Shown piece after piece: positions 1 to 64,000 of a DNA stretch of 64,000 nt. A model generated the notes under the pieces. That model ran no database searches. It saw only the letters and a list, made by a program, of their open reading frames with translations, and was not told where the DNA came from. Where the stretch lies: positions 1 through 64,000 of the forward strand of contig RHPI01003578.1 of the NCBI GenBank assembly GCA_009103225.1, in the 5' to 3' direction. Within the stretch, counting starts at the first letter, position 1; the number at the start of each line of letters is the position of its first letter. The translations under genes and the position numbers were made by a program. Origin of the DNA: Chlorokybus atmophyticus. Its lineage: Eukaryota; Plantae; Mesostigma and Chlorokybus algae.

Positions 1-214
1 AGTTAGCTTCTTGCAAACAATTGGAGCCTATTCTAGTACTAGTTAAGAGTACATGGTACAATGTAAACTCCATATGAGGTTAAGAAATCTTTACCAGGAA
101 AACTGCCTGCAACTTGCCTGCATATGCCTGCTATATTGTGCTGCTAATTTTGGAATGAATGGATGGGCCGTTATCGGCATGACTGCTGGTCCAGCGAGGT
201 CGACACACCAGGAG

Positions 215-600
215 CTGTGCCGTCAACGGCACGACTGCTGCTGCTGCTGTGCCGACGTCGGCAGAAGTGCTACTGTGCCGAAGACGGCAGAAGCGCTGCT
301 GTGCCGAAGTCGGCAGAAGCGCTGCTGTGCCGAAGTCGGCAGAAGCGCTGCTGTGCCGAAGTCGGCAGAAGCGCTGCTGTGCCGAAGTCGGCAGAAGTGC
401 TATTGTGCCGAAAACGGCAGGATCGTTGCTGTGCCGAAGACGGCAGAAGCGCTGCTGTGCCGAAGACGGTGGGGTCGCAGCTGTGCCGAAGACGGCAGAA
501 GCGCTGCTGTGCCGAAGACGTTAGAAGTACTGCTGTGCCGAGGTCGGCCCAACGCAGTTTGCCCCGTCAGCGGCAGTAACCAGCTTGTGCCGGCTGACAG
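215..600. repeat. 26-bp tandem repeat (CTGTGCCGAAGTCGGCAGAAGCGCTG); each unit carries a TGCCG-N4-CGGCA palindrome
   Basis: Period 26 measured directly (CGAAG at 331 and 357); about 12 units; variants such as TGCCGACGTCGGCA, TGCCGAAGACGGCA and TGCCGTCAACGGCA keep the arms and vary the loop. Confidence 0.9.
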
Positions 601-801
601 ATGGTGACTTACGATCCTCTGCCGGCACAAAGCGACTTGTGCCGTCTTGGGAGAAGAACTGCTCGCAGAACTCGAAGGCAGGTGCCGCTGACGGCACAAC
701 TGGCTTGTGCCGAGAACGGATTCTGCTGCAGGCGCCGTGTGATAACTGCCTAGCGCGGGCTAAGGTATACATGGTGGGTTCAGTCCTTGCCGACCTGCGC
801 C

Positions 802-3800
802 TTACCGCCTGAAACAAGCCTGGCGGTATCTTGTTAAGGCGTCCATGCCTTCAAGGGTATGCAACCATTGCAATGCAGCTTGGAAGTCGGTAGGGGTTGT
901 CGCCTCCAACACGGCCGGCTGCACATGACGCGCAGCCATCCGCCTGTCAAGCTGCTCGAGGAAGTCCAGAAATAATGGCATGGTGAGGAACATTGCTTTA
1001 AAGATTGAAATGATGTTGACTTCACTGATGACTTGGCCCTCTCGCAGAATGCCAGTGTAGTGTGCATCCGCGTTATGGTAGAAGTTGAGGAAGCCAGCCA
1101 TCAAATTCTCCTAACCCTTAAATACTCCATGTCCACCTGGTTCAATGCGCTGATGTAGATTCCTTAGCTGGATTGAGCGCTGCATGAAGTGACATTGCCA
1201 TCCCGCACCCTGTGTAAACCTGTTGGTCTAGCCAGCAACCAAGGCGGTCGTACCACCCGCCAACACGTCGTCACGCTCGTGACTTCGCAAGTTGACAAAG
1301 AGGTTCGTCACCTCACGCGCCCATTCTCGAATGCTGTTGATGAAGTCATGCGCACGGTGATATTCAGGCTGCTGCTGTTGCTGCCGAAGCTGGTTCTGCA
1401 GCTACATTTGTTGCTGTTGCGCTTGCTGAAGCTGTAGCTGCAGGTCCTGGAGGTGTTGTTGCAGTGGCTGCGGGAGCTGTTGTTTGAGATGGTCTACCTC
1501 ATCATGCAGGGCTTCCTTCTCGGTCTTCGCTTGATTGTACTTCCCATCTGCACAGTTGTACTGGTACTGCAGGCTGTCCAATGCCTCTTGTTTAAGCTGC
1601 TCATCGAGTGCAGCGTAAAGCTCCACCTATAGCTGTTCTAGCCTGTCAACGTTTCTCTGCGCCTCTCCCAACTGCTGCTGCACCTTTCCGAATTGCTTCT
1701 TTGCATTCTCAACTCGCACTCGCACTTCGTTGACAACCTCAGTGTTGATCTACGCATGCCCCAACTGTTGCTCCAGCTCTCGATCGCGGGCTCGCACCTC
1801 TTCCAATTGCTATTCTGCTCGCTCAGCTCTCTCTGTCAGTGTGTTGACAATCTCAGTGTTGACAGCCTCAATGACAGGTTGTGCCGCTTGCTGCTGCAGC
1901 TTGAATAGCTGTTCCCTTGAACGATGCAGCTCTTCATCAAATTGGCCGCCGCACTTGAGGTGGACTCCAGCTGCTGCACCCGTTCCAACAGACTGGCGTT
2001 GCGCTGATGGTACTCGTGAAGCACCGCATCGGTGGCGCGCCAACGGTTCTCTGTGTCTGCCGCCATGGTGGTCATCGATGCGCTTGATGCTGCAACCTCT
2101 TGCTGTGCTTGAAGCAACTGCCGGCGCAGACTGTCAACCTCCCCAGCATTGGATTTTGCTGCCAACTCCCTTTGCCGCTGCAGCTCCTTAGCATTGGATA
2201 CCGCCGCCAACTCCCTTTGTTGCAGCTCCTTAGCATGGGACTTTGCTGCCAACTCCCTTTGTTGCAGCTCCTGCAGCTGCTGCCGCAGCAGTTTGTCTTC
2301 ACGGGTGAAGTTGTCAGCCAGCAGCCTACGCTGCCGGTGTGACTCTTCCAGATTGTTGAGAGCACGTTCAAGTTGCTTCTTGCGCATCTCATTGAAGTTG
2401 CGCATGGACTCCTGCAAGACCGTGTGACTGATCTGTGCCCGCTCATTGGCATCCTGCAATAGCAACACAAGAAGTGAGTCCACACACTAGCCAACAGAGC
2501 ATTGCCAACATATCAACTCTATGACAGTCGTCAACGAAACCATTGAGGACTGTCAACAGTTTGTGCCCAGGCCCAAATTGTATTCTGCAAGCCTTGTTGA
2601 CAGTCCATGTGTGTATAAACTGTACCTTTGCTGCAGATGCCAGGTTTTGCACGGCTTGCAATGCAGCGTCGAGGTCGGCGGCCTGCACACTATCGGCTTC
2701 TCACATCTTCACAAGCGCCGGGAGTCAGGTCCCGGGGACATTTTGCAGAGGTAGAGGCGGCCGGCCCTGTGGCGTACTTAGTGTTGGCGTATTTGCTGGT
2801 GGTGTCGGACCTGCGACAACTTTTTGCAGACGTTCTTTGAACGAAGAGCCTAATAGCTGCAAGGTTGATAGCTGCAAGGTTCCGGTAGGGGTGGACTGAC
2901 CAGTTAATGGCGTGGTTGATTGTGGAGTTTCTTTTGTGGCTGCTGGCAGGTCCTGGCGCTGCTTTTTGGGCGGTGGTGGAGTAAGAGGAGGGGGACCTTC
3001 TGTTCTCCTGGCATATAGCTTAGGACTGTCAACACGTGGAGGGTCTGGGGCTGGCGTACTGGTGCCAGCTTGCGTACTGGTGCCAGCTGGCATACTGGTA
3101 CCACGGGGAGGTGCCGGTGGGCCATGGGGATTGTTAGGGGGAGGGGACGGTGGGCCATGGGATTGTGAGGGGGAGGGGACGGCGGGCCATGGGGGTTGTG
3201 AGTGGGACTGTAAGAGGGACTGTCCTTTGGCCTGTCAGACCGCATGGGCCTTTGGCCAGTGGTGGGTGGACGCATGTTGGCGCGCTCAAGCCAAGTCCAC
3301 AGGGGATGCGAATCAATCTCTATATCACTCATGGGGTTCACAAGTTCAGGCCTAGCAGGCACCACCTGAGCCGTAGTGGAAGGCTCTGTCATGGCTTCCA
3401 ATGCACGTGCTGCATCAGCCTACTTGTCATGCTCCTCCTTCTTCTCCTCGTGCTCGATCTGTTTGTTGACGATGACATGCAGCGCGTCTTGCATCTCTTC
3501 GGAGAGGAGCTTTTTCCAGCTTTTTGGAGGATTAGCTGTTATCTTCTTCTCCCAATGCTTTTCCCTTTCCTCCTGCTGTAGTTCAAGCGATACAGCCTGC
3601 CGGGTAAGAGCTTTCTCTCTGGCAGCGAGGTCAAGTGTCTAAGCTTGGTGCGCCTCGACAGTCTTAGTGTAGATGGCGGCCATTTTCTCCTGCAAACAAA
3701 GGTAACAAGTTAGGGCTCTTTGTGGAATGTTTGGTGGCCTACATGGCAACGTACCCTGAGCACATTCTCTTGCGTAATCCGCAGCTCTAAGTCTTTAATA

Positions 3801-4598
3801 ACTTGTTTGAGGTCGTCTACTCTCTGTTTGCTGCCTTTTTCATTTTATAGGCAGCGTCATGCACAGCTGTACAAAAGTGAACAGATATTTGGCGCTGGAC
3901 ATGAGCTTCATGGTCTATCTGTTGACACACGTGCATACTCCATTGGTTGTTGGCATGCAAATCGCCGTGCAGTTCGTGAACTGCACCGCGATTTGCATGC
4001 CAACAACAGACTGTAAAAAGGGACTGTCAATGTACATGCACTACCTCTATAAGAGTACATAACTTACCATTAATCTGGTGCGCTTCAGCTTGACAGCACG
4101 GGTGAGCAACCGCCTAGAATACGCCCTGGCACCCTCGGCCGGCTCCCTTAGCGCCTTGCTCGTTACCAGCCACATAGCGTCCGCCATGGCCAGCCCCCAG
4201 CCATATACAAACTTCTGCGCAACATCTTCCATTCTCCACAATTGGGTCTGCAACCAAAAGTCCAGTTGGTGTCCTGTAACAGATTGGCAGTCTGCATTGA
4301 CGGTATGGCATTGACAGCTGCCTTACAAGCAAGCATGCATGCAACAATGCAACCACTTACTGTGTTTGTCTGGCTATCAGGTGGCCCACGGAAAGGGTCA
4401 TAGTTCAGTAGGAGCTCCTCTCCTGCTTGTATGTCCTTAATTGCATACACAGTGACAGCTGGCTTGCCGGCGTCATTGAAGTCCGATCAGAGCATGGCGT
4501 TGGGCTCACTCTGCTGCCCGTGTATGGAATTGCTGTAAGCTGCTACATTGCTAGTGCGGGGGTGGCTATCGATGACAACCTGATATTTGTTGGGTTTT
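802..4598 (-). pseudogene. 3' part of a multi-exon SET-domain / coiled-coil / Pro-rich gene with a possible Gag-like C-terminus; several stops and frameshifts
   Basis: SET C-terminal motifs read across 4300-4598: SNVAAYSNSIHGQQSEPNAML*SDFNDAGKPAVTVYAIKDIQAGEELLLNY. GT..AG introns (e.g. ~3666-3731, ~2453-2621) join same-strand ORFs 2904-3401, 2725-3093, 1836-2483, 1402-1626 and 802-1104. Confidence 0.65.
3946..4007. repeat. 62-bp near-perfect palindrome (30-bp arms, 1 mismatch, 2-nt loop), apparently intronic
   Basis: GTTGTTGGCATGCAAATCGCCGTGCAGTTC-GT-GAACTGCACCGCGATTTGCATGCCAACAAC. Confidence 0.9.
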
Positions 4599-7500
4599 TG
4601 TTGAGAAGCAAGCATGCAAGTGAAGAGGGCAAGCAATGACACACAGGAGAAGGCAACACACTTCCCGATTTATTACCAACAGACCGCGGGGTTATATACC
4701 CGCCCGTCAGTACACAGTTAGTACACACTGCTGGTCTACATGCAACAGCGTCCGATATACTGAACCATATCCTACGCTGTAAGATGTGCCACGTAGCTAA
4801 CTTGATAAGCTTTGTAACAAGCTATGCCACGTCCTATAAGACTGAGTATCCTAGGAGATATGACGATTCTCCTAGGACCCTTCTCTGCAGTCCGCGCCAG
4901 GACCTTCAAGTCCGGAGTCTTCGAGGTCCTCCCATCGAGGTCCCTTCTCTTCTCTCTTGTATGCAGAGCAGGCTGATCGGATGTAGGAATATCTTCAACA
5001 CTCCCACGCGGGCAGCTTGGCCTCCGACGCTTGGTCTTCTTTCACCTAAGCACATATGCCGAGTCCCTTGCAACATGCCTTGAACTTCAGCGGTGACAGT
5101 GGCTTCGTCATGAAGTCCGCGAGCATGTCTTCCGTATTGCAATATTGGAACTCAACCTCCTTGCGTGTGACTCTGTCTCGCACAAAGTGATGCATGACAT
5201 CAATGTGCTTTGTCCTTGTCGAGGCAATGGGGTGCTTCAGCAACTTGATGGCGCCTTGGTTGTCGCAGTTAATCGTGATACACGCCATCGGGTGCTCCAG
5301 ATTTGCCATCAGCTCGCGAAGCCATAACGCCTCCTTCACTGCAGCCGATGCTGCCATGTACTCCGCTTCCGAAGTAGATGCAGCTGTTGTGGGTTGCAGC
5401 CTACTGTTCCAGCTCACCACGCCTCCATTCAACTTGAAGACGTACGCCGTGGTGGACCTCCTGCTATCGAGGTCACCTGCAAAGTCTGCGTCGCAATAGC
5501 CCTCCATCTCTGTGCTTCCGCAACCAAACTTGATGCCAACACTTGCGCTTCCAGCCACGTAGCGCAATACTCCCTTCGCTGCACGCCAGTGCTCCATGCT
5601 TGGTGCAGACATGTAGCGCGCAAGCACTCCAACTGCATGTGCGATGTCGGGTCTTGTGCACACTGCTAAGTAGAGCATACTCCCAACAAGCTCACCATAG
5701 GGATACTGAGCCTTGTCGAGTACTTCCTCATCTTTCGCTTTGACGAGGTTGGTGCCGAGCGCCAATGGAGTAGACTTGGTCTTTGCTTCGTTGAGTCCGA
5801 ACTTGGTGACAAGTTGCTTCACCATCTGCTCTTTGCTGATCTTGATTGTGCGTGCTGCTTTGTCACGCTCTATCACCATGCCAAGAAATAACTTGACCTC
5901 TCCAAGGTCGCGTACTGCGAATGCTTGCTGCAATCTGTGCTTCGTTTGCTTCAGGTCTTCAACTTGCTTGGCCGTGACGATGATGTCGTCCACATACACG
6001 AGCAAGTAAACCTTCTTCTCTTCATGGATGAAGAGCCCCGGATCCGCTGAGGATGCTTTGTAGCCGAGTTTCTCCAACTCTTTCGTGAGGCGAATGTGCC
6101 ACACACGTGGTGCTTGTCGCAGCCCATACAAAGCCTTGATCAACTTGCAAGCCATGCCTGGCTCCCCTTCTGCGTAGCCTGGTGGTTGCTTGGTGTAGAT
6201 CTCTTCCTCCAGCTCTCCGTAAAGGAAAGCAGTCTTCACATCAAGGTGGTGACACTCGAGGTCTTCAGCAGCAACCATGGCGATCAATGTGCGGAAGGTT
6301 GCATGCTTACTTGCAGGTGCAAACACTTCATTGAAATCCACACCTTCTTGTTGCAAAAATCCCTTTGCCACCAACCTTGCCTTGTAGCGCTCGATGTTGC
6401 CTTGATCATCACGCTTCACCTTGAACACCCATTTGACCGGAATGGGCTTCACACCTTGCGGGGGCTTCTCCAATACCCATGTGTTGTTGGCATGGAGTGA
6501 TGCAATCTCATCATCCATAGCTCGCTGCCATTGTTCTGCATCTGGTGCTCGCAATGCCTCCTCGTAGGTGCTTGGTTCTTCACTCTCGTCATTGTGCACA
6601 CTAGCGATGTGTGCCTTGTAGAAGTCAGGTGCTTGTCTTTCCCTCACTGGGTAGCGTCGAGCTTGCTCCTGCTGNTCGGTGCTTGTCTTGCCCTCACTGA
6701 GTAGCGTCGAGCTTGCTCCTGCTGCTTCTGCTTCTCGCCTGCTACAGATGAGCCCTGCTCTTTATTGATGACTGATGCCTCGCCTTCAACCTCTTCTCTG
6801 CTTGAAAGCTCTTCAGGTTGTGCTTTGTCATCTTCATCTTGAGGGTGGAAACCTTCTTCAGCTTCAACTTGTGATGAGCCTTCGTGGAACACGACTTCTC
6901 TGCTCACCACAATCTTGCGCGTGTCCTCCAGTAGGACCTTGTACGCCTTTGAGCCTGGTTCGTAGCCAACGAAGATGCCCTTCTTGCTGACCGGCTCCAA
7001 CTTGTGTCGCAATTGACTTGGCACAAGTGCATATGCCACACATCCGAACACACGCATGCCACTCACATCTGGCGCTTCACCGTAAAAGAGCTCCCACGGA
7101 GTCTTTTGCTCAGAGCTTATCGGTGAACGGTTGCGGATGTAGTTGGCAGTGAGAACGGCCTCTTTCCACAGACTGTCCTCCAACTTGGTGTCATTGAGCA
7201 TGGCTCGAACACGCTCCAACAACGTTCGGTTGAGACGTTCAGCTGCTCCATTCTGCTGCGGAGTGTATGGTGCTGTTGTCTCATGCCGTATGCCTTTGCT
7301 GGCGAAGAACTCTTTGAGCTGGGCGTTGATGTACTCCCCTCCTCGATCACTTCTCATTGCTTTCATCTTCTTGCCCGATTGAATCTCAAGCAATGCAATG
7401 ACTGTACGCACAGCTCCAGCGACTTCTGACTTTTGAATCAAAGGGAAGACGATGGAAAGCTTGCTGTAGTCGTCGAGGAATGTTGCAAAGTACCTTACCC

Positions 7501-9668
7501 CTCCTTTCGCCACAATGCGCATAGGCCCGCAAACGTCCATGTGCACAAGCTCGCAGGGATGTTTGCTACTTGAAGAAGATGATGAGAACAGCATGCGATG
7601 CTGCTTGGCCAACACACAGGGTTCACAGAGTGTAGTTGAAGACGCTTGAAAATCTTCCTTGCTCCCAATAATGCCCTTCACCATGTCTTCAGCGACCAGG
7701 CGTGTGAGGTTGCTGTAGCCCAAATGCCCGAACCTTCGATGCCAAAGCTCAGCCGTCTCCTTCTCCTTCACAATCATGGCCTTGCTGCCATGAGTCTGCT
7801 CCACAATGTAGAGCCCTCCTCGTTGGGTGCCGACCATGTACTCGACCCCATCCATGCGTACGGAGCAGCGTCCCTCCCGGATCACTATCTCAGCTCCCAC
7901 GCGCTCAGCAACTCTCACAGAAAACAAGCTTGCAGCAGCTCCAGGTACGTGCAATACTTCACGCAGTACCACCTCTCTCTCACCATCACCAATCTTGCAT
8001 TGAAGCCTCACTTCACCAACTCCTATTGCTTCCAACTCGTGACCACTAAAGCCTTCCACCTTCCTTGTGGTTGACATCTTCCTGTAGTTCTCCATCACCT
8101 CCTTGTGCGGTGTGAGATGCTGGTCACAGCCTGAGTCAATTGCCCATGAAGTTGTATCAAACTTCCTTGAGGCAGTAAATGCAACACCCTTTTCTTTGCG
8201 TTGAGCGTTGCTACTGGTGCCTGCTTCAGATTGCTCTCGTTGACGCTTACGACAATCCTTTGAGATATGTCCTTTAATACCACAATAGTGGCATGTGAGA
8301 GTCTTGAACTTTGAGTTGCTGCCTTTCGCCTTGTTCTTGTCTTCATAGTTGCTTAATTTCTTATATTTGTCTCATGTGTAGAAGGCCACAGAGTCCGCTT
8401 GCTCTTCCTTCTTTGAGACGCGTTGCTCCACAGTGAGCAACTTGGGTAGCACATCGTTTAGGGTTAGCTCCGATGACGATGTCTCGAGCAGAGTAGCGAC
8501 AACTTCGTACTCTAATGGCAGTCCTGCAACAATCGCCAATACGACCTCCGTCTCTTCCATCTTGTGGCCGACGTTGATGAGGTCCGCCCACAGCTCTCTC
8601 GCACGTGCAACATACTTTGTGACCGGCTCGGCCGTCTCTTTATGAAGCGCGCTTAGCTGCTTGCGTAATTGTATCTTTCTGGCGTTGTTCTTGGCTTGAA
8701 ATACGGCTGCAAGCTTCTCCCAAGCTTGTCTGCCATCTTCACATGCTGTGAGCATGGGAAAGTGATGTGGCTTGCAGTTAAGCACCATCAAGGAATGTGC
8801 TTCAACTGAGTCTTCAAGCCAGATGCTTTCTTCTCCTGCTCTTGGTGCAGATGCCTTCGGGTCAACATACTTCCACATCTTCTTGTGGATAAGTAGTGCC
8901 TTCATTTCTACGCACCAAGTGCTGTAATTGTTTGTGTCCAGCTTTGTGATCAGCCCTTTATCGTAGCTTACCTCCATCTTTGCCGCGCCTGCTTTCTTCT
9001 TGCAGTTAGCACTTGAGACTTGCTTTGATAATCTTCACTATTGACTTCAGTAACTTTAATCTACACTTCACTCTTGAGTGACTTCAATGACTTCGGTCTT
9101 GAAATGACTTCGGTTTTCACTTCACTCTTCAGCGCCTTCAGTCTTCTCTTCACTCTTCAGTCTTGTGAGTGACTTCAATCTTCACTTCAATGCACTTTTT
9201 CACTTTTCTTCACTTCGCTTTCTTTCTCTTTCTCACACTCTTCACGCGTAGTGTGGGCCCATAACCTGTTGAGAAGCAAGCATGCAAGTGAAGAGGGCAA
9301 GCAATGACACATAGGAGAAGGCAACACACTTCCCGATTTATTACCAACAGACCGCGGGGTTATATACCCGCCCGTCAGTACACAATTAGTACACACTGCT
9401 GGTCTACATGCAACAGCGTCCGATATACTGAACCATATCCTACGCTGTAAGATGTGCCACGTAGCTAACTTGATAAGCTTTGTAACAAGCTATGCCACGT
9501 CCTATAAGACTGAGTATCCTAGGAGATATGACGATTCTCCTAGGACCCTTCTCTGCAGTCCGCGCCAGGACCTTCAAGTCCGGAGTCTTCGAGGTCCTCC
9601 CATCGAGGTCCCTTCTCTTCTCTCTTGTATGCAGAGCAGGCTGACCGGATGTAGGAATATCTTCAACA
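4599..9668 (-). mobile_element. Ty1/Copia LTR retrotransposon (family D here), full length and young, inserted inside the SET domain
   Basis: 402-bp LTRs at 4599-5000 and 9267-9668 (TG..CA, 3 differences); TSD GTTTT (4594-4598 and 9669-9673); PBS GGTTATGGGCCCAC at 9253-9266; PPT next to 5001; gag-PR-IN-RT-RH order. Confidence 0.97.
5046..8977 (-). CDS. Copia gag-pol polyprotein (Gag, CCHC knuckle, protease, integrase, RT, RNase H); one TGA at 8372-8374 and a 50-bp duplication at an N (~6641-6724)
   Basis: Motifs [92 protein letters not shown]. Confidence 0.93.
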
Positions 9669-9673
9669 GTTTT

Positions 9674-10197
9674 TTGGGCGAGAACGGGTTGACGTGATCG
9701 TCTGTGGTGTTGAAAGCCGGTTGTTAGCTGGCAACTGTGGAAGACATCCCGCTGCTCCTGGTATGTGAACCATTTGCCGTCGTATGGCATCAGGTACTCC
9801 TCTGCAAAGTTGCACACAGGTCATCAGTCATAAGCACATGTGTGTACACAAACACATCGCGTATACACGTGCACGCACCATTCGCTATGTCATGGCGGGC
9901 AAACAGTCTCAGTCCAACACCAGTGATCGTGGAGTCCTTGATCTCCCAGTTGTGCAGGTGATATTTAAACTCCTCTTTGACTGGATTGCTTGTGGATGCT
10001 TTCACATCCTTAAAATAGTTCAGCCGCCACAGCTGGTGCTTGTCTCCAGCTCCACGATGGATGAGCTTTAGGTTGGGAATCTTATTGTCAGTTTGTTTGA
10101 AGCAGTGGTCAGTTGCATTGCTTTGAGAGCCACACAGATAATGATAATCTTGCTTGACAGTCCTCTAAGCAGGGTGGGTGGGTGGGTGGGTGGTCAA
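9674..10197 (-). pseudogene. Middle exons of the SET-domain gene (SET N-terminal half), cut by the inversion breakpoint in the upstream intron
   Basis: WEIKDSTITGVGLRLFARHDIANG, an intron GTGCGT..TTGCAG (~9802-9879), then EEYLMPYDGKWF; continues at 4598 across the Copia TSD. Confidence 0.75.
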
Positions 10198-10199
10198 GA

Positions 10200-13100
10200 C
10201 ATGGAGCATACGGATGCAGATGCTACTCATGTATAAAGATCTATGGTCGGTGGTGGATCCCATGGAGCGCCCTCTCGATTTGGAGGATGCACCCACAAAG
10301 AAAAAGTCCAATCAGGCACTTGCGTTGATAGGATTGAATGTGGTATAGCATCACTTAGCGCTTGTTGCACGTTGTAAGTCTGTTAGAGAATTGTGGCAGA
10401 AGTTTTTTAAGGTTTACAAGGCTACAAACAATGCTAGGAAGTTGCAGTTGCGGAAGCAGTGGTATGCTTTGAGAAAGGATGCTGCTGAACCTGTCATAAA
10501 GTTCATCTCACGAGCCAGGCAGCTGTGGGACGACTTGCTTGCCATTGGACATGAAGTGAAGGAGGTGGAGGTGGTCTGGGTCATTCTTGCTGGCTTACGC
10601 AAGGAGTTCGAGATGACTGTCACCATTATGGAGTCAACCAGTGAGGATCTCACCCTCGTGACCATCACCCCACGCCTACTTCAAGTCGAGCAACGCGCAT
10701 CCACTTCACGCTAGGATGAGGCTGAAGATGTGGTATTCGCAACACAATCCAATCCACGTTTCAACAACAACAATGGTGGTGGGAAACAAGAGACGCGTAA
10801 CTGCCACTACTGCGACAAGAAGGACTGTCGAAAGTTGAAGCGCGATCAGCAACAGAAACAAGGTTATGATGGGCATGCTGTAGCACTTGCTGCTAGCACT
10901 ACTACTATTGAGAGCGCTTGGTTGTTGGATTCTGCGTGCACCCAGCATATGACCCCACACAGACATGAGTTCCAGGAATATCATGCTCTGAGCGATGCTG
11001 CTGCTATAAAAGTGAGCTTTGGCAACAAGCTGCACTTGCAAGCTGTGGGAGTGGGCACCGTCATTCGACACACAAAGGTGGCGGGCGCTACACAACAAGT
11101 GGCCCTACAGGAGGTAATCCATGTGCCAGATTTAGCCTCCAGCCTGTTTTTTGTTCGAAGAGCTACAAGCGCGGGCGCCAAAGTTGACTTCACTGCTGCG
11201 AAGTGTCAAGTCAAGGTAAAAACATCACTATTGTGGAGGGCACACTGCTAGGAAGTCTGTATTGCATTAAACTGAACCGGCAGCATGCGATGTCTGCGGC
11301 AATAACTGCATCAGCAACAGCACTTGTATGGCATCGGCGATTCGGGCATCTTGGGTGGGACAACATGGCAAGATTGATGGCTGAAGGCATGGTAATTGGG
11401 ATCAACATACAAGTGGAGGACATGAAAGCAGCAAAAGGTGATCTGTGCGAGACGTGTGTGTTGAGCAAGATGCCTAAGCAAGCCTTTCCCAATTCTTCCC
11501 GCATCAGTATAGCACCCTTGCAGCTTGTACACATGGACGTGTGCGGACCCATGCCAGTTGCATCTGTAGGAAGAAGTTGGTACGTTGCCACTTTCTTAGA
11601 TGACTTCAGCAAGCTATCTGCCATTGTACCTGTTGCTACGAAATCAGATGTTGCTGCTATAGTCAAGAGGACTCTCACTAAACTGGCTACACAAGCAAAG
11701 ACAAAGGTGTTGGCATTGAGAAGTGATCGGGGCGCTGAATACCTCAACCACACCTAGAAGAGCTACCTGGAAGAGCACGGTATCAAGCATGAGACCATTG
11801 CACCTTATACCCCTGAGCAAAACGATGCTGCTGAGCGTCTCGACCGCACACTTGTGGAGCGTGTGCGTGCCATGCTTACAGATGCAAAGCTGAAGAAAGC
11901 TTTATGGGCTGAGGCATTTGTCACGGCCAACTCCATCCGTAACAGGTCACCTACGAGCAACAAAGCCAAGACCCCGTGGGAGTTGTTTCATGGTGAGAAG
12001 CCCGATATTACGCACATGTGTGTACTTGGAGCCAAGGCATATCCGCACATCCCTAAGCACTTGAGGAGGAAGCTGGAGAATGTGAGGGAGACAGGCGTCT
12101 TTGTAGGATATGAGCCCAACTCCAGGGCATACAGGATCTTGCATGAGGACGACAAATTATGGTTCGAAGGGATGTTGTCTTCGACGAGAAGATGGTGGCA
12201 ACAACATTGACAACACCTTCACCAGTTATGGACATTGACATTGCCGATGGGCCGGAGGTCGTCGTCGTACCACTTGTCAATATGGAGGTCCCTGTCAATG
12301 CGCCACACCTCGAGGAGGAAGTGATTGCACCTGTTGAAGAGCAGGAGAGGCGCTACCCTCTACGAACAAGAGCGCCACCACACTTCACCCAAAGGTTTCA
12401 GGCTATGAGCGCTGACATCATTGAGGAGAAAGAGCCGAGCACCTACCGTGAGGCCATCACAGCTCCGGATGCAGAGTTGTGGCGTAATGCCATGGATGAG
12501 AAGATTGCTTCGCTTCACGCCAATAAGACTTGGGCACTTGAGCAGGTTCCACAAGGTGTGAAGCCTATACCTGTCAAGTGGGTGTTCAAGATCAAGTGTG
12601 ACGGCAAGGGCAACATTGAGCGTTACAAGGCGCGACTTGTGGCTAAGGGATTCCTTCAATAGGAGGGAGTTGACTACAAGGAAGTATTTGCACCTGTCAG
12701 GAAGCACACAACTTTTAGAGCATTGCTCGCCAAGGTTGCTGTGGAGGACTTGGAGCTGCATCACCTAGATGTAAAGACTGCCTTCCTCTATGGAGAGTTG
12801 GAGGAACAAATCTTCGTGCAGCAACCTCAAGGGTACGAAGAGGGAGACACAGGCAAGGCATGCTTGTTACATAAGCCTTTGTATGGGCTTAGACAGGCAC
12901 CACGTGTCTGGCACATTCGACTCTGTAATGCCGGTTAATGTGGAATAGGCTAAGAAGGGCTTATGAAGCATTAATAAGCAATACACAACCTCTCATGGTA
13001 GCGACTTTTGCTACCATGGCTTAATCGGCTAAGCCCCGCATTACAGACTCTCAAAGAGCTAGAGAAGATGGGCGTACAGCAGTCTGCAGCAAACCCCGGG

Positions 13101-14446
13101 CTCTTCATCAATGAGAACGGACCAGTCTGGCTACTTGTGTACGTTGACGACATATCCTGGCATTTGCGGATATTGCTGCAATGACCCGAATCAAAGTGAC
13201 ACTGCATTTTGCGTTCGAAATTCGCGATCTTAAAGATGCACACTTGTTCCTCGGTATAGTCATCACCAGGAACAGAGATGCAAAGACCATTAAGATCACA
13301 CAGAAGCAGATGGTGCTGGACTTACTCAAGAAGTTTAAGGTACAGTATGCAAAGGGCAAGGCAACACCACTGAGCGTGGGAGTACAGCTACTCAAGGCAC
13401 GGGACACTACTTTTATACTCGACAAGACTATCCACCTCTACGGTGAGCTAGTAGGAAGTCTCATCTACTTGTCTATTGCTACAAGACCTGACATCGCGCA
13501 AGCCGTGGGAGTCTTGGCGAGGTACATGTTAGCACCCATCATGGAGCACTAGAAGGCGGCAAAAGGAGTTCTTCGCTACCTTGGCAGCACGGCGAACATG
13601 GGTATCATCTTTGGAAAGACGAAAGACATCACACTACATGGCTACTGTGATGCAGACTATGCTGGAGACCTCGACACGAGGAGGTCTACCACAGGTTACA
13701 CTTTCTCGATGGGAGGAGGCGTCATCAGCTGAAACAGTCGACTAAAACCGACTGTTGCTGCGTCCACTATTGAGGCCGAGTACATGGCGGCTTCATCTGC
13801 GATGAAGGAAGCACTGTGGCTTCGCAAGTTGATCACCGACCTTGGGCATGCAACGAGCTGTGTCACCAGTTTATGTGACAACCAAGGAGCACTCAAGCTT
13901 GGCATGCACCCCATCACATCCGCCAGGTCGAAGCATATTGACATCATGCCACATTTGGTGAGAGAGAGAGTTGCACATGGGGAAGTGGAGTTCAAGTACT
14001 GCAGCACTGAGGACATGCTCGCTGACTGCATGACAAAACCACTACCACCAACCAAGTTCCATACGTGCTGCATGGAGCTAGGAGTTAAAGGTAAGTTGCT
14101 CGCGTGGGAGTGTTAAAGGTACGCATGTAGGTGGCGCCTTAGCTAAACTTCTACGATCAACTTATCTTCGGGAGTTATGAAAGTCATGGTCAACGGCCGT
14201 TGCGGGAGTTACGGGAGTTACAGTCAAACTTGGTCAATGTTGACTTTGACCATTGACTTTGACTTTAACTAGTGTTGACTAGTGTTGACTTTGACAGAGA
14301 CTGACTAGTGTTGACTAGTGTTGACTAGCACTCACTAGTGTACTATATAAGACACTGTCTGTTGTGTAATACAATAAGATCCGCTCTTCACTTGTTGGCG
14401 CCACACTTGTGCGTGTGCGTTGTTGCTACTATGCAATCTCTCAATA
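10200..14446 (+). mobile_element. Decayed Ty1/Copia element (family C): gag-pol body and 3' LTR (14111-14446); its 5' end lies inverted at 31658-32115
   Basis: Gag, PR (WLLDSAC), IN (WHRRFGH, DRGAEY), RT ([13 protein letters not shown]) and RH motifs with stops and frameshifts; PPT GCGTGGGAG; TSD CACTT at 14447-14451. Confidence 0.92.
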
Positions 14447-16402
14447 CACTTGTCCTTGGTGTGTGCACACTTGTATGTAAGAGGCAAACACACACACACT
14501 AGGCGCATCACTAGTTTTGAACAGGTTATGGGCCCACACTCGCTTGTGTAATTGCTTGTGCTAGTGAGTAAAAGTGTTGAGCATAGGCACCTACTAGTAG
14601 AGTGTTCTTTGGGAGAGGGTGAGTTGTACTATTGTGTAGCAAGCAATGGCTGACACAGATAGGATGCCCATTGAGTCCCTTGATCTGCACAACTACGCTT
14701 CATGGTCGCTGAAGATGAAGTTGGTGCTCATCCGCAAGAAGCTCTGGAGTTTTGTCGACCCCACCTCCTCCACATCATTGCGGCCAAGAACAGGTGACAC
14801 TGGTGCGTGGACCGAGAACTCGCAATCAGCTGTCGCGCTGATAGGCTTGCACGTCAAAGACTTCCATCTCCCTCTTATTGCGGATGCAAGACTGGACGTT
14901 AGGTGCGGGAGGTCTTCGACACCCTCTCCATGGCCAATAGCGACTCGCGCAAGTTGCAGCTGAGACGCAAGCTGACACTTCGAAAGATGGAGCACAAAGA
15001 GCCAATTCAGAAGTAGTCTCGCGTGCAAGGGAGCTTTGGCAAGACCTTGCAGCAGTGGGCCACAATGTGAAGGAAAAGGAGGTGATATGGGCAGTCTTAG
15101 CTGGCTTAGGAAAGAGCTTTGCTACACTAGTGACTGTGTTGGAGTCCTCCAATGTGGTTTTGAAGTTTGCTGATGTAGTGCCAAAGCTGCTAGCTGTGGA
15201 AGGCAAGTTGGATGTTCAGGAGATACAGAATGGTGGAGAACATATCGCACTTGCTACCTCATCTTTTCAACACACACGCAGCAGGAGCAAAGCAGGTGGT
15301 GGGAAGCCATCACGTGACCAAGAGTGTCACTGCTGCAAGATGAAGGGCCACTTTTTCGCGAGTGCCAGAAGAGGATCTACGATGAGGCAACCAAGGAGAA
15401 GCACGCCACAATGGCGATTGCTTTTTAGCATTGGTGAGGACCTCAAGAAGTTGCAGTGGATGGTGTTCGTCCATCCTCTCCCACTGCAAGGGCGCGTGAA
15501 GGACATGCGTAGACGGAGGTCGCAGACACAAAGGTCTGTGAGAGTTACTACTAGCCTATGAGTAGTGGCTGGTGTTGAGCTGCATACATAGAGGTTGCAT
15601 TGCGGTGGAATTGTTTTTGATAGCACACAGGTGTGCGGTGCTGGTTAGAACACTTCACTTGATTGGCATGCAAGGACTGAGTTGTATAGCTAGCTAACAG
15701 GAGATGGGAGGGGTGCTTTCCTTGGTAGAAGGGTCTAATCAACCCTTGCACGGCCTACACTCTGGCATAGCATTGCTAAGGTAGAAAACTCGGTGTAGTT
15801 TATAGCATATTTTGCCGTTGAGGGAGTCTTTGAAACCACCTGAGCAAGGTCAGGCGTGGTGGAACCTGATGCGACAACTATGAGGAGGAAACAAGGAGTA
15901 TTGGAAGCTGTAGTTCTGCTGGCAGCATAAGGAGAAGGATGGTGTCATGCAGACAAGCATTAAGTCCGTGGGAGCAACACATCCGTGGGAGTGTTCATTA
16001 GAGTAGGTTAATGTGGGTAAGCTTGCGAGAAAAACTTGGAGTTCAAGGTCAAGCTGCTCGCGTGGGAGTGTTAAATGTTATAGCTTGTTGAAAGTACATG
16101 TATAGGCGCCTACATGTAGTTGGTGCGATCAGCTCAACCTTTATAGTTACGGGAGTTACGAGAGGTACGGGAGTTGCGAGAGTTATGGTCAACCATGATC
16201 AACTTTGACTTTGACCGTTGACTTTGACCAGAGTTAACTAGTGCTTAGTAGCATAGTATATAAGACACTGTATATTGCTTGGTACAGTGGATCGCACATT
16301 GTCCCTATAGTTGGCGTGCTTGCTGCACTTGTCCTTAGTGTGTGCACACTTGTATGTAAGAGGCAAATCCACACACACTAGGCGCATCATTAGTTCTCAA
16401 CA
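14447..16402 (+). mobile_element. Gag-only non-autonomous Copia-type LTR element (family A, TR-GAG-like), copy 1; its 5' LTR was interrupted by Copia C
   Basis: LTR tail 14447-14523; PBS GGTTATGGGCCCAC at 14524; decayed gag from 14646 (IESLDLHNYASW..CHCCKMKGH); no pol; PPT; 3' LTR 16069-16402; flank GCCGC at 16403-16407. Confidence 0.9.
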
Positions 16403-18243
16403 GCCGCCGCCGCTCTGGCGCCACCGTTAAGGCAACAGATGCACGCCAATAGTCGAATGGCTGTTAAGTAAGCATACATCAACATGCTTTACCAAAAGCG
16501 GCTATATATGTATAAATTTGATATAGTACAATATTATGCTTGAAAGGATCTTCTCAATGTGATCGACGGCGTCAATTTAACCGGGCATGTGTCAGCAGAA
16601 GCGGGCGCGAAGCTATGTGTGCAATGTTTGTACTGTTTTCTCCCCAACGAAATTCACTACCTGACCACGCTAAAAACATGACAATTGTCTTTGATTAGGG
16701 GCCCCCGATGCAGGGTTTTCGGGGGGCCCTCATCACACAAAAGCACATTCGGGCCCGAACGTGCTTCTCGCTCCCCCCCCCCCCCCCCCCCCCCCCNAAG
16801 TGAATAACCATAGCAAGGGGGGAGTTACTTGACGGGGGTAGTATATCTGCGCGGCGTTACACTGCATCGCGTCATATACGCAATGTAGCTTAACTATGCG
16901 TCGTATTTTGCGCCAACCGGTTGGCGGTATGCGTTAAACACGACGGAAACAGGCTGTGGAGGGGGCGGAGGCAACATTGGTGGCGGCAGTGGTGGCGGTG
17001 GCAATGCCACGGTGACAGTCGTTCCACTAGTGCTCTAAACAACCTATTTGATGTGTATTCATACACGCCTTCACCCTGCAATACACCTCCCCACCCACTC
17101 CGGGGGTGTATTAAGGTAGGGGGGGGGGGGGGGGGNNNNNNNNNNNNNNNNNNNNNNNNNNGGGGGGGATAGGGTTAGATTTGACCAAATACGGTAAGCC
17201 ACCTAATGTGCGTTATAAGGCACATGTTCAATAGAATTAGCCCAAGACTTGTAGGGCAGTCAGAGTTCATTAAAGCCCTCCAGCACACATAAACTCCCTT
17301 GATTGACCATGTATTACGTCATTGCCGGTTTTGCCGTTTTAGCAATCATGTGTTTTGCGGAAACCATCACCGATATTTTTAAGACCCCATTCTTTTTACA
17401 ATCAACGCTATGAAAATTCAGACCATTTGCCTTTTCACGTATTTATTGCATGAATATTCATGCGCTTCTTTATATGCCGTACGATCCCTATCGAACCGGA
17501 ATCGCGTTATTTAAGTATGATTAAAGTACTTATTTACTGCCGTTGGTAAAGTTCATTAGCGTTGCGCAAATCTACAATAGTGCCGTGAAGATAGCGGTTG
17601 TAGTATGCGTTGCATTGGTACATAGCTACACATTTAGATACCATAAATACTCAACTACACTTTATATATTCACAATGAAAAGCCTTGAAGAATCTCCATA
17701 TTTGAGTCTGGTTGAATTGATGACTTTGTATAATGCTATTGCCGTTGCATTTCCAAAAAATCATCAATAGCGGCATGAATATAGCATGCAACAAAAGGCT
17801 GGATCAGCTTTAAGATGTTAACGCACCGCACCAGGCCAGCGGCATGGCCTTGTCTGACGACCAGCTGGGCGCATCCTGTTCGGAGCACCAGGCCAAGCGC
17901 TTGGCCTGATTATTGTGGCATGGTGGCGTGCAGCGACGGCAAGGCCACGCAGGCTGGCCAGGCCTAGCCGCCGGACCAGCGCCGCTGCTCCAGCTGCGCT
18001 TAACCTGGCCTCATGAGGCCTAGCTGGTTGCAACCAGATCAGTCGCTTTGCTTCAACAGCAAAGCGACTGACCTAGTGCCCAACAGGCGGTATTGCTTTG
18101 CTGGCGAAGCAAAGCGTTGCCGCCTGTCGTGCGCAGCACTTGGAGGGCTGAGGGGGTGGGCGTAAGAGGGGGAGGCAGGGGAATTGTACATCTCTACAGG
18201 GGAAGTAGGAGAGCGAGTTCGTTCGGTAGGTGGTTCACAGTGC

Positions 18244-18246
<3 letters not shown>

Positions 18247-18307
<61 letters not shown>

Positions 18308-18533
18308 NNNNNNNNNNNNNNNNNNNNNNNNNNNNNNNNNNNNNNNNNNNNNNNNNNNNNNNNNNNNNNNNNNNNNNNNNNNNNNNNNNNNNNNNNNNNN
18401 NNNNNNNNNNNNNNNNNNNNNNNNNNNNNNNNNNNNNNNNNNNNNNNNNNNNNNNNNNNNNNNNNNNNNNNNNNNNNNNNNNNNNNNNNNNNNNNNNNNN
18501 NNNNNNNNNNNNNNNNNNNNNNNNNNNNNNNNN

Positions 18534-18603
<70 letters not shown>

Positions 18604-18824
18604 CGCGCGAAAGTGACTACATGAATGTGTGTGTACAATCACTCGCGCGCATGCATGCACTATACACATGAGCATGTACACGCATACACCACATTGTGTG
18701 ATTTCGCGTGTTTTAACATAAAATAATGAAGTTACGCTGTGACATGCTACGCTAATTATTTAAAATCATAATATGCGTATATATATATATATATATGTGT
18801 ATATATATATATATGTGTATATAT

Positions 18825-18858
<34 letters not shown>

Positions 18859-18860
18859 AC
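18247..18860. repeat. Microsatellite block: (CT)n spanning an N gap, (CG)n, (TA/TG)n
   Basis: Direct inspection. Confidence 0.95.
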
Positions 18861-18912
18861 ACAGCTTGCCATGCAAGCTAGTGACATGTAGCTTCACAAT
18901 CAACATGCAAGC

Positions 18913-19530
18913 TGTTGAGAACTAGTGATGCGCCTAGCGTGTGTGTATTTGCCTCTTGCATACAAGTGTGCTGACACTAAGGACAAGTGCAGCAAGCACG
19001 CCAACTATAGAGACAATGTGCGATCCATTGTATTAAGCAATGCAGTGTCTTATATACTATGCTACTAAGCACTAGTCAACTCTAGTCAACTCTGGTCAAA
19101 GTCAACACTAGGCGACACTAGTCAATGGTCAAAGTCAATGGTCAAAGTCAAAGTTGATCATAGTTGACCATAACTGCCGTAACTCCCTTAACTCCCGTAA
19201 CTATAAAGGTTAAGCTGATTGTACCAACTACATGTAGGCGCCGCATATACATGTACTTTCAACAAGCTATAACATCTAACACTCCCACGCGAGCAGCTTG
19301 ACCTTGAACTCCAAATTCTTCTCGCAAGCTTACCCACATTAACTTACTCCATTGAACACTCCCACGGATGTATTTTGTTGAAGATTAAGCATATGAGGTT
19401 TGCTAGTATAGTCTAGGCGCATACATGCACACTAGTTCTTAACAGCTTATGGGCCCACACATGCTTAAAGTGTAAGTGTGTTGTGGTCGTGTAGGAAGTT
19501 GGGGTTGCTTAAGGGGAGTAGGTTGCGGGC
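18913..19530 (-). mobile_element. Truncated second copy of the A/B chimeric element: family A LTR 18913-19281, A 3' internal segment, inverted 69-bp family B mini-LTR 19376-19444 with PBS
   Basis: Same junction order and sequence as 36745-37330 but a different flank (CAAGC vs ACAGC). Confidence 0.85.
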
Positions 19531-20331
19531 AAAGCGTTGGATGTGATGATATGTACCCGCCAACTGCCCAGCGACGGCTCTTCACTGTCACATACATGTA
19601 TGAGCAGCAGCTGGCAGACACATACTACCGCGGCGGTCAAAAAATGGCAACAAGACGGCCCTGGATCGATGGATTTCAGAGGGCCTTAATAGAATGTTAG
19701 GGCGTGCTTTGAAACGGCGCAACGCAATGAGGGAAGAGGCAATGGATCCTAGCATGGCTGATTACTGAAAGAAACTCTCAACACCCTGCCACCTTACACA
19801 CTGGCAAATGCTGTTTTGTGGGTGTTGAATCTGGCTCAGCATTGCGCTGCATACGCCCCAGCTAAAAAAGCTCGCGAAATGGGGGGCGACTTTGAGTGAG
19901 CTCAAAGTAGCTCTGGCTCAGCTCGCCGCGCAATAAGGCAGTCATTCTCCGATCCGTCTACCCCTCCGACCTCTTCAATATGCGGCTCCTGCCAGTAACA
20001 CCTAAAGAGGTCGCAATGCGGCAAAGCTTCGAGCACTCCGTCAATAGGTATGATGTCTCGCCATACGGGCAGTGGAAGCCATCATCGCCGAGGGGGGCAC
20101 ACCCACGACGGAACGTGCCCTGCATTAGCAGTTTTTTGACCGCCTAAAATAGCGCTCGCAAGATGCAACCTGGCCTCAAGCATGGCCTTCACCGACCAAT
20201 GTGACAATGTGGGCACAATAGACTCACAACGCCATCAAATAGAACCCAACCCTTGCTTACTCCGTACGCCTTCTTGCCGGGTGAGGATCACAAACGCCTG
20301 AATGACGCAATTCTTAAACATGTGCACGCGC

Positions 20332-23300
20332 TGTAACGGGAGCAATAATAATAGGGGTATTATTGCTACCTGAATAACACATTTTGTATGAATAAGTATT
20401 TAAATATGCTTATTTATACCTCTTTTCTACGGTTCCTCGCTTATTAAAGGCTATGATGCTTTATCATAGCTTAAATAAGTCCCAATGGGTGTAGAACCGC
20501 TTATTCAAGCCTATTTAGTGTCACATTCGATATAATGTGATCACTATCTCGTTAGGTACCTTATGATAGGTATCTTTGGATAGGTACCTTATCGATAGGT
20601 ACCTTATCTGAGCTGTGATTGGCTCACGCTAGATTTCCTAACTACCCTATCTGTAGGGTCGATATCTAGTTGTGAGTTAATTATCGAGAGTTATATAGTT
20701 GATATACTCTTGATATAAAAGGTCACATCAATCTGATGTGGGGACTTTCAGTTATCTGCTCAGTGGCGGCCACGCCGCTGAAAGGCTTGTCATAGGCGGT
20801 GTGGGTATTGGGGTAGAGGATTGAAGGGGCATCACCGGCGACGGTGGTGCTGTTACATTGGTATCGGAGCGCTGGGGGGTGACGTGGGTACTTATAGGGG
20901 GCGGCGACCTGCTTTCGGCCAATCAGAAGCGTCGGCGGCGGCCTCCTATTCGTCCACGCAGCCCAAGCTTCAAGTTCGCTTCCCTGCGCTACCTCCACGT
21001 TGAAGCCACCTATCAAAGAGGCGGCCTCTCCACGTTGAGGTACCATCACACGTCGGTGACTTGCCTGCTTGCCTGCTTGTCAGCTGCTTGCCAGGTGCTT
21101 GCCAAGTGCACGTGTGTACTTTCATGCACATCACACAGTGGCTTGCCAGTGCACTATCATTGCTTGCAGTAATTGCCTGTCATTGCATGCGGTGATTGCG
21201 GCTTGCTAGTGTGCCATCACTGTTTGTCACACTTAGTGCACTGTCATTGCTTGCAGTGATTGCCTGTCATTGCATGCGGTGATTGCTTGTCATTGTGCTT
21301 GCCAGTGCATGTCACAGTTAGTCACCGTGCGGCTTGCCTGTTGCATGCCTGTGGCTTGCCTGTTGCATGCCTGTGACGTACCTGTGACCTGCCAGCGGCT
21401 TTGCCGGGTCGTTTGACCCGGGTCCGTAAGTTTCAAACCAAACTGTTCCCAAACCCTCCCCCTCTGGCTTCGGCCTGGAGATCGGGACTTGGTTAGGACA
21501 GTTGTGGGGAGGTTCTAGGACAATCTGTTCCCAAACCCTGTTAGTCTGAAACCCTCCCCCTCTGGCTTCGGCCTGGAGATTGGGACTTGGTTGAGGACAA
21601 CACAGGGTTAGGACATTCTGGTCCCACTCAGACTTGTTCTGTTTGGTGACACTCCAGATCCAACCTTTCCTATTTTGGGACTGGTTTGGACTCTGTTTGG
21701 GACTTTTACAACTTGGGGTCATTTTGATCCTCTCGTTAAACCTGGTCCATTGGTGAGGTTCTCACCATCCCATTCTGCCTGTTTTGCAGGCAAATGGAAG
21801 AAAACTCGGTGCCCACCTCAAAAGGGGAGAGCTCAGAAAAAGAGCAACTTTCCCGTGAGGAGGAATTTCCATCCATGGAAGATATTCCGAATCCGGATGA
21901 TGCACCTGATGAGTCTCAAGCTGCTAAAGCTGCGGAAGCTTCAGTGGATGATAGATCACCTTCTATATTCCCTGAGTTTTCTATTCGCACGACACAGCAG
22001 GACTTGCTGCAGCATTTCCTTAGCACCTATGATCAGGACCCTCGTGAGGCAATTGTCTCATTCGTGAACTTTCTCTTCCTATTGGCAGAAAAAGTTTCAA
22101 AGCTCACCACCTTTATGGGGCGAGATTGGGAGGGGCAGATGGGTGAAGGCAAACGTGTTCTGAATATGATCGAGCGTCTGCAGCGTGCTGACGGTGGTCC
22201 ACCTGTTCAAGCACTTGCTCGTCCTGCCGAGTTTGTTCCCAACAAGCAAGCGGCCATCTTCGACTGGCTTGTGAAGTTGCGACACTATGTCAACTCCCTT
22301 CACATTTCTGAGGAGGGGAAATTGCGTGTAGCTGAGTTGCTGATCCCAAACGATGCTTTGGCAGAATGGTACCGCCGTAAGCAACGGGATACCAACCTCG
22401 GGCGGGAAGTAAATCAGTTGTGCTTTTTCATGGAGCAGCGATATGGTGGCGCAGATCCTGCCCAGGTTGCTCGCAACCAGCTGCACAACCTGCGTCAGAA
22501 CGGGCGTCCGGTTCAGCAGTATATCCAGGATTTTCAGTCGTTTGTCAGCAAGATCAATGCTGGCAAACTACCTATCAGTGATGCTGATCAGCTGGATATG
22601 TTCAGGCGTGAACTTGTCACAGATCGTGATCCTCGTTTTGTCTCCAAGTTTTGGCGAGAAGTCTGTGAATTGTTGGGGGTAACAAAGCATGTCGACTGCT
22701 TTCCACCCGCAAACGGACGGTCAAACTGAGCGAGCAAATCAAATACTGGAAGAAATGCTTCGCCACTATGTGGCTCCTAATCATGCTGATTGGGACAGGT
22801 ACTTGCCAATGGCAGAGTTCGCTGTGATCAACGCGTGGCAAGAAAGTGTAAAGGAAACCCCATTTTTCTTAAATTATGGGATTCGCCCAAACACACCAGC
22901 GTCATTGCGTGTACCTCGCAATGCCCTGACTGTGCCAGCGGCAAAGGAATTTGCCACTAATATGCAAGAAAATTTGGCTCGAGCCAAGCTGTGTCTGTCA
23001 GAAGCACAGGACAGACAAAAAGCTTATGCTGATACACATCAAAAAATGGCCACTTTCGATGTCAGCGATAAAGTTTTGCTTAATGCAAAAAACATAACCA
23101 TCAAAGGTACGGGTGCTCGCAAGTTGCTGCCCCGATGGTTAGGTCCTTTCTCTAGCATTGATAGAGTTGGTACGCACGCTTATCGACTGCAATTGCCCCC
23201 AAGTGTGCGTATACACAACGTGTTTCATGTAAACTTGTTGAAACCTTACCGCTCAGACGGTAGAACACAGCCTCCACCACCGCCAATTGAGGTGGACAGC

Positions 23301-24157
23301 GAGCTCGAATACGAGGTGGAAGCTATATTGAACCATAAGCTAAATGGTCGAGGACGCGCAACTCGCTATTTGGTGAAATGGAAAGGGTATGGCCCGGAAC
23401 ATAACAGTTGGGAGCCCGACAGGCATCTTACGCACTGCCGCGAGTTGCTTCGAGCTTATTGGGATTCATGTCCTGTCCCATAAACTGTGGGCTTGGTTTT
23501 TATGACAGACTGGCAGTGCAGTTTCATTACCACCCTGTCATTTCCTGCTATCTCACTGGTTACAATTACTCGAAATCAAGCCTGATCAACTTGAGTTCAA
23601 CGAGGACGTTGAAAACCTAAGTGGGGGGGAATGTAACGGGAGCAATAATAATAGGGGTATTATTGCTACCTGAATAACACATTTTGTATGAATAAGTATT
23701 TAAATATGCTTATTTATACCTCTTTTCTACGGTTCCTCGCTTATTACAGGCTATGATGCTTTATCATAGCTTAAATAAGTCCCAATGGGTGTAGAACCGC
23801 TTATTCAAGCCTATTTAGTGTCACATTCAATATAATGTGATCACTATCTCGTTAGGTACCTTACGATAGGTATCTTTGGATAGGTACCTTATCGATAGGT
23901 ACCTTATCTGAGCTGTGATTGGCTCACGCTAGATTTCCTAACTACCCTATCTGTAGGGTCGATATCTAGTTGTGAGTTAATTATCGAGAGTTATATAGTT
24001 GATATACTCTTGATATAAAAGGTCACATCAATCTGATGTGGGGACTTTCAGTTCTCTGCTCAGTGGCGGCCACGCCGCTGAAAGGCTTGTCATAGGCGGT
24101 GTGGGTATTGGGGTAGAGGATTGAAGGGGCATCACCGGCGACGGTGGTGCTGTTACA
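20332..24157 (+). mobile_element. Chromoviral Ty3/Gypsy internal-deletion derivative (gag joined to integrase core/C-terminus and chromodomain)
   Basis: 526-bp LTRs at 20332-20857 and 23632-24157 (4 differences); TSD CGCGC; PBS TGGTATCGGAGC; PPT AAGTGGGGGGGAA; VTDRDPRF..MSTAFHPQTDGQTER; chromodomain EYEVEAIL..YLVKWKGY..SWEP at ~23307-23462; no PR/RT/RH. Confidence 0.95.
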
Positions 24158-25320
24158 CGCGCTCCCACATGATACACATGGTCCCTATGAATATCAAGTT
24201 GTCTCCACAACAATTGATGCGGCTTGGCATCGGAAACGCATATGAAGATCGAGTCCTTTCATTGCATTTTGTCCACGAGTGGAAGGTTCTCAGCCAAAAC
24301 GGCGCGGCGTCATAATGCAAGTGGTAATCAATTTCTCAATTCTTTGGCCGCAGTAGTTTGAGTGCCCGGTCCTACAATATCCGGGCCAAACGCAACATAT
24401 GACTAAGTACCACGGTAAGGGAAAATGCCCCAGCCTAGATTACGGCAAGTTATACACCGCGCGTTATTAAAGTTGTTTGTCTCTAATGACATGCGGTGCT
24501 GAAAGGCACTGCGCTAAAGGCAAGGGCATTTTTTGGCAGCTTTAATGCGGTAAATGGCTAGTGAATGATGACCGCGGCATTGGTTTAAATTGTTTCAATT
24601 GCTGGCTGTATTAAGTCGGCGATTTTTCGATCAATGAGGGCCAGTAATATTGCCCCCTGCGTGGCACGCTGTGGACCTGGTAAATTGCCATATATGACAT
24701 CTCTGGTTATAAAAAGAAAGGCAATGAGACTCAGGATCTTCCGCTCCTAAATAAAATGCAATGTTTGGGACAATCTTCAGGGCATGCATTGGCGTTAAAG
24801 CCATGGGTACGAGCCCAATAATCTTCTTTTGTCTGCCGGATTGCTGATTAGCCACACCAGCTAATCGAGGGGTGGTGGACTACAACATGGCAACAGTGTC
24901 ACCTCTCACACCAGCTTACGATTTCAACGCGTCAGCTTTAAAAGCCGGGCGTGAAGGCACGCGCTCTCAAGCGCGCACATTCACGCAGGAAGCGCAGCGC
25001 TGCGCCGCACTCAGCCCCCTGCGTGCGAGTCGCACGCCACCGGCGTATGCATCACCTTTTCCGAAACTGCTTGCTCCCAGCCAGGTATTGAAAATCCGTT
25101 ACACTCCCCGCCGCAAACATATGTGCATAACAGGCGCATATGCGCAAATAATGATGGAACTCATGCATATCTAGTGGTTGCGTAACACGCTCCGACCTCG
25201 TGTTCAGGTGAGGGGGGGGCACACAGGGTAAGCTCACAGTTGNAAGGCTCGTCGCATTGTGGACTTTTTGACAGACCCACTTTCTCGTCAGTACATGGAC
25301 GCCCTTCGCTGTTCGCCAAA

Positions 25321-25498
25321 CTAGTGGCCGCCACGACCTGCTGAGGGCTTATGGCAATAGGCACGCAATTGCCCCGTCTCCCCACAGTTGTAACAGATGC
25401 GGGCATCGCGCTGGCCCCCCGTAGATGCGGCCTGAGACTGCATATGAGCGGTCTTGTAACTGGGATGCCCCGCACCAGATGCATAAGAGCCAGAGTAG

Positions 25499-25532
<34 letters not shown>

Positions 25533-26220
25533 ACTGGCCCCGCCCCTTGTTGGGAGTGTAGGTCGCCTTTAGCTTGGGCTCGGGCTGCGCCGCAGCTGTT
25601 TCCTTGATTGCCTTCTTAAGGCGCTTTGCCTTTGCATTGTGCGTAGCTAGAGGGTCTCTCGTGAGCTCCTCCACCACCTTCCAGCTATGCTTGTTGGCCA
25701 CTCCCACATGGTGGAACTGCGTGCACACCTCGTCCAATGCTAGTGCACAGAGCACATGTGAGCAACACTGATTGCGGGAATTCATGCATAGGCTCAGAGT
25801 CATTAAGTTTAACGCCAGGCGCACCCGCATTGACACACCATCTCTCACATGCAAATGTAATTGCAAACCTGTTGTGCCTTTTACCTTGCTATGAATAGTC
25901 ATAATGTGAATACAGAGGTGGACATGCAAGGGTGTTAAGTGCGGGCCCTCCCCCACCTACCGGACATGGGGGGAGGAGGGATGCGGAACAATGTATGTAT
26001 ATGGATGCCTCTACGTAGATGACAAGCCCGCACCTTCATAAGGCGGATGATGCACGCATGTGCATGTTTGCATGAGTAAAGTCCGCACCCTCATGCGTGT
26101 CCTACATGTGTGCTCGTGCAAATGGCCATGCTCAACAAAGAATGAGCCACCTTTCATGTTCTCTTTGCGGCCTTTGGCAAAGTGGGGATCCTTGGCGAGG
26201 TGAGACACACTGAATGACGT
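25321..26220 (-). pseudogene. DIRS-type gag fragment (paralog of 45494-47013) with an intron and a CCHC knuckle
   Basis: GVANKHSWKVVEELTRDPLA..AKRLKKAIK (DIRS gag-like motif), CYNCGETGQLRAYC; strong nucleotide similarity to 46200-47010. Confidence 0.75.
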
Positions 26221-26225
26221 CTACG

Positions 26226-26885
26226 GACCATAAATGGTTCGTACCTCTGGACCGGGATTTTCCCCTGCTAAGTGAAATTGGTGGACCATATATGGTCGGA
26301 CTGTCAATAACCATCGGCCCATGCATAGTCCAAACCTCACGTGCACGGTCCCATGTGTGTTTGGGGTCGCACCATGTATGGTGACCTGCTTGTATGAGTT
26401 TGCAAGGACCATGTATAGTGCAATGCCCCCTAGCGCAGAAGACTTGGCATGGTTTGTTACTTCCACATGTCTGATGATTGACATTCGCACCATGCACGGT
26501 CCATGGATACCGACCAGAAGTCTTTGTTTAAACTGACAAATTTCAGACCATGCATGGTGCGCTGCCCTCCTGGCTCAGTGAACCATTTATGGTGCCAGTT
26601 TGATCGACAGTCGCACCATGCACGGTCCATGGATACGGACGTTGTCGTGCATATATGGTCCACAAGCGGTACTATGCATGGTCCTAACAGACAACGCACC
26701 ATACAAGGTCTTATTGACAATCGCACCATGCATGGTCTGTCATGATGTCGCAGCCATTGAAGCCATGCATGGTCTACAAGCGGCACCATGTCTGGTCCTA
26801 ACAAACAACGCACCATGGTCTGATTGACATTCGCACCATGCATGGTCTGTCATAATGTCACAGCCATTGAATCCATGCATGGTCA
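26226..26885. repeat. Array of about 20 palindromic ACCAT-NN-ATGGT motifs (consensus GCACCATGCATGGTC) at ~20-45 bp spacing
   Basis: ACCATAAATGGT, ACCATATATGGT, ACCATGTATGGT, ACCATGCATGGT, ACCATTTATGGT and others; spacers partly related to each other. Confidence 0.85.
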
Positions 26886-27059
26886 TAGCATTGGTGCCTG
26901 CACCGTGCCCGGTGCATACGATCCGACACGCATGCAATTCACAGAAATGTTGTAATAGACTGTGAAACAATAGCCCATCAGTGTCAAGCAAGTGAGATTG
27001 TGGCTACAGTCTCCTACATGCACTTCAAGCTGCGTTACAGGAGGTAACAGGAGCAGCTA

Positions 27060-30000
27060 ACAACATCAGTCTGTTATGTTGCCAGCACCTTCGCCTGGAA
27101 GCTAGACTTGTGCTCTCCCTGGTTGATTCGGCCCCAATGTGAAGACACTCGCGACAGCCTTGTTCAACAGCATCTCTTGCAAACACTCAGCGCGTGCTTG
27201 TTGAGCTCTGCATAACAACTGTACTGTCACGTGCTTACACAAACAGTAACTTGACCATAGCATAGGAAACCACCCACTAATGAGGATGACGAGGGCTGTC
27301 GCATCCACTGCCTCTTGAGTCGGAATGGCTTTCTGTTCTTTGCCTCGCTTAAAAGCCCTGCAGTGTACAAAAACATCACTCTTAAAAACCAGCAAAGGTG
27401 TTGACATACACACGTGCAAGTGACACGCCAACAACATCAACACAAGAGCATGACTGCTACTGCCGCCATAGCATCCGCACACATGCTACATCGTGACCTC
27501 TTATCTTCATTGCAACAAGTCTGGGCTTTATACCCCGCCAGTCTCTACACACGTCTACATTGGCAAGCACCGCGTGCGCTATACTCAACCGATTGCTGTT
27601 CTGTAAGCTACGCTGTCTAGCTTACAACTAGATTTTTTGCAACAAGCTAAGCCACGTCTGCTAAGCTTACGCATCCACGAAGCTACGCGATTTCTCCCAA
27701 GGCTCTACCAAGCAGCCTGGTCCGGAGTCCGTCATGACTCGACCGTCTTGCTAAGTCTGGAGTCCACGCGCTTCTTCCTGGTACCTTCGACCTTCGACTC
27801 CTGTATGAAGGGCAAGCTGACCGGATACAAGCATCACCCATGTAATACCTTCAACAAAAGGACTGTCGTTAACTTGCTGCAGTGAAGTATGCATACCTGG
27901 TAGTTTGCAATTGGATCCCCGCTCGCACCCTCCCTGAACATCTTTGTAGCACACCAACCACTTTTTCCTGGCAGCAAAGCTGACAATAGCTCTTAAGATC
28001 AGCTCGTGTTGCACACGCTCCATTCGGTCGGGGTCATTGAATGCCAGTTGGTGACCATTGTGGAACAGCGTGTGCTCGATGTGGTGGTAGTACTCATACA
28101 TGTCCATTGCCTCCTCTCTGGTGGGGGCGTCGGGCTTGGCGTTGCACACAATCCCCGTTGCAATTCGCAAGTCCATGGCGGCGGAATTTTCATCTTCACA
28201 GTCAGAGATTGCCCCAGCAACCTGCATAGAATCCGGAGTGGTCAGTGCAGTCCATTGGCAACTGTCAATATCATTCATAGTCTGCGATGCGTTGATGACT
28301 GTCAATAACTGCAACATGTAATGCAACTGTCACGGCGTGATCAATGGCTGCATTGGCGGCTGTTCATCACGTAACAGCAGCCTAACAACAGCCCTTATTA
28401 ACCTCTGTGTCTGTGCTATGCCTGGTTGCGGGCGTAGGCAGCCGGTCCTTGATGCAACCCGGCACCGCAATGCGCTCATTGTTAGCGCATGCCTCACAGG
28501 GGCAATGCCTCCGCTGGCCCAGAACATCACGGGCCACTCCATCTCCCTGCTCTGCATGTTGTTGTGTTTTAACATAAGAAATGCTCATGCACTACACCAT
28601 ACAGTCACAGCAGGAGCATGTGCATATCCACATCAAGCAATGTGTCTCCAGAGTACGCCCACCATGGCAGCTGCTTATCGGCATGCCATAGAGAAAATGC
28701 CTTTCTTTCACAGGTAGTTGAACGGCAAGGTTGCCATCCTCACTTCTCTTTGCCATCCACTGGTTAACAGAGACTAGATACGTGCGCATCAATTGGTGTG
28801 GCTCGCATACGGAATCGATGGTGGCGACGCCAACAACTACTGCGTTATTGCAAATGTCGAACACCTAATCTTTAGCATATCCGTCCGCACCCCTGTCGTG
28901 ACACGGACAGTAACATTAAGAGTAGCAGGCACCATGTGTTAAGCCAATATGCATGGAGGCAGCAGCTCAGCAAAACAGTACAACAGGACCGACAGTCGAC
29001 CGCACACAGCACCATGGTTGCTTACCTCTCTTTTAGCCAAGTGGCCCGGAACTGAACATTTGTGAGAGGAGGAGCTGTTAAAGGCGCCAGCGTGACCACC
29101 TGCTGGTTGGCCCTTATGTCCCTCCCAAGACAAAATGTCATACCCCAGCCAGCTCCAGCTTGAGCAGCGCGGCCACCTTGTGCAGCTTCCCTGTCGCTGG
29201 CACGCCTTTGCTTCTTGGCCTCATTGCGTTCTTGGACGCTCTTCCCGGTACCACTACCGCGCTTCGCGCCAATGGAGTACTGCAGCACCAGTACATGGTG
29301 CTTGATTTGTGCTGCAACACAAGCAGATAAGAGTACAGCAAAGTACCAATGGCAATGACTATCAACGTCAAGACAGCTCCAATACAGCAATTTCAGCTGT
29401 TGGAAGATGGCATCTAGCAGAACACAGCCTCAAAAACAGCATATCGCAACTGGTCACTGAATCAACAAGCACAAACACAGCAACCAGGGCAAGGACCGTC
29501 AACGGCAAGACAGCTAAGCAGACAATGAGTGAACTGAAAGCTGAACGACATGCTCAAAAGCTCACTTCAACACAGCTGAATTCAAGTTCCTGTCAAACAG
29601 CAGATGTCACCAAGAAAGCAGCTCACCTGTTGTCCACGTGAGCGTGTGGTTTGCGTCAAAGACCAGTGGAAGTGACTGCTGCAAAACCACCTCACATACT
29701 TCGTCGAGCTCCTGCCGGTGCTTGGCATTCATCTTGAAGTCCTTGCCCTTCATACCTTGAGGTAGTGGCCACTTGCTTAATATCTCCTTTTTCAGCTTCT
29801 CCAGGTTGACTATCAGCGTTGTGCACATATGCTTATACACCTTCTTCATCAAGAACTCCTGGCCTGTCATCAGGCCCAGCAAATGGTTGCCCTTGGTCCT
29901 GAAGCAATCAGCTGCAGCAGGCAGTTGGCTGCCCTCCCCAGTAGCCATAATGTCAGTTGAACAGCCTGAACAAGCAACCTAACTTAGTGCACAGACAGTG

Positions 30001-30523
30001 ACTCAGCGCGCAATCAACAAGGCATGCAAGCTTTAGCAAAACAAACACCTTTTAGGTAAGTGCTGACAGCTCAAGCAGCAAACCACATACGACTAGTGCA
30101 ATTTTTCAAGCAACATACAACCAGGGCGCATGCAAACTCGCAAACAAACTCACTACTCACTCACTAGCACTGTCAAGTCCTACTGTGTTCCATATGGACA
30201 GTCGCACGAGCCGCACAAGCATTGTGACCGCCGCACAAGCCGCAATTGTGCAGTGCCAAATGCAGTGCGACACAGTCAATGGAACCCACAAAGCTAGCAA
30301 CGCGGCTGTCAATCCCTAGACTCACCTTATATATCTGGGGGTTGTCATTTATTAGACGTCGAATTGACGCTAAACGCACTTCTAGCAACAAATTGCGTAG
30401 AGTGTACAAGGCGGCTGTCAAGGGTTAGCAGTGTTAGGGCTAGGGACTCACCAACTTGGCGGCTGTCATTAAAAGGACATCATCGATTGAACAGGAGGTT
30501 GGCGGCGTATATAGCCGTTGCAT
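27060..30523 (-). pseudogene. Multi-exon gene of unknown function, divergent from the SET gene; 3' end uncertain
   Basis: ATG at 30523; GTGAG donors; putative 9-nt microexon 30326-30334 (CAG|ATATATAAG|GTGAG); exon-like ORFs 29607-29948, 29022-29390, 28382-28588 (HCPCEAC) and 27860-28326 (CYKDVQGGCERGSNC). Confidence 0.5.
27399..27856 (-). mobile_element. Solo Copia LTR (family D-related), apparently in an intron
   Basis: TG..CA ends; TSD AAAGG (27394-27398 and 27857-27861); terminus resembles the family D LTR; reverse complement of 52611-53037. Confidence 0.9.
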
Positions 30524-30674
30524 GGTCTCGCTAGTATAGTTTGCTGTTGTTGTGGTTGTGGTGGTTGTGGTTGTGGCTGTGGGTGTAGCTCAGGGCGCAG
30601 GGTGAAGCGAGGAGAGGTGTGAGGAGTTGTACAAGACAGTCGCTTAGAGAAGGATTGCCAGGCAGTTGGACATC

Positions 30675-31655
30675 ATGGAACGAAGGCGGGCGTCTATAGG
30701 GGCGCCGCTTATCTGGGGCTGCCCGTTCAACATGTGCAATGTGCAAGCAGGTCACCGTGATCCAAGGGATCAACCACCTGGGGGAAAGACCAAGCCCACC
30801 AAAATCGGACAGCAATTCAACACGCAGGTGTGCCGATGCGTGCGCATGATCAACAACGGGGGCGGTAGGGAGGACGAGGATGTGTGCACGGGTATGGGGC
30901 TTCAATACCAGCAAGCCACCAAGGTAAGAACGTTTAACAATCAAGATTGTTTACGACATGCATGGGCTGTAAATGCTCATTGCCATGGCGCATCGCGCAT
31001 CGCATTGACAGTCGCTGCTGGGATCCTGTGCATGTCACTTGCTATGCATGATGTTGTTTTGTTCTATCAGCCTAGTTATTAACTTACATTTGTGTGACAT
31101 ATCCCATTGCACGAGAAACTCACCAGCAGCGTATTGCAGAAGGATCAATTCCCGGCCCACCCTCACCCACATGTCACTGTGCTGAAGTACTACAAAATGG
31201 CAAAAGTCATGGCCATCCCAGGATGGGTGAGTTGATGCATTTGTACACCAATTATTGCGGCATGCTTACTTCACCAAGGTTACAGACGCAAGAATTGTGG
31301 GACGAAACGGGACGGCTGTCAAGGCAGTATATCTTTTGATCCGCAATACGCAGTTGGAGGTGGAAGAGGAGCAAGCGGAGCAGGCGCAGCAGCAGGCGCA
31401 GCGGCAGCAGCAACAGCAACAGACGGAAGGAACCGAGGAGGTAGACTCGGAGGAGACTGCAGATGTCTCAACAAGTCCATCATTGCGTAAATCCTCCGCA
31501 CAGCAACGCGGCAAAGGACCTGCGGTGGATCCCAAAGAAGAATTCCGTACAGCTCTTCAAGAATTGCGGAGGTTTAAAGTGAAACGCTACAGTTTCACGG
31601 GCACCACACAGCCATCCAACCTATCGGACGATATCTTGAGGGTAAGCATAGGTCA
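30675..31655 (+). pseudogene. 5' exons of the SET-domain gene, displaced by the inversion
   Basis: Exons end at GTAAG (~30925), GTGAG (~31227) and a phase-0 GTAAG at 31642; the last intron is cut at 31656-31657 and resumes on the minus strand at 10197. Confidence 0.6.
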
Positions 31656-31657
31656 TC

Positions 31658-32395
31658 CCATAATTATCCAGGTCCAGTGGTTCGATAATCACCAAGTCGT
31701 AGCTGGTCGCCATGCTTCCTTAGCTAGCCTGCAATGAAGACGGCGCCTCCCCAAGCTATACCAACTTGTGTGTGCTATGCTAGCGCTCGTGAGGACCCAT
31801 AACTTATTAAGAGATTGTACAGTAGCAATGATGCACACGCACAAGTGTGGCGCCAGTAAGTGAAGAGCGATCTTACTGTACTACACAACAGACAGTGTCT
31901 TATATAGTACACTAGTGAGTGCTAGTCAACACTAGTCAACACTAGTCAAAGTCAAAGTCAATGGTTAAAGTCAAAGTCAAAGTTGACGTTGACCAAGCTT
32001 GACTATAACTCCCGTAACTCCCGTAACGGCCGTTGACCATAACTTCCATAACTCCCGAAGATAAGTTGATCGTAGAAGTTTAGCTAAGGCGCCACCTACA
32101 TAGGTACCTTTAACAAAGTGCAACAAGCACGCCAACTATAGAGACAATGCGCGACCCACTGTATTAAGCAATATACAGTGTCTTATATATTATGCTACTA
32201 AGCACTAGTCAACTCTAGTCAACTCTGGTCAAAGTCAACACTAGTCAATGGTCAAAGTCAACGATCAAAGTCAAAGTTGACCATCGTTGACTATAACTCC
32301 CATAACTCCCGTAACTATAAACATTAAGCTAATCATACCAACTACATGTAGGCGCCGCCTATACATGTACTTTCATCAAGCTATAACATTTAAGA
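31658..32395 (-). mobile_element. Inverted 5' end of the nested C-in-A complex: gag start (ATG 31713), PBS, Copia C 5' LTR 31805-32115, TSD CACTT (32116-32120), first part of family A 5' LTR 32121-32395
   Basis: MATSYDLVIIEPLDLDNYG joins in frame to TWSIRMQMLL at 10199; outer flank 32396-32400 reads GCCGC on the minus strand, matching 16403-16407. Confidence 0.92.
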
Positions 32396-32829
32396 GCGGC
32401 GGCGGTGACGAGGTTACGAGTGAGAAGTGAGCTGGTTGCGTGGTTGTGGGAGTGTCAAAGAAATTTTGCATTTAATGCACACAACACACATACATACACA
32501 TTGAGTGCGGATGATGGCTTGCGTGACTACACAATGCAGACAGGGACGCCTCTAGCCACGACAGCAGTGTTGGTCATGGCGGCATTGTGGGCGGCAACGG
32601 CTTTTTTCTATAGGTACTGTCCTGCACCTCCTCCCCTCATTGCCCACCCTGTTTTAGCCAACACTACCGCATTGGCACTGTCTACAACTTTGCACAGCAC
32701 TCTTGACTTGTTCTTCCAAGCTCTCTTCTCTGCCCCTGCCTTTGTGCACAGGTAAGTGGTGGTGCTGGAGTAGCACATGAGCATTGACACGCACGAAATC
32801 TATATTGTAATGTACAAACACAGTGTTTA

Positions 32830-33180
32830 TCTCTGACACACATGCACAGAGTCAGTCCCACACACGCACACACGCGCACAGCAATACCAGCACCAGCACC
32901 AACACCAGTCACAACAACAGCAACAACACACGCACACGCACACGCACACGCACACTCGCACTCGCACTGGCATTCCACCAATCCCGTTCTGTTCCATGCA
33001 CACACACCACTACCACCACAACAACACACGCACACTCGCATTCAGCCAGTCAAGCTCTTTTCTACGCAGACACATACACACACACGCGCACACACAACAG
33101 TTCATAACAAATAGTTGTTGTGAGCAATAATTACACACGCACGCACGCACACACACACGCACACGCACACACAAACACTC
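32830..33180. repeat. CA-rich low-complexity / (CA)n-(CACG)n microsatellite region
   Basis: Direct inspection. Confidence 0.85.
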
Positions 33181-33949
33181 CACCGCACACTCTGTCCGTC
33201 ATGTAGTTGATTGCTCTTCTCTCGTTGTATGCTAACTGTGTCTTATTGAGCAGGCGTGCATATGGAGGTTGAAGTGAAGATGGGGTGTTCATCAGGCGTG
33301 CATACAGAGGTTAGAATTGAAGCTGGCCGGCCGCACCGATTATGCTATGGTCGCCGGTCGCCTGCTCCAATAGGTAGACATCAATTCCATCGCAGCCAAC
33401 CACTTATCGTGCTGGCTTCCTATACCGTGTAGGTGCATACATGCGTGGTGTATCATGCATTTTGGCATCCCGTCACATGCACACGGATGCGTACCTATAG
33501 GAGCGCATACAAGCTGGCGGTTTAACACATATTAATGCACCATTGTGCACACATACCAGCGCACCCATACATGTTTGCAAGCACATTACAACTACACGCA
33601 TACATATCTAAGCATCAAGTTCAGTGCGGTTGTACTCACATGCGCACTGCCACATGTGCCCTTGCGTGCCTTGCTTATGCGCCCTTGCCATCATCCAAGA
33701 ACATGCAAGAGTGCGCGCTAGCTAGGATGTGGCAGTAGTAGATGCTTGCGCGCAGCCTTTGTTGGCCTCTAATAAGCCCCCTTCCCCTCTCCCTCCCTCC
33801 CTCGCTCTCTCCCCCTCTCTCTCTGCCTCTCTCTCTCTCTCTCTCTCTCCCTCGCACGTGCATGCGCACACGCTCACACGCTTGCGCGCAGGTTTTCCTA
33901 ATCGTGCAATTTAGTGGTTTTTGATGTCGGGGGCAACCGAAGAGTATAA

Positions 33950-36433
33950 AACAAAGGTGATGTTGCGTGTGCGATGTACTCTTGCGCGCTAGTGCTTTCT
34001 CTTGTGCTCTTTGCATGTTGTGCATATCAAGAACTAGTGTGCATATATGCGCCCTACCTCATACATGTGCTCACACTAGGGGAACAACAAGTGCAATAGC
34101 ATGTCAACAACAAAGAGAAGTATGTTCCTATTGCAGTTCCACCTGTATGCGCCTCACAAAGTAACTTATATACCAAGCTAGTCAACACTAAAAAAGACTA
34201 GTCAACCCTAGTAAAAGTCAACTCTAGTCAACACTAGTCAACAATTAAAGTCAACCCTAGTCAACCCTAGTTAATGGTCAAAGTCAAAGTTAACCGTAAC
34301 TTTCGTAACTTCGTAAGTCTTGTTGATTGTAACTCCCATTGCGTAACCGCCGCACATGGTCCAAGTAACATTAACAAGCTGACTGTTCTATAAGCATACT
34401 ATACCAGCAAACCTCATATGCTTAACCTTCAACAGGGGAGATTGGCGTGGGAGTGGCATCTTGTCAAGTTGTACCTGATGATGTGCGTGATCACTTTCGC
34501 CAGCTTGAACAAGCTTGAACAAGCTGCCATCATCACCAAGACCACCAAGTGCTCCAATACCGATGCTTTGAGCTAGCAAACTAGCATTGACTTAACGACT
34601 ATAGGCATCACAATTGCATCACCTGCTGTTAACACCATGGATGCATTGATGAAGCTGTATGACGCACGTTCTATGGGCATGGCTTGCCATTGACGTTGGT
34701 TTGTAGTCCTCTGTTTAAGGCTGCTATCAAGGCCATAAGCAAGTAAAGTCTTTCATATATAGCACCTTCGTACAATAATGTGTGCACCGGCTTGCTAGAC
34801 AAGGTCAAGGTAGGTGTGGATAGTAGGTTGGAAGAATATCGTAATACTGTCTTGAAGACAGGCTGCATAATATGCAGCCATGGTTGAACGGATGTACATA
34901 GCCGGCCTTTGTTGAATTTGCTGCAAGTTTCCCCTGATGGCGCTATCTTCTTGAAGCCATCATCATTGAGGGCATGACCAAATTTGCATCGTACATAGCA
35001 AGGCAGATCTTGGCCGCAATTGAAGAGGTGAGTGCAAGCAGTCTGTACGTGTGTACTGCCATGTTGTGTGCTTGTAGAGTGTGTTGTCCATGCTATGTCT
35101 GCTGGCTCATTTGCTTGTTGTAGAGCAGGTTGAATCAAAAAAGTAGTGCATGTGGTGATTAATAGTGCCAAAGCTTGCAAAGCCGCTGGCGCCATCATCA
35201 ATAACACATACCCGCACAATAGCTGGAGCCCTTGCGCAGCTCATGTGCTTGATCCATTGCTTGAGGACATTGATGAGCTACCATTCTTTGCTACCAATAT
35301 CAAGAAAGGCAAGCATATGGTGACCTTTATTGCAAACCACCATAAGAGCTTAGCCATTTGAGGTATGATGTGCATTTGTTCTTATGCAATGCTGCATGCA
35401 TGCATACTTGTGTGTAGCTTATTGCATGTTGCTCACTAATATTATGTGCTGACAATGAGTTAAAGACTTTTAAAACTCTGCTCAAGCCAAGTAAGACCAG
35501 GTTCGCATCAGCATTATGCTGCAAAGACTACTGGAGGTTAAAGGAGAGCTTGCCAAGACGGTTGTGGATGATCCTTGGACTGCTTGGGCAGCCCAATCAG
35601 GCGTACATCAACGCGGGGCAGAGCGGGCAATTGAAATCGTGTTGTCTTCACACTTTTAAAAGGCAGGTTGGGCAGATAATTGTTGCACTCGAGCACCTCA
35701 TCCAAATTATGCAGCTAGTTGATGGCAATCATCCAACCATGGGTATGCTATATTCAACTTATAATGAGCTCTGTATCACTTATGTTGACAGCACTATTGA
35801 CACTCGCGTGTCTCTCTGTAAGCCAGCTGTATCAGCGGATGTTGGCTGCGCGTGAAACGCTGAAAGCGTCAGTCTTGCCAACCGCGCTGCTGCATACTAT
35901 CTCCGATTGCTTGAAAGTGCGCTTCAAGATAATGAAGACTAATTTGCTGTGTGCGGGCTTCATGCTCGACCCCGAGTTCGCCTCATGAACCAGCACGAGC
36001 AAAAGGACGTCATGCATGGGTTTTGCAACATTGTTGAGCGAATGTTTCCCAACACAGATGAAGTGCAGCTGAATCTGCAGTTGACGCAATACCGCAGTAG
36101 ACATGGCCTGTTGTGGCTAAGGGTTCCGCAATGTCTATGCTGGCACATCAGTGGTGGCTTCAATTTGACGGTAGCGTGCCTCAGTTGCAGCGCATAGCAG
36201 TGCGTGTGCTTGCTTAGGTCACTGTGGCATCATCATGCGAGCGCAACTGCAATACGCATCACTTTATCCATAGCAAGAACCGTAACAAGCTGCGAGCATT
36301 GAGAGCGCATGACCTTTTGTGGGTGTTCAACATCCTTTTCCTTCAGACCATCTTTGATGTTGCATATGAGGAGCAGTTTGCAGCTTGGGATCCTGTGTTA
36401 TTGGATGATAAGAGTAGTGACGATGATGCTTGA
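33950..36433 (+). pseudogene. hAT-family transposase relic (BED-finger remnant, DUF659-type core, C-terminal dimerisation motif), with introns
   Basis: AGEIGVGVASCQVVPDDVRDHF; RPLLNLLQVSPDG; WSPCAAHVLDPLLEDI; SKTRFAS; ASSCERN..FIHSKNRNKLRALRAHDLLWVF. Confidence 0.85.
34025..34434 (-). mobile_element. Solo LTR, family B, full length (~410 bp)
   Basis: Ends match the B mini-LTRs (TGTTGAAGGTTAAGCATATGAG..CACTAGTTCTT); contains TTGAC repeats; flanks GTGCA and GGGGA do not form a TSD. Confidence 0.8.
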
Positions 36434-36744
36434 TTTAATGATGATGTGGTTGAAGTGTTAGCATTTGACACTAAGCAACGATGACTATGTGCTAGCATTA
36501 GCCCAGTGGGCTTTGAGTATAGAGATGTGTAGCAATTGCTGTGCTTGCTTGTTTTGTTTGTATAAGCAGCTGAGGAGATGTCAGTCATGTGCTGCAACAT
36601 GTTGTGACATGCATGTATTGGCCATATTGGTAAAAAGCATGTGAAGTATAATACCCGTATCACTTGCCCGCCGTGTTCAATACCGTGTGTATATATTGCG
36701 CTACCATGCGTGTTGCCGCATTTTCAATCAGACTTGGTTACAGC

Positions 36745-39700
36745 TGTTGAGAACTAGTGATGTGCATAGTGTGTGTGTATTTGCCTCGTACATACAAGTG
36801 TGCACACACTAAGGACAAGTGCAGCAAGCACGCCAACTATAGAGACAATGTGCGACCCACTGTATTAAGCAGTATACAATGTCTTATACTATGCTTTTAA
36901 GCACTAGTCAACTCTAGTCAATTCTGGTCAAAGTCAACACTAGTCAACACTAGTCAATGGTCAAAGTCAATGGTCAAAGTCAAAGTTGATCATGGTTGAC
37001 TATAACTGCCGTAACTCTTGTAACTCCCGTAACCACAAAGATTAAGCTGATTGTACCAACTACATGTAGGCGCCACCTATACATGTACTTTCAACAAGCT
37101 TTACCATTTAACACTCCCACGCGAGCAGCTTGACCTTGAATTCCATATTCTTCGCGCAAGCTTACCCACATTAAACACTCCCATGGATGTGTTGTGTTGA
37201 AGGTTAAGCATATGAGGTTTGCTAGTATAGTATAGGCGCATACATGCACACTAGTTCTTAACAGCTTATGGGTCCACACATGCTTAGAGTGTGAGTGTGT
37301 TGTGGTCGTGTAGGAAGTTGTGGTTGCCTAAGGGGAGTAGGTTGCGGGCTCTGTGTGTAGCAGAAGAGCAACCAACGCCAAGGAAGCATGGACAACATGA
37401 AAATCACAATTGAGCCACTGGACATGGACAACTATAGCACCTGAAGCATCAAGATGGAGCTGTTGCTGGTACACAAGGACATGTGGAAGTATGTGGACCC
37501 CGCGGAGGATGTGCCTTTAGGAAAGGAGGCAACCTGGGAGAACGAAGGGAGAAAAGCTTTGGCATTGCTGGGTTTGCACGTTGCTGAGCATCACTTGATT
37601 ATGGTGAGAGAGTGCCAAGGTGCAAAGGAGTTTTTAGCAAAGCTGAGAGCCACTTCAAAGCTCGCAACATGACGAGGAGGCTGCAATTGAGGCAAGTGCT
37701 GAACGCATTGCGGAAGGAGAGTGGAGAGCCAATCACCAAGTTTGTGGCGCGTGCAAAGGCGTTGTGGAAGGACTTGCTGGGTGTAGGGCACGAATTGAAA
37801 GAGCAAAAAGTGGTGTGGGTTGTGCTTTTAGGGTTGTCAACGGAGTACAGGGTGGTGGTGACCATTATGGAGTCTGCAACGGAGGAGTTGACACTTGGTG
37901 GCGTAATACCACGGCTTCTTGAAGAAGAGCAGCGCTTGCAGCAGGTAGGTTGGGAAGAAAGGCCGGAATGCAGCTACGGCTTTTATGGTAAAGAAAGGCA
38001 CTCGTGGTAACGGCAAGGAGTGTTGGCGTTGCGGAGAGCGTGGTCACTTCAAGTATTAATGTTCCCAAATGAAGACGTCCACCTACGGGCACTCATGGTA
38101 ACGGCAAGGAGTGCTGGCGTTGCGGCGAGCGTGGTCACTTCAAGTATTAATGTTCATAAATAAAGACGTCCACCTATGGGAGCACCAATAGCAAGAAGGG
38201 TGCGAGAATTGCACTCTAGGGTTATGATGTAGGTTGGAGAAGGAGGAGGAGATGGTGGCAATCTTCTTGTAATGAAGCCGGGAGGATGTAGCTTGGTGCC
38301 GAGTGCGAGCAGTAGTTGGTGGAGGAGGCGTCCTTCATACGCGGGAGCTGGTGTATTCGCGTGCCAAGAGCATGTGGTTGCTGTCTACTCAACAGCATGG
38401 TGTTTGAGCGTGATGCTTGAACATAAATATGAGAGGAGTAGCTGAGCGCGAGAAGCGTGGAGGTTACACTTTGCGAGCATGGTATAGTGCTCAAGGTATA
38501 CTATATGCAAGCGAGCAGTTTGCAGGGTGACAAGCATTGGTAGCAAGCAGCTCGAGGTGCTAGCGTCATGTATTGGAGCGAGAAGTTCCAACTCAACTTG
38601 AAGGCAATAAAGGCGTGGGAGCTTGTGTATGCTTATATGCAGATGCGGACAACAAGCTGCCTGCGTGGGAGTGTTAAAGGTTAAGCATATGAGGCTTGCT
38701 AGTATGCTTATAGTTCATGTTGAAGGTTAAGCATATGAGATTTGCTAGTATAGTATGCTTATAGTACCTGTGTGCTACCAAAGACAACTCCACAGCACTG
38801 CAACCTATAGTGTATGCAGCTCAACACCAGCAACTACTCATAGGCTAGTAGTAACTCTCACAGACCTTTGTGTCTGCGACCTCCGTCTACGCATGTCCTT
38901 CACGCGCCCTTGCAGTGGAGAGGACGGACGAACACCATCCACTACAACTCCTTGAGATCCTCACCAATGCTAGAAAGTAATCGCCATTAAGGCGTGCTCC
39001 TCCTTGGTTGCCTCATCGTGGATCCTCTTCTGGCACTCGCGAATGAAGTGGCCCCTCATCTTGCAGTAGTGACACTCTTTGTCACGTGATGGCTTCCCAC
39101 CACCTGCTTTGCTCTTGCTTCGTGTGTGTTGAGAAGATGAGGCAAAAAGTGCAATAGGTTCTCCACCATTCTCTATCTCCCGAACATCCAACTTGCCTTC
39201 CACAGCTAGCAGCTTAGGCACTACATCAGCAAACTTCAAAACCACATTGGGAGACTCCAACACAGTCATTAGCGTAGCAAAGCTCTTGCCTAAGCCAGCT
39301 AAGACTGTCCACATCACCTCTTCTTCCTTCACATCGTGGCCCACTGCTGCAAGGTCTTGCAAAAGATCCCTTGCACGCGCAATTTAAAAGTACAAATGTA
39401 ATTTTGGATTGGCTCTTTGTGCTCCAACTTCACAAGTGTCAGCTTGCGTCTCAGCTGCAACTTGCGCAAGTTGCTGCTGGCCTTGAAGAGGGTGTCAAAG
39501 ACCTCCCACGCCTTACATTCAGTCTTGCAATCCGCAATAAGAGGGAAATGGAAGTCTTTAACATGCAAGCCTATCAGCGCAAAAGCTGATTATGAGTGAG
39601 CTGTCTAGGTACCAGCGTCACCTGTTTTTGGCCGCAATGATGTGGAGGAGGTGGGGTCGACAAAACTCCAGAGCTTCTTGCGGATCAGCACCAACTTCAT

Positions 39701-40271
39701 CTTCAGCGACCATGAAGCGTAGTTGTGTAGATCAAGGGACTCAATGGGCATCCTATTTGTGTCAGCCATTGCTTGCTACACAATGGTACAACTTACCCTC
39801 TCGCCAAGAACACTCTACTAGTAGGTGCATATGCTCAACACTTTCTCTCACTAGCACAAGCAATCACACAAGCGAGTGTGGGCCCATAACCTTCTAAAAA
39901 CTAGTGATGCGCCTAGTATGTGTGTTTTTGCCTCTTACATACAAGTGTGCACACACTAAGGACAAGTGCAGCAAGCACGCCAACCATAGAGACACTGCGC
40001 GACCCACTGTATTAAGCAGTATACAATGTCTTATATACTATGCTATTAAGCACTAGTCAACTCTAGTCAACTCTGGTCAAAGTCAACACTAGTCAACACT
40101 AGTCAATGGTCAAAGTCAACAGTCAAAGTTAAAGTTGTTCATGGTTGACCATAACTGCCATAACTCCCGTAACTCTCGTAACTCCCGTAACTATAAAGGT
40201 TAAGCTGGTTGTACCAACTACATGTAGGCGCCACCTATATATGTACTTTCAACAAGCTATAACATTTAACA
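36745..40271 (-). mobile_element. Chimeric non-autonomous LTR element: family A shell (LTRs 36745-37113 and 39892-40271, gag on minus) containing an inverted family B gag element (37195-38765, gag on plus)
   Basis: Perfect TSD ACAGC (36740-36744 and 40272-40276); two PBSs; two convergent decayed gag genes; about 340 bp of the A internal region is replaced. Confidence 0.9.
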
Positions 40272-40504
40272 ACAGCGACTATACCTTTTCGTACCAAGTG
40301 CTTCGCAGGTGCACAGGCCGCGGGGGGCGCGACCAGCCTTGGTCCCGTCTATTCCATGATCTTGTGTGTTAGACCATATCATCTGGCTCTGAGACTGTAC
40401 CACAGTGGTCCAGTCACACCGAACCAGTCGCGTACACGGGTACACAACATTGTATTGGACGTGATCTGCTGGCCGCGTATGCTTGTTTTGCGCGTAAAAA
40501 TCGC

Positions 40505-40650
40505 TGTGTGGTGTACCTTGACCGAATGCTGTGTAGGCTATGAAGTTGACAACGAAGTAAAAGTCAATTGTACATGGTGCGGTGACCAATTCCATGCATT
40601 GTGTACCAACGCACCACCGAACGCCATTTCTTGGCGATGCGTGCGTCCGC
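40505..40650 (+). pseudogene. PHD-finger-like coding remnant
   Basis: WCTLTECCVGYEVDNEVKVNCTWCGDQFHALCTNAPPNAISWRCVR fits C4-H-C3 spacing with the conserved W; last Cys missing. Confidence 0.55.
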
Positions 40651-41803
40651 TGTTAATGAGCATCATCGTTGTGTTGCATACATGTTCATGCACCGTCAGG
40701 TCATATCTTGTGTACTGATATGTGCGACATGGTTGGCAGGCTGTCCGCTCAGCAGTGAGGTTGTCATAGGCCTTGTAGGTCTCGATGCGGATGGTGCTAT
40801 GTACACTAGATGATCTATGCAATGACAATGATCCTTTGCCTTGCTGCCACCTTGCTCTAGGACTCGCTTCGCTCTGCTTGCAATAGCACACATTGTGCTA
40901 TAGCCATCTATTCTATTCAATAATGCTTATCTTCTGTACTGATTGCTTTGCTATAGATGATGTGTTGTACACGTGAGTGCACCAGCGTTTGCATGTGGCC
41001 ACGTGCGTGCGTGGCAAGTTATGTAATTCAGATGATCTGTATGTAGTGCGTGACAATAATTGTTGAAGGTTACTCAAAATCAATAAGCAATTACCGTGTT
41101 CTTTTGCATCGTGTGAGTGCACAAGTGTTTGCATGTGGCCACATGTGTTTTTGATATTGCATGTGTGCGTGGCACGTACAAGGGACTGATGTGTATATAG
41201 TGTACAGGATATGTGATGTGCTATTGTGGTAGCAAGCACTCACGCATAACAACAATGCTCAGCTGTAAGTTAAGCAATGTGCAAGCAGGTACGGTCTTTA
41301 TTTGTATCATATGAGTGTCTCTTGCCACACAACTGCCGCATTATTACAATAACAATCTTTGCAAGGAGTTACTCAAAATCAAGCTACTTATTTGGCTTGC
41401 ACTTGCTCGAACAATTTGGTTGAGCACATATATATATAGAGAGAGAGAGAGACAGACGGCCATGGGTATTGGGACTCAGCATCCGGAGCATACCTATACG
41501 GGCATGTCCAATGCTGATGCGCATTCACTATTGGTGCTGCATTGCCTGAATAGTAACAGCACCGCCGACAAGTCTTCCCCACCGTTTGCCCCTCCGCCCT
41601 TGCCAGACCCCACCACCGCATCACGGACACGAAGCATAGCACTGCCAGATTGTGTGGATGGTGAGGCTGTCATTGCTGCGTAAGAAGGCTTGTCGGTGGG
41701 TTTGGGGGGGGGGGGGCTCAATGTGTCTCATTAATCAATGCCGTTGACAGTGGAGTCGTGTACAAAGTTACACGCACAGAGGAGTATATGATATCTTGCC
41801 CTC

Positions 41804-44080
41804 TGTTAGATGTTATAGCTTGTTAACAGTACATGTATAGGTGGCGCCTACATGTAATTGGTACGATCAGCTTAACCTTTATAGTTACGGCAGTTATGGC
41901 AGTTATGGTCACCCATGATCAACTTTGATTTTGACCGTTGACTTTGACGATTGACTAGTGTTAACTAGTGTTGAATTTGACCAGAGTTGACTAGAGTTTA
42001 CTAGCTTAGTATGTAAGACACTGTATACTGCTTGATACAGTGGGTCGCACATTGTCTTTATAGTTGGCGTGCTTGCTGCACTTGTCCTTCGTGTGTGCAC
42101 ACTTGTATGTAGAGGCAAATACACACACACCAGGCGCATCACTAGTTCTTAATAAGTTACGGGCCCACACTCGCTTGTGTGATTGCTGGTGCTAGTGAGT
42201 AAAAGTGTTGAGCATCGGCGCCTACTAGTAGAGTGTTGTTTGGGGAGAGGGTGAGTTGTACTTGTGTAGCAAGCAATGGCTGACACAAATAGGATGCCCA
42301 TTGAGTCCCTTGATCTGCACAACTACGCTTCATGGTCGCCGAAGATGAAGTTGGTGCTGATCCGCAAGAAGCTCTGGAGTTTTGTCGACCCCACCTCCTC
42401 CACATCATTGCGGCCAAGAACAGGTGACACTGGTGTTTGGACCGAGAACTCGCAATCAGCTGTCGCGCTGATAGGCTTGCACGTCAAAGACTTCCATCTC
42501 CCTCTTATTGCGGATGCAATACTGGACATTAGGTGCGGGAGGTCTTCGACACCCTCTCCATGGCCAATAGCGACTCGCGCAAGTTGCAGCTGAGACGCAA
42601 GCTGACACTTCGGAAGATGGAGCACAAAGAGCCAATTCAGAAGTAGTCTCGCGTGCAAGGGAGCTTTGGCAAGACCTTGCAGCAGTGGGCCACAATGTGA
42701 AGGAAAAGGAGGTGATGTGGGCAGTCTTAGCTGGCTTAGGAAAGAGCTTTGCTACACTAGTGACTGTGTTGGAGTCCTCTAATGTGGTTTTGAAGTTTGC
42801 TGATGTAGTGCCTAAGCTGCTAGCTGTGGAAGGCAAGTTGGATGTTCAGGAGATACAGAATGGTGGAGAACCTATCGCACTTGCTACCTCATCTTTTCAA
42901 CACACACGCAGCGAGGAGCAAAGCAGGTGGTGGGAAGCCATCACGTGACAAAGAGTGTCACTGCTGCAAGATGAAGGGCCACTTTTTTGCGAGTGCCAGA
43001 AGAGGATCCGCGACGAGGCAACCAAGGAGAAGCACGCCACAATGGTGATTGCTTTTGAGCATTGGTGAGGACCTCAAGAAGTTGCAGTGGATGGTGTTCG
43101 TCCGTCCTCTCCCACTGCAAGGGCGCGTGAAGGACATGCGTAGACGGAGGTCGCAGACGCAAAGGTCTGTGAGAGTTACTACTAGCCTATGAGTAGTGGC
43201 TGGTGTAAAGCTGCATACAATAGAGGTTGCATTGCGGTGGAATTGTTTTTGATAGCACACAGGTGTGCGGTGCTGGTTAGAACACTTCACTTGATTGGCA
43301 TGCAAGGACTGAGTTGTATAGCTAGCTAACAGGAGATGGGAGGGGTGCTTTCCTTGGTAGAAGGGTCTGATCAACCCTTGCACGGCCTACACTCTGGTAT
43401 AGCATTGCTAAGGTAGAGAACTCGTTGTAGTTTATAGCATAGTTTGCCGTTGAGGGAGTCTTTAAAACCACCTGAGCAAGGTCAGGCGTGGTGGAACCTG
43501 ATGCGACAACTATGAGGAGGAAACAAGGAGTATTGGAAGCTGTAGTTCTGCTGGCAGCATAAGGAGAAGGATGGTGTCATGCAGACAAGCATTAAGTCCG
43601 TGGGAGCAACACATCCGCGGGAGTGTTCATTAGAGTAAGTTAATGTGGCTAAGCTTGCGAGAAAAACTTGGAGTTCAAGGTCAAGCTGCTCGCGTGGGAG
43701 TGTTGAATGTTATAGCTTGTTGAAAGTTCATGTATAGGTGGCGCCTATATGTAGTTGGTACGATCAGCATAACCATTACAATTACGGGAGTTACGAGAGT
43801 TACGGGAGTTATGGCAGTTATGGTCAACCATGATCAACTTTGACTTTGACTATTAACTTTGACCATTGACTGGTGTTAACTAGTGTGGACTTTGACCAGA
43901 GTTGACTAGAGTTGCCTAGTGCTTAGTAGCATAGCATATAAGACACTGTATACTGCTTAATACAGTGGGTCGCACATTCTCTCTATAGTTGGCGTGCTTG
44001 CTGCACTTGTCCTCAGTGTGTGCACAATTGTATGTAAGAGGCAAATACACACACACCAGGCGCATCACTAGTTCTCAACA
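41804..44080 (+). mobile_element. Gag-only non-autonomous LTR element (family A), complete copy
   Basis: LTRs 41804-42154 and 43701-44080; PBS-like AGTTACGGGCCCAC; gag from 42276 nearly identical to 14646; TSD CCCTC/CTCTC (4 of 5 match). Confidence 0.92.
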
Positions 44081-44900
44081 CTCTCTACCAGCTAAGTCAA
44101 ACTTTGATTTATGCTGGTAACTATGCAAATGGCGTTTCAACTTACAAAAGCAAGATTGATCTGCCTTATACATGCGCATTTGTTCTGCAACATATACATT
44201 CCATTTGCGCGCCATAACGCCCAAATTAGCGACTCCAAATCCGTTGGCCAGCTCCGTATATAAGGACAACCGCATGTTTTTTTCAGCCACGCTGGTGACT
44301 GAACATGCGTACTTGGGTATGCAATGAGTTGCGCATCCTCGTTGGATTTGTGTTGCGCTTTTGGTAAAGTGACACTACTCAACGTAGCCATTTGTTGCGC
44401 ACCTATATGCGGCGTTGCTATTGCTGGTGCGCCACGCACATAGATAGGACGTGCACAATTGTCCAAAACATCTGCAAGCATGACAAATATGGCGTAAATA
44501 CGCACCGATGCATGGTATTGTGCATGCTTACACCAGCATGCACAATACCTTGAAAGAACGACATCATCTACTTCAATGGCCCGTGTGTTGCTTTACGCGT
44601 CTAGTGGCACATGTCGGCCCAATAAGTTTATAGCATGCGTGGTGGGTGTTGTTGCTATCGGCGCTATAGTGCCGCACTCCAGCGTGTTTAATGGGGCCTG
44701 AGCGCATGGGCGAAGCATACAGCATACTGGTTGACGGCACCGCACTATATAGCACATCTCTGTAGGATGAGCTTGCAGCATGTGGCGCGTGCTGTAACCA
44801 GACTACAGCGCCTACTAACCGTAGGCGCTGTAGTCTCGTGCTCAGGCATGTTTAACTCCATTAAGACAGCACAAATGCGCAAGGCAGTTACCGTGACTAT
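44081..44900 (-). pseudogene. Possible Zisupton/KDZ-like transposase C-terminal relic, interrupted by the family A element
   Basis: VTARAT..GAVNQYAVCFAHALRPH*TRWS and LGVMARKWNVYV..CKLKRHLHSYQHK resemble the post-catalytic region of KDZ transposases; many TAG/TAA stops. Confidence 0.4.
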
Positions 44901-45493
44901 CTTGATTCTGACCAAGCTTATCGGCACACAATACATGTGCACGTGAGTATAGGTTTCTGGTTTGGGGAGGGGGGCAGTGTGGATACCTGAGTTTGTGTCG
45001 CATGTTGGCCGCATGTGCGCGCACATTGCGCGCCTGTGCATCCTAGTTGTTAGCGGCTTGAGAAGGCTTTTACACCTTGCACATTCATCCCTCCCATATT
45101 ACATGATGCCGCAGTTGCCGACGTGCTGACATTTATATTGTGAGATGAAGCGAGCACCTGCATACATGTCATCGCTGTATGTTTCCCCTACCAGCCGACT
45201 AAATATTAGCAACGCCCATGCACCTGCGGATACGCAGTTAGATTATTGTGGCTTAGTCCACCTGAAATCTCGATATATAGCCCTGATGTAAAGGTCGTCA
45301 CCATCAGTCGGCGGCATATGAGTTCATGAAGCGCATGAAATGCGCGCCCATGAACTCAAGAACTCGTTAATGAGTTATGAGACTCTTGTGCCCCTAGTGC
45401 CTCGGGCACTAGGGGGCACAAGCACTCACTAGGCGTGAGTGTGAGCCACAAGCTCCTTATCTAGCTTGAAACCCTAGCACGGCGGCGCCATCC

Positions 45494-48400
45494 TTGGCGA
45501 GGGTGGCGAGTGTGGTGAGGGGGAAGGGGGACCTTCACCATGGACAAGAGGTTGACGCGGGCGCAAGCAAGCGCCCAAGGGCAAGCGAGGACGTGGAAGC
45601 CTCGGCGGCGGCGGCTCTCATGGCCTCCAACCGCTTGGCAAAGGCGAGAAGTTCGCGTCGCCAGACCTTGAGTGAGGAGGAGGAGAGGCGAGCGGAGAGT
45701 GAGGAGAAAAGAAAGCACCCCCCCGTGGTGGATGGGGAGGAGGTGAACAAGGATGGTGATGGTGATGGTGATGGTGATGGTCATGGTGATGGTGATGATG
45801 AGGATGATCATGACGACGACGACCCGCCCGCGGTCACTTACAAGCGTAGAAAGAGGGCGGCAAGCCCGGTTTCCAACGCCTCCACCACACCCACGGAGGC
45901 CATGGCGAGGAGGTTGGAGGAGTTGGAAGCGGAAAACATCCGCCTCAAGCGTGGAAAAGCGCCCGCCATCCCTCTTGATGAGCCCATGGACGAGCCCAAC
46001 CATCCACTACTTGTGAGCATCCTTCGCCGCGAGAGCGACTCCAACACTCCTAATGCTCGGGTGGCGGCGATGTGCAACCGCTACACCGAGCCCGCGACCC
46101 CTTGGAAGGAGAACTTGAAGAAGCGGGCTCGGCAACATGTGGATGTGGCGGCTCACATCGGCGCGGCAGCGAGCTCATTCGACCGTGTGCCCGCTCACTT
46201 TCTCAACGATCTTCATTTCGCTCATGGTCGCCGGGAGAACATGAAAGGTGGGCTCATTCTTTGTAGCGTCATGTGCACGAGCGTCCATACAAACATCATC
46301 ATGTGGGTGCGGACTTGGTCCAGGCCCACTTGCACATGCGTGCGCTATGGGCCTTATAAAGGCGCTTCCCCTGGTCAACATAGATGCACGAGATGCATTT
46401 GTTCCGCATCCCTCCTCCCCCCATGTCCGGCGGGGGGGGAGGGCCCGCACTTAACACCTTTGCATGCTCACCCCTGTATTCACATTATGACTACCTCACA
46501 GCAAGGTAACAAGCACAACAGGGCACATCATATGCATCCGCATCCGCAGGGCATGTGGTAGGTAAAGTTGAGGGTGGGATGTGGGTGCGCTTGGCGCTGG
46601 ACCCTATGGCTTTGAGCCAGTGTGCTGATGCAACTCGTGTTGCTTACATGTGCTTTGTGCGCAGCGTTTGAGGAGGTATTCAAACAGTTTTACTACTTAG
46701 AAGTAGCCAACAAACACAACCGACGCCGAGGCGAAGCGCCTTAAGAAGGCAATCAAGGAGGCGGCTGCGGCGCAGCCCAAGCCCAAGGCAAAGCCTGCCT
46801 ACACTCCTAACAAGGGGCGGGGCCAGTACCCCCCTCGCTACTCTGGGTCCTACGCATCTGGTGCGGGGAACACCAGCTACAGGACCGCTCCCATGCAATC
46901 TCAGGCCGCTTCTACAGGGGGCCAGCGTGACACCCGCACCTGTTACAACTGTGGGGAGCCTGGGCACCTGCGTGCCTATTGCCGTAAGGCCTCCACTGAC
47001 CGTGGGGGCCGGTAGAACAGCTTTGTAGCTGATGTGACAGCCCCGTAGCTGTACACTTGCACTCGTTGATGCTGTAGCCCGGTGGGGCACCTTTTTGTGT
47101 TTGCGACTGCTATATTAGTGAATGAAACTGCGAGCGTGGTGAATGAAAGTGGAAGTTTGGTGGTTTAAACTTGGCGAAATCACCATTTTGCTTGTAACTT
47201 TGTTTTGTGGTCTCAGAACACCCCTAAAACACTCTGGGATCATCACCATGAGGCGGAGAGGCTTAGATCGATTAAATTAGAATCGGTTTCAGACACTGTT
47301 TGCGCCTGTTATGGTTAATTGGTGATGCTAAGGGCTTTGGGCCCTTGAACGCCATTGAACATCAATGCTACTCGGTGGTTGCCTTTATGAGCACTAGAGC
47401 TTTGCAATGAGCCCGTTCTCATGGCATTTGGACAGTATATGCAATAGTTGTGGCGGTTTAGGTGTTGCAATGTGCACACGCGGGTACGCTAGGAGTGCAT
47501 CCATAGTAACACCAGTTGTCTACAGGGGCGTACACTAGCACGGAGGAGAAACTTGTGCACGACTGGATGAAGCATCATGAGTTTGCGCGTGTGCCTGCAA
47601 ACCTCACCGTTGAGGGACCTTACATGCGTCATCGATTGCGTAATGCTCTTCCTGCATGGCGCGCATTCGGCGAGTCTACTATGGTCTTGTCTTGAGTGGA
47701 GTATGGCTACAAACTACCGTGGGCTCAAGACCCGCCGCCAGAATGGGCGTTCACCAACCATAAGGGGGTACACGAGTTTGCGGACTTCACTGCAGCGGCC
47801 ATTGCCAACTTGGTTCATAGTGGGGCTGCACAAGAGTGTGTCACGCCCCCCCTCGTGGTGAGCCCACTCAATGTGGTGGATGATGGGCGCAAGCTACGCC
47901 TCATCATGGACTTGCGCTATGTCAACTCCTACTTGGTGAACACGCCGTTCAAGTATGAAGATGTGCGCAGCATCCTAGACTTGCTGCAATCCGAGGACTG
48001 GTTGTTCTCCACGGACTTGAAGTCTGGATATCACCATGTGGACATTCACCCCGCCTTTTGGGGCTATCTGGGGTTCTCGTTTGCGGGCAAAGTGTACAAC
48101 TTTTGCTCGTTGCCATTTGGGTTGAGCACGGCGTGCTTTGTATTCACCAAAGTGATGAAGCAATTGGTGAGGCGCTGGCGTGTGCAAGGCATCCGTGTAT
48201 TGCCCTAAATTGATGACTTCCTCTTTGCTGCTCGTTCACGGGCAGCACATGCTTCCACCCTGGCTGTGGTGCAAGCAGACGCAGCGTGGTGCGGGTTAGT
48301 AATCAACACCAAGGCACAGACTGTGCTTAGCAGAGTCATCGTCTTCCTCGGCTTTGTGTGGGATACACACGCTGGCACCATATGTGTCCCGGGCAAGAAG

Positions 48401-49024
48401 CGGGATGGTTTGCTCAGAGACTTGCAGCGCGCCTTTCGAGATACGCGCCATGTGCCGGTGAAGTTGCTAGCCCGCATCTGTGGCAAGCTGCAATCCATGT
48501 TCCTAGTGTTGGGTCCTGCCGTCAAACTCATGACTTGGCATACACGCCGATTGATTGAGACCCGCCGCTCATGGAGCTTTCACTTGGTGCTTCGCCAACC
48601 AGAGATCAAGGAGTTGACGTGGCTGCGAGAACACTTTGCGGAGCTCAACACGGCACCCATTTGGCCTACAGTGCAGCCGGACATTGTGCAGTTTGTGGAT
48701 GCTAGCGGCACCGGTTGGGGACTAGTGCGCCATGGCACAGCTACCCCGGTGGCGAGAGGCACATTCACACCCGATGAGTGCTTGACTTCATCGACATACC
48801 GCGAGCTGTTGGGACTCGAGCGTGCCCTGCTCACCGTGGAGGAGGAGCTACATGGACGCACAGTGCTATGCTATGGGGATGCCCGCAATGTGTATTACAT
48901 TATGCGCAAAGGGGGCAGTGAGGCCGAGCACTTGCAGCAAGTGGCATGCCGTATCTTCTTGCATTGCCATCGGCATTGCATCCGCTTGCATGTTGAGTGA
49001 TTGCCACGTGAGCTGAATGAGGAG
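45494..49024 (+). mobile_element. DIRS-type retrotransposon, 3'-truncated (gag with intron(s), RT, RNase H; no tyrosine recombinase visible)
   Basis: Gag CCHC CYNCGEPGHLRAYC (~46940-46985); RT RLRNALPAW..GYKLPW..SPLNVV..RLIMDLRYVN..DLKSGYHH..LPFGL..*IDD; RH DASGTGWG..SSTYRELLG..GDARNV..LPRELNE. Confidence 0.9.
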
Positions 49025-50715
49025 GAGATCTATCGACCCTTGCGACCCCCCAGCATGAGCTGTGTGTGTCGCATATAACTCGTGTGTGAGTTCGTTTACA
49101 TAAAGGGACTGACCTAGACTAATAGGTACCTATTGGATACCCCTCAATCAAGGAAAGGGGACTTGACCTAACAGTTAGGTACCGGCGACTGTTCCTTGAT
49201 GGTGCTTAACTATCAGGTAACTATGGGGTACCTTATGGTACCAAAGTACCTAACGGTAATGTCCTCAATACCTACCGGTACCGTTCAGTCATGAGCAGGT
49301 GCTGCATGCATGTAATTGTCGTCAACTGTAAGAGACGGTGAGTCACAAGCTTGACCAATCCATAAAATAAAAATAGCAATAAATTACATTAAATTTTGAT
49401 GCTATAGTGTAAACCACACTGAGCTACTACTATTACTACTACTACCCTATACTCAGCCGTCGCTCCTCTGCCGCAGCCGCCTCGCCGATCCTCCTTGTCA
49501 CGCCAATTACCCGACCATACCAGTCCTCCTCGAGCATGCCTACATGTAGCCCCAAGCCCAGGCTACCAGCATCAAGACCGCGCGCGCCCCAATCCACTGC
49601 TAGTTACTTCGTACTCTATGCAGCATGTAGCTAGGGCTACTCTATAAACGTCTCTATAAAAACCGCGTGTAGCTGATCAGTTAGGAATCTATTATTAGCT
49701 CATGTGCTATATCAAGGCTTAGGACATTTTTGTAGCAGCATACGGCCTCAATGTGACCGTTGACCTAGTGCCCATGTGGCATTGCACAGTCATGATTTGA
49801 CGTGTATATATAGGAAGTCATGTCACTCGCTAATGACACTATGAGTATTAAGAGTAGAGACTCTGACTGTAAGCTTGTGAAGCAACTTGAACTGGAAGCA
49901 CACCATCCCAATTGCCAAGGACTGCCTTACTGCGTGTTACACAATGTATGTTTTTGTGTGCTGTGCTTATTTTTGATGTGAGCTTGGCGGTGATGTGCTT
50001 GCTGCATCAGTCAGAACATAGCAACTCTAAGTTGCTTGTTCATTCACCTCACTCAACAATATAGTACATCATCCACTTATGCAAAAAATTGTGTATACAG
50101 CACTACCTATTGTAGTGGCTTGTTTACTCACAGTGTCATCCTCTCTGCTCAAGTGAGTGCATCGCATTCTGCATCAATTTGTGCAGTTTGTACCTGGGGA
50201 TACATTTTCGTGTATCTCATTTCGTTATCATTGTCATCACATAGTGCGCACACAAGCACTTGTGTGGTGAGTGGTAGCAGCATCGAGACAGTTGGTAGAG
50301 CACAAGCACTCTACCCTGCATACACTTTCACCTGTGGACTACCTATATGAGCAGACCCACCCCGTTAGTTCTCTCCAATAGACGAGGGTGACCTCAGCAG
50401 CTAAAGCCCAACTTCCAATCTCGCCTACGAGCGGACCAGCGACGGGAGCAACGATCGCAGCAGCAAAGGCTCGCAGTTTGTCTCCGGGGTCACTCTGTTC
50501 CGGTCTACCCCTCGCCGACGAGCTTCCCCACAATCATCCGACACGCGACAACTACGAGATGGACTCTTTTAGCTCAACCACATCCCTGCGCTTCTCCGGA
50601 CGTGCTGGCACTACCTCGCTGACAAATTCATGACTAAATTCCATTCCAAGATGCGACATCAACCTCTAAAGAACAAAGAGAAGTCAGATAAGATTTTCAC
50701 ACTGCTGCTCGGTGT

Positions 50716-51760
50716 TTGGACTATGAAGCACGCAATGCCTGGAAGTCTGTTGCTAAACTGCATCCAGTTGATGGCTATGGCGAGCTCGCCAGCATTACAG
50801 CATCTACGTCACTGCGCAATTCAGTAGCCGTTTCTCCACCTGCAACTCCCGCTGCAGTCATTGGCTTGTCCATAGCTGCAGCCATTGACGGTGCAAAGGA
50901 GGTGGAGCCTGAGTTGGTGATTGTCAACCTAACCCCTACAGAGATTAAGACCAAGACGGCCGCACGACGGGCCTGGATCCTGGACCAGTCCGCTTCTATC
51001 TTTGAGAAACAATAAGCTGCAATCGATGAGGTGGGCACAGTTCTACCTCTGGCAACACCTAGCTCTTGTGCGGGAGGCAGTGCTTTTACCCTCGGGCGAG
51101 TTGCACTGCGCGCACTAGCCATCACCATAGGTGCTGCCATCTCTGACTCCCCACTTAAGGACCTATACGCTGCACTTCATTGCACCTTCCCACCTAAAAC
51201 TACAAAAACAAAGTGAAGGAGCTGAGACGGTTTGAACGCAAGCCCAGCGAGGACCCTCTACGCCTGTACTCCAGACTGGAAGAGCTGTTGAAGGACATTG
51301 ACTACAAGATTGTCAGTGGCGAGGCTGCTGCAGTGGTGTCTGTTCATGAGTTGGATGCCACTCTGAGCGAGTCGACGCGCCTGACCCTAAACTACAGCAG
51401 GCCCCTTGGCTACACGCTCAATGAAGCTTTTCAGACTGCACAAGCCATCCACAAGCGCTTGGTGTATGAGAAGGCAGTGCCGGACACCAATCGCAGTGCC
51501 TCACGGCCTGTAGATAGCACAACTACTAAGCCTCCTCGCTGCGAGCGTGGCCGGGACGCTTCACCGAGCTCGCAACGAAGGGAAACGATCAACTTATACT
51601 GCTTTGCCTATCCGTGTGCGGTGTCATCGCTGTGGACGGCATGGGCACTATATAAAGGAGTGCACCGAAGCATACTCAACCCTGGTCTGCAACTACCGTC
51701 ATAAGACGGGCCACTTTAGTCAAGCTGCTGGTTCAAGTTCCCTGAGTTAAGACCAGCCAA
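50716..51760 (+). pseudogene. Gag-like region with CCHC knuckle(s)
   Basis: KELRRFERKPSEDPLRLYSRLEEL (capsid-like); CHRCGRHGHYIKEC at 51622-51663 and a degenerate second knuckle (CNYRHKTGH). Confidence 0.7.
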
Positions 51761-52610
51761 CAGCTACAGCAACAACTACTCTGGTGGCTACAACAGCAAT
51801 GACACTGGGGGCCACTACGGCAACAACTCTGGTGGCTACAATAGCAACCACACCGGAAATCATATTAACAACAACAACTACGCCAATGCTCGCAAGGAAG
51901 AGCAGGGCTACAGGGGGAAGGAGTCCTCCTCAGCGCAAGGGACTGGAAGGACGTCCGCGCGCTGCTATTGTCGCCAAGGCTTTAGCCAACCCGCCAGCTA
52001 ATGACCATATTGCTCCTCCCATGGCGCGTATTGCACGCTTGAAAATAGACAAGGAGGAAGACTACCGCGCCTGCTACTCTGCTCGGTGGGCACTGATGGC
52101 TCCAAAGCGCACAAGAGCCACGAGCACTCCGCCACGTGTTCAACCATCTCGGCGAGCACGAGGGGAAGCTGCAACATTGTCAACAGCTACCTCCTTTAAA
52201 GCCACCAGTGGTACTGCATCAGCAACAGCCCCATTGGCTACGACGTCAACTCCGTCAACGTCAGCAGCAACTACTCCAGTTGCACCAGGAGTTGGTATAT
52301 GAGTGGGCACTGTGACACTAACACCGGTAAGCGCGATGGCCACAGCCACTGCTATCACCGACTTCGCAGCAATAAAATAAAACGCACAAATCCCGCTCCA
52401 GGTACAGGACCACTTGTATCAGAGAGCGTTGAAACCGCTCTCGCGCCACTGACCGGCGCTATCGCAACCACTATCAGTGCTAGTGTTGTCGAGTTCGCTG
52501 CCACTGCAGCGACGCGCGCAGCTACGTTGCCCGTCCTCGACATCACTCAGGCTGTCGCGCGAGGTCAGCAAGCTGAGCGCGCATGGGAGACCATCATGCA
52601 TGAAGTAGAT

Positions 52611-53037
52611 TGTGAAAGGTATCACATGGGTGATGCTTGTATCCGGTCAGCTTGCCCTCCCACACAAGAGTCGAGAGTCGAAGGTATGTGCTGAGCACGT
52701 GGACTCCGGACTTAGCAAGACGGTCGAGCCAGGACGGACTCCGGACTAGATGCTGAGTAGAGCGTTGGGAGAAACCGCGTAGCTTTGTGAATACGTAAGC
52801 TTAGTAGGCGTGGCTTAGCTTGTTGAAAAGCTCTGGTCGTGAGCTAAACATCACAACTTAAAGCGCGTTGAAAGGCTGAGTAGTCGCGCACGTGGTGCTT
52901 GCAAATGTAGACGTGTGTAGAAACTGGTGGGGTATAAAACCCCTAAACCCCTGGACTTGTATGGCATTAAAGGCAGTAGCAGTCATGCTCTTGTGTTGAT
53001 GTTGTTGGCGTGTCACTTGCACGTGTGTATGTAAACA
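52611..53037 (+). mobile_element. Solo Copia LTR (same family as 27399-27856) nested in the Gypsy element
   Basis: TG..CA ends; TSD TAGAT (52606-52610 and 53038-53042). Confidence 0.9.
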
Positions 53038-54649
53038 TAGATCCCACTACCATTGCTTTTGGGCGAGGAGGAGAGCGCACCACGCACGTTGAATGCAGTA
53101 ATTGTGTCTTCTCACTGCATGAGCCTCACACCCTGCCAGAGCAGACTCAGCGGCAACTGAAGGATAAAATCCTTGCCAGCACGGCGCATCCTATGCGAGA
53201 CCGCGTCTTTGTGGTCATAACACCTGTTGTGCTGGAGTTGGCCCTGCAGCTGTTCTAAACTTTGCATGACAACATGCAGAACGCGCCACGCCAGCGCATA
53301 CACACCCGTCGCAAGCCTTTCGAGCCAAGTTAGCTGAACACGTATCCTGACCGGCAACCCAATATGCAGCAGCACATCAGTGAGGCATCCAACATGTGTT
53401 TTGGTAACGACGAAGCATGGAGGCCCCTCAGTACTGCTCGGCCTCACGAGCGATACACCGCTATGGAACAAGCGTTCACCTGGCGGTAGGAACAAACTGC
53501 AGCTATCAACGCAAGAGCGCAAGCCTTTGCTGCTGCTTGCACTACCGTTCTTCAACCAACAATTGCTGGCCCATCATTCAGCACGACATCTTTTGCCGTT
53601 GCGCCCGACATTGACCAGGTGAGGGCGCTGGCCCAACAAATAAGGGAGGTAATCGCCTCGCTGCTACCCGCCTTGGTGGAAGACTTGCCTGATGATAAAC
53701 GAGATTCAGAGAGAGGCTACCTCACACCACAAGGTGTACACAACAGGATGGAGCAAGCTCAGCTGGAGAACAGCAAGTTCGCACTGCCCTGTTGCGACAA
53801 GCGACCATGCTACATCAAAAAGAAGGCATCGGCCTGAGACGGATGATTGGGATGTGAGCAAGTGGCAATGCTGCGCGAGCGACACTAGTGACTTGGCTAG
53901 TCACCAATCATCCCGTACTCCCTCTGATCGCATTCGGCACCAATTCGTTATGCTTGGACGCCTTCCTTCGCTTACTACGGCAAGCCTACCACGAGGTTGC
54001 TATGAGTGGAAGTAGCGCAACAACGCGGACGCATCGCAGGAACTTATGAGTAGCACGTCCATCAGCCAGAGATTTACCGCACTGTGCGTGCACGAGCAAC
54101 TATGGTGCTAAAAGTGGGGGAGATTAATGGCAGATGGGATGCCTACATGGTTGGGATCCTCAGGGTTGCCACTATTGCTCATGACAAAAAAGCGCGACTC
54201 TTGCGCGTAATGTATCCAACCCATGCTTCAGAACCATCGCTGCAGTGATGTGGTCGATAACACAACATCCACATGGGAAGGTACACTGGTCAGGGAGGCG
54301 GCTCATGCAGTATACTAAACTTATGTGGAAAAACAGGCTGCACGGGAAGCGAGCCCACAAACACCCGGTCCTCAAGGGTTTTCCCCACAGCCATTGGCTA
54401 CGCCGCCAGGTATGACCCCGGCCATATAGAGGCGCAATCCCCCTGCGCCACAACCATGGCAGCTATAGGCAGCATCGCCAGCACCCAGGCCGCAGCGGAC
54501 ATACCAACAGCCAACACAAGGACGGTTCGGCCACGCAGCGGACAAGGCGGTTCTCAAGACTCAGCCGGCCGAGGGGCGCTAGCCGCATTGCGCTCGACAC
54601 CATCGGAGGAGATTGTAGCAGCAGTCACCCCACGCACACGCTACCGACG

Positions 54650-55015
54650 CTTTAAGCGGCTGCGCATCAACATCAACGTTGCGATGATCGCCAATAAAAG
54701 CACGCATATTACCATCAATGGGCGAGCACCCAAGCGCGTGATGTTAGATTCCGGAGCCCATCCTGTCATAATTAGACGTTACCTCGCACGCGACCTCGGC
54801 ATTACCAGCGCTGATGCCCTGCCCATACGTGCTTGGCACAGCAACCGGCAGCCGGGACAAGGATTGACATCACCAAGCAGGCCCTCTGCATTCGCTTTAC
54901 AGGGTTGGACCCTTCCAACAACACCGAGGTCATACATAAGTGTGTGGTCACACTTGCAGGATTCTTCGACCTGCTGCTAAGACAGGACTTCAACTTTCCT
55001 GTTGCATGGGGCTGA
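54650..55015 (+). pseudogene. Retroviral-type aspartic protease
   Basis: ITINGRAPKRVMLDSGAHPVII and FDLLLRQDF (DLLLG-type motif). Confidence 0.85.
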
Positions 55016-55414
55016 ACTGCTGGACAGAGAAGGCATGATTTCGTCCCTATTGGATGAGGAGGATGGAGAGGTTCAAGGATACCTGCCTCTCGAGCTGGTG
55101 GCTCGCACTCGCTTTTAATAAAAGTTAGCTACGACAGCCACCTACAAGTCGGCTTCAACAACCACTAACAGGTCAGCAGTGGTAGTCACTAACCAGGACT
55201 CTCCTATCCCATACAATAAGTCCTAGGAGGATGCCAGCAAAGAAGTGGCCCAACAGAAACCATCTGAACGCTGTTGGCGCGCACAAGTGGTCGCACATTT
55301 ACTACTAACCAGACCACGGCTCACTGCACGGTTCCCTCTCTATAATGATCAAGTTGTAGTCCAGGAGCAACATCAGGTGGCCACCGGAGTAATAGAGTTT
55401 TTCGCCGACAACAA

Positions 55415-56390
55415 GGCATCACCGTGTTGAAACTGTTTGAAGGTATAGGTAGTGGCCTTGCCGCTGTCCTCAACACCGGCGTGCCGGTCACCGAGTACCT
55501 CTACTATGACCGCGTGTGGTCCTGATCAACACGCACAGATTGCCCTGCGCCACCACTTTTGCCACCTACACATATACTACCCGCAGCAACTGCCACTATC
55601 AGCACTACAAGGCAGTCTGAAGGCACTACCACAGGACATTCGTTTAATCACTGCGGATCACCTCCTGGCAATGGGCAACATCGACCTGCTGATAGCAGGA
55701 TGAGATTGTCAAGGACACTCCAGTACAGGAAGAGGCCAAGGTCTCATTGATCCTCCCTTGCAACTGTCTTTAGAGCTGATGCGCGTCATTATGGGTCTAC
55801 TGAGCAACCAGAGTTTCAGGCCTCTGGGGTACATCATCAAAAACGTGCACTCCGAGGACGATAAGCGTTATCACGTGGTCAACAGCTTTCGACAGGTGTG
55901 TTCCCTGTTAGAGCATCTTCTTAAAAGTAACGCAGCGCGTCATGGATCCCGTGCTCATTGTGTCCGGGTCAAGTGGACCAACCTGGCTACAATCAAGGAG
56001 CTTTTCGCCGCTGAATATCTGCACAACAGTTGTTTACGCGATTGCACCGTCGATACTGTTTTGTATCCTTGGCGCACAGCACAGCTGGTCACGCCACATG
56101 ATGACCAGTACTTCTACCGGTGCAACCAACCTGATCAACCGCGCCGTGCGCTCCCCTATCTAGTGCTTTACCCAGGATAATACACCTTCCGCAACAAAGG
56201 CGAAGGTGTCAAATTTCAACACAAGCCAGCTTGAGGCACCCAGCACTTGTGAGCGCGAACACGCCATGAGATTCTCTTTAGGCACTATCACAGGTTCTAT
56301 GCTGACCGACAGTCAGCAGTGTCAGTTGTTGGGGCGCGCCATGGATCATAGCATCATGGTGTGGTTGTTGGAGATGTGCTTTTTCTCTCA
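55415..56390 (+). pseudogene. C5 cytosine DNA methyltransferase catalytic domain, DNMT3-like, decayed
   Basis: Motif I GITVLKLFEGIGSGLAAVL; motif IV DLLIAG*DCQGHSSTG (Cys codon 55707-55709); motif VI GYIIKNV; motif VIII NAARHGSRAHCVRVKWTNL; motifs IX-X EREHAMRF..LLGRAMD. Confidence 0.88.
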
Positions 56391-56749
56391 AAGATCGCCA
56401 TGTGTCCTTTCAGGAGCTCAAACACCGGGGGGGGGGGGGGGGGGGNNNNNNNNNNNNNNNNNNNNNNNNNNNNNNNNNNNNNNNNNNNNNNNNNNNNNNN
56501 NNNNNNNNNNNNNNNNNNNNNNNNNNNNNNNNNNNNNNNNNNNNNNNNNNNNNNNNNNNNNAACATGGGGGGGGGGCGAATCGCGTTTAAAAGATCAAAG
56601 TTGCACACACTGCCCTCGAGATCGCCCACATGGAGGAGCAGGCAGCAGGCGCTGTGGACATTCCAGTAGTCGCCAACGCTACCTCTTAGCCCCACGCCAT
56701 CGAAGCGCAGGCTACATGCCAGATACGAGAACAACTCGAGGCTCTCCTC

Positions 56750-59700
56750 AACAAGTGGAGGAGCCAGTTCAGCTTCGGCGTGTAGGAGCTGATCTGCTCA
56801 ATTTACCAAGTGGACATCGAGTTGATGGACCCCGAACTGGTGTTCCGATGACAGTACAGACTTTCCAAGTTTTAAGAAAGCTTGGTGGAGCAGAGGTGCA
56901 AGGCGCTGTTAGATGCAGGCCTGATTAAGGAGACATTATCGGACTTTGCGTCCGCGACCGTCATGCCCCTTGAAGAAGAATGCAACAGGCAACTGGACAA
57001 ACCGGCGTATGTTCAGTGATTACCGCCCCCTCAATAACAAGACCAAGCAAGATAGATACCCAATGTCTACTGCACAAGGTATTTTTAATGATGTAGGAGA
57101 CTGTACAGTCTTCAGTATCGTGGACATGCGCTAAGGGTACTACCACATTGCCATTAAGCAGAAGGACAAGCACAAGGCCTCCTTCTGGGGCAACCCACAG
57201 CTGTACCAGTGGAAGGTCATGCCCTTCAAACTGAACAATGCTCTTGCCAAGTTCCAGCGTATAATGGACAAAGCCCTCAAGGGATTTGACTTCGCACGCT
57301 GCTACATCAACCACATCCTCATCTTCGGTCGCAGCAATGATGATGAGAAGCATCTTGGGCACATCGAGGTGGTGCTACAGAAACCGAAGGAAGTAGGGAT
57401 GACGGTGCACCCCGACAAGTGCACCTTCTTTACCCACAATGTACCGTATCTAGTGCACATGATCGTGCCCCACGGTGTATATGTACAGCAGGCCAAGGTG
57501 GAGGCACGGGTGGCCATCCCTTGCCTCGCAGATCTCAAGCGACTACGTGCTTTTCTCGATCTTGCCAACTACTATAGACGGTTCGTCAAGGACTTCGCAA
57601 AGATCGTGTGGCCACTTAATGAGCTGAGGAAGGACACGGAGTTCATGTGAAAAGAGGCACAATAAAAGACCTTTGAGGAGTTGAAGCTCCAACTTACCAC
57701 ACCTCCCATTCTTCAGCGACTTGACGACAACATATCATCCTGCACATAGATTGGCGCAAGCTTGGCATGGGAGCAGTGCTCGTGCAGCACGATGACAACA
57801 AAAAGGAGCGCGTAGTGATGTATACCAGCCGCAGCACCAACAGCGCTGAGGCCAACCACAGCAGCTATAAGGGGGAATGTCTCGCCGTAGTATGGGCCAT
57901 CTCCTCCTTCCGCCCCTTTCTGTTTAGTTGGCAATTCCAACTGATCACCGACCACCAACCACTGAAGTGGCTGATGACCAACCAGCACCTGACAAGCAAG
58001 CGGGCACGGTGGGCACCACTGCTGCAGGTATAACTTTGAGGTGGAGCATCGGGTAGGCCTATTTCAGGATGCAGACGGCCTTAGTCGCAACCCTCACCTT
58101 AGCACCAACGATGTGACAAAAGCCCGACACGAGTTGGGCCTGCAGCCGCACCTCTAAATGTAGCGGCCTTGTTTGCTGTCGCTGCACTACGTCCAGGACG
58201 CAAGACCTAGGCCACTAAGGCAGCAGCAGACGAGGACGTGCCTTCTCTTGGGCCCATTCTTACCTTCACCGTCACCGCCCCTTTATAAAAGGAAGCGCTC
58301 GCCACCGACCCTGAGGTGGACAATGAGGAGTTGGCATCCACCGACACACGACAGGACATCTGGATTGACAACCCGTCCCTCGCACTGCTCCAAACTGGAC
58401 AATTTCCAGCAGGCATGAGCGCGCGCAAGACGGCCGCATCAGTTAATGCACTTAGCACTATTGTTGGGCCGACGACAAGCTGTACCGACGGATACAGATT
58501 GAGGACAAGAAGGTCCCAGCACCAACTGCGCGAAAAGGCATCGTCGCTGCTCTTCACACCGAGCTCGAACACTTCGGTGTCAAGCGCACGGCCAGTCTGG
58601 TCAAAACTCAGTACTTGTGGTATGGGGTGCACAAACAGGTGCGCAAGTTTGTCAGCGACTGCCAGCAGTGTGACATGGTCCGCGCGAGCCTCAACACGCG
58701 TTACGCCACCTTGCATCCCCTCCCCATCTCGGAACTGTTCTACCGCTGGGGAGTGGACATCCTCAGGGACTTATCGCCCTCAGCACGAGGCAACCGCTAC
58801 ATTGTCATCATGATCGAGCACTTTTCCAAATGGGTGGAGCTAGTGCCCCTTCCCAATAAAAGCAGCGAGGGAGTAGCCCAGGCTTTCCTCTCCCATGTAC
58901 TCAAACGCTTCTGCAGCTGTGCTGAAGTCATCACCGACTAAGGTACGGAGTTCAAAAGAGCCTCCGGAGGAGCCTTTGACAAGCTCGTGGACAGATACTT
59001 CATCAACCATCGCCGCACTTTACGCGACCATCCACAAGACTCTGGTCTTGCTGAGCGTACCGTGCAGATCATCAAGAAGGCTTTGCGCAAGTACGTCCTC
59101 GACTACGAGAAGAACACATGGGATGACCACCTCCCATGGGTAGCACTGAGGTACCGGCTGTCCAAGCAGGCAGCATTGCGGGAGTACATCCCGTACTATT
59201 TGCTATATGAAAGGCAGCCATCGCTCCCTTTGCGCGCACAGCAGGAAGTCGACAGAGTGGTGGACAATGTCGACAACCCGGACGAGATGCTGTATGATCT
59301 AATAGTGCGCAGCGCACTGTTTGAGCACACTGTCCCCATGGCCTTCAACAACCGGCGCGCTGCTCAGCACCGCGACACGCTTCGCTACGAGCGTGTGCGC
59401 AGCGGTTCTTACAAGGAGCGAGAACGCTGCTTCCACCTAAGAAACTTCGGCTACCGCATGGCGGCCACACACGACACCCTCGACACCTCCGACAGGCACG
59501 CTGTCTATAAGGTATTGAACGTGTATCCGATAGGGGTACTGGACTTTCAGAGACAACAAGGCGAGCACACGAAGGACGACAAGGTGAACTGCGCGCCCTG
59601 TCATCGTCCCCACGTCGCTGGCTTCAGCAAGATCCAGCACCCTCGATCATTGCGAAGCACCCGCTGCGAGAAATATGGCAGTGCCGACAACGACCCGGTG

Positions 59701-59826
59701 ATGCTGTTATGCGAAGGCTGCAACCAAGGCATGCACAACTACTGCCTTGACCCATTAGACAAGGTGCCGCTGTGGGAGTATTCGTGCGATGACTGCCGCA
59801 TCAACGGTCCTCCACACAGTTGGTAA
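56750..59826 (+). pseudogene. Gypsy RT, RNase H and integrase with a C-terminal PHD finger (59665-59796)
   Basis: RMFSDYRPLN, DMR*GY, VMPFKL.N, GAVLVQ..YSSYKGECLAVVWA..TDHQPL, RWGVDI, TD*GTEF, GLAERTVQ; CEKYGSADNDPVMLLCEGCNQGMHNYCLDPLDKVPLWEYSCDDC in the integrase ORF 58987-59826. Confidence 0.9.
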
Positions 59827-61249
59827 CAGCTGAGTCCAAAAGCAGGAGGCTACCCCAGAATATCAGGGCCGTGGCTTGTTGACTGTGTGTACTACAGCAC
59901 AATAGGTACAGCAAGGAGGAGAGCGTGACCAGCTCTACTACTGACCGATCCTCACATAGGTTCATCCCTGCGCCTATGCCTATGGCTGAGGGGTTGTCTT
60001 TGTTTGTGTTGCTCTAATGCTGCGTGTAGCACCAGCATGCCCACGGCATGAGCGCTCGTCGGCAGTGTGCCCGAGACGGCATGACCCTCAATCATGGCAG
60101 GCACGACGCTTGGCCTGGTCGGCAAGGGCGTAAACACAACGGCATCATACACTATGACACATGATACATATGCCGCTTGGCCTGGTCGGCAAGGGCATAA
60201 ACACAACGGCATCATACACTATGACACATGATACATATGAACAAACTCACCTACCATGCCATTGCCGCCGCCACCGCCCTAGGCTGGCCTGGCCTGCAAG
60301 AAGAACGGTTGGGTTGCGCTGTTGCGCTTAACATGACATCATGCATGCAACTTAACTACTATGTGTACACACACATTCACAAACTCACCAATTGTCGCCG
60401 CCGCCACCACCGCCGTCACTGCCACCGTCACCGTTGCCGCCGCCGCCGCCGCCGTCACCGCCGCCGCCGCACAACTGTCTTCAATTATGAAGTCGTTCGG
60501 CGTTTAAAATGCTGCTTTTCAACTGCTCAACGGCTTCAAGTTTAATGGTATGATTGTACCATAAAAATAGCACAACGCCTCCATTGTACAATCAAATTAT
60601 GAGCTCCGTAGATGATACTTTGATGGGACTGTTGTACCATCACAATGGTGCTATTGTTTCATTAGGTGTGCCGAGTATAATTAACCGGACTAATAGGTAC
60701 TCGCCGCCATCGCTCGTTCCTCTTAGGAGACTTAGTCGGAACTTGCGTGGTCTTGCTTGTTAATGTAGGTTAATCGCCACTGCGGCTTGTGTACGGCCGG
60801 CGGCCGCGGGTCAACTCTGACTCCTTGGTATCGACCGTCGCCATAAGGGCCTGAACATACACTTGATTGCCATAACAGGTAGGTTGCCATTGCGGAAGCT
60901 GTATGATCGGCGGTCAAAATATATTGCTGTCACGTTATTACCGATAGGCAATAGTCCACTGTACTGTACAATAGGCGGTCGGCAATGAAGTAGGGTCCAT
61001 AGTATGCACCGGCAGTGCGTTCATTCCCTTTATGGTCCAAGTTGTTTGGGTTCGTTAGGGCTAAATAGGATTAGGCACCCCGACAGTCCCTCGTTCTCTT
61101 GTCAGCCACCATGTAAGTTTTGCAACGGTTACAATTATTCATGTTGCCAACAGACTGCCATATGTTGTGAACATTGTCCACAACATGCTTCAACCCAAAC
61201 TTTAAACAGACGACGCTATGCCACATCAATCGAGCAGCATGTATATAAT

Positions 61250-62420
61250 ATAAAGTTACCTCTTTGTTGTCATCAAAAGTTGCTCATCCAGGGTACTTAT
61301 GTCAACATTGTCATTGGTGTCTTGTAATATCACTCCGGCGATGTCCGGTGGCAACAACGCGGCATCAAGTTTTTCACAATAATTGAGCGACATTGGCCAA
61401 TAATTGGGAAAAGGGTTGACCCAACCACGGTGCTCATGCCGTTCGCGTAACAAATGCACATCTTGTATACGCTGCATTATGCAGTCTGCATATTATATGT
61501 ACCGTACTTGATATTGTCACTATTATATACGCCACTAGCAATATAGTAGCGATTTATATAATTGGACATCAAAATCTCAGCAATCTTTAGAGTTGTGTTG
61601 GAGCCTTGCAATATGCGTGGCAACAAGCGATAAAAACCTTCCAATGCATTTGTTCCGCGTGCGCTGACAAAGCGCGGTGCTGTTCCGAATTTTGCAACAT
61701 TTTATTACAGCTTAAATGACAATGCATTTGGGAAACATTTGTCATCATGACGGGTACTACAAGTTCGAGTCGCATTTGCACGAATCACTTACCGCTTAAT
61801 TTACCATCGCAGATCAGCTGCATTCATCTTTCATGCAGACCTTCCATTCCAAATGTTCAAAGTTGTGTATGAGTGGTTGCGTTAGGCACTGCTGTAAATG
61901 TATGAATGGCTGCTTGAATACGTTGTTTTAATAACACCTTTTTGAGTATACGATGTGGAATGCGTTGTCGCTACTATTGCTCCGCCACCCCATCCACATT
62001 GTCCGCGAACTTCATTGTAATATCATTTAAATGACGATGGTGAAGGCTTTGCTTATCATAATCTCTTAGATACATGGCATGCTTCGGCTCATTAAGGAAC
62101 TTACCTGCGCCCGCGATAAAAATATAATATGTAGATTATATCGCTATTGCTTGTACATAATCTTACCATAACTTAACGAGTTTGAGCTTATCCTTTAAGG
62201 GGTGCGCATCCGGTATCAATCGTTAATGGCGGACCATAAAATGCCAAGGATCTTCAAGATTACAATCTGTGGGGTCAAATGCGCGCTGTAGTAACAATTG
62301 TTAAGCAGCGGTGTTATCACAGTTATCGCTTGCAAACTTTGCATAAAATATATCGCTTGTTAATCCAGCACGCAGCATGCACAGTTTGCCATACGGCTTG
62401 TATATCAATGTCTCGTACAC
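61250..62420 (-). pseudogene. Zisupton/KDZ-superfamily transposase relic
   Basis: FASDNC, LEDPWHFMVR..HPL (62235-62252), CDGKLS, and SARGTNALEGFYRLL (61633-61659) in the expected order. Confidence 0.7.
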
Positions 62421-62782
62421 GCACTTGACTGTTTATAGTTGGCAATGGTCACTGCGCCACCTTTCGCAGCTCGCCAAGTACATCTTTCAACAATGCACTG
62501 AGTACAAAATACCAGGCCCCTACTCGTTTCTTCCCTTTATAAAGAGTCAACAGTGCTTCAGCTAACTTTTCTCCGCTTTACGTACAAATTGTCAGGAGAG
62601 GGGGTGCTCCCTCCTCCCTTTAACCCCCTACCCCAACACCACCACCAGCCACGTCGCCCACGCCGCCGCCGCCTGGGGCAACTGCCGAAGCAGAAGATCC
62701 CCTGGCTATAGTAGTCGCTGCGTTAGCAGCGCCGCCATGCGGTTGATATCGACATGAGACTCATGTCTCATGTCGATATCAG

Positions 62783-64000
62783 TGTTACAGATAAGTAACA
62801 CGACATTAGGGCCTTAACATAGGTTAACGGTCTTAATGTGGCTTAATAGGCTGTATAATCCCGTTGGGACCCTTATTTAATCTTAAATAAGGGTGGGAAA
62901 CCTCTATGGAGGTAGCACACCGTTGCATTCCCCCCCCACTTAGGTTTTAATGTCCTCATTAAAGGGTTAGCAAAGGCCCCCCACGAGAAAAAGAACGAAA
63001 GTAGTAAGAGAATCAGGGCCGAAGCGGTAAAGATGTTTGCCAGCACCCTTTTACCGTCCGCGTGTAGACAGTGTACTCCAGTACCCCCGAAAAATCTCCT
63101 GGCAGTTGGTAAGATTCTTTTCGGGCTCCCATGCATGGGAGCCCGAAACATATGTATTGTGCTCAACACCATACTCTTTCCATTTCATCAAGTAAGACGG
63201 CGCGCGTCCGCGTTGAGGCTTACGATGACTCAGGATTGCTTCCACCTCAGACTCAAAAGTATCGTCGCCATCCACTGCAACGGGGGGTGGAGGAGGTTAA
63301 ACCCGACCGTCAGAACGGTACGGTTTCAGTACACTCATATGAAACACATTGTGAGTGCGTATCGATTTTGGCAAGTTCAAACGATACGCGTGAGTGCCGA
63401 CCCGATCAATCACTTTAAACGGGCCTATCCAGCGAGGGAAAAACTTGCGGGTACCCACTCCCTTAATGGATATGTTTTTGGTGCTGAGCACCGAACAGCC
63501 CACATCGTAGTTGGCCTCTCTACGATGCGCATCAGCATGGGCTTTTTTTTCTGTCTTGCGCTGCGCGCAAACAGTCCTTTGCCAATGCTAACCTATCCTG
63601 CATGGCCGAAGCCATCTCGCGTGCTACAGGTACGCGAGTTATGTCGGTAGCTGGCAACGTAATATTTGCAGGACTCAATGGATGCACTCCATAATTCAAG
63701 AAAAACGGAGTTTCCTGCATACTCTCTTGCCATGCATTGTTAATTGCGAACTCAGCCATTGAGAGATAAACATCTCAATTTCATTGGTTCGGATTCTCAT
63801 AATGCCGGATGGTTTCCTCAATTATTTGATTGGCGCGCTCTGTCTGACCATCCATCTGCTGATGGTAAGCTGTGCTCATGTTCCGCTGAATATGTGAGAA
63901 GCTGCATAGCGACTTCCAGAACTGAGCTACAAATCGCGGATCGCGATCAGACACGAAGTTACGAGGCAAGCCGTGTAACTTAAACACAAAGGCGACAAAA
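62783..64000 (-). mobile_element. 3' end of a chromoviral Ty3/Gypsy element (integrase, chromodomain, PPT, short 145-bp LTR 62783-62927); continues beyond the window
   Basis: VSDRDPRF..MSTAYHQQMDGQTER; RWIGPF; EVEAILSH..YLMKWKEYG..WEPEKNL; PPT AAGTGGGGGGGAA. Confidence 0.9.

What the first reader, a model, noticed from the sequence alone, without database searches (positions are those of the whole stretch)
215..31657. Candidate undescribed ~10-kb unit: divergent SET/coiled-coil gene and unknown gene bracketed by two palindrome arrays
Seen: after undoing the inversion and removing the Copia and solo LTR, the order is [TGCCG-N4-CGGCA array] <- SET gene | unknown gene -> [ACCAT-NN-ATGGT array], then an abrupt junction into a DIRS gag fragment at ~26222. 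The two starts are about 150 bp apart (30523 minus, ~30675 plus). No transposase, RT or recombinase is recognisable in either gene. Inference: subterminal binding-site arrays, decay and TE-only surroundings suggest a mobile or viral-derived cassette encoding a histone methyltransferase-like protein rather than a host locus.
Basis: inference. Interest (0 to 1): 0.7.

Follow-up and report, generated by a model that had tools for sequence, protein, structure and literature searches.

The report
SET-carrying transposon arm in an alga
This is one broken copy of a jumping DNA element, likely from a green alga, that carries its own histone-methyltransferase-like (SET) gene and a second gene with no relatives found; its far end, likely with the enzyme that moves it, lies outside the window.

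Summary
Both palindrome arrays are real and confined (11 and 7 exact copies). The inversion 10198-31657 splits a SET-gene intron, a Copia gag and that Copia's target duplication. The SET domain passes Pfam's cut-off. The element is mobile: in two public runs of related organisms it starts at exactly 26206 (5'-CAC...) next to other flanks, and uninterrupted gag copies run through that point. It is not a self-contained 10-kb unit. No second end and no 5' half of the interrupted gag lie in the window, so it runs past the left edge and the TGCCG array is probably internal. Best reading: the decayed cargo arm of a large cut-and-paste transposon (EnSpm/CACTA-like, or Kyakuja), with the transposase unseen. 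SET cargo has precedent (red-algal Plavaka, HarbingerS). New here: two orphan proteins, and a third motif, TTGACAG, spread over both genes on both strands (20 in 9.9 kb against 6 in 53.7 kb) and written into codons (TGACAG 14 against 3.5 expected). That suggests a self-marking, VANC-like system, which is untested. No viral support was found.

The parts
26206..26226 (.). The one visible end of the element, 5'-CACACTG... read inward on +, abutting an interrupted gag
   Evidence: loose ends before 26206 in X1 (1 contig) and X2 (2 contigs, agreement 0.68); 2 X1 gag contigs match to 26205 and go on as gag
26227..26884 (.). Subterminal array of ACCAT-NN-ATGGT palindromes, partly in 110-bp tandem units
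26951..30523 (-). Gene 2: about 9 exons, about 550 codons by eye, no homologue found, degenerate CCCH-like end of one exon; frameshifts near 29142 and 28504, TAG at 28867; TGTAA at 26951 is on +, TTACA (TGTAA on -) at 27035
   Evidence: model from splice signals, no RNA
27399..27856 (.). Solo LTR inserted in an intron of gene 2 (5-bp duplication); not part of the element
   Evidence: empty site in X1 and X2
30675..31657 (+). SET gene, 5' part (exons 30675-30923, 31140-31226, 31279-31641, start of the split intron)
9669..10197 (-). SET gene continued: rest of the split intron, exon with the N-terminal SET motif (9879-10148) and exon up to the Copia
4599..9668 (-). Young Copia inserted in a SET exon (5-bp duplication); not part of the element
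802..4593 (-). SET gene, 3' part: C-terminal SET half (4361-4593), Pro-rich linker, Q/E/L-rich probable coiled coil (about 1372-2453), helical C-terminal domain (805-1371); 8 in-frame TAG, 3 TGA, frameshifts
218..696 (.). Array of TGCCG-N4-CGGCA palindromes (26-bp period), 3' of the SET gene; probably internal, not terminal
   Evidence: no CAC-type end or ACCAT array beside it
1..217 (.). Probable continuation of the element to the window edge; TGTAA at 62 on + could be the 3' end of a converging gene
   Evidence: inference
10198..31657 (.). Later inversion that cut the SET gene and a Copia (LTRs 14111-14446 and 31805-32115)
25326..26205 (-). 3' part of a gag (DIRS-like family, paralogue 45470-47010): the target into which the element inserted
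595..31321 (.). Dispersed TTGACAG/TGACAG motif: 34 TGACAG sites within the element's four segments only, both strands, exons and introns

Best explanation
This is a decayed copy of a mobile DNA element with one exact 5'-CAC end and a palindrome array beside it, likely the cargo arm of a large cut-and-paste transposon (EnSpm/CACTA-like) whose transposase would lie beyond the window's left edge. Shown: the end, the insertion into a gag, the diverged copies, the SET domain, the three motifs and the decay. Inferred mechanism: a transposase and a TnpA-like DNA-binding protein bind the end and the ACCAT array to cut and paste the element. The two head-to-head accessory genes share a 150-bp promoter. 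The SET protein would methylate lysines on the element's own chromatin to resist silencing, guided by a partner (gene 2 is the candidate) that reads the dispersed TTGACAG motif or the TGCCG array. This copy was later methylated and mutated (CAG-to-TAG-type stops), hit by two LTR insertions and cut by an inversion.
For: End: contigs of X1 and X2 match the window from exactly 26206 inward and differ outside it; gag contigs match up to 26205 and go on with gag, whose continuation matches the window's gag paralogue at 15 of 17 bases (0.14 matches expected). Copies: two subfamilies overlap gene 2 in both runs (about 96% and about 80% identical; records 3, 4, 11, 12). Terminus type: 5'-CAC..GTG-3' is given for EnSpm and CA..TG for the CMCT clade (PMC12730594 passages). 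CACTA elements have subterminal repeats over up to about 730 bp bound by poorly conserved TnpA-like proteins (PMC2613891 passages); here the array spans about 660 bp. Element leaves the window: no second end, no gag 5' half, at least 10,110 bp inside. Precedent for the layout: 17-19 kb red-algal Plavaka (EnSpm) elements with a SET accessory gene, an unknown accessory gene and tandem arrays of inverted repeats beside an accessory gene (bioRxiv 10.1101/2025.02.11.637652, section 8 read). One entity: TTGACAG is the top 7-mer of both genes (13 in the SET gene, 6 in gene 2). Surroundings are transposons only.
Against: No transposase, second end or target duplication was seen, so the superfamily rests on three terminal bases and the array. 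Kyakuja elements also end in CA..TG. Neither protein resembles TnpA, VANC or the Plavaka accessory proteins by Pfam (no Transposase_24, N6-methylase, ParB or 2OG hit). The SET motifs are degenerate (NS where SUV39H2 has NH), so catalytic activity is uncertain. The 23 listed window-versus-run substitutions that I could place in exons are 18 non-synonymous and 5 synonymous (23 of the 40 rows shown, of 540): this shows decay of this copy and gives no evidence of purifying selection. No host gene is in the window, so TTGACAG could be a feature of this organism's intron-containing genes in general.
Confidence: 0.65

Rival explanations
1. A KDZ (Kyakuja/Dileera/Zisupton) transposon arm rather than EnSpm-like. 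Same cargo logic, but the two ends need not match, so different arrays could sit near each end.
For: Fungal Kyakuja elements have CA..TG ends and no TIRs. Kyakuja is active in Chlamydomonas (Tcr1; PMC9940879 passage). Red-algal SET accessory genes also ride on Zisupton.
Against: No KDZ or CxC Pfam hit in the visible part. The gag 5' half is not beside the TGCCG array, so the left end is still outside the window. CAC plus a long subterminal array is the CACTA pattern.
Confidence: 0.15
2. One reading: a non-autonomous two-gene cassette whose left end lies just past the TGCCG array, moved in trans, with no transposase in any copy.
For: Accessory-gene cassettes move between transposon families in red algae. 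The TGCCG array lies right after the SET stop, and only 217 bp are visible beyond it.
Against: No end and no gag 5' half in 1-217. The two arrays share no motif. TGTAA at 62 suggests another gene converging from the left (weak, a 5-mer).
Confidence: 0.12
3. A fragment of an endogenous virus (giant virus or polinton-like) carrying a viral SET gene.
For: Small stand-alone SET proteins in viral-collection contigs match the C-terminal SET exon (L001 48% over 44 aa, L002 40% over 40 aa).
Against: These matches cover only the generic SET motif, with unrelated neighbours. Gene 2 exons find nothing in viral contigs. The three-unit TGCCG array finds 0. The 27 viral ACCAT pairs share no other similarity with the element. 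Both genes have many spliceosomal introns. The end is transposon-like.
Confidence: 0.03
4. A host gene pair captured once between transposon ends (Pack-type) and now decaying, with TTGACAG a host transcription-factor site (TALE-homeodomain-like, recalled) rather than a mark read by the element.
For: Intron-rich genes; TGACAG is recalled as the core site of KNOX/BELL proteins.
Against: No homologue among 1.84 billion representatives for the best exon of gene 2 (one spurious plant repeat hit). Copies about 80% alike keep both exon and intron sequence, which points to a long life as cargo.
Confidence: 0.05

Closest known systems
Giant Plavaka (EnSpm/CACTA) elements of Bostrychia moritziana and other Florideophyceae (bioRxiv 10.1101/2025.02.11.637652; section 8 and passages read)
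   Same: Large DNA transposon with accessory genes, one with a SET domain and one of unknown function; tandem arrays of inverted repeats beside an accessory gene; most copies degenerate.
   Different: There SET is fused to an N6-adenine methylase and a third gene has ParB and 2OG-oxygenase domains; none of these was found here. Here SET is followed by a Pro-rich linker, a probable coiled coil and an unknown domain. The end here is CAC; fungal Plavaka ends are TGT or CATCA.
En/Spm-CACTA elements (maize En/Spm, soybean Tgmt*; PMC2613891 passages)
   Same: CAC-starting end; subterminal repeats over several hundred bases that form palindromes; a poorly conserved DNA-binding gene is expected.
   Different: End is CACAC, not CACTA; no TnpD seen; head-to-head separate genes rather than one alternatively spliced gene; SET cargo.
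HarbingerS and SET-carrying Helitrons/Helentrons (seen only as a reference title in PMC12730594, and one sentence)
   Same: DNA transposon with a SET accessory gene.
   Different: Different ends and superfamily; the originals were not read.
VANDAL/VANC anti-silencing system of Arabidopsis (PMC5735166 passages)
   Same: A short motif strongly enriched within one transposon family, plus tandem arrays, proposed or shown as binding sites of an element-encoded protein.
   Different: VANC motifs lie mainly in non-coding regions, in one orientation, through tandem repeats. TTGACAG here is dispersed, on both strands and also in codons. VANDAL is a Mutator and has no SET; no VANC similarity was found.
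Kyakuja (KDZ) transposons (PMC12730594 passage; Chlamydomonas Tcr1)
   Same: CA..TG ends, epigenetic cargo (TET/JBP in fungi), present in green algae.
   Different: No KDZ transposase seen; the 7-bp duplication could not be tested.

Membership tests
DNA transposon (any) | One exact end found against different flanks; empty site exists | tested here: met
   (three loose-end contigs before 26206, two gag contigs running through)
DNA transposon (any) | Several diverged copies | tested here: met
   (records about 96% and about 80% alike over the same gene-2 stretch in X1 and X2); no copy number for the window's own genome
EnSpm/CACTA (CMCT clade) | 5'-CAC end | tested here: met
   Element begins CACACTG at 26206; one end only
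EnSpm/CACTA (CMCT clade) | Terminal inverted repeat at both ends | not testable with these tools
   No second copy of the end in the window with up to 3 mismatches; left end is outside
EnSpm/CACTA (CMCT clade) | 2-3 bp target duplication | not testable with these tools
   Needs both ends
EnSpm/CACTA (CMCT clade) | Subterminal repeat array | tested here: met
   ACCAT-NN-ATGGT array starts 21 bp inside the end and spans about 660 bp
EnSpm/CACTA (CMCT clade) | TnpD-type DDE transposase | tested here: inconclusive
   None in the visible 10.1 kb (one Transpos_assoc hit at E=0.11 lies across a frameshift and is likely chance); the rest of the element is unseen
Plavaka with PAG cassette | PAG2 = N6-adenine methylase plus SET; PAG3 = ParB plus 2OG oxygenase | tested here: not met
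   Only SET found in 19 exon pieces; exon-wise scanning lowers sensitivity
Kyakuja (KDZ) | CA..TG ends, 7-bp duplication, KDZ transposase | tested here: inconclusive
   CA end met; duplication and transposase unseen
SET-domain lysine methyltransferase | Profile match with C-terminal ELxxxY motif and N-terminal GxG motif | tested here: met
   PF00856 30.4 bits; N-terminal motif aligns to L001/L002 SETs
SET-domain lysine methyltransferase | Intact NH cofactor motif and activity | tested here: inconclusive
   NS in place of NH; this copy is a pseudogene; activity not testable
VANC-like anti-silencing system | Family-specific motif enriched in the element | tested here: met
   no host genes available as control
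VANC-like anti-silencing system | Element-encoded protein binds the motif and lifts silencing | not testable with these tools
   Needs binding and methylation assays
Endogenous virus / polinton-like | Viral core genes or viral relatives | tested here: inconclusive
   None in the visible part; pattern-seeded searches are weak

The most novel reading that the evidence does not exclude
A green-algal transposon family has built its own sequence-guided chromatin writer: gene 2 binds TTGACAG, which the element has seeded along both genes, even through synonymous codons, and recruits the element's SET protein to mark and de-silence its own copies. This would be a VANC-like system that works by histone methylation and whose address is written inside coding sequence.
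Probability: 0.2. Interest if true: 0.75.

Novelty: new variant of a known kind. Interest (0 to 1): 0.48.

Why it matters
[quoted passage not shown] This family offers a candidate enzyme, a candidate reader and three candidate DNA sites in one element, so the question of how transposon-borne SET proteins find their own copies becomes testable. My paper searches listed no SET-carrying transposon of a green alga; Repbase reports and the Chlamydomonas TE library were not searchable, and preprint supplements are closed, so prior description there is possible.

Tried and rejected
No genome is held, so dispersed copies in the window's own genome could not be counted. Homologue searches found nothing: gene 2 exon 27898-28221 (64 candidates, 0 passed; 1 hit among 1.84 billion representatives, a plant repeat protein judged spurious; 0 of 172 metagenome and 0 of 3 viral candidates); exon 29628-29912 (0 of 68 viral candidates); SET exons (0 of 14 and 0 of 59). 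All were single-exon queries, so they are weak. Atlas scores were 0.85 or less; CCCH zinc-finger clusters at 0.78-0.82 and Pfam E=0.17 are a lead only. Single-sequence folds were poor (pLDDT 46.7 and 63.6) and their searches gave generic helical matches. A KEN/HEPN likeness of the SET protein's C-terminal domain, seen by eye from recall, got no Pfam or PDB support. The 20-base end in metagenomes gave 2 hits, both chance. No RNA holder was listed. Runs X5 and X6 covered only low-complexity bits. Reads on the left part of the element (1-4600) are not available, which leaves open its left end and whether other copies have open SET frames. A TAG=Gln code was considered and rejected: the young Copia's three long frames (571, 575, 220 codons) are open without TAG. 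My recall that CryptonS carries SET was not borne out by the passages found in PMC3212892. One search included one exon piece in the wrong frame; one search repeats the test correctly with the same result. Earlier findings by place and by sequence: none.
Full report
1. Setting. The window is about 50% GC and, outside the finding, holds only transposons: Copia, chromoviral and PHD Gypsy, a DIRS-like RT element and a decayed hAT-like stretch. GT-AG introns and TGTAA signals suggest a green alga; this is inference from recalled features, not tested. No genome is held.

2. The observation. TGCCG-N4-CGGCA occurs 11 times exactly, all at 218-696. ACCAT-NN-ATGGT occurs 7 times, all at 26227-26846. 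The inversion spans 10198-31657. The Copia LTRs 14111-14446 and 32115-31805 are inverted relative to each other and share a 5-bp target duplication on their outer sides; the Copia gag frame and a 65-nt intron of the SET gene both rejoin at the same break. An X1 contig follows the window from 31366 to 31654 and then has 33 further letters that do not fit, which agrees with the break being absent there (weak, letters not shown). A young Copia (4599-9668) and a solo LTR (27399-27856) are later insertions.

3. The genes. Models are by eye from splice signals and open frames. The SET gene starts at 30675 (+), crosses the break and ends at 802 (-), about 1,480 codons. SET is split over three exon pieces; the C-terminal piece passes Pfam's cut-off (E=5.6e-7) and the N-terminal motif aligns with two small SET proteins from viral-collection contigs. 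The cofactor motif reads NS where SUV39H2 has NH. Then come a Pro-rich linker, about 360 residues that are 62-65% Q/E/K/R/L/A (probable coiled coil) and a helical C-terminal domain of unknown kind. Gene 2 starts at 30523 (-), about 550 codons, with no homologue found. Both genes are dead in this copy: 8 TAG and 3 TGA in frame in the SET gene, 1 TAG in gene 2, plus frameshifts. Across 25300-33000 the window carries A or T where the runs carry G or C about twice as often as the reverse (182 vs 102 in X1, 178 vs 98 in X2; other repeats included), as expected from cytosine methylation and deamination (inference).

4. It is mobile, and one end is exact. On 26040-26480, contigs from two public runs of related organisms match the window from exactly 26206 inward and carry other sequence outside it: one contig in X1 and two in X2 with 0.68 agreement, so two different flanks. 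By my comparison of the printed consensus lines one X2 flank is likely the X1 flank, which gives at least three flanks with the window's. Two X1 contigs match the gag up to 26205 and go on as gag; that continuation matches the window's gag paralogue at 46176-46192 at 15 of 17 bases. These may be other family members rather than the same locus, but they fix the junction. Over gene 2 both runs hold a near copy (13 differences in 364 bases; 58 plus 21 gap positions in about 1,420) and a far one (33 in 198 and 78 in 375). The element therefore begins 5'-CACACTG, with the ACCAT array starting 21 bp inside.

5. It is not bounded by the TGCCG array. If the element ended near 215, its other end and the 5' half of the gag should be there. 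The 16-base end has one match in the window with up to 3 mismatches, itself. The gag continuation matches only the paralogue. The left 800 bp have no ACCAT array. The element runs out of the window, so the lack of a transposase says little. A TGTAA at 62 on + may be the 3' end of a converging gene (weak).

6. A third motif ties both genes together. TTGACAG occurs 20 times in 9.9 kb of the element and 6 times in the other 53.7 kb; TGACAG 34 against 24. It is the top k-mer at k=6, 7 and 8 in an unbiased scan that left out both arrays (p=3e-12 at k=7). In six 8.5-kb control blocks the best 7-mers were either simple repeats and LTR tandem units or no better than 4e-6. Dinucleotide shuffles give 2.15 +/- 1.6, maximum 7 in 300. 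In 1,929 exon codons TGACAG occurs 14 times against 3.5 +/- 1.8 under synonymous shuffling, 0 of 2,000 reaching 14. Sites lie on both strands, so they are not splice signals. The control lacks host genes, and TGACAG is recalled as a TALE-homeodomain site, so a host explanation remains open.

7. How it likely works. Shown: exact end, subterminal array, insertion, copies, SET domain, motifs, decay. Inferred: a transposase encoded further left cuts at CAC ends, helped by a protein that binds the ACCAT array, as TnpA does in En/Spm (PMC2613891 passages). The head-to-head genes are accessory. The SET protein would act on the element's own chromatin, and gene 2 is the candidate reader of TTGACAG or of one of the arrays. 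I give about 0.9 to a DNA transposon, 0.65 to the EnSpm-like cargo arm with an unseen transposase, and 0.2 to the full self-marking system.

8. Comparison with what is known. It works like the giant red-algal Plavaka elements, which carry a SET accessory gene, an unknown accessory gene and inverted-repeat arrays (bioRxiv 10.1101/2025.02.11.637652, section 8 read in full). It is not a member of that cassette type: no N6-methylase, ParB or oxygenase was found. EnSpm membership is met for the CAC end and the array, and untested for TIRs, duplication and transposase; Kyakuja also ends in CA (PMC12730594 passages). HarbingerS was seen only as a reference title. VANC is the functional model (PMC5735166 passages), but its motifs are mainly non-coding. 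Other papers opened, passages only: PMC3212892 and PMC9940879. No supplements were read; those of the Bostrychia preprint (element maps) are closed and could bear on the comparison.

9. Against my reading. No transposase was seen. No selection signal was obtained (18 of 23 placed substitutions are non-synonymous). The SET motif is degenerate. No homologues were found, and all searches were exon-wise. The runs are of other organisms, and contig depth gives no copy number.

10. Verdict. A real, mobile, decayed element. It is a new variant of SET-carrying DNA transposons rather than a new kind of transposase-free unit. Interest 0.48, carried by the orphan gene pair and the motif written into both genes.

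Noticed in passing
window 31642-31657 and 10192-10197: The inversion break in the SET intron falls in the middle of a small hairpin (GGTCA-TC-T-TGACC before inversion), with 2 bp of microhomology to the Copia gag.
   Followed up: partly
window 10300-14100, 805-3700, 28867: Many stops are TAG where CAG or TGG is expected, in the older Copia as well as in the element; this suggests non-CG (CWG) methylation-driven mutation in this alga's repeats.
   Followed up: partly
window 45470-49100: DIRS-like element: gag with zinc knuckle, RT (PF00078) and RNase H-like motifs; no tyrosine recombinase seen, apparently cut at about 49.1 kb.
   Followed up: partly
window 33300-36740: Decayed hAT-like transposase gene on + (motifs by eye, no Pfam hit at 1e-3), interrupted by LTR pieces.
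   Followed up: no
window 53000-59830: Gypsy element whose integrase frame ends in a PHD finger (PF00628).
   Followed up: no
window 20332-24157: Young internally deleted chromoviral Gypsy (LTRs differ at 4 of 526; gag, SH3 and chromodomain; no RT hit).
   Followed up: no
window 14447-16402, 38766-40271, 41804-44080: Three copies of a short Copia-derived element (gag only, TAGTCAA-rich LTRs), nested in one another and with the inverted Copia.
   Followed up: no
window 30415-30451: First intron of gene 2 as modelled is only 37 nt and its acceptor shifts the frame by one base; TGACAGCCGC occurs three times around it (30463, 30415, 30306).
   Followed up: no
window 16697-16730: GC-rich hairpin (GGGGCCCCC...GGGGGGCCC) next to a poly-C run and an assembly gap; possibly the end of another element.
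   Followed up: no
L025 (viral contig): Five ACCAT-NN-ATGGT sites within 6 kb, with no other similarity to the element.
   Followed up: no

Follow-up and report, generated by a model that had tools for sequence, protein, structure and literature searches.

A split retrotransposon marks a segment of reversed orientation

The window, a stretch of 64,000 nt that was analysed as a whole, contains two nested LTR retrotransposons, Copia C and element B, each of which lies in two parts on opposite strands, one part inside and one part outside the same segment. This locus raises the question whether the segment was turned round after both elements had inserted and, if so, how the chromosome was broken and rejoined. 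Nested transposons serve here as built-in markers, from which the inversion can be ordered relative to the insertions and its breakpoints placed to the base, with no need for an outgroup. Comparisons for the inversion were made piece by piece, and the features are collected in Table 1. Judged from the sequence, the segment probably represents a true paracentric micro-inversion, ~21.5 kb long, in a transposon-dense part of a eukaryotic and probably green-algal chromosome; it would have arisen by two double-strand breaks and end joining after the insertion of element B and Copia C. Its nominal length is 21,460 nt, including 254 N, and its breakpoints can be slid by at most 2 nt within the GA/TC dinucleotide.

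Table 1. Features of the inverted segment and its surroundings (window coordinates)
Feature	Position	Strand	Remarks
SET C-terminal motif exon	4340..4480	-	Pfam PF00856, 23.3 bits (cut-off 22.4)
Putative first downstream exon	9880..10065	-	62 codons, phase 0, AG at 10067-10066
(GGGT)5.5 array, canonical G-quadruplex motif	10172..10193	+	ends 4-6 nt before the break
Inverted segment	10198..31657		Copia C, element B and both TSDs are rejoined when it is flipped
Left junction dinucleotide GA	10198..10199	+	Copia C gag codons 19 and 20, by Copia A alignment
Copia C 3' portion	10198..14446	+	from gag codon 19 through beta-barrel domain and integrase to RT
Copia C 3' LTR	14111-14446	+	inverted relative to 5' LTR
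Copia C TSD CACTT, 3' side	14447..14451	+	
Element B 3' part	14452..16402	+	rest of 5' LTR, internal region with Copia-type gag remnant, 3' LTR
Element B TSD GCCGC, 3' side	16403..16407	+	
Assembly gap	17136..17161		inside poly-G run, 17 G left, 7 G right
Assembly gap	18308..18533		inside (CT)n microsatellite, 30.5 copies left, 27.5 right, same strand
Putative upstream exon	31255..31641	+	open frame, phase 0 end at GTAAGC donor (31642)
Right junction dinucleotide TC	31656..31657	+	GA on minus strand
Copia C 5' portion	31658..32115	-	5' LTR, leader, gag codons 1-18 plus 2 nt
Copia C gag 5' piece	31713-31658	-	codons 1-18 plus 2 nt
Copia C 5' LTR	32115-31805	-	faces 3' LTR in the present arrangement
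Copia C TSD CACTT, 5' side	32116..32120	-	
Element B 5' part	32121..32395	-	first ~275 nt of 5' LTR
Element B TSD GCCGC, 5' side	32396..32400	-	

Copia C is a Ty1/Copia element, having LTRs, a 5-bp target site duplication (TSD) and the order gag - protease region - integrase - RT; its Pfam domains follow one another as Retrotran_gag_2, Pol_BBD, gag_pre-integrs, rve, SH3_retrovirus and RVT_2. The two LTRs differ at 23 of 311 aligned sites, and the 3' portion carries several stops and frameshifts.

The original prediction held that the two gag pieces of Copia C join in frame. The minus strand from 31713 to 31660 is translated as MATSYDLVIIEPLDLDNY, the plus strand from 10199 starts with TWSIRMQMLLMYKDLW, and the Gly codon split between them is made up of 31659, 31658 and 10198. 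The gag of Copia A, another element in the same window, reads MEVSYDKGLITKLDTNNYSTWCVEMKALL and is colinear with both Copia C pieces with zero indels. When the DNA was aligned, Copia A 8992->8925 matched Copia C 31732->31661 and Copia A 8920->8854 matched 10199->10265, while the intervening 4 nt of Copia A corresponded to 31660-31658 plus 10198 of Copia C. The numbering of the Pfam profile DUF4219 gave the same answer: residues 13-38 of the Copia A gag cover profile positions 1-26, and the 3' piece of Copia C begins at profile position 8. The joining in frame was thus borne out by protein alignment, DNA alignment and profile numbering. A Pfam search with the 20-aa 5' gag piece of Copia C gave no match, the piece being too short, and a metagenome scan with the Copia C gag returned one degenerate locus of 44% identity, in which the gag N-terminus was unreadable.

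Copia C sits inside the 5' LTR of element B, a gag-only LTR element, and this nesting provided a second set of comparisons. The 3' part of element B is 96% identical to an intact copy at 42079-43865. On this intact copy, one half of B ends at 42083 and the other starts at 42079, so that the halves overlap by exactly 5 bp, and these 5 bp are CACTT. Together with the inverted LTRs, this overlap confirmed the claim that CACTT flanks Copia C on both sides. The duplication GCCGC predicted to flank element B was also found on both sides, although taken alone it is weak evidence because it lies in a (GCC)n context. Flipping the segment rejoins the split features on both sides, namely Copia C, element B and both 5-bp TSDs. 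The segment therefore lies flipped, and the inversion is younger than both insertions.

The events can be ordered as follows. Element B, a gag-only Copia derivative, inserted with the TSD GCCGC, and Copia C later inserted into the 5' LTR of B with the TSD CACTT and then aged. Two double-strand breaks would next have cut the same chromosome. One would lie in gag codon 19 of Copia C and the other in the intron of a SET-domain gene, where a (GGGT)n quadruplex motif ends 4-6 nt 5' of the break. Homology-independent end joining would then have linked the four ends in the flipped order, through classical NHEJ or through joining at 2 bp or less of microhomology. As the outcome, the upstream part of the SET gene would have been parted from its SET-domain exons, and Copia C would have been split.

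The junctions share two base pairs

Both junctions carry GA, the one inverted relative to the other, while Copia requires it only once; the TC at the right junction may be derived from the intron or may be a duplicate of the Copia GA. Comparison of the junction regions gave a local score of 11 against a shuffle mean of 10.6, with an in-register identity of only 2 bp. Neither junction contains an N and homology does not exceed 2 bp, in agreement with the earlier description of junctions free of Ns and of long homology. By chance, about 10.5% of random blunt joins would show 2 bp of microhomology.

Two statements of the original prediction on the junctions were upheld in part. The prediction of a crossing over within a 2-bp GA/TC overlap was right in that 2 bp are common to both junctions, but two other readings are as compatible with the sequence as an exchange in this overlap. 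In one, a cut in Copia with a 2-nt stagger was filled in, which would duplicate GA at both junctions; in the other, 2 nt were added at a junction, by chance or from a template. The statement that no bases were lost or gained holds exactly to the base on the Copia side; on the intron side, the joining may also have been without loss or gain.

The intron side of the inversion

The second break was predicted to split an intron. A phase 0 donor and an acceptor with an open exon are present and would be the two ends of one putative intron. The putative exon at 9880..10065 looks like the N-terminal part of a SET domain, though no profile confirmed this. The SET profile match further downstream exceeds the cut-off only slightly and covers only the C-terminal 23 residues, the other exons being too short or divergent. 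From the splice signals and the matching phase, on which this assignment rests, we infer that the ORF at 31255-31641 may be the upstream part of one gene with the SET exons.

Searches around this gene were negative. Pfam gave no match for the 62-codon exon or for the other single SET exons, which are too short, and a word-index protein search with the ORF crossing the right junction (the 31255-31641 frame) gave no matches. A metagenome scan with the 62-aa exon produced 526 pattern matches, of which 0 were confirmed. HMMER with the same exon against 1.84 billion representatives returned four matches; the two inspected were repeat-protein noise, and no orthologue was found. SET paralogues were not detected within the window by tblastx.

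Integrity of the assembly

An artefact of assembly would give the same picture: either chimeric contigs from a genome that is not inverted, or a segment turned the wrong way in scaffolding. The assembly is gapped, with two gaps within the segment, the region is dense in repeats, and our searches yielded no independent sequence: protein and metagenome searches for an un-inverted allele or a related locus found none. However, the nearest Ns are at 6675 and 16797 for the left junction and at 25243 and 56446 for the right one, with none within 3.4 kb of either. Both junctions thus lie within unbroken sequence, with the nearest Ns 3.4-6.6 kb away, so that a scaffold flip could not have made them, and mis-orientation in scaffolding was rejected because the breakpoints do not match contig ends or N gaps. 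Nor would the assembler have been misled by a repeat or k-mer at the junctions, since only 2 bp are common to them. Two independent chimeras that happened to be base-exact reciprocals of each other are very improbable.

The gaps themselves are unresolved simple repeats. No reading frame spans either of them and their lengths are nominal, but the simple repeats that flank each gap run on the same strand, and orientation across both is therefore consistent. Given the reciprocal exactness and the position of the junctions deep inside contigs, we consider an artefact unlikely.

How the breaks may have arisen

If the inversion is real, the two breaks need not have been random. The (GGGT)n array may have blocked replication or been cleaved, or both sites may have been cut by an enzyme leaving 2-nt overhangs, of the meiotic Spo11 type or a recombinase; the balanced, base-exact exchange would then be due to ligation of compatible GA/TC overhangs, in place of fortunate blunt joining. 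The array is the sole one of its kind in the window, which contains 12 G-quadruplex motifs of any kind. With two breaks placed at random, one would come to lie within 10 nt of one of these 12 motifs in ~1.8% of cases, a figure to be read with the fact that the proximity was noticed post hoc. In Caenorhabditis elegans, break junctions adjoining G-quadruplex motifs have been described (Lemmens et al. 2015, PMC4654259). A contribution of the quadruplex is conceivable on these grounds, and non-random breakage as a whole seems quite unlikely.

The same motif, 4-6 nt from one break, bears on a replication-based origin, by template switching (FoSTeS/MMBIR) or by polymerase-theta end joining at a fork that had stalled, perhaps at (GGGT)n, with the 2 bp serving as microhomology. 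The mapping of C. elegans quadruplex-linked junctions beside the motif (PMC4654259) fits this explanation. Template switching, however, usually leaves duplications, deletions or templated insertions, whereas the Copia side here is base-balanced; both reciprocal products are present, and 2 bp is within chance expectation. This route is decidedly improbable.

GA at both junctions, where Copia uses it once, would also be produced by an enzyme cutting with a 2-nt stagger, such as a serine-type recombinase or a Spo11/topoisomerase VI-like activity, followed by exchange or fill-in; the prevailing model of Drosophila inversions is one of staggered breaks that are filled in (PMC1885836). Against this, the two sites have no common sequence around the dinucleotide, the Copia site lacks dyad symmetry, and blunt breaks give the same pattern in ~10% of random joins. 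The 33 ORFs and ORF pieces searched with Pfam, in which short ORFs were not exhaustively covered, gave no match to a serine or tyrosine recombinase; what they contain are retroelement domains, weak SET matches, PHD and one weak sub-threshold eIF3_N match. We regard a staggered enzymatic cut as very improbable. The aside in the original prediction that serine recombinases also give a 2-bp overlap found no support, since the sites share the dinucleotide only and these ORFs contain no recombinase. Scans for tRNA and Rfam families detected nothing.

A larger or complex rearrangement, with both junctions real and the interior mis-joined at the gaps, is extremely improbable: the junctions are connected only via 17136-17161 and 18308-18533, but each of these gaps is flanked by an identical repeat on the same strand, which fits an incompletely read repeat and not unrelated contigs.

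Two breaks and end joining thus remain the preferred reading. The core of the original prediction, a single inversion of ~21.5 kb with two homology-free rejoins after both LTR insertions, was supported by every test run. If real, the inversion would offer a ready PCR marker for the comparison of strains and populations in this alga, would document the loss of a SET-domain gene, and would add a further homology-independent inversion in a lineage with few described breakpoints.

Comparison with known inversions

Alternative transposition of DNA transposons, such as Ac/Ds in maize, also gives rise to inversions (PMC8225341). The present case is likewise a gene-breaking inversion in a TE-rich region. 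Ac/Ds inversions, however, have a transposon terminus at the junction, whereas both breaks here are internal, in an intron and in gag codon 19, and alternative transposition was rejected because no terminus lies at the junctions.

G-quadruplex-induced breakage with polymerase-theta repair results in deletions of 50-300 bp (PMC4654259). One junction here resembles such events, with a strong quadruplex motif whose 3' end is a few nt away and with minimal microhomology, but the product is a balanced 21-kb inversion.

The region is rich in inverted LTR copies, as in settings of non-allelic homologous recombination (NAHR). The breakpoints, however, lie outside repeats and the junction regions lack homology; NAHR was rejected, no inverted homologous repeats spanning the breakpoints. 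DNA invertases of the serine recombinase family, such as Hin and Gin, use a 2-bp crossover, and the exchange here formally fits an identical, non-palindromic central dinucleotide. In contrast to those systems, this locus has no related half-sites, no recombinase gene among the ORFs scanned in the window, and a eukaryotic setting. An invertible segment of the serine-recombinase type was rejected because related dyad-symmetric half-sites and, in the ORFs scanned, a recombinase gene are both lacking.

A filled-in stagger would leave GA at the two junctions in opposite orientations, as seen here, and in this the locus resembles the staggered-break inversions of Drosophila (Ranz et al. 2007, PMC1885836). 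Inverted duplications there have a median of about 321 bp (PMC1885836), whereas the one here would be 2 bp or less, a length indistinguishable from microhomology.

The closest likeness is to the 'cut-and-paste' inversions by NHEJ of Drosophila, human and plants, with no breakpoint repeats, 0-2 bp of microhomology, both reciprocal junctions, and genes or TEs simply cut. Inversions by breaks and NHEJ are well documented (PMC1885836). Nothing essential sets the present case apart from them, except that nested TEs took the place of an outgroup in reconstructing its ancestral state and that its host appears to be a green alga. This inversion is an ordinary type of rearrangement that reveals no new mechanism and is well documented at this locus.

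Copia C is divided between the two junctions

The proposed inversion (10198-31657) separates an old Copia element, Copia C, into two portions. Its domain order (gag, beta-barrel, pre-integrase, integrase, SH3, RVT_2) confirmed it as a Ty1/Copia element, and its coding sequence is interrupted by several stops. Its LTRs face each other. Their divergence marks Copia C as old: 23 of the 311 aligned sites differ, and there are several indels in addition. The 23 differences comprise 21 transitions and 2 transversions, a near-all-transition divergence that suggests decay of a methylated element by cytosine deamination.

All comparisons were made by reference, on the separate pieces (gag pieces, exons). 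The 5' gag piece reads MATSYDLVIIEPLDLDNY on the minus strand (31713-31660), the 3' piece reads TWSIRMQMLLMYKDLWSVVDP on the plus strand from 10199, and the Gly codon between them is divided (31659, 31658 and 10198). Both are colinear, residue for residue, with the gag of the second Copia in the window, Copia A (MEVSYDKGLITKLDTNNYSTWCVEMKALLIHKKMWKYVDP). In DNA alignment they matched Copia A at 8992->8925 and 8920->8854, and the 4 nt of Copia A between these stretches correspond to Copia C 31660-31658 plus 10198. In Pfam DUF4219, Copia A residues 13-38 correspond to profile positions 1-26, and the 3' piece of Copia C starts at position 8, exactly where it should if positions 1-7 come from the 5' piece. 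Colinearity and profile numbering thus bore out the original prediction that the gag pieces join in frame, and its claim that no bases were lost or gained holds on the Copia side, where the 4 nt are accounted for exactly.

Nested insertions give the order of events

Copia C lies in the 5' LTR of element B, an LTR element of ~2.3 kb that retains a remnant of a Copia-type gag. Aligned to the intact copy of B, the minus-strand 5' piece (32219->32116) reaches 42083, and the 3' piece (14447->) begins at 42079. The 5-bp overlap, CACTT, represents the target-site duplication of Copia C, as had been proposed. The duplication proposed for B, GCCGC, is present at both sites (16403-16407 and 32400-32396) in a GCC-repeat context, which makes it weak on its own. 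The three nested markers agree on the order B, then C, then inversion, so the inversion does postdate both LTR insertions.

In the window the B family has at least five copies, solo LTRs included, and a Copia-type gag remnant is its only coding content. B-family LTRs and the Copia C LTR are 80-88% identical over a ~130-nt block made up of short GTCAA-type repeats. One possibility is that B is non-autonomous and partnered with Copia C-type elements.

The other break lies in a predicted intron of a putative SET-domain gene

A plus-strand ORF reaches 31641 in phase 0, followed by GTAAGC. The minus strand below 10197 carries, in order, the (GGGT)n complement, an AG (10067-10066), a 62-codon open phase-0 exon and another exon. 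The exons past Copia A end in a SET C-terminal motif, the sole part recognised by a Pfam profile (23.3 bits, cut-off 22.4). By the logic of the inversion, 10197 and 31657 were formerly adjacent, and the splice signals and phases are compatible with a single intron of ~148 nt. Candidate donor and acceptor signals in matching phase are present for the predicted split intron, and from sequence the upstream ORF and the SET exons would form one gene. No transcript, homologue or paralogue of the two ORFs was found, with protein searches (including 1.84 billion representatives), a metagenome scan and in-window tblastx covered. The same gene contains Copia A, at a distance of 530 bp from the left junction; besides the inversion break, this means that the gene was hit twice.

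Coordinates of features in the window
Feature	Position	Strand	Remark
26-nt tandem repeat	243-548		11.8 copies, 85% matches; inside long + strand ORFs
Copia A	4599-9668	-	young, apparently intact; LTRs differ at 3/402 sites; TSD GTTTT
Putative SET-gene exon	10065-9880	-	
Copia C 3' LTR	14111-14446	+	
Copia C 5' LTR	32115-31805	-	
Element B family	14447-16402, 32121-32395, ~41800-44080, 38766-40271, 18911-19530, 36742-37349		~41800-44080 intact
Chromovirus-like element	20332-24157		3.8 kb, within the segment
Similar segments, pair 1	25343-26163, 46235-46993		
Similar segments, pair 2	27523-27857, 52610-52942		
91-nt tandem duplication	37997-38180		92% identity
Single Ns	6675, 16797, 25243		
N gaps	17136-17161, 18308-18533, 56446-56561		
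C24	16773-16796		
G17 + G7	17119-17168		around gap
G32	25500-25531		
G19	56427-56445		

Assembly gaps do not account for the junctions

An assembly artefact in place of the inversion is unlikely. The two gaps inside the segment both consist of simple repeats left incompletely read: G17 (left) and G7 (right) border the 26-N gap, and (CT)30.5 and (CT)27.5 stand left and right of the 226-N gap, with both CT runs on one strand. Since the same repeat stands on the same strand at either side of both gaps, flank orientation is consistent; a flipped contig would have left AG facing CT. No reading frame spans either gap, and the segment size is nominal because it includes both at their assembly lengths. 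As predicted, the junctions contain neither Ns nor long homology: both lie in continuous sequence at least 3.4 kb from the nearest N, and a scaffold flip cannot produce junctions internal to contigs. The 400-nt regions around them have no homology to each other (score 11, shuffle mean 10.6), which excludes k-mer-driven misassembly, and a repeat-induced misjoin would require common sequence there. For two chimeric joins to be each other's exact reciprocal would be very unlikely. Both junctions are thus very likely real.

The C24 run terminates in a lone N, and the lone N at 25243 lies in ordinary sequence. Three long G/C homopolymers adjoin an N or gap, making homopolymers the apparent break points of this assembly; C24 and the G run are ~320 nt apart in inverted orientation.

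Other elements

The window (G+C ~50%) is a transposon-dense eukaryotic region, unlike human sequence, in which tRNA and Rfam scans gave no match. Among named sequences, the RT ORF of its intact Copia has its closest relatives in the green algae Tetradesmus and Chlorella (55-58% identity), and among unnamed ones the best match is a metagenome protein (83%). This one transposon protein would point to a chlorophyte alga as host. The Ty3/gypsy chromovirus-like element has 526-nt LTRs differing at 4 sites and carries gag, integrase SH3 and chromodomain; the two long ORFs scanned contained no RT. This copy has probably inserted recently and lost internal sequence. The 91-nt duplication repeats a stretch that encodes a CCHC zinc knuckle of a Copia-type gag. 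In each pair of similar segments (78-89%), the inverted segment contains one member and the other lies beyond it; the two, inverted today, were in direct orientation prior to that event. A CCHC-knuckle ORF lies in the 25.3-kb copy, which makes it probable that these segments are fragments of another retroelement.

Junction sequences and mechanism

The left junction reads ...GGTCAA-GA-CATGG... and the right, on the minus strand, ...TATGG-GA-TGACC...; GA is present at both, and Copia requires it once. Three readings are equal: the intron had TC and the joins were blunt or used 2-bp microhomology with no loss; fill-in of a 2-nt stagger in Copia produced a 2-bp inverted duplication; or a small indel arose at the intron. 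The predicted 2-bp GA/TC crossover is one of these. By our own calculation for random sequences, 3 x (1/16) x (9/16), ~10.5% of blunt joins should show microhomology of exactly 2 bp, so that a special enzyme is unnecessary. GGTCA adjoins both junctions on the plus strand (31651-31655, 10192-10196); in the reconstructed intron the break would be framed by a 5-bp inverted repeat (GGTCA..TGACC), probably by chance.

We favour an ordinary homology-independent two-break inversion, in which breaks in the SET-gene intron and the Copia C gag would have been rejoined flipped without homology; this full explanation is probable. Recombination between inverted repeats (NAHR) is excluded by the absent homology, and neither junction has a transposon end, which speaks against inversion driven by transposition. 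The serine recombinase mentioned in passing found no support: among 33 ORFs or ORF pieces scanned no recombinase was detected, the only matches being retroelement domains, SET (weak matches), PHD and a single sub-threshold, weak eIF3_N.

Comparison with known rearrangements

(GGGT)5.5, a canonical G-quadruplex motif, stands 4-6 nt 5' of the intron break; no other such array occurs in the window (chance expectation 0). The 64-kb window contains 12 G4 motifs, and of two breaks placed at random one would come within 10 nt of such a motif with a probability of ~1.8%. The proximity was noticed post hoc, and we regard it as a lead. In C. elegans, G4-induced junctions lie at the motif or within 3 bp (PMC4654259), but those events are deletions. 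Among Drosophila inversions, the homology-independent two-break and staggered-break classes together dominate (PMC1885836), and the segment 10198-31657 would belong to the two-break class.

What the first reader, a model, noticed from the sequence alone, without database searches (positions are those of the whole stretch)
54650..59826. Ty3/Gypsy element carrying its own DNMT3-like cytosine methyltransferase between protease and RT
Seen: C5-MTase motifs I, IV, VI, VIII, IX and X lie in order at 55415-56390, same strand, between the DSG protease and the RT. The defects (TGG>TGA, E>K in ENV, frameshifts) look like post-insertion decay. Motif IV reads G(W)DCQ rather than the usual PC. Known: motifs I and VIII resemble DNMT3 (VLSLFDGI; DAKEVSAAHRARYFWGNLP), and retrotransposon-borne DNMTs were reported in Symbiodinium and Klebsormidium (de Mendoza et al. 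2018), so the concept has precedent. Inference: the enzyme would be released from Pol and could methylate the element's cDNA or target site. If the host is not Klebsormidium, this extends the distribution or marks an independent capture.
Basis: partly seen in the sequence, partly recalled or inferred. Interest (0 to 1): 0.88.

Follow-up and report, generated by a model that had tools for sequence, protein, structure and literature searches.

The report
Gypsy retrotransposon carrying DNMT3-like methyltransferase
This is a dead copy of a jumping gene, likely from a green alga, whose replication protein contains a DNMT3-like DNA methyltransferase domain; it belongs to a family published only from streptophyte algae, found here across green algae and liverworts, and in intact copies the enzyme would likely methylate each new DNA copy before it inserts.

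Summary
Confirmed. A decayed Ty3/Gypsy element (about 49.5-60.0 kb) carries a non-permuted, DNMT3-like C5 methyltransferase domain (55412-56391) between protease and RT, followed by RNase H, integrase and a PHD finger. It is not a secondary insertion: intact relatives carry the domain in the same place, DNMT and RT trees agree, and contigs of two public runs cover the whole element and bridge the gap to RT. It is not an independent capture either: it falls in the family of Klebsormidium KnitGypsy-Dnmt3. This copy is dead (stops, frameshifts, lost catalytic Glu and Arg). The odd motif IV is a family trait: Glu or Asp precedes Cys in 101 of 168 relatives, all of which keep Cys, Glu and both Arg. 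Named streptophyte relatives (Klebsormidium, Closterium, Marchantia) have the domain between protease and RT; named chlorophyte relatives (Hariotina, Pleodorina, Volvox) have it between RNase H and integrase, suggesting one capture and one relocation. Activity is unshown; the Klebsormidium enzyme was inactive in yeast. The host was not identified. The scan has noted this family before in other genomes.

The parts
49500..60025 (+). Decayed Ty3/Gypsy element, approximate extent (left edge within 49404-49887, right edge near 59925-60025); no terminal repeats found
   Evidence: Summed contig depth in two DNA runs is about 9-215 across this span, against 1-8 just right of it and 7-15 just left of it; no LTR pair
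51198..51750 (+). gag-like region with CCHC zinc knuckle (51619-51669), broken
   Evidence: Pfam zf-CCHC 21.5 bits, cut-off 20.8; weak tblastn to N-termini of PR-DNMT relatives
52611..53037 (.). Solo LTR of another family inserted in the gag region (TG...CA, 5-bp target duplication TAGAT)
   Evidence: Sequence; 77% like 27399-27857; skipped by contigs of other copies (joints)
54654..55080 (+). Aspartic protease (DSG at 54747), frameshifted
   Evidence: Pfam Asp_protease_2 E 1.2e-5; tblastn to relatives
55412..56391 (+). DNMT3-like C5 cytosine methyltransferase domain, motifs I-X in normal order; 2 stops, 2 frame changes, Lys at the ENV Glu and Cys at the first motif-VIII Arg
56446..56561 (.). 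Assembly gap (116 N) flanked by G runs; bridged in other copies by 8 letters
   Evidence: tables 5, 5c and 8 (X1 contig, depth 45, 187 letters on the shorter side)
56696..57725 (+). Reverse transcriptase, broken (3 stops in 253 codons, frameshift near 56970)
   Evidence: Pfam RVT_1 E 2e-12; 51% to P0002
57728..58027 (+). RNase H
   Evidence: Pfam RT_RNaseH E 2.5e-30; 61% to P0002
58390..59600 (+). Integrase (H2C2 zinc domain, DDE core, C-terminal part), 3 stops
   Evidence: Pfam Integrase_H2C2 E 4.6e-12 and rve E 4.6e-4, under its cut-off; 41% over 476 aa to P0069
59665..59796 (+). PHD finger at the C-terminus of integrase; stop at 59824-59826
   Evidence: Pfam PHD 25.5 bits, cut-off 24

Best explanation
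This is a dead copy of a green-plant-lineage Gypsy retrotransposon whose polyprotein contains a DNMT3-like cytosine methyltransferase domain; in intact copies the enzyme would likely be cut out by the element's protease, packaged in the particle and methylate the new cDNA before integration. Shown: domain order, DNMT3-type fold of an intact relative, family-wide retention of the catalytic Cys, Glu and Arg-x-Arg, purifying selection in relatives, and co-descent of DNMT and RT. Inferred: proteolytic release (both positions seen in the family, PR|RT and RH|IN, are the usual Gypsy processing boundaries, recalled knowledge), catalysis, cDNA as substrate, and the benefit (pre-marking new copies so they pass as host DNA or land in a tolerated chromatin state, with the integrase PHD finger likely reading histones at the target). 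Also inferred: one capture in the family ancestor, with the protease-DNMT-RT layout older and one move of the domain behind RNase H in the chlorophyte clade.
For: Intact relative P0002 has DNMT, RT, RH and INT in one ORF. 228 clusters at 50% identity match at E<=1e-30. Of 168 domains, 26 sit PR-DNMT(-RT), 95 RH-DNMT-INT, 44 unresolved, 3 far behind PR. Cys 160/161, Glu 161/161 and the two Arg 160/161 each are kept among P-C and E/D-C members. Profile ranks DNMT3A E 3e-25 > DRM2 6e-13 > HhaI 3e-9. AF2 model pLDDT 97 matches DNMT3B best: Foldseek E 2e-19, VIA Z 28.8, rmsd 2.6 over 271 residues, then DNMT3A 27.4, M.MpeI 26.0. dN/dS 0.09-0.12 in the 3 unsaturated pairs of 6 among loci L081-L084. 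DNMT and RT-RH trees both put the window on the PR-DNMT side. Related retro-DNMT3s of Symbiodinium DIRS methylated CG in yeast (PMC5890265 section 10).
Against: The only tested member of this family, KnitGypsy-Dnmt3, gave no methylation in yeast; the authors call this inconclusive because DNMT3B also failed. The Pro before Cys is replaced by Glu/Asp in 101 of 168 members. This copy cannot work. Contig depth over the DNMT (9-37 in X1) is lower than over RT (90-125), which may mean diverged or DNMT-less copies, although the tool warns depth is no copy number. Three RT relatives inside the clade (P0301, P0315, P0330) show no DNMT in the protein held. Decay sites show no CG enrichment (7 CG, 7 CHG, 11 CHH of 25, background 35/20/45%). 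Nesting of the chlorophyte layout has only SH-aLRT 87-88 with a distant viral outgroup, and no host DNMT3 was in the trees.
Confidence: 0.6

Rival explanations
1. The domain is an active methyltransferase but acts on the integration site or host chromatin, riding with integrase and its PHD finger, rather than on cDNA inside the particle.
For: PHD finger on integrase; in 95 of 168 relatives the DNMT lies directly upstream of integrase (median linker 75 aa, n=77).
Against: In this copy's layout the domain is separated from integrase by RT-RH. In loci L081-L084 it sits before an in-frame stop, 4 of 4, so it would be made in Gag-like excess over integrase. K. nitens has an ordinary plant-like methylome (PMC5890265).
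Confidence: 0.17
2. The domain binds nucleic acid or SAM but no longer methylates DNA (pseudo-enzyme, or RNA or hybrid substrate); Glu in place of Pro marks the change.
For: No activity of KnitGypsy-Dnmt3 in yeast; E/D-C in 101 of 168 members.
Against: E/D-C members keep Cys, Glu and both Arg in 101 of 101 and depart at conserved columns no more than P-C members (mean 5.6% vs 5.9%). The state switches about 17 times on a FastTree tree. DNMT5 is active with Ser in that position (bioRxiv 10.1101/2021.10.01.462825, passages). The named K. nitens member held here (GAQ93235.1) has P-C; whether it is the copy assayed is not known.
Confidence: 0.15
3. A host or viral methyltransferase gene was inserted secondarily, or captured independently, in this copy or lineage.
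For: Lower contig depth over the DNMT than over RT; long terminal branch of the window's domain.
Against: Same position in 26 relatives including K. nitens, Closterium and, separately, Marchantia; congruent DNMT and RT trees; a high-depth contig joins the DNMT end to the RT start; viral C5 MTases are distant (best 31%; separated at 100 SH-aLRT). A true secondary insertion in the same element, the solo LTR, shows its own termini and target duplication.
Confidence: 0.03

Closest known systems
KnitGypsy-Dnmt3 of Klebsormidium nitens (de Mendoza et al. 2018, PMC5890265; read: abstract, sections 10 and 11 whole, passages of section 9 with Fig. 4 legend, passages of the peer-review file, Supplementary Data table; figures and main supplement not available)
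   Same: Gypsy Pol with an intronless, non-permuted Dnmt3-like domain. K. nitens GAQ93235.1 is PR-DNMT and falls on the same side of the DNMT tree; its neighbour KFL_013780010 is in the same RT clade.
   Different: Only 31% identical in DNMT and 41% in RT. Motif IV is GFPCQ there, G*DCQ here. The DIRS-like repeat structure reported for KnitGypsy was not found in this window. The paper and a 2026 preprint place the family in K. nitens or 'streptophytes' only.
SymbioDIRS-Dnmt3 and SymbioLINE-Dnmt of Symbiodinium (same paper)
   Same: Retrotransposon-encoded C5 methyltransferase; the DIRS enzyme methylated CG de novo in yeast.
   Different: Different retroelement classes and independent captures per the paper; sequences not compared here.
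EpiLTRs of Cymbomonas and Euglena (bioRxiv 10.64898/2026.05.21.726589; passages read)
   Same: LTR elements with a DNMT plus a chromatin reader.
   Different: Their DNMT is reported as sister to DNMT4, comes with a DAM domain and a chromodomain; here DNMT3-like, no DAM or chromodomain hit, PHD reader.
Mammalian DNMT3A/B/C catalytic domain and plant DRM2
   Same: Best sequence and fold matches; motif order as in DNMT3, not permuted as in DRM.
   Different: 21-26% identity; no PWWP or ADD domain; W-E/P-C instead of S-P-C in most members; extra helical segment before motif III.

Membership tests
Ty3/Gypsy LTR retrotransposon | Pol order PR-RT-RH-INT | tested here: met
   Pfam hits in that order, tblastn
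Ty3/Gypsy LTR retrotransposon | gag upstream of pol | tested here: met
   zf-CCHC 21.5 bits at 51619-51669, weak matches to relatives' N-termini; region broken
Ty3/Gypsy LTR retrotransposon | Paired LTRs, PBS, PPT, target duplication | tested here: inconclusive
   No terminal repeat found (best local score 31 vs shuffled maximum 40); family homology ends about 200 bp after the pol stop, so the copy is probably truncated
DNMT3-type C5 methyltransferase | Motifs I-X in non-permuted order | tested here: met
DNMT3-type C5 methyltransferase | Closest similarity to DNMT3 among solved C5 MTases | tested here: met
   25 of 25 hits; profile ranking; fold of relative P0002
DNMT3-type C5 methyltransferase | Pro-Cys dipeptide in motif IV | tested here: not met
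   Asp-Cys in this copy; E/D-C in 101 and P-C in 60 of 168 relatives
DNMT3-type C5 methyltransferase | Catalytic Cys, ENV Glu and Arg-x-Arg intact in this copy | tested here: not met
   Cys kept; Glu and first Arg replaced; kept in 160-161 of 161 relatives
DNMT3-type C5 methyltransferase | Phylogenetic placement with host DNMT3/DRM | not tested
   No DNMT3 sequences were held as alignable records; only viral outgroups used
DNMT3-type C5 methyltransferase | De novo 5mC activity | not testable with these tools
   Published yeast assay of the K. nitens enzyme was negative and inconclusive
KnitGypsy-Dnmt3 family | Dnmt3-like domain within Gypsy Pol, homologous to the K. nitens element in both DNMT and RT | tested here: met
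KnitGypsy-Dnmt3 family | DNMT in the same ORF as RT and RNase H | tested here: inconclusive
   N gap here; piece lengths of the bridging contig put DNMT end and RT start in one frame, but whether a stop lies between is not visible. One ORF in P0002 and P0069; in-frame stop in L081-L084
KnitGypsy-Dnmt3 family | DIRS-like split repeat structure | tested here: inconclusive
   No repeats in this copy; an unchecked note reports A-ORFs-B-A-B elements elsewhere in this genome
KnitGypsy-Dnmt3 family | Purifying selection on the DNMT | tested here: met
   In relatives only: dN/dS 0.09-0.12 in 3 of 6 pairs, the other 3 saturated

The most novel reading that the evidence does not exclude
One ancient Gypsy clade spanning chlorophytes, streptophyte algae and bryophytes has carried a single captured DNMT3 since early in green-plant evolution, moved it once between the two Pol cleavage boundaries, and repeatedly swapped the 'invariant' catalytic-loop Pro for Glu, giving a gated methyltransferase that works only inside the particle on reverse-transcription products. 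It would be the main DNMT3-type enzyme in chlorophytes and a self-methylating retroelement testable in Volvox-type models.
Probability: 0.3. Interest if true: 0.78.

Novelty: new member of a known kind. Interest (0 to 1): 0.48.

Why it matters
The element itself is a dead copy of a described type. The family picture matters more. In the five searches aimed at it, only two papers name Gypsy-DNMT3 and both confine it to Klebsormidium or streptophytes. Here at least 228 clusters match, with named members in Closterium, Marchantia, Hariotina, Pleodorina, Volvox and Haematococcus, in two layouts. Why a transposon keeps the enzyme that silences transposons is an open question, and intact natural P-C and E-C variants in genetically tractable hosts make it testable. 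An active Glu-Cys enzyme would be a second exception, after DNMT5, to the Pro-Cys rule.

Tried and rejected
No whole genome is held, so copies, termini and host genes could not be examined. Host identification failed: 18 other ORFs gave only transposon domains or nothing useful and the Atlas could not read new sequences; 'likely green alga' rests on the relatives and an unchecked note. No LTR, split repeat, PBS or convincing PPT; a 9-letter word seen near both edges was judged chance by eye. No RNA holder listed. Viral contigs held only distant C5 MTases (80 loci kept of 487 matches, best 31%). The metagenome scan gave 25 loci, 8 of them family members. The CG-context test of decay was negative on 25 sites. 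The careful RT tree did not finish; the quick tree on 49 of 118 rows, chosen by me, is quoted; no AU test was run. In the 118-row tree the window had no starred group. The Atlas hit for the K. nitens domain only said DNA_methylase. PMC9940879 (passages) describes a PHD-bearing Chlamydomonas Gypsy without mention of a DNMT; bioRxiv 10.1101/2021.11.30.470311 and PMC7022712 (passages) added nothing. No complex prediction was run. The main supplement of PMC5890265 (alignments in its Fig. S13) was too large to read and may already show motif IV variants; bioRxiv supplements are closed.
Full report
Observation. The three-frame translation shows the six motifs in order between 55415 and 56391 on the + strand, broken by two frame changes and two stops. 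Pfam places a protease upstream and RT, RNase H, integrase and a PHD finger downstream, and a zinc knuckle at 51619-51669. The middle 235 residues, read with X at stops, score 19 bits against PF00145, under the cut-off of 22, but hit only DNMT3A/B/C in the PDB, 25 of 25, and one intact protein among 882 candidates, P0002, at 41%. P0002 holds DNMT, RT, RNase H and integrase in one ORF and passes PF00145. Its RT, RNase H and integrase match the window at 51, 61 and 48%.

State of this copy. It is dead. RT has 3 stops in 253 codons and integrase 3 in 478; the DNMT departs at 14 of 49 columns conserved in at least 85% of relatives (median 4%; one relative, P0232, departs more), 10 of the 14 reachable by C>T or G>A alone. 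The ENV Glu and the first motif-VIII Arg are replaced. Two DNA runs hold the organism (single contigs of 493 and 568 letters with 3 differences each) and many diverged copies. The window has A/T where those copies have G/C more often than the reverse (574 vs 368 places in X1; 653 vs 443 in X2). The context of the 25 best-supported such sites is not CG-enriched, so methylation-driven decay is plausible but not shown.

Extent and anatomy. Summed contig depth rises within 49404-49887 and falls at about 60025, giving a repeat of about 10.5 kb. Depth is not copy number, and it is lower over the DNMT than over RT. No terminal repeats were found. One X1 contig of depth 45 joins the DNMT end to the RT start across the N gap with 8 letters; its piece lengths keep both in one frame, but its sequence was not shown, so an internal stop cannot be excluded. 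A 427-bp solo LTR with TG...CA ends and a TAGAT duplication sits in the gag region; the DNMT shows no such marks in the repeat search.

Family. The P0002 domain finds 1523 clusters at E<=0.001 and 228 at E<=1e-30; the best 150 were held. Of 173 pooled proteins, 168 with at least 240 aa of domain were analysed: 26 PR-DNMT(-RT), 95 RH-DNMT-INT, 44 without flanking domains, 3 far behind the protease. Named PR-DNMT members: Klebsormidium nitens GAQ93235.1 and Closterium spp., Marchantia polymorpha. Named RH-DNMT members: Hariotina reticulata, Pleodorina starrii and Volvox reticuliferus; a Haematococcus lacustris domain groups with them though my profile found no RT in that protein. Most members are unnamed, so the split by host lineage rests on few names.

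Trees. An unrooted FastTree of 169 domains separates the layouts without exception and puts the window with PR-DNMT (0.993). RT-RH gives the same split (7 vs 49 rows, 100). Rooted on 10 other Gypsy RTs, both layouts form one clade (39 rows, 100) with the RH-DNMT side as a subclade (99), and the window groups with P0002, L082, P0279, P0242 and a Calypogeia RT (95), apart from Klebsormidium and Closterium (quick tree, 49 of 118 rows; sampling seeded by P0002). Rooted on 14 viral methyltransferases, the RH-DNMT group (97) nests inside PR-DNMT at 87-88. This favours one capture and one relocation, with modest support and no host DNMT3 in the tree. Three RT relatives in the clade lack a detectable domain, so losses probably occur.

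Enzyme. The family profile ranks DNMT3A (E 3e-25) above DRM2 (6e-13) and HhaI (3e-9). The AF2 model of the P0002 domain (pLDDT 97) matches DNMT3B first in Foldseek and VIA (Z 28.8; DNMT3A 27.4; M.MpeI 26.0). The residue before the catalytic Cys is Glu in 58%, Pro in 36%, Asp in 2%. The 101 E/D-C members keep Cys, Glu and both Arg without exception and are as conserved as the 60 P-C members; the state changes about 17 times on the tree. DNMT5 is active with Ser at this position, which its authors link to weaker, regulatable SAM binding. dN/dS is 0.09-0.12 in 3 measurable pairs of 6 among relatives L081-L084. In those 4 of 4 loci the gag-PR-DNMT frame ends in an in-frame TAG followed by CAR-YYA, which I recall as the tobamovirus-type leaky-stop context.

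Mechanism. Most likely the domain is released by the protease, packaged, and methylates cDNA in cis, as de Mendoza et al. proposed. The linkers (median 115 aa after PR, 72 before RT, 187 after RH, 75 before INT) and the two positions at processing boundaries fit a separable module. None of this is shown, and the K. nitens enzyme was inactive in yeast. Rivals are target-site methylation and a non-catalytic or RNA-directed role.

Verdict. Real, and a new, dead member of the KnitGypsy-Dnmt3 kind, not an independent capture. The scan has noted the family in several other genomes and a split-repeat Gypsy of apparently the same clade in this genome; these notes are unchecked. What I did not find in print is the chlorophyte range, the two layouts and the Glu-Cys catalytic loop. 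Interest 0.48.

Noticed in passing
window 52611-53037 and 27399-27857: Solo LTR (TG...CA, 5-bp duplication TAGAT) inserted in the gag region; a 77% similar copy lies at about 27.4-27.9 kb on the other strand.
   Followed up: yes
L081:4661, L082:5083, L083:2081, L084:4509: In-frame TAG followed by CAR-YYA between the gag-PR-DNMT and RT frames in 4 of 4 relatives; would give the methyltransferase in Gag-like amounts.
   Followed up: partly
P0014, P0018, P0021, P0314 and 90 more proteins: Second layout with the DNMT between RNase H and integrase, the commoner one in the search; named members are chlorophytes.
   Followed up: yes
P0330, P0315, P0301: RT relatives inside the clade without a detectable DNMT; P0330 has about 500 unassigned residues between RNase H and integrase, possibly a degenerate domain.
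   Followed up: no
P0322, P0323, P0339, P0342: Neighbouring Gypsy proteins with PF05869 (Dam methylase), three of them also with a PHD, in the same RT search; probably the DAM-LTRs of the 2026 preprint.
   Followed up: no
window 5046-9034 (-), 10715-14112, 14941-15561, 37588-39383: Several Copia elements, one with long open gag, integrase and RT frames, and many copies of an AGTCAA-rich repeat.
   Followed up: no
window 21740-23483 (+) and 63051-63999 (-): Chromodomain Gypsy fragments; the first joins gag directly to the integrase C-terminus, like an internally deleted copy, between near-identical repeats at 20332 and 23632.
   Followed up: partly
window 45470-49000: RT and RNase H-like frames that resemble a DIRS-type element (recalled motifs), ending just left of the Gypsy element.
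   Followed up: no
window 60107-60239: Two 67-bp tandem copies, 98% alike, just right of the element's edge and outside the high-depth repeat.
   Followed up: no
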